64,000 bases of DNA, taken from positions 1-64,000 of the forward strand of contig VJWM01000218.1 of the NCBI GenBank assembly GCA_010909165.1, read 5' to 3'. This document shows positions 1 through 64,000 of the stretch, in pieces. Below the pieces are notes generated by a model that worked only from the letters and a program-made list of their open reading frames with translations, was not told the origin of the DNA and did no database searches. Origin of the DNA: Anthoceros angustus. Taxonomy: Eukaryota; Plantae; Anthocerotophyta. Each line of letters opens with the position of its first letter. Within the stretch, counting starts at the first letter, position 1. The position numbers and the translations under genes are program-made.

Positions 1-241
1 TTGCTTGGTTTGTGTAGCTAGAGAAAATGGCATCTATGGGATTTGGACGATCTTTCCTTGCTATTTTCCTTGCTCTTCTACTCATGTTTCCAAGCATATT
101 GCTAGGCGTACTAGGAGTCACTTGCGACGTCAAGAGGATAGATATTGATGTGACATATTGAGGGCTCCACGCCGCCTAGTGGTCCTAGCCCCGCAATGAG
201 CCGGGATGCCTCCTCTAGATCCACGGAAGGTGATTGTTCGA

Positions 242-254
242 CACTACTAGAAAC
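242..254 (+). repeat. CACTA left terminal inverted repeat
   Basis: CACTACTAGAAAC preceded by TSD CGA. Confidence 0.95.
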
Positions 255-3200
255 ACTGCCTATGTAAGCGTTTTTGTTGTAGTTCTTGTTATGGTGATCA
301 CAAAGCGTTACAACGGATGGTATGGGAGACTCATCACACAAGCCTAAGTTTGTTACATTGTCATTACCCTTCTCTCTACTTGAATGGGTGCGACATGCTT
401 CCTTCAAATCCCTCTTTCTCACTTATCTATAGTAAAAATAGTTTCACTACTTGGTACCGGAGTGAGGTCCCAGTTCTAGTTCCATTGTCGATCGGGCCCG
501 TGAACTCCCTTGTAATTATGTTCATCCACGCCCTCCCACGCGTGGTCCGCAGCCTCTTGTCATGCTCGCTTTTTCATGCACCTTCCCTTAAAATATCGGA
601 AACCTCACGCCACATCCACTTGGTGGGTTCCTCTTGCTCGCACACCGGTGGGCGGGTTCTCCACGCGGAGCGTTTGGCTTTTTTGTCTTGTCTTGGGTAT
701 CCGGGCCCGGGGCGTGCCTTGTGGAAAACCGTGACATGGTGATGTTGTTCGGTACCCTAAAAAGTATTTTCGGAAGTGGCATATGTCACGATCCAACCCA
801 TACGAGATGGACAATGTACCAGCAGACGGTCGGTCATCTGATGAGGTACTATGCGGATGTCCGTTGCGATATGGTGAGGATAACAAGATCAACGATTCGA
901 TTGTCACGAATACATTGTTGTTCTTAGAAGTTAGCGACTCGATTCTGTTGTTGTGAGTGTGAAGATGGAGACAAAAGCGAGCTGTGGGCTTGAGTCCTCG
1001 GAATGGCGGCGTCACGGTTGAGCCTTGCATACAACATCGCACTCCACACTTCGTGCTTCCAATGGTGGATTGAAGATTGGAATCCTTGGTGGTAAACGTA
1101 AACAAGGCAAACCACATTTTAAGCCGTCGGCTTTCAAAACCGTCATGGTTTGCGGCCATACCAAATCTTGCAAGAACAACAACGGCACACTCACCTCCCA
1201 CGTCAAACTCCTATCTTCATTGAGCTCTTGTGCATGAAGAACTCGCCTTCATATACCTCCATCACGGCTCCTTATCCTTGTCGGAATAGGTACCCATGTG
1301 ATCGCCCGCCAACAAGGCATGAAGTCCTCCAGCCAAGGTGAAGCGGGCCTCAAGCGATCATGTCTGCCTCGAGTAGGTGGTAATGGCCGTCATTCACTTT
1401 GAAATCTGCATATCGCATGGTCCACCACTGGTGAGTGAACAAAACCCTCGGTACGATACAGCAGAAGTTTGCCCCATCAATTCTTGCTTCACAATAGTGA
1501 CAATGCCACATCTTGTAGATGGGTAAGCATGGACCTTAACGCATGCAGGCGGTCCACGAAGGTAAGCGTTGATCCCAATAGGGCCCCTCTCGCGCATATA
1601 TGTGTTTCCCCATCCACTTGTGAAATTGTGCCTCCTCCGCAATGACGTCGCAAGTTCCCACCAATCCAATCGGCCTTGTTGGGTGCGAGGTAATTTCTCC
1701 AAATTGGGCCACCTTACGCACCACGAAGTGTGAACAAGTGCTCTCCCAACATGGCGTCACAATACAATTTCTCCCTTGCAGTCTCAAATCAGGGGCCGAT
1801 GTGTTCACGCCAATTCTCTCGGAGTGCCTCAAGCTGGTGCACGAATATTGCGAGCTCCTTTGCTCGACCTAGGAACCCAAGACCCAACCTTTGCAAGCTC
1901 CCAAACTTTCCGTTCGGCCGATCTTTGCTAGCGCCACAGCAACGGCCCATCATCCTCCAAACTTGCTCTTTGTGACAAACCGATGATGCATTTCCGGCAA
2001 CCCCGCCTCCATGACTTGGAGCACCCACCTACCCTCTCCCCTCCCCACACATATGGGGTGTGCACATCGCCGAATCAGTGCGCCCACGCACCTTCTCATC
2101 GCTTTCCACGCCCGAGGCTGCACTCCAAATTGGAGCGGCACATGCATATCTGGTTTCTGGCGGTGGAGTTGTCGCTCGGTCGGACTCGAACCCGAATGTG
2201 CCGCCATCTGCCGTCGTGCCTTGTGCCTTCGCAGTACTCTATGGGTAGTTCGCCATTGCCAATGATACCTCCATGTGTTGGGTGTGTAATTGGAGACATT
2301 CGGGCAAGTAGTAAGGCTGTTTGGTGTGCCATCCATGGCGGTCCGTGGCGATTCGAGAAATGTGTAAGGTGGCCGTGAAGCGCATATGCAAGGAAGTGTC
2401 GCGGCAAATAGAAGTCAACCTCGAGTGACAAACACGCTTTAATCTTGGTGAACTTTGGGAAGGCAATGCTTTCCATCTTTACTTCAATTGAACAACTTGC
2501 CGCACACACCCTTTGTGGAAGTGCTACAAAACTCCAGGACATCCTGCGGCGGCGATTTCGTGCACTTGTTGTCGGTCGTCATGGCATGTTTGCGTGTGCC
2601 CTCAGAAATAAACACCTAGGATACGGCATCGCCGCACAGCGTCTTACGGCAAGCGGCTAGTGCGAGGCTTGCAATGCGTCGGCGGCAGTTTGGAATGCGT
2701 CTTCAAATGGAGGTTGCGGCCTTCTCGCCACATTGTGACCGTGTGTCTTTGGGTCTGTTGGGAGCTCCATGTCTTGATGCATGGAAAACTCTTCGTGCAC
2801 ATACATCTTCACATATGAGAGAACTACGGGCGTTGTTGCGGCGATAGCCTTCCGATGGATGCCGGAAAGAATCGATCGCATACAGTGTTGGCAAATGCGT
2901 CTACCAATGCATCGTACCACGGGCATTGGCGTGTAATGCGACCATCTCCTCAAGCCGGTGATGCCATCCAATGTTAGCATCGACAATATAACAAGGTTAA
3001 ATACATTGCTGGTTGGCATCGACACGGAAGCGATGGGTGTCGTGGTATGTGAGAGAGAGGTGGCGTTCTGGCTGGCGGCATTTGAAGTCGCTATTGTGAA
3101 CATCCACATTTTGTGATGTGATAGATGCCGCCCATGAGAATACGAGTGGAGGCGAGTGCGTTGTTGGCGTCCCATCCTTCTCATCAACGAGCGATGTCAT

Positions 3201-3669
3201 GTCCGGAGAAAGTGGCGGTGCCCTCAATGCGACTTTCTATGGGCACCGGCGCATTAACATTCTTCGAGGGGTGGGGTATTTTGAGTTTGAACCATCAGTT
3301 GCAATGCAGCGTATCTGGAATCCGGACTTGACGCACATGCTATGTCCATGCCGTTGCGAACATACACCCATCCGCACACATTTCACGCAACATTGTGAGG
3401 AAACTATCCGCGTTGGTATCGTGAGCGGTGAGTGCCGTGGAATATGCAAGCATGTTCTCCCTACTTGATTACGTGACTTGTTTAAGGTTATGCATCTCAT
3501 TTATTTTTCGGGCTTTCAATGCGGTAGCGTAAAATTTGCGGTCCCAGTCCTCATTCACGAGGATGAGGCAGCGTGGGCATGCGCCGTCATTGCTATAAGG
3601 TGCGGTTTGAATCCATCGATGAGCAACACATGTCTCCTCCACTCGGCGACATCAATACGCCACAACCGG

Positions 3670-6400
3670 ATGTATTATGCCCACCCACCGATTCGAGCGG
3701 TGAGCGAGAACGATGTCGGGCGGGCACATGGTGTGGATGATGTGGACATCGATGACAGCATGGCCGGTTGGGATCCCCAACAAGTGCCCAGCGATGACAC
3801 AGCAGCAGCCCGAATTGCCGCGGAAACACCATTGTTCACAGGTTGCGAACATTGCAGTACCACTGAAACTTCTCTCACTGCGACACTTCTGCTCCTATCA
3901 ATCCAATCCAAGTTCGGAATATCTGATGTTGCCATAGCTATATTGGAGGCTCTTGGGCATCATCGCCATCGGAAACTCGCTGCCACGGTCCATGGCGGAG
4001 GCAAAGAAAACCCTATATATGTTTGGGCCCAAGGTCGAAAAGATTCACGCCTGTGTTAATGACTGTTTGCTTTTCCGTGGACCATATGCTTCCGACGAAA
4101 TTTGCCAGAAATGTGCATCGGCCAGATATGTGTCTGGCACGGGTCTACCAAATGGTACTAGGAGAGTACCCCGAAAAGTCCTCTGGCATTTTCCCTGAAG
4201 TCTAGGCTGACTCGTATGTTTTGCACGCCAGAGACAGCTGCGCTCATGACTTCGTACGTGACAATGCGGAGCGTGGATGGTTCCATGGGCATCATGGCGA
4301 TACACACATGGGTCATTCGGATGGGTTGGACGGTTTTGGCTTGGAACCGCGAAATATTCGTTTGCTCGCCAGATGGGTTTAATCCTTTTGGGCATAAGTC
4401 TACATCCCATTCCATTTGGCTGTGTTCTGGTTGTGCACAACCCACCATGGTTGAGTACAATCTCAATATCATAATGCCAATTATAGTGCGGGGCCCCACA
4501 TTGTCCCGAATTTCGATGTCTACATGGAGCCACTATTGCAGGAGTTGAGTGACCTTTGGACTGGGATACCAATGGAAGACTTCTCACAACCGGAAGGCAG
4601 CCCGCAGCGGAAATTCCGCTTGCGTGCAGCTATTTTGCACACGATAGCTGATTACCCGGGCTTGGGAACATTGTCGGGGTTTCAGGTGAAAGGGTCGCGG
4701 GCATGTATGGAATGTTGGGATGCATTAGGATCCCGATGGGCGCAGCACCTTCAAAAGGAGGTATATCTGGGGTACCGCCGATGGCTGCCACCCAACCACC
4801 CCATGCGCCGCCTTCATTCGAATATGTACAATGGTGAAGTGGAAAGGCTCACGGCCACACGCACCAACTTATGCCACGGTCATCTCCGACATGGAACGTA
4901 GGGAGAAAGCAACATCGAGGGAGTTGAGGGAGCGAGGGTTGTTCGGCACCCGTCGCTTGTTGCTGTGGTTCAAATATTTACCATATTGGAGGGATATGCC
5001 GAAGTGGGCACAGAAGGATGTGATGCACGTTGAAAGAAACAATGCGGAGACTATCTGGCACACTCTAACAGGAGAAAAGGATGACTTGAAATCCCGGTTG
5101 GACATGGAAGAATACGGTGGGAAGCACGACTTGTGGCCTCGTGGAGCCAATAGGGACCAATATACTCCGGCGACGTATGTGTTATCGTCTCCGGACTTGG
5201 AGAAGGTTATGAAGGAAATGCAAGCAATCAAACTACCCACCGGATATGCTTCTAACATCGCAAATAAGCTAGCTTCGGGCAAAGTGGGGAGTTTAAAAGC
5301 ACACGATTGGCATGTACTAATGGAAATATACTTCCCAATTGTTTTAAGGGGAAGAATTAAACCAGATGTGTACAAGGCGGTGGCCGGGTTGAGCAAACTT
5401 TATCGGTGGATATGCCTGAGAATCGAGGCATGAGGTGGGAAGAATGCAAGCGAGTGCATCAAAGTCATGTGCGACTTGGAGGGAATTCCCACCTAAATTG
5501 TTTGATATTTCCACCCACCTCATTATTCATCTTGTGGATGAGGTCGCACTTCTTCCTGCTCATGTCGGATGGATGTATCCGGTTGAAAGATATCTAGGAA
5601 GGAGGAAGGAAGACATCCGACAACGCAAAGAAAACCGAGGGAAGCATGGCGGAGGGTATGTTCGAGAGGAGGCTGTCATGTTTGCAAAGGCTTACCTTCG
5701 GCGACATCATCCGCAAACAGCCCATATTTACGGTGAGAAAGATGAGCACGACCGCGACGGTGAACCGTTAGGAATGGGCAAGCCATACAAGTTCACCACG
5801 TCGGAGCTCCACCAGGTCCACAATTTTGTGTTGAGACACACGATGGTTCTTGACCCCTTCCTATAGCTTTACAACGAAGAGGTCATGGATGTTGATGCTG
5901 ATGAAGACAGGCAATCTTTCCGCGCGTGGGTTCATCTTGGGATTCGGAAGGTGGGAGTCATCCGTATTTTGCTGTTGCGCCATAATGGATGGGCCTTCTA
6001 TTTCGCGACTACTTATAGGCACATGTGGAGCAATGGTAGCCACCTACGCACCTTTGCGAAGCGTCGCGCCACTCGGACTGAGTTTGTACAAAGTATGTCA
6101 TGGGAGGCGGTGTCTGGACATACTATGGCAATGTAGCGGAAATAATTCGAGTGTTTTGCGGATTCGAGCCAATGGTCCTTAAGGTCAAGTGGTTTGAGTG
6201 TAATCCAAGTGGGAGATCCCAATCCATTCGCGAAACTTACGGTGGATTTGATCTCGTGTTCACCGGAAGGACCGCACATATGTTGCGATGGAGTTGACAC
6301 CCCTTTCATATGGCCACATCAAGTTACACAATGCATATTCCATCACATAGCGGAGAATAGAGGTGGGCTTTATGTTTACACGCTGGCGTGGTGGAGGAGA
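3670..6400 (+). pseudogene. CACTA TnpD/Tnp2 transposase (Transposase_21, DUF4218 and DUF4216 regions), frameshifted as assembled
   Basis: Collinear motifs across frames: KIHACVNDCLLFRG..C..C..RY, PRKVLWHFP, DGFNPFG..S.SHSIW, EPLLQELSDLW.GI, LRAAILHTIADYPGLGTLSG, C..C, YLGYRRWLPPNHP, DVMHVERN, LKAHDWHVLM, FDISTHLIIHLVDEV, WMYPVERYLG, YYGNVAEII..KVKWF, PFIWPHQVTQ. Ends approximate. Confidence 0.92.
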
Positions 6401-9400
6401 GTCGTAATAATGACTCGGGGCTTCATAGAATTTTCTTCTTATGCGACTTGAGTTGGAACACTTTATGAACATGGGTTTCCATATACAAAAAAGGCAACCT
6501 TAGGCGCGGTCAAGTTATGGCGCGACATTGGGACACACTCCGCTCTAAGGCGTGTTATCGCCGCAACGTCTCGGACCGAGTATAGGACCCACCATGTCCG
6601 CTCTTCTCCAAAACCATTCCGCAATGGGGAGATCCGCACCAGTCCATCCAATGTGTAATATCTAGCAATGACCCACCTCCAAAGACACGCCCGCGCATCC
6701 AAAACCTCGCCACCGCAAAGTTGCAAGCCATCGCGCGTCTTCATCGCAGTTGGGCGCCGTGGTGGGCGCGGTGTGCCCGTCCACGTTTGGCGTATGGTGC
6801 CCTCCACCTCGGCAAGAAATCAGTATCCGTTGCTTCCATCCGGCTGCCGCCATGCCCATTACACTCACACCTACAAAGCCGCCCAAACCATAAGATACGA
6901 AGATGACGCAGCCCGCGGACAATATGGCCGACAATTGAACGCAAGCTCGCGAAATCCAAGCGGCAGAATCGACCGTCTTCAATGCGAAACCAGAGGGCAA
7001 ATGGGTGTGAGGGAGGAGGCGTAAATGGAAGCCTTATATCCAGAAAGGCTGCAATTATGACAGCATGACGAGGATGGACTCATTGGTGGCGCTACGTCTG
7101 ACAAGTGTGAAGCGTGCATGGAAATATTCGCCCCTCGGGTTGAGAGAACGCGGCTTTCCATTTTAATGTTCGATCATACAATGCTATATACCATGTTTGA
7201 GGAGAGGCGGTGTCCTTGGAACATGGTCTTTTCCCAACAAGATACCATGTCATCGAACCATGATATTTCCGCTCATACCATGCTCCTTGGAACATGGGGA
7301 TGTCATGATACTCGATACATAGGGCGGAAATTATGCATTTGTGTATGTACCTTGTTCCTTGGACCATGGTATTTGCACAAACCATGTCGTGGGGACATGG
7401 TGATGGCATGGGAGGAAGTTCCTTGGTTGATGGGTTCGATGCCTATATATGTCATGCTATATATATGGCTGGTAAATGGGCATGAATGACATATTGAATG
7501 TGAGGACAACCGCGCGTACATGCTCGAGTCGTCATGATGCTTGGCACGCGTTCCTCAAAGTTGTAGGCACGCCCGCGAAAGGAATGTGACACCACGCATG
7601 TTCCTGGGCGTCAACTTCAGTCATCACTGCGTATGTGCAAGACGCCTGCCTCTCAATCCATACATGGCTCCCCGGGAGCCGACGAAACGACCCTCCAGCA
7701 GTTTGCGCAATGACCCAGAGCGCGGAACAAAGGCTGTGTCCTCCATGAGGGTTCAATCGGACAGAGTGAAAGCAGGGCGATGCGCCGCCGGGGTGAAGGA
7801 CCGTCGACGCTCCCAGGCATTTGGGCGCCAACGGTTGGGGCATGAAGACGCCAGAACCACCTACTTGCAGGCCTGTGTGCAGGAGGCAGCACAATTGTCT
7901 ATTAGAGGTGCTGGAGTTGCCAACGACGGCCATATGCGAATGGGAATAACCGAAGCCTGGGGATTCAGGGGTGAAATGGAGTCTGAATGTATTCATATAT
8001 GGACGGAGGCAGACGACATTGGCGAATACTGTTCGGATTGTGGGATGCTAGGGTTTTCGGAGCCGCCCCTCTACGGAATCGAGACACGCTTCCTCGTCAT
8101 GCACACCGGGTTGAAGAAACAACAAAATGACTAGGAGCTTTGAGGCTAGCAAGAAAAGAATTGTCCATACATGCCTGAGAATTGGATCCAATTTGGAACA
8201 GGAAGTTGCTTTTCAGATTGTAGATTTGTTGTGGGTGCTTGGCGATGACTGCAACCATGCTTAGCTTGTAGACCAGTGTTGCCGGTGACCTTTTTTGCTT
8301 TGACACCGATTCAGGGGAAGGCATTTGCCTCCCTCGCAAAGTATATGTTATATGAGTTGTGTGAATTTCTGGCTATAGGGAATGAAACTAAAATAGAGAT
8401 TTAAATGTCCCTCAATGGCGAACGTGCGGTCAGTGCGGCACCGTATGCCATAACAAGAGATTACTTGAAGTGTAACAAGACATGCACGCCACCGAAATGC
8501 GTGTCCTTGACCACACCGCCGCATGCGAGGCGGGTGCATGGGGTTTTGTGCAGGTCATTTGAAAAGAACATTTATCACAAGCCATCACAACCGCTCAAAT
8601 CTTATCGGCAGATCTCCGCACCACCGCCGACGGGGACTACTGGATGGCTCCTACCATGGACCAATTTTCCCTGGTGCAAGTCATTTCAACAACGTGGCGA
8701 AGAAACCGACCGGTCTGGCGGATGGTCAGCCGTCGCCCGTCGCCTTCCATACTTCTGACCCAATTAGGCGGTAAGCCACACATGGTTGGCGCACTAAGTC
8801 ACTAAAGGTGGTCGGCAACATGAGGCGAATGGCTGTGAACATGGCAGGTGGCGGCGTTGAGGAATTCAACCTCCCATCTCCGCAGTCAGCTGACTTGCAC
8901 GCGAGTGGGGGGGGATACACCGATCACCATGGAGTTCCCACACTGCCAGACACGGTAAGACCACGCGATCCCGTCTCATTCCAAGCGAGTGTCCGATCCA
9001 GGAAGCCCATGACAACGTGCGGCTCGCAGTGATTTCCACGCGTGGACTATCGGGCAAATGGCAATGCAATCTGGTCATCCGGAGGCGAAGCGGCGGAAGT
9101 TTGCCGGCCGCCACTCACCCTATACCCACCCGACGGGCGATTCGCAGGAGGTCAAGGAAATGCGCGATCGACCTCCCGGTTGACGTCGTGCATTGCATAA
9201 TGCTTGGGGTCGGAGCTTTGTTGCGGTGGGCAAGCGGCTAGCCTTCTGCTGTAAATGGGCCACCTTCTTGTTGACCACATGGACAACACGCACTGATGTT
9301 TGGTGAGAAAACATGGAATGTCGTGGGTTCGAGCGCCGGCCCAGCCCATGGCACCCGTGGCAACGCAAACCTCCCGGGATGAGGAAGTGGAAGGAGGCGG

Positions 9401-9429
9401 GAGCGTTGGCAAGGTGAATGAGTTGCTAT

Positions 9430-10385
9430 TCGGGGCTTGACCTCAAGACACAAGGAATTCTTGGAACTCATTCGGACAAAGGCTACCAACGAGATACCGG
9501 TAGGTGGAGCGAATTGTCAAAGTCGAGGAGGAAGACATTATGCGAAGATGTCTTGTACAGTTCCGGACTTGATGAAGGCGGGCTGCCCATTTTTAGCCAA
9601 CATACAAGGAGTAGGAACCAACGGTATGTAGCTGACCAAGGCTTGTGCCTTAGAGGAAAAAAGGGAAACAGTCCTCGAATTCAAGCCACCCATGGCGGAT
9701 GACAAGGTATGGCAAGAGGTGCTTACATGGGCACGGGTTGAACTTGACAACATGGCAACTTTTGCCCTCCAAAGCTCAACTAGCGCAAAGGCAAGACTCA
9801 AGGCGGATGGCGAGGGCCTAACCAAGATGGCGTTGTGGGAAGAAGGGATGGATCTACAAGTTCCAGAAAAGCATGGGAGGGATCCAACGATCGAGGAGCT
9901 TGAATTTGGGGCTCTCCGTCCTATGAAAACATAACCGAACTGTCATGCGGAGGTGGAGGGTCTGGAAGGATTTCTCGCGTCAGAGCTAAGAAGGAGGGAA
10001 GGAAGCGGAAATATGACCCTCCAAACATCGAGGATATACGAGATCGGACCGGAACATGTGGCGGACGAAGATGGCGATGGCGAGGAGGATCAAGAAGGAG
10101 GTAATGGTGTGTTTGAGGACCATATGTCAAGTGGCGACGCTCCGAGGACGACAATGCCGATGGCGAGAATGGGGATGCGGGGAAGATGGGCAAGAAGGGG
10201 AAAGAGAAGTGGAAGAAGAGGATGAGGAAGAGGACAATGAGGAAGAGGACAAGGAGGACGAGAACGCAGGGAAGCCGAGACCGAGGAAGAGGAGGGTCAT
10301 GCGGAAGGCAGCACAGGAGATGGAGGTCATTGATGATGGGAGTGATTCGAGACGACGTGCACAATTCCGGAAGAAGGGTCGGTGA
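9430..10385 (+). pseudogene. Possible TnpA/Ptta-like second CACTA protein fragment with acidic C-terminal tail
   Basis: Downstream of TnpD on the same strand. P...DDKVWQEVLTW and EKHGRDPTIEEL loosely resemble TnpA (Transposase_24) features; E/D-rich tail 10200-10330. Weak similarity only. Confidence 0.35.
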
Positions 10386-11288
10386 CGACCCAGACCGCAA
10401 GGGAAGGGAAATTCGCCGAGGAAAGGGGTGGCCCCACATATGGAAGTCACGAGTAACAAGGGCCGCAGCTTCCGAAAGGAAAGGCGTCGGGGAAAAGCAA
10501 GCGGTCATCGGTTTCTTGTGTAAGATTGGTGTTCGATGTTGGTCACTTTCTTGTTTCGGTATCTTTGCATCATCGGTGTTTGGTGTCTGTGTGCGAGGAG
10601 AACCATCCTTAAAGCCGGGATCATGCACCGAGAAAGACGGCCGAGCGAAGCATAGCACCAGTGTGTAGAAGGTCGCGAGCGGAAAAGGCCAAAGGCCGCA
10701 AACGCATCCGGAGCGACAAAGCCGTCAAATACCCCGCTGAGTACGATTAGATAGTCATATGCATATGGCTTATGGTGCATGGGCCTCCTGTGCTGGCCAT
10801 AAAACATGATACAACGATTTACAAATGCTCTGGAATTAATGCGTTTATTCTACATGTTGTATGCCAAATACGCAGAACAATACACACCATCGTCGTACAT
10901 ACAATCCCCATACATTCAAATACGTCAATATGTTTTCACGATAAATACGGCAGGTGTACGGTGGGTCGAAAAATAAGTGGCAGGCATAAAGGGGCATCCA
11001 TAAAGGGGCATCCACAGTACGCCCGCATCATCGGGGGGTGGCGTGCGGCACATAAATGTGTGCGCACGCCCCCTTCATGTCGAGCGGGCAAGCAGATCCC
11101 CTTAATCCATGCTCACCAACCCGAGGCCCAACCTCGCTCAACCAAAGCGTTACAACGAATCGCCTTCTAACAATTTAATTGTAACGATTTCGCTGGCTCG
11201 GGGGACCGAACCAGAACCGTTACAATGGACATTATAATATAACAATAGGACATATATATGTTACAAAAAAACGTGACATACCCACCTG

Positions 11289-11301
11289 GTTCCTAGTAGT
11301 G
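11289..11301 (-). repeat. CACTA right terminal inverted repeat
   Basis: Reverse complement CACTACTAGGAAC, followed by TSD CGA. Confidence 0.95.
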
Positions 11302-13395
11302 CGAGGAGACGAAGGCATCTTGAGGGCTCCTAGAAAACCACCTAGTGGTGCTAGCCACAGTAATGAGCACAGGATGCCTCCTCGATGTAGAGAAAGTGAC
11401 TGCTCAAGGAGGCGCATCTTGAGGGCTCGGTGAAACCACCTAGCGGTGCTAGCTCGGCAATGAGCACAGGATGCCTCCTCTGAGGCAAAGAAAGTAATTG
11501 TTGGAGGCACAAAGGCATCTTGAGAGCTCCAAGAAAACCACCTAGTGGTGCTAGCCACGGCAATGAGCACAGGATGCCTCCTCTAGATCCATCAAGGTGA
11601 CTCTTGAGGCAGGCGCATCTTGAGGGCTCCACGAAACCACCTAGCGGTGCTAGCCACAGTAATGAGCACAGGATGCCTCCTCTAGATCCATAGAGAGTCA
11701 TTTTTCAACTTGTATTGAGTGCGTAAGTAATGGCTCATACAAGGCACAAGTGGGAATTATAATGTGCATATGTCGTTCACCCTTGGACACCCTTTTTGTT
11801 GGGAAGGTGTGGTATTGAAACGGGGAGATATTTTCTTGTCATATATTTATTGAAGAATTTAACTGAACTTATTATGTCAACAATAAAAAATAATTCGGAT
11901 TTACTAACTATTGATCTTTTTGATGTTAATACGACATTAAAGGGAATGTGTTACTTGACCCCATCATTTCACTCCGGAACAAGGATGTGGAAATGCATGT
12001 CACACCATTTGGTCTACACCGTGGCTTTAGCATCGTCTGAGAAGACGATCCCCAGATGGGCCCCATTGCATATAGCACCAGCCCAAGCCGTTGAGAGGGA
12101 TGGGAGAAAAGTGATAGCAAGCCTGTCACAGCACCAAGCAGCAGTGGAATTGAAGGACAAGACTACCGCACGGTGTGAATACGCAAGTTCTTGAGGAGTG
12201 GCAAAATGGTCATCGGCAGACTTGCTCTTCAAAGACGAAGGCATCTTGAGGGCTCCACGAAACCACCTAGCGGTGCTAGCCTGCAATGAGCCCGGGATGC
12301 CTCCTCGATGTAGAGAAAGTGACTGCTCAAGGAGACGACGCATCTTGCGGCATGATAGACCCGAGCTCGCGATGGAGAAAGAATTAGGACACGGGACTTA
12401 GAATATCTAGGAGATTGGAGACACAGGTGGTAAAACCCCTTAGGTTGAAAGGTCCTCTCATGTTACAAAGACATTGGTATGCCAAAATGAACCTACCTAG
12501 CTCAAGACCGCGAGGACATCTCAAGCCCTCGGGACAAGGTATTGGGTCCCATCCTTTCCTTTGAAGTCGTTTCCTACATACTTGGAGTACAAACGCATGC
12601 TAGAGGACATCTACAACGGCTTCCACACACCGCTCCATCTAGTCCGTACAATACTAATGAACTTACCGCCACTGCATCACAACTCGGGCGGTCCAATGAT
12701 CATGTCCACCAAAGATTGGAGTATTCAGCGGACCCCCAACTGCCGGAGCTCTACTCGCGTTGCTACCTCGAACGGGCGCACGGACGCCTGGTCCTTCACC
12801 AGGCGAGGCCAGCGGCCAGGACTTGCAGGTGAGCCTGTGCGGCTAAACTCTCCTTATGTCAAGGGGGAGAAATTCCATATAGTGCAAGGAATCTGATCTC
12901 TGATCTTCGTAGAGGTGTTCTCCTAGGACGTTTAGAATCAGGCTACTATCTAAGAGTTTGATTCTATAGGGATTTCCTGTTCAACTCAACCTGTGCTTTG
13001 AGGTGATCAGCAACACTTTTAGACCAGACTTGCTCTTCAGCACGACACCCATTGCTCCGTCATTGCATATTTGCTTATCACATGAATTTGGACAACAAAA
13101 ATAAAGGTGTAGCACTAGCGACCACGAGGTCCTAGGATACGACTAGTCTGCAATGTATGAAGCGGGTAATCAATCTACAAACATTCGAGACCGAGTACTT
13201 GGGGCTATGATACCATATTAACAATAAAACTATAGAGAACTTGTACAATTGAATAAGTGCAACTAATCGATCAATTACAAAATTATCCTAAATACTTGTG
13301 TGGTGGTATTGTGGTGTATGTTCAAAATTAACCTAAATGAATAAATAATATTGGATAGGTTAAATTACCCCTAACCTCTAATGTAGCTAAAGAAA

Positions 13396-13609
13396 ATGGC
13401 AACATCTATGAGATTTGGATGATGTTTCCTTGCTAATTTTCTTGGTCTTCTACTCATGTTTCCGAGCATGCTCGGATATACTAGAGTCACTTACCAAACA
13501 TCAAGAGGATAGATCGATAATAGCTAGCATCTATCTTGAGCTAGCTCCAAGAAAACCACCAAGTAGTGCTAGCCACAGTAATGAGCCCCGAGAAGCCTCC
13601 TCCATTTAG
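13396..13609 (+). pseudogene. Single-motif paralog of the peptide precursor with premature stop at codon 9
   Basis: MATSMRFG*CFLANFLGLLLMFPSML...ELAPRKPPSSASHSNEP; TGA aligns with CGA (Arg) of the intact gene. Confidence 0.8.
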
Positions 13610-16226
13610 AATATTTGAGAAAATTAAGAGCAACAAGTGAGCCCATTTGATATAAAGAATCCCTATGGGAGTTTCTTTCCCACCATGCCTTTTCCTCTTG
13701 GTTTTCCATCCACCTTTTGATTTTTGTACTTAGTACTTGACACGATGGAGCGAATGGAGACAAAACTTTGAACTCAAAACTAAGGCCATCTACCTTGCGC
13801 ATTGAAAAATGGGTTGGGGGCATTCACAAAGTTTCTCAAACAACCTATCTCAGCGCAACAACTAGAACTAGATGGCGCTCATGACGGATAGATGCATGAA
13901 GTTTATTACACGCACTTGGGAAACTAGCTGCCCTATGCAAGATAGGAAATGCCTCTAGCAATACTAAGTCACCCTAGTATCACTATCATTTGTATAATAC
14001 AAGTATGGAGAAGGGGAGCAGAGAACCGGAGACGGAGGAACTTATATAGAGGTGGGGGACGATGAATCGTCGAGAGCACCGTGAACTTCGCTATTGGGAG
14101 TGTATGGTCGCGCAATGCCGAACAAAAGGAACTCCTAGCGTATGCCAAACTCCTCCGCAGCACCTCAAAAATGGGCGCCTCGCTAAAGCCGGGCTAGGAT
14201 GCGGGATGTAGATGGCGAGAGACCCTAGGATCGTAACTTAGCGAACCACGGTTCGTTTGGTAAACCCGATGACATGTTAAGGAAGGCCAAGGATTCTTAG
14301 AGGGTGATGTATAATCTATGACAAAATCTATGTAAAAGTAGCATCACAAAATAGACCTCAAAAGTCGCAACAAGGCATATTTTCTAGAATTTCATACATC
14401 AAAAATTTGAGAGAAAAAGGCAAAAAGAGAACTAGAGACTCAATATGAGTGAGCTGGGAATTTGGGGTTAAGGAAAGGGAGAGGTGTGCTGATGGTTTTG
14501 GTGCGTGTGGAACCTCCTAGTTAGTCTTCTCATTTCTTGTGGTTCCGTTGATAGGGTTTTACTTGTACACTCATAGGCCATGGTTCCTAGTAGGTTCCAA
14601 ATTTGTATTGGCGGATTTTGGCTTTGTGGCGGTGTCCTTGTGATGATTTGGAGGTTTTGGTTTTCGATCGCTGGCGACGGGGGCTTTGGCTCCGATTCTG
14701 GCTCTTCTCGGTTGCTCGTGTTCTTGGTGTTGCGTAATCGGATGATGGTGAATTGGGGCCCGAGCTGTGAGGTTAATTTTGTCTACAAGTTACATTTGGT
14801 ATGAGGGGTTTGTTTTGCTCTCGCTTGGCAAGGGAGGCGCTATTTTGATCTATGGAGGATGAGGTTTCGCTTCTCTTAGTATCATTTTCGGTCTCAATTT
14901 GCGGTTTCAAAATAAAGCGTGATTTTTCACAAAATAAAACCATGCTCCCGAAGCCGCTTAACAAAAGGGATGAGTCCACCCCAATACCTATTAGAACTCA
15001 CGATGTCTCATTTGAGGGAAGCCAATGTGCCTTTTCCAAGAGGCACTTATGTAGTTATTTGGGTTTCTTCCTTCTAGCGAGGAATTGCAAGATATATATT
15101 AATACATATTTATTTATAGATCATTAGGCGTATGCAGCCATGAGGCTATGATGCCTCTATTTACATTTTTTTTCACCAGCAATGCTTGCAGTAGGTAGAT
15201 TTTTTCAAATTCCTAATTCTAATATTATAAAAGCAGAAAGAGGTTTTGGTCCTATGGAGCTTGTTGTGGTGTATATTAATACATATAGACCACAGTAAGT
15301 GCATTTAAAATCCTACAATTTGGAAAGTCTACATTTTAGATAAGCCTATGGAGGTAGTTCTAGATGGAACATACATCCAAGATAAAGCTGCCAAGTTGAA
15401 GAGACTGTTGGCAAAACATTAAAACAAGGTCCTCATTTGAGACACTATCACCAAGTCATTCAAATACCTTGATGGAGCTAGCCCTAAATGGAACACATAC
15501 CCAAAGACGAAGGCCCCTTAACAATCATCAAGTATTTATGATAACCTTGTGGAGTTTGCTCGAGACGAAACAAACGCTCAAGCACGCGCTTCCTTGAAGA
15601 GAGTAGGTTCCCATTATAACATTGTACCACCAAGTATGTCAAATCACCTTGTGGAGTGTGACCGAGAGGAACATACGCACAAGTACAAAGTCCCTTGAAG
15701 AAACTAGGTCAAATACCTACAATCAAACTTGGGTAGGTACCCATCCATTATTCTTCCGTTGACGTGAAGAGTCGGGTATCAAATTTGAGGTTGAGCGTTA
15801 TTATCCTAGCATTATTCTAAAAATGTCGAGATAAGAAAGGTAATTTCAAAGAAAAATAGAAGTGTAGGAGAGGGACAATGTGTGTGTGGGGGGGTAACTA
15901 GTGGAGAAAGTGATTGGGAAGCAGAGAGTATGGGGTGCAAGAAGAAAAGAAAAGGAAGGAGGGACAAGATTTATGAGTAAAAGGAAATATTATAAAAATA
16001 GAAATAGATTGAAAAAATAAAACATAAAATATGGAAAAGAGTGAAAAAGATAGAAGATAAAAAGAAAAAGAAAAAGTGAAGAAGATATCAAACAAAAATT
16101 AAGCTGAATACCTAGTTGAAATCTCCTTTTGATATTATGTACTGAAGAAGAATAAAGTCATTGAATTTAGGTAACATGGATCGACAAGAAAAAGATTGTA
16201 TATCGAGAAATAAATGAGTTGGTTCT

Positions 16227-16234
16227 CTATATAT
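16227..16234 (+). promoter_or_regulatory. Putative TATA box of the peptide precursor gene (repeated in every unit)
   Basis: CTATATAT ~285 bp upstream of the ATG, followed ~15-30 bp later by pyrimidine/CA-rich CTCATCACAATTTCAC. Confidence 0.5.
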
Positions 16235-16285
16235 GTACATGTCCTCTCATCACAATTTCACATATTTGTTGCACTTGCTATCTCC

Positions 16286-16503
16286 GTGAGTTATTCTCTT
16301 ATTAGGTACATTTGTCGTTAGGTTTGATTGTAGTATTGCTCTTAGATTTGCTTAGGTTTGATTGTGATATTGCTCTTAGATTTGCTTAGATGTGATTGTA
16401 ATTTTGGTCTTAGACTTGTTGTGCATTGAAATGGGTAGAGTATTGGCGAAGATCTTTTGTATAGAAAATGTAACGATTGCTTGATGTTGCTTGGTTTGTG
16501 TAG
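16286..16503 (+). other. Putative 5'-UTR intron of the peptide gene (repeated in every unit)
   Basis: Donor candidates GTGAGT (16286) or AG|GTACAT (16306); T-rich body with a ~34-bp tandem repeat (TTAGGTTTGATTGT....TTGCTCTTAGATTTGC); acceptor TTGGTTTGTGTAG 8 nt before the ATG. Confidence 0.5.
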
Positions 16504-16511
16504 CTAGAGAA

Positions 16512-17119
16512 ATGGCGACATCTATGGATTTGGACGATCTTTCCTTGCTATTTTCCTTGCTCTTCTACTCATGTTTCCAAGCATATTGCTAGGCGATTAG
16601 GAGTCACTTGCGAACGTCAAGAGGATAGATATTGATGACGATGATATTGAGGGCTCCACGAAAACCGCCTAGTGGTCCTAGCCCCAAGAATGAGCCGTGG
16701 ATGCCTCCTCTAGATCCACAGGTGATTGTTCGAGGAGACGAAGGCATCTTGAGGGCTCCTAGAAACCACCTAGTGGTGCTAGCCTGTAATGAGCCCGGGA
16801 TGCCTCCTCTCGATGTAGAGAAAGTGACTGCTCAAGGAGACGACGCATCTTGAGGGCTCCAGTGAAACCACCTAGCGGTGCTAGCTCGGCAATGAGCCCG
16901 GGATGCCTCTAGAGGCAAAGAAAGTAATTGTTGAGGGCACAAAGGCATCTTGAGAGCTCCAAGAAAACCACCTAGTGGTGCTAGCCCCGGCAATGAGCTG
17001 GATGCCTCCTCTAGATCCATCAAGGTGACTCTTGAGGAGACGAGCGCATCTTGAGGGCTCCACGAAACCACCTAGCGGTGCTAGCCGGCAATGAGCACAG
17101 GATGCCTCTAGATCCATAG
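16512..17119 (+). CDS. Secreted polypeptide precursor, 5 CLE/IDA-like RKPPSG(P/A)S..N motifs (copy 1; indels in assembly)
   Basis: Signal-peptide-coding start shared with other copies; five ~102-bp repeats reading ILRAPRKPPSG(P/A)SxxNEPxMPPLD; TAG stop. Frame continuity needs indel correction. Confidence 0.7.
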
Positions 17120-18815
17120 AGAGTCATTTTTCAACTTGTCAATATTGAGTGTAGAAGTAATGGCTCATACAAGGCACAAGTGGGAATTATAATGTGCATA
17201 TGTCGCTCACCCTTGGACACCCTTTTCGTTGGGAAGGTGTGGTATTGAAACGGGAGATATTTTCTTGTCGATATTTATTGAAGAATTTAACGAACTTATT
17301 ATGTTAACAATAAACAATAATTCGGATTTACTAACTATTGATCTTTTGATGTTAATACGACATTAAAGGGAATATGTTACTTGACCCCATCATTTCACTC
17401 CGGAACAAGGATGTGGAAATGCATGTCACACCATTTGGTCTACACCGTGGCTTTAGCATCGTCTGAGAAGACGATCCCCAGATGAGCCCCATTGCATATA
17501 GCACCAGCCCAAGCCGTTGAGAGGGATGGGAGAAAAGTGATAGCAAGCTGCACAAAGCACCAAGCCGTTGAGAGGGATGGGAGAAAAGTGATAGCAAGCC
17601 TGTCTACACACCAAGCAGTGGAATTGAAGGACAAGACTACCGCACTGTGAATACGCAAGTTTCTTGAGGAGTGGCGAAATGGTCATCGGTGAAACCACCT
17701 AGCGGTGCTAGCCTGCAATGAGCCCGGGATGCCTCCTCTAGATCCACAGGTGATTGTTCGAGGAGGCTTGGCGGTAGCTGGAAACCGTGAGTACTTGCAT
17801 CTTGCAGCATGATAGACCCGAGCTCGCGATGGAGAAAGAATTAGGACACGGACTTAGAATATCTAGGAGATTGGAGACAGGGGTAGCCGCAAAAACCCCT
17901 TAGGTTGAAAGGTCCTCTCATGTTACACATTGGTATGCCAAAAATGAACCTACCTAGCTCAAGACCGCGAGGACATCCAAGCCCTCGGGACAAGGTATTG
18001 GGTCCCATCCTTTCCTTTGAAGTCGCTTTCCTACATACTTGGAGTACAAACGCTGCTAGAGGACATCTACAACGGCTTCCACACACCGCTCCATCTAGTC
18101 CGTACAATACTAATGAACTTACCGCCACTGCATCACAACTCAAGGTCCGATCCACCAAGATTGGAGTATTCACGGACCCCAACCGCCGGAGCTCTACTCG
18201 CGTTGCTACCTCGAGCAGGCGCGGACGCTGGTCCTTCACCAGGCGAGGCCGGTGGCCAGACTTGCAGTGAGCCTGCGGCTAAACTCTCCTTATGTCAAGG
18301 GGAGAAATTCCATATAGTGCAAGGAATCGATCTCGATCTTCGAGAGGTGTTCTCCTAGGACGTTTAGAATCGTGCTACTATCTAAGAGTTTGATTCTATA
18401 GGATTTCTGTTCAACTCACCGTGCTTTGAGGTGATCGAACACTTTTAGACCGGACTTGCTCTTGACGACACCCATTGCTCCGCGTCATTGCATATTTGCT
18501 TATCACGAATTTGGACAACAAAATAAAGGTGTAGCACTAGCGACCACGAGGTCCTAGGATACGACTAGTCTGCAATGTATGAAGCGGGTAATCAATCTAC
18601 AAACATTTAATCGAGTACTTGGGGCTATGATACCATATTAACAACAAAAACTATAGAGAACTTGTACAATTGAATAAGTGCAACTAATCGATCAATTACA
18701 AAATTATCCTAAATACTTGTGTGGTGGTATTGTGGTGTATGTTCAAAATTAACCTAAATGAATAAATAATATTGGATAGGTTAAATTACCCTAACCTCTA
18801 ATGTAGCTAAAGAAA

Positions 18816-19030
18816 ATGGCAACATCTATGAGATTTGGATGATGTTTCCTTGCTAATTTTCTTGGTCTTCTACTCATGTTTCGAGCATGCTCGGATATAC
18901 TAGGAGTCACTTACCAAACATCAAGAGGATAGAATCGATAATAGCTAGCATCTATCTTGAGCTAGCTCCAAGAAAACCACCAAGTAGTGCTAGCCACAGT
19001 AATGAGCCCCGAGAAGCCTCCTCCATTTAG
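18816..19030 (+). pseudogene. Single-motif paralog pseudogene
   Basis: Same sequence as 13396-13609, including the TGA. Confidence 0.8.
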
Positions 19031-21904
19031 AATATTTGAGAAAAATTAAGAGCAACATCAAGTGAGCCCATTTGATATAAAGAATCCCTATGGGAGTTTC
19101 TTTCCCACCATGCCTTTTCCTCTTGGTTTCTCCATCCACCTTTTGATTTTTGTACTTAGTACTTGACACGATGGAGCGAATGGAGACAAAAACTTTGAAC
19201 TCAAAACTAAGGCCATCTACCTTGCGCATTGAAAAATGGGTTGGGGCATTCACAAAGTTTCTCAAACAACCTATCTCATGGCGCAACAACTAGAACTAGA
19301 TGGCGCTCACGGATAGATGCATGAAGTTTATTACACGCACTTGGGAAACTAGCTGCCCTATGCAAGATAGGGAAATGCCTCTAGCAATACTAAGTCACCC
19401 TAGTATCACTATCATTTGTATAATACAAGTATGGAGAAGGGGAGCAGAGAACACGGAGACGGAGGAACTTATATAGAGGTGGGGGCGATGAATCGTCGAG
19501 AGCACCGTGAACTTCGCTATTGGGAGCGGATGGCCTGCGGTGAACAAAAGGAACTCCTAGCGTATGCCAAACTCCTCCGCAGCACCTCAAAATGGGCGCC
19601 CGCTAAAGCCGGGCTAGGATGCGGGATGTAGATGGCGAGAGACCCTAGGATCGTAACTTAGCGAACCACGGTTCGTTTGGTAAACCCGATGACATGTTAA
19701 GGAAGGCCAAGGATTCTTAGAGGGTGATGTATAATCTATGACAAAATCTATGTAAAAGTAGCATCACAAAATAGACCTCAAAAGTCGCAACAAGGGCATA
19801 TTTTCTAGAATTTCATACATCAAAATTTGAGAGAAAAAGGCAAAAAGAGAACTAGAGACTCATATGAGTGAGCTGGGAATTTGGGGTTAAGGAAAGGGAG
19901 AGGTGTCTGATGGTTTTGGTGCGTGTGGAACCTCCTAGTTAGTCTTCTCATTTCTTGTGGTTCCGTTGATAGGGTTTTACTTGTACACTCATAGGCCATG
20001 GTTCCTAGTAGGTTCCAAATTTGTATTGGCGGATTTTGGCTTTGTGTGTCCTTGTGATGATTTGGAGGTTTTGGTTTTCGATCGCTGGCGATGGGGGCTT
20101 TGGCTCGATTCTGGCTCTTCTCGGTTGCTCGGGTTCTTGGTGTTGCGTGCCGGATGATGGTGAATTAGGGCCCGAGCTGTAGGTTAATTTTGTCTACAAG
20201 TTACATTTGGTATGAGGGGTTTGCTCTCGTCTTCGCTTGGCAAGGGAGGCGCTATTTTGATCTATGGAGGATGAGGTTTCGCTTCTCTTAGTATCATTTT
20301 CGGTCTCAATTTGGTTTCAAAATAAAGCGTGATTTTTCACAAAATAAAAACCATGCTCCCAAGCCGCTTAACGATGGATGAGTCCACCCCAATACCTATT
20401 AGAACTCACGATGTCTCATTTGAGGAAGCCAATGTGCCTTTTCCAAGAGGCACTTATGTAGTTATTTGGGTTTCTTCCTTCTAGCGAGTAATTGCAAGAT
20501 ATATATTAATACATATTTATTTATAGATCATTAGGCGTATGCAGCCATGAGGCTATGATGCCTCTATTTACATTTTTTCACCAGCAATGCTTGCGGTAGA
20601 TTTTTCAAATTCTAATTCTAATATTATAATAGCGTAAAGAGGTTTTGGTCCTATGGAGCTTGTTGTGGTGTATATTAATACATATAGACCACAATAAGTG
20701 CATTTAAAACCCTACAATTTGGAAAGTCTACATTTTAGATAAGCCTATGGAGGTAGTTCTAGATGGAACATACATCCAAGATAAAGCCAAGTTGAAGAGG
20801 CTGGCAAAACATTAAAACAAGGTCCTCATTTGACACTATCACCAAGTCATTCAAAATACCTTGATGGAGCTAGCCCTAAATGGAACACATACCCAAAGAC
20901 GAAGGCCCCTTAACAATCATCAAGTATTTATGATAACCTTGTGGAGTTTGCTCGAGACGAAACAAACGCTCAAGCACGGCTTCCTTGAAGAGAGTAGGTT
21001 CCCATTATAACATTGTACCACCAAGTATGTCAAATCACCTTGTGGAGTGTGACCAGAGGAACATACGCACAAGTACAAAGTCCCTTGAAGAAACTAGGTC
21101 AAATACCTACAATCAAACTTGGGTAGGTACCCATCCATTATTCTTCCGTTGACGTGAAGAGTGGTGTATCAAATTTGAGGTTGAGTTATTATCCTAGCAT
21201 TATTCTAAAAATGTCGAGATAAGAAAGGTAATTTCAAAGAAAAATAGAAGTGTAGGAGAGGGGACAATGTGTGTGTGTTGGGGGTAACTAGTGGAGAAAG
21301 TGATTGGGAGCGAGAGAGTATGGGGTGCAAGAAGAAAAGAAAAGGAAGGAGGGACAAGATTTATGAGTAAAAGGAAATATTATAAAAATAGAAATAGATT
21401 GAAAAAATAAAACATAAAATATGGAAAAGAGTGAAAAAGATAGAAGATAAAAAGAAAAAGAAAAAGTGAAGAAGATATCAAACAAAAATTGTTTGAATAC
21501 CTAGTTGAAATCTTCTTTTGATATTATGTATTGAAGAAGAATAAAGTCATTGAATTTAGGTAACATGGGATCGATAAGAAAAAGATTGTATATCGAGATA
21601 TAAATGAGTTTGTTCTCTATATATGTACAAGTCCTCTCATCACAATTTCACATATTTGACGCACTTGCTATCTCCTCGTGAGTTATTCTCTTATTAGGTA
21701 CATTTGTCGTTAGGTTTGATTGTAGTATTGCTCTTAGATTTGCTTAGGTTTGATTGTGATATTGCTCTTAGATTTGCTTAGATGTGATTGTAATTTTGGT
21801 CTTAGACTTGTTGTGCATTGAAATGGGTAGAGTATTGGCGAAGATCTTTTGTATAGAAAATGTAACGATTGCTTGATGTTGCTTGGTTTGTGTAGCTAGA
21901 GAAA

Positions 21905-22517
21905 ATGGCGACATCTATGGGATTTGGACGATCTTTCCTTGCTATTTTCCTTGCTCTTCTACTCATGTTTCCAAGCATATTGCTAGGCGTACTAGGAGTC
22001 ACTTGCAACGCCAAGAGGATAGATATTGATGACAAGATATTGAGGGCTCCACGAAACCGCCTTAGTGGTCCTAGCCCGAATGAGCCGGGATGCCTCCTCT
22101 AGATCCACGTAAGGTGATTGTTCGAGGAGACGACGCATCTTGAGGGCTCCTAGAAAACCACCTAGTGGTGCTAGCCACAGTAATGAGCCCGGATGCCTCC
22201 TCGATGTAGAGAAAGTGACTGCTCAAGGAGACGACGCATCTTGAGGGCTCCACGGAAACCACCTAGCGGTGCTAGCTCGGCAATGAGCTGGGATGCCTCC
22301 TCTAGAGGCAAAGAAAGTAATTGTTGGAGGCACAAAGGCATCTTGAGAGCTCCAAGAAAACCACCTAGTGGTGCTAGCCACAGCAATGAGCACAGGATGC
22401 CTCCTCTAGATCCATCAAGGTGACTCTTGAGGAGACGAGCGCATCTTGAGGGCTCCACGGAAACCACCTAGCGGTGCTAGCCGCAATGAGCACAGGATGC
22501 CTCCTCTAGATCCATAG
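21905..22517 (+). CDS. Secreted polypeptide precursor, 5 motifs (copy 2)
   Basis: ORF track: MATSMGFGRSFLAIFLALLLMFPSILLGVLGVTCNAKRIDIDDKILRAPR (n-region R, hydrophobic core), then ILRAPRKPPSGAS repeats ending NEHRMPPLDP*. Confidence 0.75.
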
Positions 22518-24156
22518 AGAGTCATTTTTCAACTTGTCAATATTGAGTGTAGAAGTAATGGCTCATACAAGGCACAAGTGGGAATTATAATGTGCATATG
22601 TCGCTCACCCTTGGACACCCTTTTCGTTGGGAAGGTGTGGTATTGAAACGGGAGATATTTTCTTGTCGTATATTTATTGAAGAATTTAACTGAACTTATT
22701 ATGTTAACAATAAACAATAATTCGGATTTACTAACTATTGATCTTTTGATGTTAATACGACATTAAAGGGAATGTGTTACTTGACCCCATCATTTCACTC
22801 CGGAACAAGGATGTGGAAATGCATGTCACACCATTTGGTCTACACCGTGGCTTTAGCCGATACGAGAAGACGATCCCCCATCGATGAGCCCCATTGCATA
22901 TAGCACCACCAAGCCGTTGAGAGGGATGGAGAAAGTGATAGCAAGCTGCCTACACAAAGACCAAGCGGTGGAATTGAAGGACAAGACTACCGCACGGTGT
23001 GAATACGCAAGTTTCGAGGAGTGGCGAAATGGTCATCGTGCAACTTTCAGCAAGATAATCCCACAATCGAACACTTTTAGACCGGACTTGATGTTGCTTG
23101 GTTTGTGTAGCTGAAACCAGTGAGTCGCATCTTGCGATGATAGACCCGAGCTCGCGATGGAGAAAGAATTAGGACACGGGACTTAGAATATCTAGGAGAT
23201 TGGAGACACAGGTAGCCGCAAAACCCCTTAGGTTGAAAGGTCCTCTCATGTTACAAGACATTGGTATGCCAAAATGAACCTACCTAGCTCAAGACCGCGA
23301 GGACATCCAAGCCCTCGTGACAAGGTATTGGGTCCCATCCTTTCCTTTGAAGTCGTTTCCTACATACTTGGAGTACAAACGCTTGCTAGAGGACATCTAC
23401 AACGGCTTCCACACACCGCTCCATCTAGTCCGTACAATACTAATGAACTTACCCCGCCACTGCATCACAACTCGGGCGGTCCAATGACCTGGTCCACCAA
23501 AGATTGGAGTATTCACGGACCCCAACCGGAGCTCTACTCGCGTTGCTACCTCGAGCAGGCGCGGACGCTGGTCCTTCACCAGCGAGGCCGGCCAGACTTG
23601 CAGTGAGCCTGCGGCTAAACTCTCCTTATGTCAAGGGGAGAAATTCCATATAGTGCAAGGAATCGATCTCCGATCTTCGAGAGGTGTTCTCCTAGGACGT
23701 TTAGAATCGGCTACTATCTAAGAGTTTGATTCTATAGGGATTTCTGTTCAACTCACTGTGCTTTGAGGTGATCACAACACTTTTAGACCGGACTTGCTCT
23801 TGACGACACCCATTGCTCCGCGTCATTGCATATTTGCTTATCACGAATTTGGACAACAAAATAAAGGTGTAGCACTAGCGACCACGAGGTCCTAGGATAG
23901 ACTAGTCTCGCAATGTATGAAGCGGGTAATCAATCTACAAACATTCGATCGAGTACTTGGGGCTATGATACCATATTAATAAATAAAACTATAGAGAACT
24001 TGTACAATTGAATAAGTGCAACTAATCGATCGAATTACAAAATTATCCTAAATACTTGTGTGGTGGTATTGTGGTGTATGTTCAAAATTAACCTAAATGA
24101 ATAAATAATATTGGATAGGTTAAATTAACCCTAACCTCTAACAGAAGCTAAAGAAA

Positions 24157-24374
24157 ATGGCAACATCTATGAGATTTGGATGATGTTTCCTTGCTAATTT
24201 TCTTGGTCTTCTACTCATGTTTCCGAGCATGCTCTGGATATACTAGGAGTCACTTACCAAACATCAAGAGGATAGATACCGATAATAGCTAGCATCTATC
24301 TTGAGCTAGCTCCAAGAAAACCACCAAGTAGTGCTAGCCACAGTAATGAGCCACGAGAAGCCTCCTCCATTTAG
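24157..24374 (+). pseudogene. Single-motif paralog pseudogene
   Basis: Same sequence as 13396-13609, including the TGA. Confidence 0.8.
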
Positions 24375-27300
24375 AATATTTGAGAAAAATTAAGAGCAAC
24401 AAGTGAGCCCATTTGATATAAAGAATCCCTATGGGAGTTTCTTTCCCACCATGCCTTTTCCTCTTGGTTTTCCATCCACCTTTTGATTTTTGTACTTAGT
24501 ACTTGACACGATGGAGCGAATGGAGACAAAAACTTTGAACTCAAAACTAAGGCCATCTACCTTGCATTGAAAAATGGGTTGGGGGCATTCACAAAGTTTC
24601 TCAAACAACCTATCTCACGCAACAACTAGAACTAGATGGCCCGCATGATAGATGCATGAAGTTTATTACACGCACTTGGGAAACTAGCTGCCCTATGCAA
24701 GATAGGAAATGCCTCTAGCAATACTAAGTCACCCTAGTATCACTATCATTTGTATAATACAAGTATGGAGAAGGGGAGCAGAACCCGGAGACGGAGGAAC
24801 TTATATAGAGGTGGGGGACGATGAATCGTCGAGAGCACCGTGAACTTCGCTATTGGGAGCGGATGGTCGCCTGCAGGTGAACAAAAGGAACTCCTAGCGT
24901 ATGCCAAACTCCTCCGCAGCACCTCAAAAATGGGCGCCCGCTAAAGCCGGGCTAGGATGCGGGATGTAGATGGCGAGAGACCCTAGGATCGTAATTTAGC
25001 GAACCACGGTTCGTTTGGTAAACCCGATGACATGTTAAGGAAGGCCAAGGATTCTTAGAGGTGATGTATAATCTATGACAAAATCTATGTAAAAGTAGCA
25101 TCACAAAATAGACCTCAAAAGCAACAAGGGCATATTTTCTAGAATTTCATACATCAAATTTGAGAGAAAAAAGAAAAAGGCAAAAAGAGAACTAGAGACT
25201 CAATATGAGTGAGCTGGGAATTTGGGGTTAAGGAAAGGGAGAGGTGTGCTGATGGTTTTGGTGCGTGTGGAACCTCCTAGTTAGTCTTCTCATTTCTTGT
25301 GGTTCCGTTGATAGGGGTTTTACTTGTACACTCATAGGCCATGGTTCCTAGTAGGTTCCAAATTTTGTATTGGCGGATTTTGGCTTTGTGGCGGTGTCCT
25401 TGTGATGATTTGGAGGTTTTGGTTTTCGATCGCTGGCGATGGGGGCTTTGGCTCCGATTCGGTGGCTCTTCTCGGTTGCTCGGGTTCTTGGTGTTGCGTA
25501 ATCGGATGATGGTGAATTAGGGCCCGAGTCTGTGAGGTTAATTTTGTCTACAAGTTACATTTGGTATGAGGGGTTTGTTTTGCTCTCGTCTTCGCTTGGC
25601 AAGGGAGGCGCTATTTTGATCTATGGAGGATGAGGTTGCTGGCTTCTCTTAGTATCATTTTCGGTCTCAATTTGCGGTTTCAAAATAAAGCGTGATTTTT
25701 TTCACAAAATAAAAACCATGCTCCCTGAAGCCGCTTAACAGTGGATGAGTCCACCCCAATACCTATTAGAACTCACGATGTCTCATTTGAGGAAGCCAAT
25801 GTGCCTTTTCCAAGAGGCACTTATGTAGTTATTTGGGTTTCTTCCTTCTAGCGAGTAATTGCAAGATATATATTAATACATATTTATTTATAGATCATTA
25901 GGCGATGCAGCCATGAGGCTATGATGCCTCTATTTACATTTTTTCACCAGCAATGCTTGCAGTAGATTTTTCAAATTCCTAATTCTAATATTATAATAGC
26001 GAAAGAGGTTTTGGTCCTATGGAGCTTGTTGTGGTGTATATTAATACATATAGACCACAATAAGTGCATTTAAAACCCTACAATTTGGAAAGTCTACATT
26101 TTAGATAAGCCTATGGAGGTAGTTCTAGATGGAACATACATCCAAGATAAAGTCGCCAAGTTGAAGAGACTGGCAAAACATTAAAACAAGGTCCTCATTT
26201 CAAGACACTATCACCAAGTCATTCAAATACCTTGATGGAGCTAGCCCTAAATGGAACACATACCCAGACGAAGGCCCTTAACAATCATCAAGTATTTATG
26301 ATAACCTTGTGGAGTTTGCTCGAGACGAAACAAACGCTCAAGCACGCGGCTTCCCTTGAAGAGAGTAGGTTCCCATTATAACATTGTACCACCAAGTATG
26401 TCAAATCACCTTGTGGAGTGTGACCGAGAGGGAACATATGCACAAGTACAAAGTCCCCTTGAAGAAACTAGGTCAAATACCTACAATCAAACTTGGGTAG
26501 GTACCCATCCATTATTCTTCTGTTGACGTGAAGAGCTGGGCGGGTATCAAATTTGAGGTTGAGCGCTGTTATTATCCTAGCATTATTCTAAAAATGTCGT
26601 AGATAAGAAAGGTAATTTCGAAGAAAAATAGAAGTGTAGGAGAGGGGGACAATGTGTGTGTGTTGGGGGAGGGGGGTAACTAGTGGAGAAAGTGATTGGG
26701 AACGAGAGAGTATGGGGTGCAAGAAGAAAAGAAAAGGAAGGAGGGACAAGATTTATGAGTAAAAAGGAAATATTATAAAAATAGAAATAGATTGAAAAAA
26801 ATAAAACATAAAATATGGAAAAGAGTGAAAAAGATAGAAGATAAAAAGAAAAAGAAAAAGTGAAGAAGATATCAAACAAAAATTGTGAATACCTAGTTGA
26901 AATCTTCTTTTGATATTATGTATTGAAGAAGAATAAAGTCATTGAATTTAGGTAACATGGGATCGACAAGAAAAAGATTGTATATCGAGATATAAATGAG
27001 TTTGTTCTCTATATATGTACATGTCCTCTCATCACAATTTCATACATCAAAAATTTGAGAGAAAAAAGGCAAAAAGAGAACTAGAGACTTATGAGTGAGC
27101 TGGGAATTTGGGGTTAAGGAAAGGGAGAGGTGTCCTTGTGATGATTTGGAGGTTTTGGTGGAACCTCCTAGTTAGTCTTCTCATTTCTTGTGGTTCCGTT
27201 GATAGGGTTTTACTTGTACACTCATAGGCCATGGTTCCTAGTAGGTCCAAATTTTGTATTGGCGGATTTTGGCTTTGTGTCCTTGTGATGATTTGGAGGT

Positions 27301-29143
27301 TTTGGTTTTCGATCGCTGGCGATGGGGGCTTTGGCTCGATTCTGGCTCTTCTCGGTTGCTCGTGTTCTTGGTGTTGCGTAATCGGATGATGGTGAATTAG
27401 GGCCCGAGTCTGTGAGGTTAATTTTGTCTACAAGTTACATTTGGTATGAGGGGTTGCTCGCCTCGCTTGGCAAGGGAGGCGCTATTTTGATCTATGGAGG
27501 ATGAGGTTTCGGCTTCTCTTAGTATCATTTTCGGTCTCAATTTGCGGTTTCAAAATAAAGCGTGATTTTTTCACAAAATAAAAACCATGCTCAAGCCGCT
27601 TAACAAAAGGATGAGTCCACCCCAATACCTATTAGAACTCACGATGTCTCATTTGAGGAAGCCAATGTGCCTTTTCCAAGAGGCACTTATGTAGTTATTT
27701 GGGTTTCTTCCTTCTAGCGAGGAATTGCAAGATATATATTAATACATATTTATTTATAGATCATTAGGCGATGCAGCCATGAGGCTATGATGCCTCTATT
27801 TACATTTTTTCACCAGCAATGCTTGCAGCAGTAGATTTTTCAAATTCCTAATTCTAATATTATAATAGCGAAGAGGTTTTGGTCCTATGGAGCTTGTTGT
27901 GGTGTATATTAATACATATAGACCACAATAAGTGCATTTAAAACCCTACAATTTGGAAAGTCTACATTTTAGATAAGCCTATGGAGGTAGTTCTAGATGG
28001 AACATACATCCAAGATAAAGTCGCCAAGTTGAAGAGACTGGCAAAACATTAAAACAAGGTCCTCATTTCAAGACACTATCACCAAGTCATTCAAATACCT
28101 TGATGGAGCTAGCCCTAAATGGAACACATACCAAAGACGAAGGCCCTTAACAATCATCAAGTATTTATGATAACCTTGTGGAGTTTGCTCGAGACGAAAC
28201 AAACGCTCAAGCACGCGGCTTCCTTGAAGAGAGTAGGTTCCCATTATAACATTGTACCACCAAGTATGTCAAATCACCTTGTGGAGTGTGACCGAGAGGA
28301 ACATACGACAAGTACAAAGTCCCCTTGAAGAAACTAGGTCAAATACCTACAATCAAACTTGGGTAGGTACCCATCCATTATTCTTCCGTTGACGTGAAGA
28401 GTCATGTATCAAATTTGAGGTTGAGCGTTATTATCCTAGCATTATTCTAAAAATGTCGAGATAAGAAAGGTAATTTCAAAGAAAAATAGAAGTGTAGGAG
28501 AGGGACAATGTGTGTGTTAGGGGGGTAACTAGTGGAGAAAGTGATTGGGAACGAGAGAGTATGGGGTGCAAGAAGAAAAAGAAAAGGAAGGAGGGACAAG
28601 ATTTATGAGTAAAAGGAAATATTATAAAAATAGAAATAGATTGAAAAAATAAAACATAAAATATGGAAAAGAGTGAAAAAGATAGAAGATAAAAAGAAAA
28701 AGAAAAAGTGAAGAAGATATCAAACAAAAATTGTGAATACCTAGTTGAAATCTTCTTTTGATATTATGTATTGAAGAAGAATAAAGTCATTGAATTTAGG
28801 TAACATGGGATCGATAAGAAAAAGATTGTATATCGAGATATAAATGAGTTTGTTCTCTATATATGTACAAGTCCTCTCATCACAATTTCACATATTTGAT
28901 CGCACTTGCTATCTCGTGAGTTATTCTCTTATTAGGTACATTTGTCGTTAGGTTTGATTGTAGTATTGCTCTTAGATTTGCTTAGGTTTGATTGTGATAT
29001 TGCTCTTAGATTTGCTTAGGTGTGATTGTAATTTTGGTCTTAGACTTGTTGTGCATTGAAATGGGTAGAGTATTGGCGAAGATCTTTTGTATAGAAAATG
29101 TAATCGATTGCTTGATGTTGCTTGGTTTGTGTAGCTAGAGAAA

Positions 29144-29250
29144 ATGGCGACATCTATGGGATTTGGACGATCTTTCCTTGCTATTTTCCTTGCTCTTCTA
29201 CTCATGTTTCCAAGCATATTGCTAGGCGATTAGGGAGTCACTGTCAACGC
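29144..29250 (+). pseudogene. Truncated precursor copy (signal peptide only)
   Basis: ATGGCGACATCTATGGG start, then a jump at ~29250 back into upstream unit sequence (GCGAAGAGGTTTTGG). Confidence 0.7.
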
Positions 29251-30511
29251 GAAGAGGTTTTGGTCCTATGGAGCTTGTTGTGGTGTATATTAATACATAT
29301 AGACCACAATAAGTGCATTTAAAACCCTACAATTTGGAAAGTCTACATTTTAGATAAGCCTATGGAGGTAGTTCTAGATGGAACATACATCCAAGATAAA
29401 GCCAAGTTGAAGAGACTGGCAAAACATTAAAACAAGGTCCTCATTTCAAGACACTATCACCAAGTCATTCAAATACCTTGATGGAGCTAGCCCTAAATGG
29501 AACACATACCCAGACGAAGGCCCTTAACAATCATCAAGTATTTATGATAACCTTGTGGAGTTTGCTCGAGACGAAACAAACGCTCAAGCACGCGGCTTCC
29601 TTGAAGAGAGTAGGTTCCCATTATAACATTGTACCACCAAGTATGTCAAATCACCTTGTGGAGTGTGACCGAGAGGACATACGCAAGTACAAAGTCCCCT
29701 TGAAGAAACTAGGTCAAATACCTACAATCAAACTTGGGTAGGTACCCATCCATTATTCTTCCGTTGACGTGAAGAGTCATGTATCAAATTTGAGGTTGGT
29801 ATTATCCTAGCATTATTCTAAAAATGTCGAGATAAGAAAGGTAATTTCAAAGAAAAATAGAAGTGTAGGAGAGGGACAATGTGTGTGTGTTGGGGGTAAC
29901 TAGTGGAGAAAGTGATTGGGAACGAGAGTATGGGGTGCAAGAAGAAAAAGAAAAGGAAGGAGGGACAAGATTTATGAGTAAAAGGAAATATTATAAAAAT
30001 AGAAATAGATTGAAAAAATAAAACATAAAATATGGAAAAGAGTGAAAAAGATAGAAGATAAAAAGAAAAAGAAAAAGTGAAGAAGATATCAAACAAAAAT
30101 TGTGAATACCTAGTTGAAATCTTCTTTTGATATTATGTATTGAAGAAGAATAAAGTCATTGAATTTAGGTAACATGGGATCGATAAGAAAAAGATTGTAT
30201 ATCGAGATATAAATGAGTTTGTTCTCTATATATGTACATGTCCTCTCATCACAATTTCACATATTTGACACTTGCTATCTCCCGTGAGTTATTCTCTTAT
30301 TAGGTACATTTGTCGTTAGGTTTGATTGTAGTATTGCTCTTAGATTTGCTTAGGTTTGATTGTGATATTGCTCTTAGATTTGCTTAGATGTGATTGTAAT
30401 TTTGGTCTTAGACTTGTTGTGCATTGAAATGGGTAGAGTATTGGCGAAGATCTTTTGTATAGAAAATGTAATCGATTGCTTGATGTTGCTTGGTTTGTGT
30501 AGCTAGAGAAA

Positions 30512-31119
30512 ATGGCGACATCTATGGGATTTGACGATCTTTCCTTGCTATTTTCCTTGCTCTTCTACTCATGTTTCCAAGCATATTGCTAGGCGTACTA
30601 GGGAGTCACTTGCAACGCCAAGAGGATAGATATTGATGATGATATTGAGGGCTCCACGAAACCGCCTAGTGGTCCTAGCCCGAATGAGCCGTGGATGCCT
30701 CCTCTAGATCCACGAAGGTGATTGTTCGAGGAGACGAAGGCATCTTGAGGGCTCCTAGAAAACCACCTAGTGGTGCTAGCCCCGTAATGAGCCCGGGATG
30801 CCTCCTCGATGTAGAAAGTGACTGCTCAAGGAGACGACGCATCTTGAGGGCTCCAGTGAAACCACCTAGCGGTGCTAGCTCCGGCAATGAGCGGGATGCC
30901 TCCTCTAGAGGCAAAGAAAGTAATTGTTGGAGGGCACAAAGGCATCTTGAGAGCTCCAAGAAAACCACCTAGTGGTGCTAGCCACAGCAATGAGCTCGGA
31001 TGCCTCCTCTAGATCCATCAAGGTGACTCTTGAGGAGACGAGCGCATCTTGAGGGCTCCACGAAACCACCTAGCGGTGCTAGCCCGCAATGAGCCCGGAT
31101 GCCTCCTCTAGATCCATAG
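30512..31119 (+). CDS. Secreted polypeptide precursor, 5 motifs (copy 3)
   Basis: Same signal region and five motif repeats; ORF 30691 shows ILRAPRKPPSGASP and KPPSGASSGNE. Confidence 0.7.
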
Positions 31120-31379
31120 AGAGTCATTTTCAACTTGTATTGAGTGTAGAAGTAATGGCTCATACAAGGCACAAGTGGGAATTATAATGTGCATATGTCG
31201 CTCACCCTTGGACACCCTTTTCGTTGGGAAGGTGTGGTATTGAAACGGGAGATATTTTCTTGTCGATATTTATTGAAGAATTTAACTCGAACTTATTATG
31301 TTAACAATAAACAATAATTGGATTTACTAACTATTGATCTTTTGATGTTAATACGACATTAAAGGGAATGTGTTACTTG

Positions 31380-32250
31380 ACCCCATCATTTCACTCGGAA
31401 CAAGGATGTGGAAATGCATGTCACACCATTTGGTCTACACCGTGGCTTTAGCATCGATACGAGAAGACGATCCCCAGATGGGCCCCATTGCATATAGCAC
31501 CACCCAAGCCGTTGAGAGGATGGGAGAAAAGTGATAGCAAGCCTGCCTACACACCAAGCAGCAGTGGAATTGAAGGACAAGACTACCGCACCGGTGTGAA
31601 TACGCAAGTTCTTGAGGAGTGGCGAAATGGTCATCGGTGCAGCAACTTTCAGCAAAGATAATCCCACAATCGAACACCGCCGAATGAGGCTTGGCGGGCT
31701 GGAAACCAGTGAGTACCGCATCTTGCAGCATGATAGACCCGAGCTCGCGATGGAGAAAGAATTAGGACACGGACTTAGAATATCTAGGAGATTGGAGACA
31801 CAGGTAGCCGCAAAACCCCTTAGGTTGAAAGGTCCTCTCATGTTACTGACACATTGGTATGCCAAAAATGAACCTACCTAGCTCGACCGCGAGGACATCC
31901 AAGCCCTCGGGACAAGGTATTGGGTCCCATCCTTTCCTTTGAAGTCGCTTTCCTACATACTTGGAGTACAAACGCTGTTAGAGGACATCTACAACGGCTT
32001 CCACACACCGTCCATCTAGTCCGTACAATACTAATGAACTTACCCGCCACTGCATCACGAACTGGCGGTCCAATGACCGCGGGTCCACCAAAGATTGAGT
32101 ATTCGGACCCCAACCCGGAGCTCTACTCGCGTTGCTACCTCGAGCAGGCGACGGACGCTGGTCCTTCACTGGCGAGGCCGGTGGCCAGACTTGCAGTGAG
32201 CCTGTATGGCTAAACTCTCCTTATGTCAAGGGGAGAAATTCCATATAGTG
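31380..32250 (+). mobile_element. Probable highly degenerate LINE (L1-type) ORF2 3' remnant, present in each array unit
   Basis: With G>A reversions and indels the segment can read YTV..., WRKV(W)QA...RLP, TIEH, SI(W)SV(R), the order expected for a zf-RVT/C-terminal LINE region. Reconstruction is speculative. Confidence 0.3.
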
Positions 32251-32757
32251 CAAGGAATCGATCTCCGATCTTCGAGAGGTGTTCTCCTAGGACGCTTAGA
32301 ATCGGCTACTATCTAAGAGTTTGATTCTATAGGGATTTCTGTTCAACTCACTGTGCTTTGAGGTGATCAAGAACACTTTTAGACCAGACTTGCTCTTCAA
32401 AGACGACACCCATTGCTCGCGTCATTGCATATTTGCTTATCACGAATTTGGACAACAAAATAAAGGTGTAGCACTAGCGACCACGAGGTCCTAGGATACG
32501 ACTAGTCTGCAATGTATGAAGCGGGTAATCAATCTACAAACATTCGAATCGAGTACTTGGGGCTATGATACCATATTAACAAAATAAAACTATAGAGAAC
32601 TTGTACAATTGAATAAGTGCAACTAATCGATCGAATTACAAAATTATCCTAAATACTTGTGTGGTGGTATTGTGGTGTATGTTCAAAATTAACCTAAATG
32701 AATAAATAATATTGGATAGGTTAATTAACCCTAACCTCTAACGATTAGCTAAAGAAA

Positions 32758-32972
32758 ATGGCAACATCTATGAGATTTGGATGATGTTTCCTTGCTAATT
32801 TTCTTGGTCTTCTACTCATGTTTGAGCATGCTACCGGATATACTAGGAGTCACTTACCAAACATCAAGAGGATAGATACCGATAATAGCTAGCATCTATC
32901 TTGAGCTAGCTCCAAGAAAACCACCAAGTAGTGCTAGCCCGTAATGAGCCCCGAGAAGCCTCCTCCATTTAG
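32758..32972 (+). pseudogene. Single-motif paralog pseudogene
   Basis: Same sequence as 13396-13609, including the TGA. Confidence 0.8.
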
Positions 32973-35870
32973 AATATTTGAGAAAAATTAAGAGCAATGC
33001 CCCAAGTGAGCCCATTTGATATAAAGAATCCCTATGGGAGTTTCTTTCCCACCATGCCTTTTCCTCTTGGTTTTCCATCCACCTTTTGATTTTTGTACTT
33101 AGTACTTGACACGATGGAGCGAATGGAGACAAAACTTTGAACTCAAAACTAAGGCCATCTACCTTGCGCATTGAAAAATGGGTTGGGGGCATTCACAAAG
33201 TTTCTCAAACAACCTATCTCAATCGCAACAACTAGAACTAGATGGCGCTCATGGATAGATGCATGAAGTTTATTACACGCACTTGGGAAACTAGCTGCCC
33301 TATGCAAAGATAGGAAATGCCTCTAGCAATACTAAGTCACCCTAGTATCACTATCATTTGTATAATACAAGTATGGAGAAGGGGAGCAGAACCGAGACGG
33401 AGGAACTTATATAGAGGTGGGGGACGATGAATCGTCGAGAGCACCGTGAACTTCGCTATTGGGAGGTACGCCTGGGTGCCGAAAAAAGGAACTCCTAGCG
33501 TATGCCAAACTCCTCCTGCAGCACCTCAAAATGGGCGCCCGCTAAAGCCGGGCTAGGATGCGGGATGTAGATGGCGAGAGACCCTAGGATCAGAATTTAG
33601 CGAACCACGGTTCGCTTTGGTAAACCCGATGACATGTTAAGGAAGGCCAAGGATTCTTAGAGGGTGATGTATAATCTATGACAAAATCTATGTAAAAGTA
33701 GCATCACAAAATAGACCTCAAAAAGTCAACAAGGGGCATATTTTCTAGAATTTCATACATCAAAATTTGAGAGAAAAAGGCAAAAAGAGAACTAGAGACT
33801 CAATATGAGTGAGTGGGAATTTGGGGTTAAGGAAAGGAGAGGTGTCTGATGGTTTTGGTGCGTGTGGAACCTCCTAGTTAGTCTTCTCATTTCTTGTGGT
33901 TCCGTTGATAGGGGTTTTACTTGTACACTCATAGGCCATGGTTCCTAGTAGGGTCCAAATTTGTATTGGCGGATTTTGGCTTTGTGGCGGTGTCCTTGTG
34001 ATGATTTGGAGGTTTTGGTTTTCGATCATGGGGGCTTTGGCCCGATTCTGGCTCTTCTCGGTTGCTCGTGTTCTTGGTGTTGCGTGCCGGATGATGGTGA
34101 ATTGGGGCCCGAGCTGTAGGTTAATTTTGTCTACAAGTTACATTTGGTATGAGGGGTTTGTTTTGCTCTCGCCTTCGCTTGGCAAGGGAGGCGCTATTTT
34201 GATCTATGGAGGATGAGGTTTCGGCTTCTCTTAGTATCATTTTCGGTCTCAATTTGCGGTTTCAAAATAAAGCGTGATTTTTTCACAAAATAAAACCATG
34301 CTCCTCAAGCCGCTTAACAAAGGATGAGTCCACCCCAATACCTATTAGAACTCACGATGTCTCATTTGAGGGAAGCCAATGTGCCTTTTCCAAGAGGCAC
34401 TTATGTAGTTATTTGGGTTTCTTCCTTCTAGCGAGTAATTGCAAGATATATATTAATACATATTTATTTATAGATCATTAGGCGTATGCAGCCATGAGGC
34501 TATGATGCCTCTATTTACATTTTTTCACCAGCAATGCTTGCAGCAGTAGATTTTTCAAATTCCTAATTCTAATATTATAATAGCGAAAGAGGTTTTGGTC
34601 CTATGGAGCTTGTTGTGGTGTATATTAATACATATAGACCACAATAAGTGCATTTAAAACCCTACAATTTGGAAAGTCTACATTTTAGATAAGCCTATGG
34701 AGGTAGTTCTAGATGGAACATACATCCAAGATAAAGTCGCCAAGTTGAAGAGGCTGGCAAAACATTAAAACAAGGTCCTCATTTCAAGACACTATCACCA
34801 AGTCATTCAAATACCTTGATGGAGCTAGCCCTAAATGGAACACATACCCAAAGACGAAGGCCCCTTAACAATCATCAAGTATTTATGATAACCTTGTGGA
34901 GTTTGCTCGAGACGAAACAAACGCTCAAGCACGCGGCTTCCTTGAAGAGAGTAGGTTCCCATTATAACATTGTACCACCAAGTATGTCAAATCACCTTGT
35001 GGAGTGTGAGAGGGGACATACGCACAAGTACAAAGTCCCCTTGAAGAAACTAGGTCAAATACCTACAATCAAACTTGGGTAGGTACCCATCCATTATTCT
35101 TCCGTTGACGTGAAGAGTCATGTATCAAATTTGAGGTTGAGTTATTATCCTAGCATTATTCTAAAAATGTCGAGATAAGAAAGGTAATTTCAAAGAAAAA
35201 TAGAAGTGTAGGAGAGGGACAATGTGTGTGTTGGGGGTAACTAGTGGAGAAAGTGATTGGGAACGAGAGAGTATGGGGTGCAAGAAGAAAAAGAAAAGGA
35301 AGGAGGGACAAGATTTATGAGTAAAAGGAAATATTATAAAAATAGAAATAGATTGAAAAAAATAAAACATAAAATATGGAAAAGAGTGAAAAAGATAGAA
35401 GATAAAAAGAAAAAGAAAAAGAAAAAGAAAAAGTGAAGAAGATATCAAACAAAAATTGTCAATACCTAGTTGAAATCTTCTTTTGATATTATGTATTGAA
35501 GAAGAATAAAGTCATTGAATTTAGGTAACATGGGATCGACAAGAAAAAGATTGTATATCGAGATATAAATGAGTTTGTTCTCTATATATGTACAAGTCCT
35601 CTCATCACAATTTCACATATTTGATCGCACTTGCTATCTCCCGTGAGTTATTCTCTTATTAGGTACATTTGTCGTTAGGTTTGATTGTAGTATTGCTCTT
35701 AGATTTGCTTAGGTTTGATTGTGATATTGCTCTTAGATTTGCTTAGATGTGATTGTAATTTTGGTCTTAGACTTGTTGTGCATTGAAATGGGTAGAGTAT
35801 TGGCGAAGATCTTTTGTATAGAAAATGTAATCGATTGCTTGATGTTGCTTGGTTTGTGTAGCTAGAGAAA

Positions 35871-36483
35871 ATGGCGACATCTATGGGATTTGGACGATCT
35901 TTCCTTGCTATTTTCCTTGCTCTTCTACTCATGTTTCCAAGCATATTGCTAGGCGATTAGGGAGTCACTTGCCGAACGTCAAGAGGATAGATATTGATGA
36001 TGACATATTGAGGGCTCCACGAAAACCGCCTAGTGGTCCTAGCCCCAATGAGCCGTGGATGCCTCCTCTAGATCCATCAAGGTGACTCTTCGAGGAGACG
36101 AAGGCATCTTGAGGGCTCCTAGAAAACCACCTAGTGGTGCTAGCCTGTAATGAGCCCGGGATGCCTCCTCTCGATGTAGAGAAAGTGACTGCTCAAGGAG
36201 ACGACGCATCTTGAGGGCTCCAGTGAAACCACCTAGCGGTGCTAGCTCGCAATGAGCTCGGGATGCCTCCTCTAGAGGCAAAGAAAGTAATTGTTGGAGG
36301 GCACAAAGGCATCTTGAGAGCTCCAAGAAAACCACCTAGTGGTGCTAGCCCGCAATGAGCTCGGGATGCCTCCTCTAGATCCATCAAGGTGACTCTTGAG
36401 GAGACGCATCTTGAGGGCTCCAGTGAAACCACCTAGCGGTGCTAGCCCGCAATGAGCCCGGGATGCCTCCTCTAGATCCATAG
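35871..36483 (+). CDS. Secreted polypeptide precursor, 5 motifs (copy 4)
   Basis: KRIDIDDDILRAPRKPPSGPSPNEPWMPPLDP plus four further repeats; TAG at 36481-36483. Confidence 0.7.
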
Positions 36484-38148
36484 AGAGTCATTTTCAACTT
36501 GTCGATTGAGTGTAGAAGTAATGGCTCATACAAGGCACAAGTGGGAATTATAATGTGCATATGTCGCTCACCCTTGGACACCCTTTTCGTTGGGAAGGTG
36601 TGGTATTGAAACGGGAGATATTTTCTTGTCGTATATTTATTGAAGAATTTAATCGAACTTATTATGTTAACAATAAACAATAATTCGGATTTACTAACTA
36701 TTGATCTTTTGATGTTAATACATTAAAGGGAATGTGTTACTTGACCCCATCATTTCACTCCGGAACAAGGATGTGGAAATGCATGTCACACCATTTGGTC
36801 TACACCGTGGCTTTAGCCGCATCCGACACGAGAAGACGATCCCCTGCATCGATGGGCCCCATTGCATATAGCACCAGCCCAAGCCGCTGAGAGGGATGGG
36901 AGAAAAGTGATAGCAAGCCTGTCTACACAGCACCAAGCAGTGGAATTGAAGGACAAGACTACCGCACCGGTGTGAATACGCAAGTTTACCGAGGAGTGGC
37001 GAAATGGTCATCGCGGCAGCAACTTTCAGCAAAGATAATCCCACAATCGAACACCCTCGATGAGCCCGGATGCCTCCTCTCGATGTAGAGAAAGTGACTG
37101 CTCAAGGAGACGAGCGCATCTTGCAGCATGATAGACCCGAGCTCGCGATGGAGAAAGAATTAGGACACGGACTTAGAATATCTAGGAGATTGGAGACACA
37201 GTAGCCGAAAACCCCTTAGGTTGAAAGGTCCTCTCATGTTACAAAGACATTGGTATGCCAAAAATGAACCTACCTAGCTCAAGACCGCGAGGACATCCAA
37301 GCCCTCGTGACAAGGTATTGGGTCCCATCCTTTCCTTTGAAGTCGCTTCCTACATACTTGAGTACAAACGCTAGAGGACATCTACAACGGCTTCCACACA
37401 CCGCTCCATCTAGTCCGTACCAATACTAATGAACTTACCCGCCACTGCATCATGAACTCGGCGGTCCAATGATCATGTCCACCAAGATTGAGTATTCACG
37501 GACCCCAACCGGAGCTCTACTCGCGTTGCTACCTCGAGCAGGCGCCGGACGCTGGTCCTTCACCAGCGAGGCCGCCAGACTTGCAGTGAGCCTGCGGCTA
37601 AACTCTCCTTATGTCAAGGGGAGAAATTCCATATAGTGCAAGGAATCGATCTCGATCTTCGTGAGAGGTGTTCTCCTAGGACGCTTAGAATCGGCTACTA
37701 TCTAAGAGTTTGATTCTATAGGGATTTCTGCTCAACTCACTGTGCTTTGAGGTGATCAGCAACACTTTTAGACCAGACTTGCTCTTCAAAGACGACACCC
37801 ATTGCTCCGTCATTGCATATTTGCTTATCACGAATTTGGACAACAAAATAAAGGTGTAGCACTAGCGACCACGAGGTCCTAGGATAGACTAGTCCGCAAT
37901 GTATGAAGCGGGTAATCAATCTACAAACATTCTATTAATCGAGTACTTGGGGCTATGATACCATATTAACAAATGAAAACTATAGAGAACTTGTACAATT
38001 GAATAAGTGCAACTAATCGATCGAATTACAAAATTATCCTAAATACTTGTGTGGTGGTATTGTGGTGTATGTTCAAAATTAACCTAAATGAATAAATAAT
38101 ATTGGATAGGTTAATTAACCCTAACCTCTAACATAGAAGCTAAAGAAA

Positions 38149-38364
38149 ATGGCAACATCTATGAGATTTGGATGATGTTTCCTTGCTAATTTTCTTGGTC
38201 TTCTACTCATGTTTCCGAGCATGCTCGGATATACTAGGAGTCACTTACCAAACATCAAGAGGATAGATATCGATAATAGCTAGCATCTATCTTGAGCTAG
38301 CTCCAAGAAAACCACCAAGTAGTGCTAGCCCCGTAATGAGCCCCGAGAAGCCTCCTCCATTTAG
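38149..38364 (+). pseudogene. Single-motif paralog pseudogene
   Basis: Same sequence as 13396-13609, including the TGA. Confidence 0.8.
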
Positions 38365-41282
38365 AATATTTGAGAAAAATTAAGAGCAACAGCCCCAAGT
38401 GAGCCCATTTGATATAAAGAATCCCTATGGGAGTTTCTTTCCCACCATGCCTTTTCCTCTTGGTTTCTCCATCCACCTTTTGATTTTTGTACTTAGTACT
38501 TGACACGATGGAGCGAATGGAGACAAAAACTTTGAACTCAAAACTAAGGCCATCTACCTTGCATTGAAAATGGGTTGGGGCATTCACAAAGTTTCTCAAA
38601 CAACCTATCTCACCGGCGCAACAACTAGAACTAGATGGCGCTCCGCGGATAGATGCATGAAGTTTATTACACGCACTTGGGAAACTAGCTGCCCTATGCA
38701 AGATAGGAAATGCCTCTAGCAATACTAAGTCACCCTAGTATCACTATCATTTGTATAATACAAGTATGGAGAAGGGGAGCAGAGAACCCGGAGACGGAGG
38801 AACTTATATAGAGGTGGGGGACGATGAATCGTCGAGAGCACCGTGAACTTCGCTATTGGGAGCGGATGGCGCTCAAGCCGCTTAACAAAAGGAACTCCTA
38901 GCGTATGCCAAACTCCTCAAAGACCTCAAAATGGGCGCCCGCTAAAGCCGGGCTAGGATGCGGATGTAGATGGCAGAGACCCTAGGATCAGAATTTAGCG
39001 AACCACGGTTCGCTTTGGTAAACCCGATGACATGTTAAGGAAGGCCAAGGATTCTTAGAGGGTGATGTATAATCTATGACAAAATCTATGTAAAAGTAGC
39101 ATCACAAAATAGACCTCAAAAAGTTGCAACAAGGGGCATATTTTCTAGAATTTCATACATCAAAAATTTGAGAGAAAAAAGGCAAAAAAGAGAGCTAGAG
39201 ACTCAATATGAGTGAGCTGGGGAATTTGGGGTTAAGGAAAGGGAGAGGTGTGCTGATGGTTTTTGGTGCGTGTGGAACCTCCTAGTTAGTCTTCTCATTT
39301 CTTGTGGTTCCGTTGATAGGGGTTTTACTTGTACACTCATAGGCCATGGTTCCTAGTAGGTTCCAAATTTGGTATTGGCGGATTTTGGCTTTGTGGCGGT
39401 GTCCTTGTGATGATTTGGAGGTTTTTGGTTTTCGATCGCTGCTGGCGACAGGGGGCTTTTGGCTCCGATTCAGTGGCTCTTCTCGGTTGCTCAGGTTCTT
39501 GGTGTTGCGTGCACTGGATGATGGTGAATTGGGGCCCGAGCTCCGTAGGTTAATTTTGTCTACAAGTTACATTTGGTATGAGGGGTTTGCTCGCCTTCGC
39601 TTGGCAAGGGAGGCGCTATTTTGATCTATGGAGGATGAGGTTTCGGCTTCTCTTAGTATCATTTTCGGTCTCAATTTGCGGTTTCAAAATAAAGCGTGAT
39701 TTTTCACAAAATAAAACCATGCTCCTCAAGCCGCTTAACAAAAGGGATGAGTCCACCCCAATACCTATTAGAACTCACGATGTCTCATTTGAGGGAAGCC
39801 AATGTGCCTTTTCCAAGAGGCACTTATGTAGTTATTTGGGTTTCTTCCTTCTAGCGAGTAATTGCAAGATATATATTAATACATATTTATTTATAGATCA
39901 TTAGGCGTATGCAGCCATGAGGCTATGATGCCTCTATTTACATTTTTTCACCAGCAATGCTTGCAGTAGATTTTTCAAATTCCTAATTCTAATATTATAA
40001 TAGCGTAAAGAGGTTTTGGTCCTATGGAGCTTGTTGTGGTGTATATTAATACATATAGACCACAATAAGTGCATTTAAAACCCTACAATTTGGAAAGTCT
40101 ACATTTTAGATAAGCCTATGGAGGTAGTTCTAGATGGAACATACATCCAAGATAAAGTCGCCAAGTTGAAGAGACTGTGGCAAAACATTAAAACAAGGTC
40201 CTCATTTCAAGACACTATCACCAAGTCATTCAAATACCTTGATGGAGCTAGCCCTAAATGGAACACATACCCAAAGACGAAGGCCCCTTAACAATCATCA
40301 AGTATTTATGATAACCTTGTGGAGTTTGCTCGAGACGAAACAAACGCTCAAGCACGCGGCTTCCCTTGAAGAGAGTAGGTTCCCATTATAACATTGTACC
40401 ACCAAGTATGTCAAATCACCTTGTGGAGTGTGACCGAGAGGAACATACGCACAAGTACAAGTCCCTTGAAGAAACTAGGTCAAATACCTACAATCAAACT
40501 TGGGTAGGTACCCATCCATTATTCTTCCGTTGACGTGAAGAGTCATGTATCAAATTTGAGGTTGAGCGTTATTATCCTAGCATTATTCTAAAAATGTCGA
40601 GATAAGAAAGGTAATTTCAAAGAAAAATAGAAGTGTAGGAGAGGGACAATGTGTGTGTTGGGGGTAACTAGTGGAGAAAGTGATTGGGAACGAGAGAGTA
40701 TGGGGTGCAAGAAGAAAAGAAAAGGAAGGAGGGACAAGATTTATGAGTAAAAGGAAATATTATAAAATAGAAATAGATTGAAAAAATAAAACATAAAATA
40801 TGGAAAAGAGTGAAAAAGATAGAAGATAAAAAAAAAGAAAAAGTGAAGAAGATATCAAACAAAAATTAAGTGAATACCTAGTTGAAATCTTCTTTTGATA
40901 TTATGTATTGAAGAAGAATAAAGTCATTGAATTTAGGTAACATGGGATCGATAAGAAAAAGATTGTATATCGAGATATAAATGAGTTTGTTCTCTATATA
41001 TGTACAAGTCCTCTCATCACAATTTCACATATTTGATCGCACTTGCTATCTCCGGTGAGTTATTCTCTTATTAGGTACATTTGTCGTTAGGTTTGATTGT
41101 AGTATTGCTCTTAGATTTGCTTAGGTTTGATTGTGATATTGCTCTTAGATTTGCTTAGGTGTGATTGTAATTTTGGTCTTAGACTTGTTGTGCATTGAAA
41201 TGGGTAGAGTATTGGCGAAGATCTTTTGTATAGAAAATGTAATCGATTGCTTGATGTTGCTTGGTTTGTGTAGCTAGAGAAA

Positions 41283-42095
41283 ATGGCGACATCTATGGGA
41301 TTTGGACGATCTTTCCTTGCTATTTTCCTTGCTCTTCTACTCATGTTTCCAAGCATATTGCTAGGCGATTAGGGAGTCACTTGAACGCCAAGAGGATAGA
41401 TATTGATGACAAGATATTGAGGGCTCCACGAAAACCGCCTAGTGGTCCTAGCCCGAATGAGCCGTGGATGCCTCCTCTAGATCCACGAAGGTGATTGTTC
41501 GAGGAGACGACGCATCTTGAGGGCTCCTAGAAAACCACCTAGTGGTGCTAGCCCGTAATGAGCCCGGGATGCCTCCTCTCGATGTAGAGAAAGTGACTGC
41601 TCAAGGAGACGACGCATCTTGAGGGCTCCAAAACCACCTAGCGGTGCTAGCTCGCAATGAGCTCGGGATGCCTCCTCTAGAGGCAAAGAAAGTAATTGTT
41701 GAGGGCACAAAGGCATCTTGAGAGCTCCAAGAAAACCACCTAGTGGTGCTAGCCCGTAATGAGCCCGGGATGCCTCCTCTCGATGTAGAGAAAGTGACTG
41801 CTCAAGGAGACGACGCATCTTGAGGGCTCCTAGAAAACCACCTAGCGGTGCTAGCTCGGCAATGAGCTGGGATGCCTCCTCTAGAGGCAAAGAAAGTAAT
41901 TGTTGGAGGGCACAAAGGCATCTTGAGAGCTCCAAGAAAACCACCTAGTGGTGCTAGCCCGGCAATGAGCCCGGATGCCTCCTCTAGATCCATCAAGGTG
42001 ACTCTTGAGGAGACGAGCGCATCTTGAGGGCTCCACGAAACCACCTAGCGGTGCTAGCTCGCAATGAGCCCGGGATGCCTCCTCTAGATCCATAG
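41283..42095 (+). CDS. Secreted polypeptide precursor, 7 motifs (copy 5)
   Basis: Seven AAACC(G/A)CCTAG(T/C)GGT(C/G)CTAGC cores at ~41430, 41530, 41630, 41730, 41833, 41936 and 42037. Confidence 0.7.
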
Positions 42096-44573
42096 AGAGT
42101 CATTTTCAACTTGTATTGAGTGTAGAAGTAATGGCTCATACAAGGCACAAGTGGGAATTATAATGTGCATATGTCGCTCACCCTTGGACACCCTTTTGTT
42201 GGGAAGGTGTGGTATTGAAACGGGAGATATTTTCTTGTCGTATATTTATTGAAGAATTTAATCGAACTTATTATGTTAACAATAAACAATAATTCGGATT
42301 TACTAACTATTGATCTTTTGATGTTAATACGACATTAAAGGGAATGTGTTACTTGACCCCATCATTTCACTCCGGAACAAGGATGTGGAAATGCATGTCA
42401 CACCATTTGGTCTACACCGTGGCTTTAGCGATCCGACACGAGAAGACGATCCCCTGCATCGATGGGCCCCATTGCATATAGCACCAGCCCAAGCCGTTGA
42501 GAGGGATGGGAGAAAAGTGATAGCAAGCCTGTCTACACAGCACCAAGCAGCAGTGGAATTGAAGGACAAGACTACCGCACCAAAGGTGAATACGCAAGTT
42601 TATCGAGGAGTGGCGAAATGGTCATCGGCAGAACTTTCAAAGATAATCCCACAATGAGCACAGGATGCCTCCTCTAGAGGCAAAGAAAGTAATTGTTGAG
42701 GGCACAAAGGCATCTTGAGGGCTCCAGGAAACCAGTGAGTACGCATCTTGCAGCATGATAGACCCGAGCTCGCGATGGAGAAAGAATTAGGACACGGACT
42801 TAGAATATCTAGGAGATTGGAGACAGGTAGCCGCAAAACCCCTTAGGTTGAAAGGTCCTCTCATGTTACAAAGACATTGGTATGCCAAAAATGAACCTAC
42901 CTAGCTCAAGACCGCGAGGACATCCAAGCCCTCGTGACAAGGTATTGGGTCCCATCCTTTCCTTTGAAGTCGTTTCCTACATACTTGAGTACAAAACGTT
43001 GCTAGAGGACATCTACAACGGCTTCCACACACCGCTCCATCTAGTCCGCACTAATACGAACTTATTATGTTAACAATAAACAATAATTCGGATTTACTAA
43101 CTATTGATCTTTTGATGTTAATACGACATTAAAGGGAATGTGTTACTTGACCCCATCATTTCACTCCGGAACAAGGATGTGGAAATGCATGTCACACCAT
43201 TTGGTCTACACCGTGGCTTTAGCTGCATCGATACGAAGACGATCCCCTGATGGGCCCCATTGCATATAGCACCAGCCCAAGCCGTTGAGAGGGATGGGAG
43301 AAAAGTGATAGCAAGCCTGTCTACACAGCACCAAGCAGCAGTGGAATTGAAGGACAAGACTACCGCACCAGTGTGAATACGCAAGTTTATCGAGGAGTGG
43401 CGAAATGGTCATCAGCGCAGCAACTTTCAGCAAAGATAATCCCACAACCGAACACCCTCGGCCGAATGAGGCTTGGCGGTAGCTGGAAACCAGTGAGTAC
43501 TGCATCTTGCAGCATGATAGACCCGAGCTCGCGATGGAGAAAGAATTAGGACACGGACTTAGAATATCTAGGAGATTGGAGACAGGTAGCCGCAAAACCC
43601 CTTAGGTTGAAAGGTCCTCTCATGTTACAAGACATTGGTATGCCAAAAATGAACCTACCTAGCTCAAGACCGCGAGGACATCCAAGCCCTCGGGACAAGG
43701 TATTGGGTCCCATCCTTTCCTTTGAAGTCGCTTTCTACATACTTGAGTACAAAACGTTGCTAGAGGACATCTACAACGGCTTCCACACACCGCTCCATCT
43801 AGTCCGTACCAATACTAATGAACTTACCCGCCACTGATCATGAACTCGGGCGGTCCAATGATCATGTCCACCAAAGATTGGAGTATTCACGGACCCCAAC
43901 CGGAGCTCTACTCGCGTTGCTAGAGGACATCTACAACGGCTTCCACACACCGCTCCATCTAGTCCGCAATGAGCCCGGATGCCTCCTCTCGATGTAGAGA
44001 AAAGTGATAGCAAGCCTGCTAAACTCTCCTTATGTCAAGGGGAGAAATTCCATATAGTGCAAGGAATCGATCTCCGATCTTCGTGAGAGGTGTTCTCCTA
44101 GGACGTTTAGAATCGGCTACTATCTAAGAGTTTGATTCTATAGGGATTTCTGTTCAACTCAACCGTGCTTTGAGGTGATCAAGAACACTTTTAGACCAGA
44201 CTTGCTCTTCAAAGACGACACCCATTGCTCGCGTCATTGCATATTTGCTTATCAAGAATTTGGACAACAAAATAAAGGTGTAGCACTAGCGACCACGAGG
44301 TCCTAGGATACGACTAGTCCGCAATGTATGAAGCGGGTAATCAATCTACAAACATTCGCATAATCGAGTACTTGGGGTATGATACCATATTAACAATGAA
44401 AACTATAGAGAACTTGTACAATTGAATAAGTGCAACTCATCGATCAATTACAAAATTATCCTAAATACTTGTGTGGTGGTATTGTGGTGTATGTTCAAAA
44501 TTAACCTAAATGAATAAATAATATTGGATAGGTTCAATTAACCCTAACCTCTAATAAATAGAAGCTAAAGAAA

Positions 44574-44790
44574 ATGGCAACATCTATGAGATTTGGATGA
44601 TGTTTCCTTGCTAATTTTCTTGGTCTTCTACTCATGTTTCCGAGCATGCTACCGGATATACTAGGAGTCACTTACCAAACATCAAGAGGATAGATACCGA
44701 TAATAGCTAGCATCTATCTTGAGCTAGCTCCAAGAAAACCACCAAGTAGTGCTAGCCCGTAATGAGCCCCGAGAAGCCTCCTCCATTTAG
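44574..44790 (+). pseudogene. Single-motif paralog pseudogene
   Basis: Same sequence as 13396-13609, including the TGA. Confidence 0.8.
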
Positions 44791-45434
44791 AATATTTGAG
44801 AAAATTAAGAGCAACAGCCCCAAGTGAGCCCATTTGATATAAAGAATCCTATGGGAGTTTCTTTCCCACCATGCCTTTTCCTCTTGGTTTTCCATCCACT
44901 TTTTGATTTTTGTACTTAGTACTTGACACGATGGAGCGAATGGAGACAAAACTTTGAACTCAAAACTAAGGCCATCTACCTTGCGCATTGAAAAATGGGT
45001 TGGGGGCATTCACAAAGTTTCTCAAACAACCTATCTCATCGGGCGCAACAACTAGAACTAGATGGCGCTCCGCGGATAGATGCATGAAGTTTATTACACG
45101 CACTTGGGAAACTAGCTGCCCTATGCAAGATAGGAAATGCCTCTAGCAATACTAAGTCACCCTAGTATCACTATCATTTGTATAATACAAGTATGGAGAA
45201 GGGGGAGCAGAGAACCGGAGACGGAGGAACTTATATAGAGGTGGGGGACGATGAATCGTGAGAGCACCGTGAACTTCGCTATTGGGAGTGTATGCCCGCA
45301 GCTGAACAAAAAGGAACTCCTAGCGATGCCAAACTCCTCCGCAAAGACTAAAATGGGCGCCCGCTAAAGCCGGGCTAGGATGCGGGATGTAGATGGCGAG
45401 AGACCCTAGGATCGTAACTTAGCGAACCACGGTT

Positions 45435-45651
45435 TGTTGCGACCATAGCGCTACGGAGGGAAGCTTCGTTCCGTTCGATCATTAATGTTAGGCACGCGCG
45501 TGCGTAGAAGAATGTTTTAGTTGCCGGACGGTTCCGTTCGTTACCTTTCACACTTACGATCGCGTTACAACCGCATCGAGACACTATAAGTACGCACGCT
45601 CGACTTAATCAATCACTCATCGCTCACCTTCGTGATCTTGCACCCGCTTTA
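45435..45651 (+). repeat. Putative copia 5' LTR (~217 bp)
   Basis: TG start at the array junction, CTATAAG at ~45584, ends immediately before the PBS; no second copy visible to confirm. Confidence 0.6.
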
Positions 45652-45663
45652 TGGTATCGAGCC
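45652..45663 (+). promoter_or_regulatory. Primer-binding site (initiator tRNA-Met type)
   Basis: TGGTATCGAGCC, one base short of canonical TGGTATCAGAGC. Confidence 0.75.
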
Positions 45664-46159
45664 GAAGGCCAAGCGCCGCTCGCATCGCCACGCGCCACGC
45701 CACCGTGTCACAAAGCTTCCCAATGGCGCTGCAGAAGAACGGCAATCGGCAAGAAGATCCTAAAATCGCAAGATGCCTAGAAAGCGTGCCGGCTTCTTCC
45801 TCTCCATCGGTAGAGCGCCTCCCGTGCGGATCCGGCCATTTGCGGGACCGCATCAAAGAGATGAGACGCACCTTCAACATTAGGCCTCGTCCTGCATCGG
45901 CCCCTGCCCATCGAACCAGCCACACGGGACTTCACACTCTTCCACCACGCCTCATGTTTTGCTAACCGCATGTCTGCAGATTCTGAGCGCTTCCAGAGAT
46001 TCCACCAAGCCAACCTGTTCTCTACTAGAGCGTCATCACCCATCAAGATCTCAAGAACCAATCACGGAATTGAACTCACAAATCGAGTCACTTCACTTGC
46101 ATTAGAGAAAATTCATCTCAAAGATTAGATACTAGTGCCAATAGCTCACCTCTCAGACG

Positions 46160-49100
46160 CAGCAATATATGCTCGCTTTGATCCCTTAACAACCACAAAA
46201 GAAATACTAAGAAGCAAACAATCATGGAATAAAACAACACCACCAAAATCGAATCTGGACCGAGACCGGTTTAACGGAATCGATTTCATGTGTGGAAGAT
46301 GAGAGTCACCGCCGCTCAAGAGCATGACCGATGGAGATTGTCGACGACACTCCCGTGCTCGGACCCAACACCAACCTGTTGGAACATCCGACTTAATTGC
46401 GGCTTGGAACAAGAGAGACAAGCGCGCAATCTCCTCATATCTCGCACTTGATAAAAGTATGCTTCAGACACACAGTACCAAAGATGCTCACGGCATCCGG
46501 AAGATATTTAACGATATGTTCCAAGCCCAAGACTCCATGTCACTAGTGAGCGCCACGAGATTGTTTTACCACTCGGGATGAAGGACACGGAGAGTGTTGA
46601 ACAAAGACGCCAAGAATTTCCAAGCAAGAAGAGCGACTAGCCGCCCGGCACCACGATCACGGAACACCAAGTCAGTAATACCGACATCCCCGCATCTTAC
46701 AGACTTTCGGCTCGAATTCCATCATCGACAATCAGCAAAAGCAGCGGTGGAGGTGCCCAAGCGGACACGTTCTCCGAAATCGTTGGAGCTTTACTTGAGG
46801 AGGAATCGAGCCGTGGCTCCAATTCAAGAACTGGCCAAGGTAGCACCAATCACGCACTCTTCACTTCTCGAGGCCGAGGCAGTCGAAGAGGCAGAGGACG
46901 CGGTAATTTTTCAAACCGCCGCTTTTACGACTCACAGCAGCTGCATGCACCCGGAGGCTACAACAAAAACAATCAGACTGGTCAGAAAAGGACCAGCAAA
47001 GGACCCTGCAACTGGTGCCGGATTCCGGGCCATTTCGAGTACGAATGCAGGAAGAAACAATCAGGAGAACCTCGCCGTGACTCACCCAGAAACGAGTCGA
47101 ACCTGCTAATGACTCCCAAGCCCCCACCAGTAATTCAATCTTAGTCTGTTTGATGTCGACTCAGATCGACGATTGTCGATGGTTCCTGGATTCGAGCAAC
47201 TACTCACATTTGCGGACAGGATATGTTCACATCCTATCATAATGTCCTCTCGACCAAAGATGTCACCTTGGTGACGACTCACTCCCCGCCAAGGCACCGG
47301 TGAAGTTGCATTGAGACTCTCTAATGGCGAATCCCTCATCATCAATGGAGTGCTTCACGCACTGCAATGACCAAGAACCCGCTATCGGTGAGGAAATTGG
47401 CCACGGAGCACGACCTCATAATTACTTTTCAAGGCAACCATCGCACAATTCATGATTCAAGGATAAACATCGATCGCACTTGCACACGGCCTACCTTACA
47501 ACGACCAGATCCGCTGAACATACGCCTTCTTCATCACTTGTCGCCGATGACTCATCATCGCTTTCACAAAGAACACCTGCTATGGCATTACGGCCATATA
47601 AATCAGCGTTATTTGGAAGCCTTTGCCAACCCGCCTTGTACAAGGATCCATCAACATTAAATCCAGAAGGATTTCTTCCGTGAGATCCGCAAGTACTCCA
47701 AGTTGACCCAACTCCCTTTTAAAGATCCTTCACCAACAAGAGCTCGACGACTTGAGACTCAGACATCGACATCCGCGCCCAATGAGCACACAGTGGGGCC
47801 ACTCTTACTTCCTTACTTTTATGGACGAATGGAGTGTACTCCCACATTTATTTCTTGCGCCACAAGGATGAGGCCCTCACCGTTCCAAGAGTTTGTGTTA
47901 GCAGAACGACAAACTGGTTTTCAAGTCTGCACTCTAATGACAATGGTGGAGAATACACAAGTGCGCTTTTAATGAGTTCTCACGATCCAAAGGGATCCTC
48001 CGCCAACTTATCGTGCCATACACTCCTTCTCGAACCCCTATGCAGAGCGACTCAATAGATCACTTCTTGAGATTTCTCGCCCATTCGAAGCTCTCCCGCC
48101 TCTCTCGAGGCTCGGGCCAGCGTAGCTACGCCCAACTACCTTAAAACAGGCTTCCTACTAAAGAGCTGCCAGCACTACACCTTTTGAACCGGATGTAACA
48201 AACCTAGAATCTCCCATCTTCGCATCTTGGTAGTCCCGCTTTTGCCCATATACCGATGCCACCAGAAGAAATGGGACGACAAAAGTCGCAAGCTTCTCTT
48301 CATTGGCTACTCGGATCAAGTAAAAGCCTACCGTCTCATCAACCCGGCTACTAGAGAGGTAATCCTTTCCGCAGTTGTTCATTTCCATGAATCCCATGTC
48401 CTCAACACCTATCTTACCTCCTGTCACCTCTCTTCCCCACCCAGATCTCGGCCTCCTACCTTCACTAATTTTCCCTTGCCCTTGAGGGGCCACATCTCAC
48501 TACGAAGAAGAAGAAGACGATATGCAAGCTCAAGAGGAAACTCGGCTCATTCACCGTTCGGCCCACTACTCAAGCACCTCTGTACCTGGATATACTAGAT
48601 ATACCACATATACCACATATACCAACTATTCCACTATCCAAGCCCCACCACTATCCCAGCAGTGTATTACCACCGATGACCTCGAGGTGCATCCTTTGTC
48701 CACAACCAGCAGGATAATGAGGTACACATCCACGAACTCGAACCACCACCTCTTAGGCGATCTACTCGCCATAGACCACCTAGCCATCAATGGAGACATC
48801 CACCCTTGTCCCTAGAGACTCCTTTTCTCGCCAAGAGCCTATTCCACCTCTGAAGCACTAGTTCCCGCTCAAGCCCCACCGACAATAATGTCGACTCAAG
48901 ATGTATTGCATTGCATCAAGCCACAGAATTGAGATGCAGGATGTACCGCAAGCATAGAAGAAGCCCTTAGCATACCGAATGGAAGGCTTCCGCTCAATCA
49001 ATATGACTCCTAATTGCCAACAAAACTTGGAAACTTATCGACCTCCTGCAAGCCGATTTCTGCAAATGGACCTTGAAGGAAACTCAACTCGATGGGACTG

Positions 49101-50385
49101 TTTCAGACATAAGTCTAGACTGGTAGCCCGAGGTTTCACCAGTACTGTGTTTCACTATGAAGAAAGCAGATTGTTTAGTCCCGTTGTCAAGGCAACTTCG
49201 ATAAGGATACTACTAGCTTTTTGCTCACCACCACCGTATATACACCGTAGATTTAAGATCGCTTTACGGAACCCTACATGAGGACATCTACATGTTACAC
49301 CACCGTGGTTTGTTAAAGACAGAAGGTGTGTAAATTGCTCAAATCCATCTATGGATTAAAGCAATCGGCACAAGTGTGGAATGAGACAAGGGATGACACG
49401 AAGAAGTGTGGCTTTGCCCTCTCATCTCGACACCGTGTTTACATCCCGAGAACCAACAACAGTTGCAATTGTCACCTTATATGAGCGATAATTTCATTTT
49501 CAAAGAACTGTGAAGTAATACAATATGTGAAAGATCATTATCAAGGAGTACGACGTTGTTGACATGGGACCTCTACGCTATGCTCTCGAGTCTGTTTGAA
49601 TTCAAGGAAGAAGATCACACCTTTTCATCCACCAAGAGCATTATGTCATACAACTCTGGAAAGGTTCAACTCAAGGACGCCAAGCCGCCACGCCAATTGC
49701 CTCCGGAGAAAAGGTATCACCGAGATGCCCCAAAGACTCAAGAAGTGCGGAGATGAGGAGCATCCCCTACGTGAGGTCACGGAAGTTTACTTTATTTATC
49801 GATCTGGACAAGGCGGACATATCACAAGCGGTGAATATAGTGTCCGGATATCTCTAATCCGGAAGGCGCATTGGACTGCGTCAAGAGGATTCTCCGTTAT
49901 TTGAAAAGACAAAATCATACGGCCGCTATATAGAGTGACCACTCATCCAAGCTTATTCTTACCTCCTTTTCGATGCGATTAGGCGACCCGACGCCGGAGA
50001 TCAACACTGCCATGTGATGATTATCAGCGATCGTCTCGTGGGCTGCAAGAAGATGCACCATTTGCACTTCATCCATCAAGTAGTATGCACGACCTTAGCG
50101 CCAAGGAGATACTTTGGATTCGTCAATTCCTACAAGACATTCATGAGAAGCGGGATGAGGCAACCCTTATTATGACAACCAACAAGAATAGCTATGACAC
50201 ACAATCCGATTTTGCACGCGAGGACCAAGCACGTGGAGATTCAAAGATCATTTTATCCGGCAAGTGGTGGCGAACAATCAAATCTCATTATGCTACATAA
50301 GTACAAGCGACAACACCGCAGACCGGCGACAAAGGGACTTCCCAAGGCACTTCACGACAAGCATGTCGAAGGTATCGGTGAATAG
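46160..50385 (+). pseudogene. Copia gag-pol, frameshifted as assembled
   Basis: Zn knuckle CNWCRIPGHFEYEC (~47007-47050); protease WFLDS(G)ATTH (~47180); LLWH..GHIN; integrase DNGGEYTS, AERLNRSLLE; KWDDKSRKLLFIGYS..KAYRL; RT HKSRLVARGF, FSPVVKATSIRILLA, CKLLKSIYGLKQS; RNase H KEILWIRQFL, NPILHARTKHVEI, TKGLPK. Confidence 0.92.
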
Positions 50386-50531
50386 AAAGCGTGTCCGGGC
50401 ATCGGTGATCAAGAAAAGGGGAGCCCCTAGTCACTTCAAAGACTCACCAGCCACGAACTCCTTGTTCCCAGTATTTGTTTATCCCGACTGCTCACAACTT
50501 CGACTTTTCACCACTTCGTTCTTGTGTACTC

Positions 50532-51208
50532 TGTCGCACGAGGTAAGCACTTGAATTCATATAAGCACTTCCTCGACCAACAACCAAGCAAACAAATCTA
50601 ATACGCAGGTATATAGGTGCAAACCAATAACAACAGAAGGGAGTAGCTAGCATGTCGTGGCACAAACACACTCTCCCCACGAGAACAACACGCAAATTCC
50701 TCACACATCGCTCTCAGAGTCATAGCTTGGCCTCCTCACAACACCCTTGCATTGCATATCTAGAGGACAAGCTATGATCTGAGCTTGTCCTCAATGGAAG
50801 GGTCTATATACTAGACCGCATCGGCATATTCTAAGATATCCTATTGGCATCGGCATATGCGAAATATCCTAAGAATACACTATAATATGCAAGGAATATG
50901 CCAAAGCATATTACTTGAGCTTATCCACTTAGCTATTGTATCCTAAGAATACACTATAATATGCAAGGAATATGCCAAAGCATATTACTTGAGCTTATCC
51001 ACTTAGCTATTGCTAACCATGTTTAATTAACACTAATCAATGCTTAATTAACATAAGCACATTAGATTAATTAACACTAATCAACGCAATTAACATAAGC
51101 ACTTTAGATTAATTAACACTAATTACTTACTTAAAGATAAGTAATTAGATTAATTAATGCTAATCAAACACTAAACCCAAGTGCAGATTAGTATCACACG
51201 GCATGACG
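50532..51208 (-). repeat. Putative gypsy 3' LTR (~670 bp)
   Basis: Non-coding block after the PHD stop; plus strand begins TGTCGC and ends CATGAC(G) or GTATCACA (51198); TATATATA at ~50805; internal 73-bp tandem duplication and TTAATTAA-rich tract. Partner LTR absent, so boundaries are tentative. Confidence 0.5.
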
Positions 51209-51362
51209 GTATGCAGGTAAGCACTTGAATTCATATAAGCACTTCCTCGACCAACAACCAAGCAAACAAATCTAATACGCGGTATATAGGTGCAAACCAA
51301 TCCCCGATAATGTGAGACTCCAAGTCAAACATTATCATTAGTAGGACTACATACGTCGCACC

Positions 51363-51510
51363 TCATGTAGTGCATTGTGCACAAAACCAATCTTCCTGAA
51401 TGTCGTCAAGAGGTGGTTGAACACAAAACATGTGGTATCCCCTATTGCACCGATCACAAAGAAGCATTACATCATCATCATCGACGTCCACAAAACCCGA
51501 CACTCCAAGT
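51363..51510 (-). CDS. PHD finger (C4HC3) at the C-terminus of gypsy integrase
   Basis: LECRVCG.DDDDVMLLCDRCNRGYHMFCVQPPLDDI..DWFCAQCTT* (first CxxC needs indel correction). Confidence 0.9.
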
Positions 51511-52620
51511 CTTTGGGTGGACGCCACATTGTAGGCCGTAGTTGAGGGTCCAAATTGGGTAAGTGGCATGGTGCGCAGTTCTTGAGGTGATCCTTCCATC
51601 TTGACCATCGGATCCTTCGAGCTCAAGCACTCCATCTTTGCCTACTCGCACGACCCGCAAGATGACTCTGGTGGATACCTCCAAGGTGTTGCACGGCTTC
51701 CGATGCGGTAGACATAATCTCCAACTTCGAACTTGCGCACCTTGGGTTTCCATGTCCCTCCTCGTGTGTAAGCATAGCGCTTGATTGCTCACCTGCACTA
51801 GCACTAGGTATGGCAAGGTTCTCCATTGCCATGGGCATGATCCGTTGAAAAGCTCGCCCGCCTTTCCGGTCTCGTAGGCAATCATCCGCATTGCGCCAAT
51901 CCACGGTGCTTGTAGCCTTGCTTGCCTCACGTTTGGCAAAATGGTTGTCGCCCATACAACAAGTAGTATGGTGAAAAATTGCTCAAGGTCGCTTGATTGC
52001 TCACCTGCACCCTAGCACTAGGTATGGCATCCCTTCATCCCATGTCTTGGTCATTTGTGAGACAATATTTGCGCAAGGCCGCTTGAAGGTCTGCAAGCGT
52101 TGCAAGTCCATCGGCTTGAGGATGATCTCTCGACGTCGTCGATGATCAATCAAGCTCTGTCAAGCAAGTCTTGAAATTCCCCACGAATTCTTTGCCCGTC
52201 GGTGAGAACCTCGCACATGCTCCATATCGACTAAGAACGGAAGCCAAGAACGCCTTCTTGGTAAGCCGAGAGTCACGCTTGGGTAAGATGGCAACCTCGC
52301 ACCACTTGCTGAAATGCTCCACCATTAGCATGACATGCTTGTTTCGATCTGGCGTCTCGGCATGTCGGCATGAGATCCACACTCCACTGTAGAAGAGTCC
52401 TCGGATCGGCAGAGTGAAGCACAACATCATTGGTGTGAACCTTGCCTTCACTCGATCGCACACTCAACATTCTGCGACCAGCCTTTCCACATCTCCATAC
52501 ATCCTTGCCCAAAAGTGTGTGGGCCTGAGCATGCTGTAGGTGCGCTTAGCACCAAAATGCCCTAAGCCTTCATGCACCTGGGTGATGAGTCTCACCCGGT
52601 CCTCCGGCTTGGGTACAATT
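51510..52620 (-). CDS. Gypsy integrase (HHCC zinc finger plus rve core), frameshifted as assembled
   Basis: HEGLGHFGAKRT...FWARMYGDV...EC.VC; WSVDL; MVEHFSKW; TDGKEF; HPQADGL; FSPYYLLYGRQP. Confidence 0.92.
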
Positions 52621-52899
52621 CTATCTCCCGCAGAATCACGGACATACATTATGTCCTCCTTCCAATAATCGAGCCACCTTCTCGCGTAGCTTGGCCCGCT
52701 CGAGATGAAAGCCCTTGTGGCAATTCCCGACCTTAGGAAGGTCACCGCTATTGCATCCGCCCGGATGTCACGGCGGACTCGCATACAAAGCGATGAGTGG
52801 AGGGCATCTTGACATCCTCATGCAGCATGGCCAACATGGTATCCGAACTACTCTCTCCCCCAACCGGTTGCTCATCATCTGAATCTTGCCTGGTGCCTG

Positions 52900-53413
52900 T
52901 AGTGTCTTCGTTACGAAGTAGAGGATTCCTTGACAACCCATCAGCGTTAGAGTGAACTCTACCTGCTCGGTGTTCGTTGACAAAGTCATACTCCTGGAGA
53001 ATGAGAGCCCACCTCGCCAACTTTCCTGTAAGCTTGGCGTTCGTCATCAACCAGTGCAAGGGTTGATGGTCGGTGATTAGTCGAAATTGATGTCCAAACA
53101 AGTACGGACGAAAGTGTCCGACTGCCCACACTGCTGCAAGACATTCTCCTTCATAGGCAGAGTAGTTGGACTCCGCCTGGTTGTTGCTCCGACTGGCATA
53201 GGCAATGACATGTTCCTCTTCCTTGTCATTGATCTGCGCCAAGACTGCCCCTATGCCGTACTTGCTCCAATCAGTGTAAAGTACGAACGGCTTACTGAAG
53301 TTTGGATGACCAAGAATTGGCGAGCTCATGAGTCTACCCTTCAACTCCATGAAAGCTGACTCCTCCTCTTGAGTCCAACGCCAAGTCACCAACTTCTTCA
53401 ACAAGTCATTCAA
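52900..53413 (-). CDS. Gypsy RNase H
   Basis: PFVLYTDWSKYGIGAVLAQ, VIAYASRS, NYSAYEGECLAAVWAVGHFRPYLFG, TDHQPL, ARWALILQEYDF, NADGLSR. Confidence 0.96.
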
Positions 53414-54210
53414 TGGCCGCGCAATCCGCTCATCCGCGGAATGAACTTCCTGTAGTAACCGCCAAACCCAAGAATGCCCTCAACTTGAGATGTCGTTTGG
53501 CACAGGAATGCGCGATTGCCTCCACCTTGGTGGCATGCGGCGAGATCCGTCGCGTGATCCAATGACCCAAGTACAACACCTTATCCTCTCCAAATCGACA
53601 CTTCCTGGATGGGCCTTCAACCCACAAGCGGCCCGGTCTAGCAAAGACGCTCAAGATGTTGTAGATGCTCCTCAAAGGTATTGCTGAAGATGATGACGTC
53701 ATCAATGTAGCACTTGGCGAAATGCAAGTCCTTGAGCTCATTGTCCATGTACCTTTGGAGCTGCGTTGGCGATGTCTTCAACCCAAATGGCATGTAATTC
53801 CACTCGTACAAGCAATCTACGCCGAACGCGTTTTCTTCTTGTCTTCTTGATCTCTACTTGGTGAAACCCTAGCCTCAAGTCCAATGTTGAGAAGAACTTG
53901 GCACCCAATGGTGTCGAAGATCTCTTGACGTCGGCATGGGATAGTGGTCATGTGGGATTCGCTCGTTCAACGGCCGATAGTCACCACACATTCTCCTCTC
54001 CGTCCACAATCCATTCTCATCCTTCTTTTGGAAGCATCGCATGCGTCTGCGAGTTAGATCGTCGAATCAGCCCTAGCTTGAGAAGCTCTTGGCATCGATT
54101 CTCAACCAAATCCCACTCCCTTGAGCCAGCCTCTGCGGAACCTTTGGTTCATCCGTGGTCGATTCTATGTGGAACTTCCCTTTGGTGTACTTCCCCATCT
54201 CCATAGCGTG
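53414..54210 (-). CDS. Gypsy reverse transcriptase, frameshifted as assembled
   Basis: YEWNYMPFGLK (~53810-53777), CYIDDVIIFS (~53711-53682), KCRFGEDKVLYLGH, LRAFLGLA. Confidence 0.93.
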
Positions 54211-54439
54211 AAAGCAAACACATGTCGCGATGCCTCCAACAACTCCTTTAGCCGACGCTGATTGCTCTTCAACTCGGCCTGTTAACCACTCATGTGGTGT
54301 GGCTCGATGGCTTGCACGCTTCCTCTCGTGCTCGCTCTCCTTGCCCTCCAAACTCGCCTTCTCCTGTTGAGATGCGAGTGCGAATGTCCTTCACCCACCG
54401 AACCCGCTTCAACCCCGCCTTCTTGGTTTGAAGTTGGTA

Positions 54440-55725
54440 AGCGACTCCAGCTAAACAACCAGTCATCATGTTCACGTCAAATGCTTGCCCAAGCAATCGA
54501 CACCATTCCTTCTCGGTCACTCCCGGTGTCTTCGTGGCTCCGGCAGCAAATCCCATGGCCAACTCCCTCTCTGTGGCTGTTGGCTCTCCCAAGGCCTCGC
54601 CATGTCTATCCACCACAACGCCAGGGCCATGGTTCCTGAAGGCGTAAGACTTGGACTTGGACACAAAGGTTGGCCAAGCCGCCATGGGGTGTCCAGGCGT
54701 GTTCACAGGGAAGTGCGGCAGCTTGTCAGTCTTGATGACTTGTTGGGCATGCCTTCCCGATGCTAGCACATCCTTGACAACATGATTAGGTCGCTTGGTG
54801 AACGACCTCGCACACTTCAAATGTTCCAAGGGAGCAAGGTTAGTCCACATGGACCTCAACCTATGAGCCCTCGAACCAAATTGAGTGCATCCAATAGAAG
54901 CTCGACCCAACTCCTCTCTGTGGTGTTGGCTCTCCCAAGGCCTCGCCATGTCATCCACCACAACGCCGGGCCATGGTTCAAGGCGTAAGACTTGGACTTA
55001 GACACAAAGGTTGGCCAAGCCGCCATGGGGTGTCCAGCGTGTTCACAGGAAGTGCGGCTTGTCGCCTTGATGACTTGTTGGGCATGCCTTCCGATGCTAG
55101 CACATCCTTGACAACATGATTAGGTCGCTTGGTGAACGACCTCGCACACTTCAAATGTTCCAAGGGAGCAAGGTTAGTCCACATGGACCTCAACCTATGA
55201 GCCCTCGAACCAAATTGAGTGCATCCAATAGAAGCTCGACCCAACACTCCTCGGATCGTGGCAAAGTCCTCCGAACTTGCTTCTTCACGCTCATGCATGC
55301 TGGCACATTCTCCAACATGTATCCACAAGGCCTTTCTTGCCCTTTCTGGATCAAGCGCAAGATCCTCATCAGGTCATAGAACAATGCTGTTCGTGGATCC
55401 TTCAGACCTTGACCCTTGCCTGCAGAGGATAGTCCTTGACACTCCCAACCTGCGATGACAAGGTCCACCGGTTGCCCAAGACAACTCAAATGGGACAACC
55501 CTATCATGCGAACATCCATCGGCAGCGCCTTCTGGTAACCCTTCACTGACTCCCACGTCAGGAGGTTAGGGTACTCCCCCATCAAGTCTCTTACGCGCTT
55601 CTGTGACACAATCCTTGCTTTTGGATCCGGGTCACAATGCACGTATCTTCGCACTTTGATGCCACACTTTAGCACCGCCCAAGCCGATCGATGCCTCCAA
55701 AGAGTTCCACGAGCACTATGCCGTC
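54440..55725 (-). CDS. DNMT3-like cytosine-5 DNA methyltransferase domain within the gypsy polyprotein (includes a ~350-bp internal duplication)
   Basis: Motif I VLVELFGGI; motif IV PVDLVIAGWECQGLSSAG; GLKDPRTALFYDLMRIL; motif VI YMLENV; motif VIII GSRAHRLRSMWTNL; motifs IX-X PTATERELAMGF...RLLGQAFDV, in canonical (non-permuted) order. Confidence 0.92.
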
Positions 55726-55949
55726 TTCCGAGGTCGCCATGTGATGACCGGTGTTTAGGTCACAAACAGGCTCAACCCTAGGCAAGAACTTACAGTTCTC
55801 GGCTCATAGGACCGGTCCTCTTGCACCATCCTCCACAGCTTTTGCACGGCTCATTGCTGCGTCCGCTCCGTCCGAGTGACTTGAAGAACCTCCTCCGAGG
55901 GTGGTTGCAACCCTAGCTTGTTTTCCTCCTCCTCGTCGAAATCCTCCAT

Positions 55950-56500
55950 CGTCGATGGTTGTTAGACACACGCCAAGAGGTTCAAGCACGTATGGCGTGT
56001 CCTTCACCATGGCGCCAAACACTGGGTAGACGCTGTTGGCAATGAGGTTCTCATGATCCTTGCCATGCAGCTGTAGAGGGATGCGGGCAATCCGTTCATC
56101 GGTTTTGCTCCAGCTTCTCCAGCCTGGTCGATAGTAGACTGTCTCCGTCCACAAATCCACCATGACTCCAGGTTTGTACAAAGCGTCCGCTCCCAGCAAG
56201 ACATCAAATGTGTCTGCATCAGTGACCAAGCAGTGTACCTCGACAAAGGTGAAGTCTGCTATTCTTGGTTTGAATGAAACCTTCAGCTTGTACCTTGTCA
56301 CCCCCAACACATGCTCCGTGGTCCCAGGTACGGATCTTCCACTTGGTTTCCTTCAACCTTTCTTGGTGGAGACCCAACGCTTCCTTCACTCTTCTTCCAA
56401 CGATCACCTGTGCTCCGGTGTCAATCAACACCCTCCTTGGTGCGAATCCATTGATTTCAATGTGCCTCTCCGATTGTTGACCAAAGCCACTCCCACTCGT
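55950..56500 (-). CDS. Gypsy aspartic protease
   Basis: IEINGF..RRVLIDTGAQV...FDVLLGADAL. Confidence 0.88.
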
Positions 56501-56849
56501 GCGACATTCCGCTTCTCCACGAGATGCTTGGCTCGAGGTCGAATGACATCATTGCCACTGTTGTGGCACATTGTCGACACTTCGTCTTCAAGGGTTGTCA
56601 ACATCCGCCGAGTCAAACCCCGACTTCCTTCACGCTCAACCCCATGTCTTGTAAATGAAACATGGCATCTCCAGCTTTTGTGCCATCGTCTCCGTCCAAT
56701 CTGTGCATGGGTTTCTCCACATCGCCCACTGGACTTTGATGTTGCTCCACAGTTGCTCCTGGCAATGGCTCAAACGACTTTGGCATCTTGGCATAGGTTC
56801 GGAAGAGGATCCGAAGCTTCCTTCCGTGTCTTCCGCCTTCTTGGTTTTC

Positions 56850-57775
56850 GGTTGGTAAGCGACTCCGCTAAACAACCAGTCATCATGTTCACGTCAAATG
56901 CTTGCCCAAGCAATCGACACCGTTCCTTCTCGGTCACTCCGGTGTCTTCGTGGCTCGATCAAATCCCATGGCCAACTCCTCTCTGTGGTTGGCTCTCCCA
57001 AGGCCTCGCCATGTCTCCACCACAACGCCGGGCCATGGTTCAAGGCGTAAGACTTGGACTTAGACACAAAGGTTGGCCAAGCCGCCATGGGGTGTCCAGC
57101 GTGTTCACAGGAAGTGCGGCAGCTTGTCGCCTTGATGACTTGTTGGGCATGCCTTCCGATGCTAGCACATCCTTGACAACATGATTAGGTCGCTTGGTGA
57201 ACGACCTCGCACACTTCAAATGTTCCAAGGGAGCAAGGTTAGTCCACATGGACCTCAACCTATGAGCCCTCGAACCAAATTGAGTGCATCCAATAGAAGC
57301 TCGACCCAACACTCCTCGGATCGTGGCAAAGTCCTCCGAACTTGCTTCTTCACGCTCATGCATGCCGGCACATTCTCCAACATGTATCCACAAGGCCTTT
57401 CTTGCCCTTTCTCGGATCAAGCGCAAGATCCTCATCGTCATAGAACAATGCTGTTCGTGGATCCTTCAGACCTTGACCCTTGCCTGCAGAGGATAGTCCT
57501 TGACACTCCCAACCTGCGATGACAAGGTCCACCGGTTGCCCAAGACAACTCAAATGGGACAACCCTATCATGCGAACATCCATCGGCAGCGCCGGTAACC
57601 CTTCACCGACTCCCACGCCGAGGTTAGGTACTCCCCATCAAGTCTCTTACGCTCGTGACACAATCCTTGCTTTTGGATCCGGGTCACAATGCACGATCTT
57701 CGCACTTTGATGCCACACTTTAGCACCGCCCAAGCCGATCGATGCCTCCAAAGAGTTCCACGAGCACTATGCCGT
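56850..57775 (-). CDS. Second copy of the DNMT domain
   Basis: Repeats ELFGGI, DLVIAGWECQGLSSAGKG, ENV and AHRLRSMWTNL; near-identical to 54440-55725. Confidence 0.85.
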
Positions 57776-58059
57776 CTTCCCGAGGTCGCCATGTGATGAC
57801 CGGTGTTTAGGTCACAAACAGGCTCAACCCTAGGCAAGAACTTACAGTTCTCGGCTCATAGGACCGGTCCTCTTGCACCATCCTCCACAGCCTTTTGCAC
57901 GGCTCATTGCTGATCACCAGCTCCGTCCGAGTGACTTGAAGAACCTCCTCCGAGGGTGGTTGCAACCCTAGCTTGTTTTCCTCCTCCTCGCCGAAATCCT
58001 CCATCGGGTGTTGTTGTTAGACACACGCCAAGAGGTTCAAGCACGTATGGCGTGTCCTT

Positions 58060-61000
58060 CACTACGGCGCCAAACACTGGGTAGACGCTGGCAATGAGGT
58101 TCTCATGATCCTTGCCATGCAGAGGGATGCGGGCAATCCGTTCATCTTTTGCTCCAGCTTCTCCACTGGTCGATAGTAGACTGTCTCCGTCCACAAATCC
58201 ACCATGACTGTGTTTGTACAAAGCGTCCGCTCCCAAAGAAGACATCAAAAGTGTCGCATCGGTGACCAAGCGGTACCTCGACAAAGGTGAAGTCTGCTGT
58301 TCTTGGTTTGAATGAAACCTTCAGCTTGTACCTTGTCACCCCCAACACATGCTCCGTGGTCCCATGTCCGGATCTTCCACTTGGTTTCCTTCAACCTTTC
58401 TTGGTGGAGACCCAACGCTTCCTTCACTCTTCTTCCAACGATCACCGGTGTCAATCAACACCCTCCTTGGTGCGAATCCATTGATTTCAATGTGCCTCTC
58501 CGATTGTTGACCAAAGCCACTCCCACTCGTGCGACATTCCGCTTCTCCACGAGATGCTTGGCTCGAGGTCGAATGACATCATTGCCACTGTTGTGGCACA
58601 TTGTCGACACTTCGTCTTCAAGGGTTGTCAACATCCGCCGAGTCAAACCCCGACTTCCTTCACGCTCAACCCCATGTCTTGTAGGTGAAACATGGCATCT
58701 CCAGCTTTTGTGCCATCGTCTCCGTCCAATCTGCATGGGTTTCTCCACATCGCCCACTGGACTTTGATGTTGCTCCACAGTTGCTCCTGGCAATGGCTCA
58801 AACGACTTTGGCATCTTGGCATAGGTTCGGAAGAGGATCCGAAGCTTCCTTCCGTGTCTTCCGCCTTCTGTCAAGACATCCTCTTCTTCCTCTGAGCTAT
58901 CTTCTCTCGTAGCTGCCAGAGGTTTCTTCCCCTTGCCCTTGGATCTGGTCACGGTCGCCATGTATCCAAGCTTGTGCTCATCTTCTTCGTCCTCCGATGA
59001 TGAACTGCTGCTCTCCTTGATCTTCTTCGCACTTTGATGCCACACTTTAGCACCGCCCAAGCCGATCGATGCCTCCAAAGAGTTCCACGAGCACTATGCC
59101 GTCTTCCCGAGGTCGCCATGTGATGATGGTGTTTAGGTCACAAACAGGCTCAACCCTAGGCAAGAACTTACGTAGTTCTCCGGCTCATAGGACCGGTCCT
59201 CTTGCACCATCCTCCACAGCCTTTTGCACGGCTCATTCACCATCTCGAGTGACTTGAAGAACCTCCTCCGAGGGTGGTTGCAACCCTAGCTTGTTTTCCT
59301 CCTCGCCGAAATCCTCCATCGTCCGGGTTGTTAGACACACGCCAAGAGGTTCAAGCACGTATGGCGTGTCCTTCACTACGGCGCCAAACACTGGGTAGAC
59401 GCTGGCAATGAGGTTCTCATGATCCTTGCCATGCAGCTGCAGAGGGATGTGGGCAATCCGTTCATCAGTTTTGCTCCAACTTCTCCAGCCCGGTCGATAG
59501 TAGACTGTCTCCGTCCACAAATCCACCATGACTCCAGGTTTGTACAAAGCGTCTGCTCCCAATAAGACATCAAATGTGTCTGCATCAGTGACCAAGCAGT
59601 GTACCTCGACAATGGTGAAGTCCGCTGTTCTTGGTTTGAATGAAACCTTCAGCTTGTACCTTGTCACCCCCAACACATGCTCTGTGGTCCCACCGCGGGT
59701 CCGGATCTTCCACTTGGTTTCCTTCAACCTTTCTTGGTGGAGACCCAACGCCTTCACTCTTCTTCCAACGATCACCGTGCTCTGTCAATCAACACCTCCT
59801 TGGTGCGAATCCATTGATTTCAATGTGCCTCTCCGATTGTTGACCAAAGCCACTCCCACTGCAAAGATTCCGCTTCCACAGATGCTTGGCCCGAGGTCGA
59901 ATGACATCATTGCCACTGTTGTGGCACATTGTCGACACTTGCTTCAAGGGTTGTCAACATCCGCCGAGTCAAACCCCGACTTCCTTCACGCCAACCCCAT
60001 GTCTTGTAGGTCAAACATGGCATCTCCGAAGCTTTTGTGCCATCGCCTCAAGAACTGCATGGGTTTCTCCACATCGCCCACTGACTTTGATGTTGCTCCA
60101 CAGTTGCTCCTGGCAATGGCTCAAACGACTTTGGCATCTTGGCATAGGTTCGGAAGAGGATCCCAAGCTTCCTTCCGTGTCTTCCGACCGGTGTCAAGAC
60201 ATCCTCTTCTTCCTCGAGCTATCTTCTCGTAGCCAGAGGTTTCTTCCTGCCCTTGATCCGGTCACGCCGCCATGTATCCAAGCTTGTGCTCATCTTCGTC
60301 CTCGATGATGAACGCTGCTCTCCTTGATCTTCGCCTTCGCACCAACTTCTCCAGCTTTGCGAGGCGTGCCACGTAGCTGTCCATCGTCTTCTTTGATGCT
60401 TCCCGTTTCTTTTGTCCACGGGACTTCGCCGGTGCCTCCTCCACGGCGCCTTTGCTCTTCGCTGATTTTGTGGATGAGGTTGACGCAGATGCATTGGCCG
60501 GGGTTGCTGCTCGATAACCCGTAGGCCGCAATTCGGATGCTTCTCCCAACATGCCGCTTCATTGTGCCCGTACCTCCCACAGCTAGGGCATGGCTCCTCA
60601 CCCTTGACTCCTCCGAATGCATGCTCGCACTCATGAGGGGAATGGTCCGTCCCTCGGCACCTCACGCAGGGCTCGTCACTGTGTGGGCTGGCTTGTCTCG
60701 CCGAGCTCCTCCACTCGACCTCCGCGTCGGTCATGTCGTCCACCACTCCTACTTGTCTTGGAGTAATCACTTGCAAAGACGAGAGAAAGTGTCGGGCCCT
60801 ATCTTGTCGACCATCTCGTACACTTCCTTGAGGGTGTAGTGTTGCCCTTCGTGTGCACCGCTTGTTGCACCTTCATGCGCGGTGCATATGGCAATGCCTG
60901 CAAGTACTTCTGCAGCCGATCGGTCACTCATGATCTTGGTGTCACGTACCAACTGGTCGATAGTAGACTGCCTCCGTCCACAAATCCACCATGACCTGTG

Positions 61001-61300
61001 TTTGTACAAAGCGTCCGCTCCAAGAAGACATCAAAAGTGTCGCATCGGTGACCAAGCGGTGTACCTCGACAAAGGTGAAGTCTGCTGTTCTTGGTTTGAA
61101 TGAAACCTTCAGCTTGTACCTTGTCACCCCAACACATGCTCCGTGGTCCTCGGATCTTCCACTTGGTTTCCTTCAACCTTTCTTGGTGGAGACCCAACGC
61201 CTTCACTCTTCTTCCAACGATCACCGGGCTTCCGGTGTCAATCAACACCCTCCTTGGTGCGAATCCATTGATTTCAATGTGCCTCCCGATTGTTGACCAA
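58060..61300 (-). repeat. Three further protease-region copies (~58080-58500, 59300-59830, 60950-61290) plus a DNMT motif I fragment (~59027-59100)
   Basis: KVSFKPRTADFT..V and the VDLWTE / DVLLGADAL region recur; ELFGGI-coding GATGCCTCCAAAGAGTTCCAC at ~59068. Confidence 0.85.
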
Positions 61301-63012
61301 AGCCACTCCCACTGCAAAGATTCCGCTTCTCCACGAGATGCTTGGCCCGAGGTCGAATGACATCATTGCCACTGTTGTGGCACATTGTCGACACTTGCTT
61401 CGTCTTCAAGGGTTGTCAACATCCGCCGAGTCAAACCCCGACTTCCTTCACGCTCAACCCCATGTCTTGTAGGTCAAACATGGCATCTCCGAAGCTTTTG
61501 TGCCATCGTCTCCGTCCAATCTGCATGGGTTTCTCCACATCGCCCACTGACTTTGATGTTGCTCCACAGTTGCTCCTGGCAATGGCTCAAACGACTTTGG
61601 CATCTTGGCATAGGTTCGGAAGAGGATCCCAAGCTTCCTTCCGTGTCTTCCGACCGGTGTCAAGACATCCTCTTCTTCCTCGAGCTATCTTCTCGTAGCC
61701 AGAGGTTTCTTCCCTGCCCTTGGATCCGGTCACCGCCATGTATCCAAGCTTGTGCTCATCTTCTTCGTCCTCGATGATGAACCGCTCTCCTTGATCTTCG
61801 CCTTCCGCACCAACTTCTCCAGCTTTGCAAGGCGTGCCACGTAGCTGTCCATCGCCTTCTTTGATGCTTCCCGCTTTCTTTTGTCCACGGGACTTCGGCC
61901 TCCTCCACGCCTTTGCTCTTGATTTTGTGGATGAGGTTGACGCAGATGCCGCTTGGATGCTTCTCCCAACATGCCGCTTCATTGTGCCTGCATACCTCCC
62001 ACACCTAGGGCATGGCTCCTCACCCTTGACTCCTCCGAATGCATGCTCGCACTCATGAGGGGAATGGTCCGTCCTCGGCACCTCACGCAGGGCTCGCCAC
62101 TTCTGGGCTGGCTTGTCTCCGAGCTCCTCCACTCGACCTCCGCGTCGGTCATGTCGCCCACCACTCCTACTTGTGGAGTAATCACTTGCACGAGAGAAAG
62201 TGTCGGGCCCTATCTTGTCACCATCTCGTACACTTCCTTGAGGGTGTAGTGTTGCCCTTCGTGTGCACCGCTTGTTGCACCTTCATGCGCATATGGCAAT
62301 GCCTGCAAGTACTTCTCGATGAAGTCCTCCTCGCCGAAATCCTCCATCGGTCACTCATGATCTTGGTGTCACGTAACCGGTCGATTCTTGATAAGCCATC
62401 TTGCGGTCTCGACTTCATCTTGAAGTGTGTCACCGGAGATCTTCTCATCCGTGCTTGCGAAACTCCAGGAAGATGTCAAACATCTCTTGATGGGATCGTG
62501 CCCACTCGGTGCCACTGCTCCGTCTGCACTGGTTCCTTCGGAGCTTGAACTGCTACTCGGTCCTCCAGCTGTGCCGCTCAACAGCCTCGCCTTGTGCTCG
62601 CGATAGCACGCCAATGCTTCATCCCCCAAGTACTTCGGCATTTGGATGAAGCCGTATCGCTTCGTGTATCCGGTCTTCAATTCCATCTCCGCACACACCG
62701 CACCGTACTTCTCGATGAAGTCCTCCAGTGGCAAGGTGCCCGCTGTCTGAACAACTCCATTCGATCCTTGTCTCCTCCCATCTTGACGACTCCAAGAGAC
62801 AAGTCCTCCTCGCCGCTCACCGAGTTGTCCGGCACTAACGTGTCTTGTGTGTTGCCACCAGATCCTTCAAAGATTGTTGATTGTGTCTGGGTTCCTCCGC
62901 GTCCTTGTGGTACCAAAATCGAGTGTCGCACTTCTCCTCTTGGTCGGGACTTGAATTCGCTCGATGGACTTGGTTGGTTGGTAGCTCCGTCCGGATCGAG
63001 TGTGTCGAGCAT
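60500..63012 (-). CDS. Gypsy gag fragments (two tandem CCHC knuckles, duplicated; N-terminal part 62369-63012)
   Basis: CVRCRGTDHSPHEC and CPSCGRYGHNEAAC at ~60670-60550, repeated at ~62090-61970; PLEDFIEKY...YLGDEALACY gag-like N-terminus. Confidence 0.8.
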
Positions 63013-63409
63013 GCACTCCAGGCGGTTAGTGGCTAGATCAAACCCTTAATCAAGGTTAACACACCCGCTATCTTAGATCGTGATTAGTGAAACCTCTAAG
63101 TATCTATGCATGTTAAAATCGCATAGAAATACTCTGCAGGCTATGTCGTAGTCAAAAGAAGTGAGCTGGGTGAGTTGGATAGCAAAGGCGTAGGAACTCC
63201 AGAGTTAAGCACCCGCGGGGTGGATCAGTACCTGGATGGGGTGCCGACAAACTAGGACTTTTGGACAGAAAGTCAAATCACATGGACTGATGACATACCC
63301 ATGTCTATCCGCTTCCCCTTATCCCTTGAATCCGGGGCCCAAGAGTAAAATACTCTTGTTTCTCCTTGGTTGGTTGGCCTTAAAAGGCCAGCCCCTGTGG
63401 AGGCCTCAT

Positions 63410-63690
63410 TCCTCTCCTTGGTAGGGCTTCTTGCCTCCTCCTTGGCCTTGGACTTGGGCTTCTTGCCTCCTCTCCTTGGCCTTGGACTTGGGCTTCGCCT
63501 CCTCTCCTTGGCCTTGGGCTTGGGCTTCTTCTCCTCCTCTCCTTGGCCTTGGACTTGGGCTTCGCCTCCTCTCCTTGGCCTTGGACTTGGGCTTCTTGCC
63601 TCCTCTCCTTGGCCTTGGGCTTCGCCTCCTCCTCCTCTCCTTGGCCTTGACTTGGCCTTCGCCTCCTCTCCTTGGCCTTAAGCCTTGGGC
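63410..63690. repeat. ~30-36-bp pyrimidine-rich minisatellite (CCTCTCCTTGGCCTTGGACTTGGGCTTC core, ~7-8 copies)
   Basis: Directly visible tandem repeats; minus strand reads KPKSKAKERR-like repeats. Confidence 0.9.
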
Positions 63691-63741
63691 ACACTTGAGA
63701 GTCCCTTGCCTACTTGCTTAAAGAACTAGCGTTGCCTCGTA

Positions 63742-64000
63742 GCCTCGCCTTGTGCTCGCGATAGCACGCCAATGCTTCATCCCCAAGTACTTGGCATTTG
63801 GATGAAGCCGTATCGCTTCGTGTATCCGGTCTTCAATTCCATCTCCGCACACACCGCACTGCATTTCTCGATGAAGTCCTCCAGGGCAAGGTGCCGCTCC
63901 TGAACAACTCCATTCGATCCTTGTCTCCTCCCATCTTGACGACTCCAAGAGACAAGTCCTCCTCGCCGCTCACCGAGTTGTCCGGCAAGACTAACGTGTC
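63742..64000 (-). repeat. Duplicate of gag segment ~62584-62840
   Basis: GCCTCGCCTTGTGCTCGCGATAGCACGCCAATGC...TGTCCGGCA occurs in both places. Confidence 0.9.

Follow-up and report, generated by a model that had tools for sequence, protein, structure and literature searches.

The hydroxyproline-rich systemin precursors of Solanaceae and Convolvulaceae each give rise to several Pro/Ser-rich peptides from one secreted protein and, to our knowledge, the family is known only from a few angiosperm families. Precursors with more than one motif have so far been described for CLE peptides in rice, wheat and Medicago only, in which CLE proteins carry 2–6 motifs at intervals of ~30–36 aa (PMC2254619). 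IDA peptides are anchored in HAESA-type receptors by a C-terminal His-Asn, and the origin of the PIP and PIP-LIKE peptides has been placed in the angiosperms (PMC8462819). Few peptide families are known from non-seed land plants. Here we describe a locus of Anthoceros angustus within a 64,000-nucleotide window, the whole stretch of DNA analysed. It is best read as a tandem array, young and for the most part degenerate, made up of copies of a lineage-specific gene that would encode a secreted, polyprotein-type peptide precursor, a reading to which we assign a probability of about one half.

The array is built from head-to-tail repeats of a 5.4 kb unit and extends from ~11.3 to 45.4 kb of the window (11302–45434, plus strand, by self-BLAST), with units that are 94–96% identical, a substitution diversity of ~2% between them and partial units at 27036–30244. 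Each unit comprises one type-A gene, a gap of ~1.7 kb, one single-motif type-B paralogue that is now a pseudogene, and a remainder of ~4 kb. The remainder stays unannotated: ten of its ORFs gave zero matches to Pfam, a word-index search with its 159-aa minus-strand ORF gave no match, and neither did Rfam over the whole window. The internal repeats of type A were detected by Tandem Repeats Finder with a period of 99–103 nt and scores of 459–1009 at 16647–17108, 22040–22530, 30645–31117, 36004–36480 and 41417–42089, with a further array at 11315–11691. A 34-nt sequence repeated three times in tandem lies 5′ of every type-A ATG (41087–41187, 100–200 nt ahead of that of copy a5; also at 16318, 21710, 28948, 30316 and 35675). 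Transposons occur both inside and beside the array.

An anchor scan recovered 32 motifs, all on the plus strand, bearing out the six type-A copies and one truncated copy (29144) of the preliminary description. The interval given there (16512–42095) leaves out copy a0 (27–240 and 11302–11702). The 5′ part of a0 (27–240, plus strand) includes the ATG, the signal-peptide region and a split-off first motif unit (157–240), ends within a spacer and matches 35845–36093 at 91.7%; the 3′ part (11302–11702, plus strand) holds the remaining unit-1 spacer and four units, r2–r5. Between them lies a CACTA-type DNA transposon of ~11 kb (241–11301), delimited by terminal inverted repeats (CACTACTAG and CTAGTAGTG), with CGA as the 3-bp target duplication, and containing an ORF (5435–5863) that matches DUF4218 (E = 1.9e-16). 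Copies a1 (16512–17108), a2 (21905–22530), a3 (30512–31117) and a4 (35871–36480) each have an ATG and five units, and a5 (41283–42089) has an ATG and seven, its r2–r3 pair being duplicated; the truncated copy (29144–29257, plus strand) consists of the signal-peptide region only and stops at a rearrangement junction.

The signal-peptide-like N terminus noted previously, MATSMGFGRSFLAIFLALLLMFPSILLG, recurs exactly at four ATGs (21905, 29144, 35871 and 41283) and with 1-nt indels at two (16512 and 30512). It has a basic residue, an 18-residue hydrophobic core (Kyte–Doolittle mean up to 3.15) and then small residues; the call on type A is a hydropathy heuristic only. Copies a0 and a2 have this predicted signal-peptide start in frame. 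The gene inventory was itself incomplete, as six type-B paralogues had been overlooked. The first (13396–13645, end approximate, plus strand) carries one motif, LAPRKPPSSASHSNE, and the others start at 18816, 24157, 32758, 38149 and 44574. All six share a TGA at codon 9; a short-read contig over 38024–38391 differs from the assembly by one substitution, at 38137, outside the type-B codon 9.

The type-A repeat of ~102 nt encodes ILRAPRKPPSG(A/P)S..NE..MPPLD. Between repeat types, the three motif blocks have pairwise DNA differences of 0.12, 0.00 and 0.04 (0–12%), versus 0.28–0.37 for the spacers (28–37%), the blocks being 3–8 times more conserved. In the ILRAPRKPPSGAS frame proposed in the preliminary description, motif changes are synonymous in seven cases and non-synonymous in three, with Arg written as CGA, AGA or CGG, and the in-frame segments of 31 array units contain zero nonsense substitutions. 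Because the motif blocks are more conserved than the spacers and seven of ten motif changes are synonymous, this comparison indicates that the repeats evolved as coding sequence. The codon test alone is insufficient to fix the strand, since one antisense frame, LAPLGGFLGALKM, whose third codon positions coincide with those of the plus frame, has 5 synonymous versus 4 non-synonymous changes and no stop. The locus might instead lack plus-strand coding altogether, as a satellite-like repeat or a minus-strand gene. It is the minus strand that has the longest ORFs across the arrays, and ORFs of 97–155 aa with the repeat LAPLGGFLGALKM span them there. However, the antisense frame inherits the signal of the plus frame through the shared third positions and, of the five other frames, it alone comes near (5:4 versus 7:3), the remaining four scoring 0–3 to 8–9, three of them with stops. 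It also lacks both an ATG followed by a leader and a conserved end, whereas the plus frame begins with a predicted signal peptide, closes with a conserved stop behind the last unit and has a paralogue of the same layout; we regard a minus-strand or satellite origin as extremely unlikely.

None of the seven type-A copies has a continuous open reading frame as assembled: plus-strand ORFs across the repeats reach 93 aa at most, and 8–16 frame changes are required per copy. The earlier proposal that indels hide the ORF holds in part, as much of the breakage matches measured noise. Among the listed short-read contigs, comparison with the assembly reveals 26 gaps in ~1620 nt (1.6%), single-base and mostly in homopolymers, against 2.1% frame breaks in the arrays; short reads add a G behind 41511, restoring the frame (VIVRGDDG-ILRAP). 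For all five inter-anchor distances the most frequent length is a multiple of 3 (21, 24, 12, 24 and 24), with deviations nearly always shorter. Disagreement between copies, previously reported at a CG-rich spot, is maximal at two such spots flanking the invariant Asn-Glu codons, at which A-containing variants are always 6 nt and C/G-only variants 4–6 nt. Copy a0 has CCACGGAAGG, in frame and without a stop, at a place where a3 and a5 have CCACGAAGG, giving TGA. Together, these observations suggest that the frame breaks in the type-A copies are largely assembly noise. The enrichment of between-unit 1-nt indels in homopolymer runs is modest only (66% versus a background of 48%).

A TGA after unit 1 in a3, a4 and a5 as assembled could also be taken at face value, as the end (MPPLDPRR-stop) of a single-motif prepropeptide of ~71 aa like an ordinary IDA or CLE precursor, with r2–r5 as untranslated 3′ sequence and the full PPSGPSP core in the first unit only. 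Yet no stop interrupts a0, a1 and a2 at this position (lengths of 24, 21 and 24), the missing base falls in a CGG context, the same as where short reads correct the assembly elsewhere, and the r2–r4 motif is kept through synonymous changes, which would be unexpected of untranslated DNA. A single-motif product seems to us very unlikely.

Noise accounts for part of the damage, and real lesions (stops, the transposon, the truncation) occur in most copies. A TAG at codon 30 is common to a1 (a GAT TAG variant 3′ of the signal peptide), a4, a5 and the truncated copy, and in a5 this stretch is matched gap-free by a 296-nt short-read contig. An intron removing the TAG was rejected, as the region offers no GT..AG pair that would give a usable intron of plausible length. 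Unit r4 has the identical two frame-breaking lengths in every copy and, therefore, the ORF may end at r4 or the gene may be dead. Real lesions are present in at least five of the seven type-A copies and in all six type-B copies, co-duplicated with the unit. Copies a2 and a3 are the only ones without a proven lesion and could be intact. Both retain the ancestral GTA CTA junction, the signal peptide of a2 is in frame with unit 1, and the frame breaks of a3 are single-base only. Because their frame-break density (~2%) equals the measured assembly noise, they are not callable as broken.

These same data raise the prospect that the whole array is dead, a former family of secreted repeat peptides in which every copy, including a2 and a3, is now a pseudogene and the unit simply keeps multiplying while it erodes, in surroundings rich in transposons. 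Such an outcome would agree with lesions duplicated along with the unit, with r4 lengths alike in all copies and with transposons in and next to the array. When the units are aligned, substitution diversity between the gene copies has no gene-specific dip (π of 0.03–0.07 in the array versus ~0.02 in the rest of the unit) and so this test lends selection no support. Read data comprised one DNA run and one possible RNA run of the organism; the latter yielded no contig on the type-A gene, which is compatible with a dead array and is not evidence of silence. Against it stand the noise-level break density of a2 and a3, the lack of nonsense substitutions in the in-frame segments and the age of the internal repeats, whose spacers are ~30% diverged while the motif is retained, pointing to a long past function with decay that is recent and confined to some copies. 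We consider complete death of the array a tentative alternative, somewhat unlikely on balance.

Database searches placed type A in no described family, although short motifs give such searches little power: Pfam returned no family for the gene pieces with E of 10 or less apart from matches at chance level, and a 31-position repeat profile run against 1.84 billion representative proteins had 0 matches with E of 0.001 or less. Word-index searches with the 65-aa ORF of a2 and the 93-aa two-motif ORF found no match, with longer relatives invisible owing to length limits. The Arg ahead of the type-A core presumably has its counterpart in the RIPPSGPSPIHN precursor of the same genome. Type A resembles bryophyte IDA (MpIDA1, EVPPQGPSPIHN; PMC8462819) in its predicted signal peptide, Pro-rich motif and PPSGPSP core in unit 1. 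The IDA core PPS(A/G)PS appears as PPSGPS in unit 1 of each copy and as PPSGAS, with the central Pro replaced by Ala, in units r2–r5. In contrast to IDA, the C-terminal His-Asn is absent (0 of 32 units), the core being followed by P-N-E or (H/P)(S/G)-N-E; the conserved block is 25 aa rather than 12–14; and there are five to seven units instead of a single motif near the C terminus of a precursor of <100 aa, a single motif being found only in the dead type B.

Similarly, type A recalls multi-domain CLE proteins (PMC2254619) in its motifs at ~35-aa intervals with mutually similar spacers, in its signal peptide on a small precursor (by the hydropathy heuristic only) and, as in rice CLE75 (..VHNEF), in an Asn followed by Glu. 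Of the positions matched to CLE in the preliminary description, R1, P4, S5 and G6 stand, and P7 and P9 are confined to unit 1. The CLE motif R-x-x-P-x-G-P-x-P-x-H-(N/H) is not reproduced in full: R1, P4 and G6 occur in all units, His11 in none, and the Arg-to-Asn distance of 10–11 residues puts Asn at position 10–11 instead of 12, one to two residues short. No sequence search connects type A to CLE proteins, and assignment to either CLE or IDA is not upheld. With PIP and PIP-LIKE peptides, type A shares an SGPS core, confined to unit 1, and some PIP precursors have two motifs, but the C-terminal GxGH is lacking. Hydroxyproline-rich systemin provides the nearest parallel to the working of a multi-peptide precursor of defence signals, although peptide lengths and motifs differ and there is no sequence relationship.

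The layout is that of a polyprotein as regards motif versus spacer conservation; a single frame is absent as assembled, compatible with the 1.6% indel noise. The tandem Pro/Ser-rich repeats (KPPSG, MPPL) behind a predicted signal peptide would also suit a structural product, a secreted proline-rich, hydroxyproline-glycosylated wall protein of the extensin or PRP kind that would yield no ligands by cleavage. Ser-Pro(3–5) blocks, Tyr cross-link motifs, long Pro runs and any Pfam extensin or PRP match are all absent, however, and charged, variable spacers are interspersed between the conserved blocks in the manner of a polyprotein precursor; a wall protein is very improbable.

A secreted multi-peptide precursor is a plausible reading of type A. 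In such a model, the ancestral gene, possibly represented today by a2 and a3, would have encoded a signal peptide that can be cleaved off, KRIDIDDK as a short acidic linker, and four to five modules of 34–35 aa, or six to seven in the case of a5. Every module would comprise a conserved 25-aa block, ILRAPRKPPSG(P/A)S-xx-NE-xx-MPPLD, and a variable, charged spacer of ~10 aa. The precursor would enter the secretory pathway and subtilase-type proteases would cut within the spacers, setting free several Pro-rich, probably hydroxylated peptides with an Arg-x-Pro-Pro-Ser-Gly core, in which the invariant Asn could become the C terminus; by analogy with IDA and CLE, these may act as ligands. We propose that unequal crossing-over amplified the 5.4 kb unit at a time when several copies were already dead; copy number would therefore be no evidence of selected dosage. 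Of the CLE/IDA-type secreted peptide array envisaged originally, the protein-coding signature finds support, and the family membership and the amplification of dosage under selection, given lesions copied along with the unit, do not.

More generally, tandem repeats in this assembly carry ~1.5–2% single-base indels, so ORF-based annotation misses such genes and frame breaks alone are no proof of pseudogenes. A further, unlikely reading is that a2 and/or a3 are intact and expressed as a novel polyprotein precursor, derived from an IDA-like gene through loss of His-Asn, extension of the block to 25 aa and multiplication to 4–5 copies, and yielding Asn-terminated hydroxyproline peptides with a receptor of their own. 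If one copy is alive, the locus would provide a lineage-specific, multi-motif relative of IDA/CLE-type ligands in a non-seed land plant. It would then be a natural case of the birth of a ligand family, with the core kept, the receptor anchor lost and the motif multiplied, and also an example of the death of one, with most copies caught in decay.

The motif gene belongs to a 5.4 kb unit that is reiterated head to tail from 11302 to ~45434, with 94–96% identity among units by self-BLAST. In a six-frame scan, the PPSG-containing motif was found on the plus strand only, and a start reading MATSMGFGRSF... recurs on that strand at 16512, 21905, 29144, 30512, 35871 and 41283. Tandem Repeats Finder recovered arrays with a period of 99–103 nt starting at 11315, 16647, 22040, 30645, 36004 and 41417, which hold 4, 5, 5, 5, 5 and 7 motif units, respectively, by an anchor scan. 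Within the array, the first copy (a0) lacks its 5′ part and its first unit; both lie in bases 1–240 of the window, where they add one motif and bring the total to 32; the repeated gene and the motif number of the preliminary description are thereby confirmed. The ~102-nt motif units, with the consensus ILRAPRKPPSG(A/P)S..NE..MPPLD, fall into five positional types (r1–r5) that are orthologous across gene copies. Each 5.4 kb unit also carries a single-motif paralogue (type B) that starts MATSMRFG-stop, ~1.7 kb downstream of the array, and the remainder of the unit gave no match in Pfam, Rfam or protein searches. A 34-nt sequence repeated three times lies 100–200 nt upstream of each ATG of the multi-motif gene (type A), that of 29144 included (16318–16418, 21710–21810, 28948–29048, 30316–30416, 35675–35775 and 41087–41187), and may be a promoter-proximal element or simply belong to the 5.4 kb unit. 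Partial units at 27036–30244 form a patchwork, which matches 39149–41100, 35600–35986 and 40008–41100 of the reference unit and gave rise to the truncated gene at 29144. Solitary motif-unit fragments (KPPSGAS...) occur at 12262 and 17694, ~600 nt downstream of the arrays of a0 and a1 (16512) only, in surroundings that align poorly between units and show structural variation. The right part of the window is GC-richer and transposon-bearing, and contains a twofold 334-nt repeat (54559–55245) and a 32-nt tandem repeat of 7.8 copies (63424–63679).

Per-site divergence between unit types is 0.12 in the ILRAPRKPPSGAS block, 0.00 in NE and 0.04 in MPPL, compared with 0.28–0.37 in the spacers, such that the peptide reading, which the preliminary description had staked on a motif better conserved than its spacers, survives. 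Within the first motif block, the frame encoding ILRAPRKPPSG shows seven synonymous versus three non-synonymous changes, with CGA, AGA and CGG all used for Arg; four other frames show 0–3 synonymous to 8–9 non-synonymous changes, and three of these four contain stops. The antisense frame with common third positions scores 5:4. We prefer the plus frame because its ATG opens a leader with a basic residue and a hydrophobic core of 18 residues that resembles a signal peptide, this leader reads into unit 1 without a shift in copies a0 and a2 (21905), the last unit is closed by a conserved stop, and the type-B paralogue has the same layout. Together, the conservation of motif over spacer, the synonymous excess and these plus-frame features show that the repeats within the gene are old and that selection acted on the peptide as they evolved.

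The missing open reading frame (ORF) has two mixed causes, assembly noise and real lesions. Noise was gauged by comparing short-read contigs from the same organism with the assembly, which revealed 26 gaps in ~1,620 nt of the contigs listed and very few substitutions (for example, eight gaps and one substitution in 366 nt). Over 35800–41700, the assembly departs from these contigs by ~1.6% single-base indels, with 12 indel sites among those listed and 79 further sites over 5.9 kb; the sites listed are mainly short homopolymers, with insertions and deletions both ways. The 8–16 frame changes needed per copy (~2.1% of the arrays) are of the same order. Around the ATG, the first 210 nt of the six copies vary solely through single-base run-length changes. 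Maxima of the five inter-anchor distances (21, 24, 12, 24 and 24) are all multiples of three, and nearly all deviants are shorter. At two CG-rich spots, A-containing variants (CACAGT and CACAGG) are 6 nt without exception, whereas C/G-only variants are 4, 5 or 6 nt. Behind 41511, the reads add a G (GACGACGC to GACGACGGC) that places VIVRGDDG in frame with ILRAP; where a3 (30512) and a5 (41283) have a TGA after unit 1 (CCACGAAGGTGA), a0 has CCACGGAAGGTGA, in frame and with no stop. The tandem repeats of this assembly are evidently unpolished and, at such an indel rate, a broken frame at this locus says little about whether a copy is a pseudogene.

Other lesions are real. In copy a0, an ~11 kb element (241–11301) interrupts the unit-1 spacer, leaving a break at 240/11302. 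The element is bounded by terminal inverted repeats of the CACTA type (CACTACTAG/CTAGTAGTG), 3 bp of target sequence (CGA) are duplicated, and one of its ORFs (5435–5863) matches DUF4218, which plant CACTA transposases commonly carry. CACTA and gypsy elements are both present and fit a plant genome. Copy 29144 ends at a rearrangement junction. Codons 29–30 read GAT TAG in a1, 29144, a4 (35871) and a5, and GTA CTA or similar in a0, a2, a3 and type B; a 296-nt short-read contig on 41086–41381 spans the TAG version with zero gaps and one distant substitution. A TGA occupies codon 9 in all six type-B copies, and the short-read contig covering it has a single substitution, located elsewhere. Unit type r4 has the identical two frame-breaking lengths in all copies, which points either to the end of the ORF (MPPLDPSR-stop) or to a systematic error. 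Most copies are dead. The earlier proposal that indels hide the ORF fits much of the frame breakage, which matches the noise, but not the lesions present in most copies. Only a2 and a3 are without a proven lesion and, as their frame-break density equals the noise, these two may be intact.

The unit-1 core, R-K-P-P-S-G-P-S-P, matches RIPPSGPSPIHN, a putative IDA-like sequence elsewhere in this genome. It likewise matches bryophyte IDA (MpIDA1, EVPPQGPSPIHN; PMC8462819). However, the His-Asn end that is described as crucial for receptor binding (PMC8462819) is missing from 32 of 32 units, the central Pro is replaced by Ala in r2–r5, and the Arg-to-Asn span is 10–11 residues rather than the 12 of CLE peptides. 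The gene matched no Pfam family, gave no hit among 1.84 billion representative proteins and gave zero matches in word-index searches. On these grounds, we assign it to neither CLE nor IDA, the kinship initially suggested. If it works, it would do so like a multi-motif precursor of the IDA/CLE ligand class; multi-motif CLE proteins contain 2–6 motifs at 30–36 aa intervals (PMC2254619).

Most likely, the gene is specific to its lineage and encodes a secreted precursor in which a predicted signal peptide is followed by a short acidic linker and then by four to five 34–35-aa modules (six to seven for a5). Every module combines a conserved 25-aa block with a charged, variable spacer. By its architecture and the multi-motif CLE analogy, the precursor would be processed into several Pro-rich peptides that would act as ligands; the invariant Asn-Glu pair makes an Asn-terminated peptide after trimming conceivable. 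The idea of a secreted multi-peptide precursor is plausible and has a real coding signature behind it, although the assembled sequence offers no continuous ORF.

Among contigs from one possible RNA run, none lies on the gene, consistent with either transcription or silence. A 3.3 kb contig of the possible RNA run aligns to 36851–37360 (minus strand) at ~92% identity, one block being replaced (108 for 115 nt). If the run is indeed RNA, this unannotated stretch of the 5.4 kb unit would have a transcribed paralogue elsewhere; its ORFs had no Pfam or protein match.

Lesions were duplicated along with the 5.4 kb unit, so the array kept expanding after several copies were dead, which argues against selected dosage; nor does substitution diversity between gene copies show a dip confined to the gene. 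The proposed dosage amplification is therefore unsupported, and the importance of the gene hinges on a2 or a3 being open and expressed.
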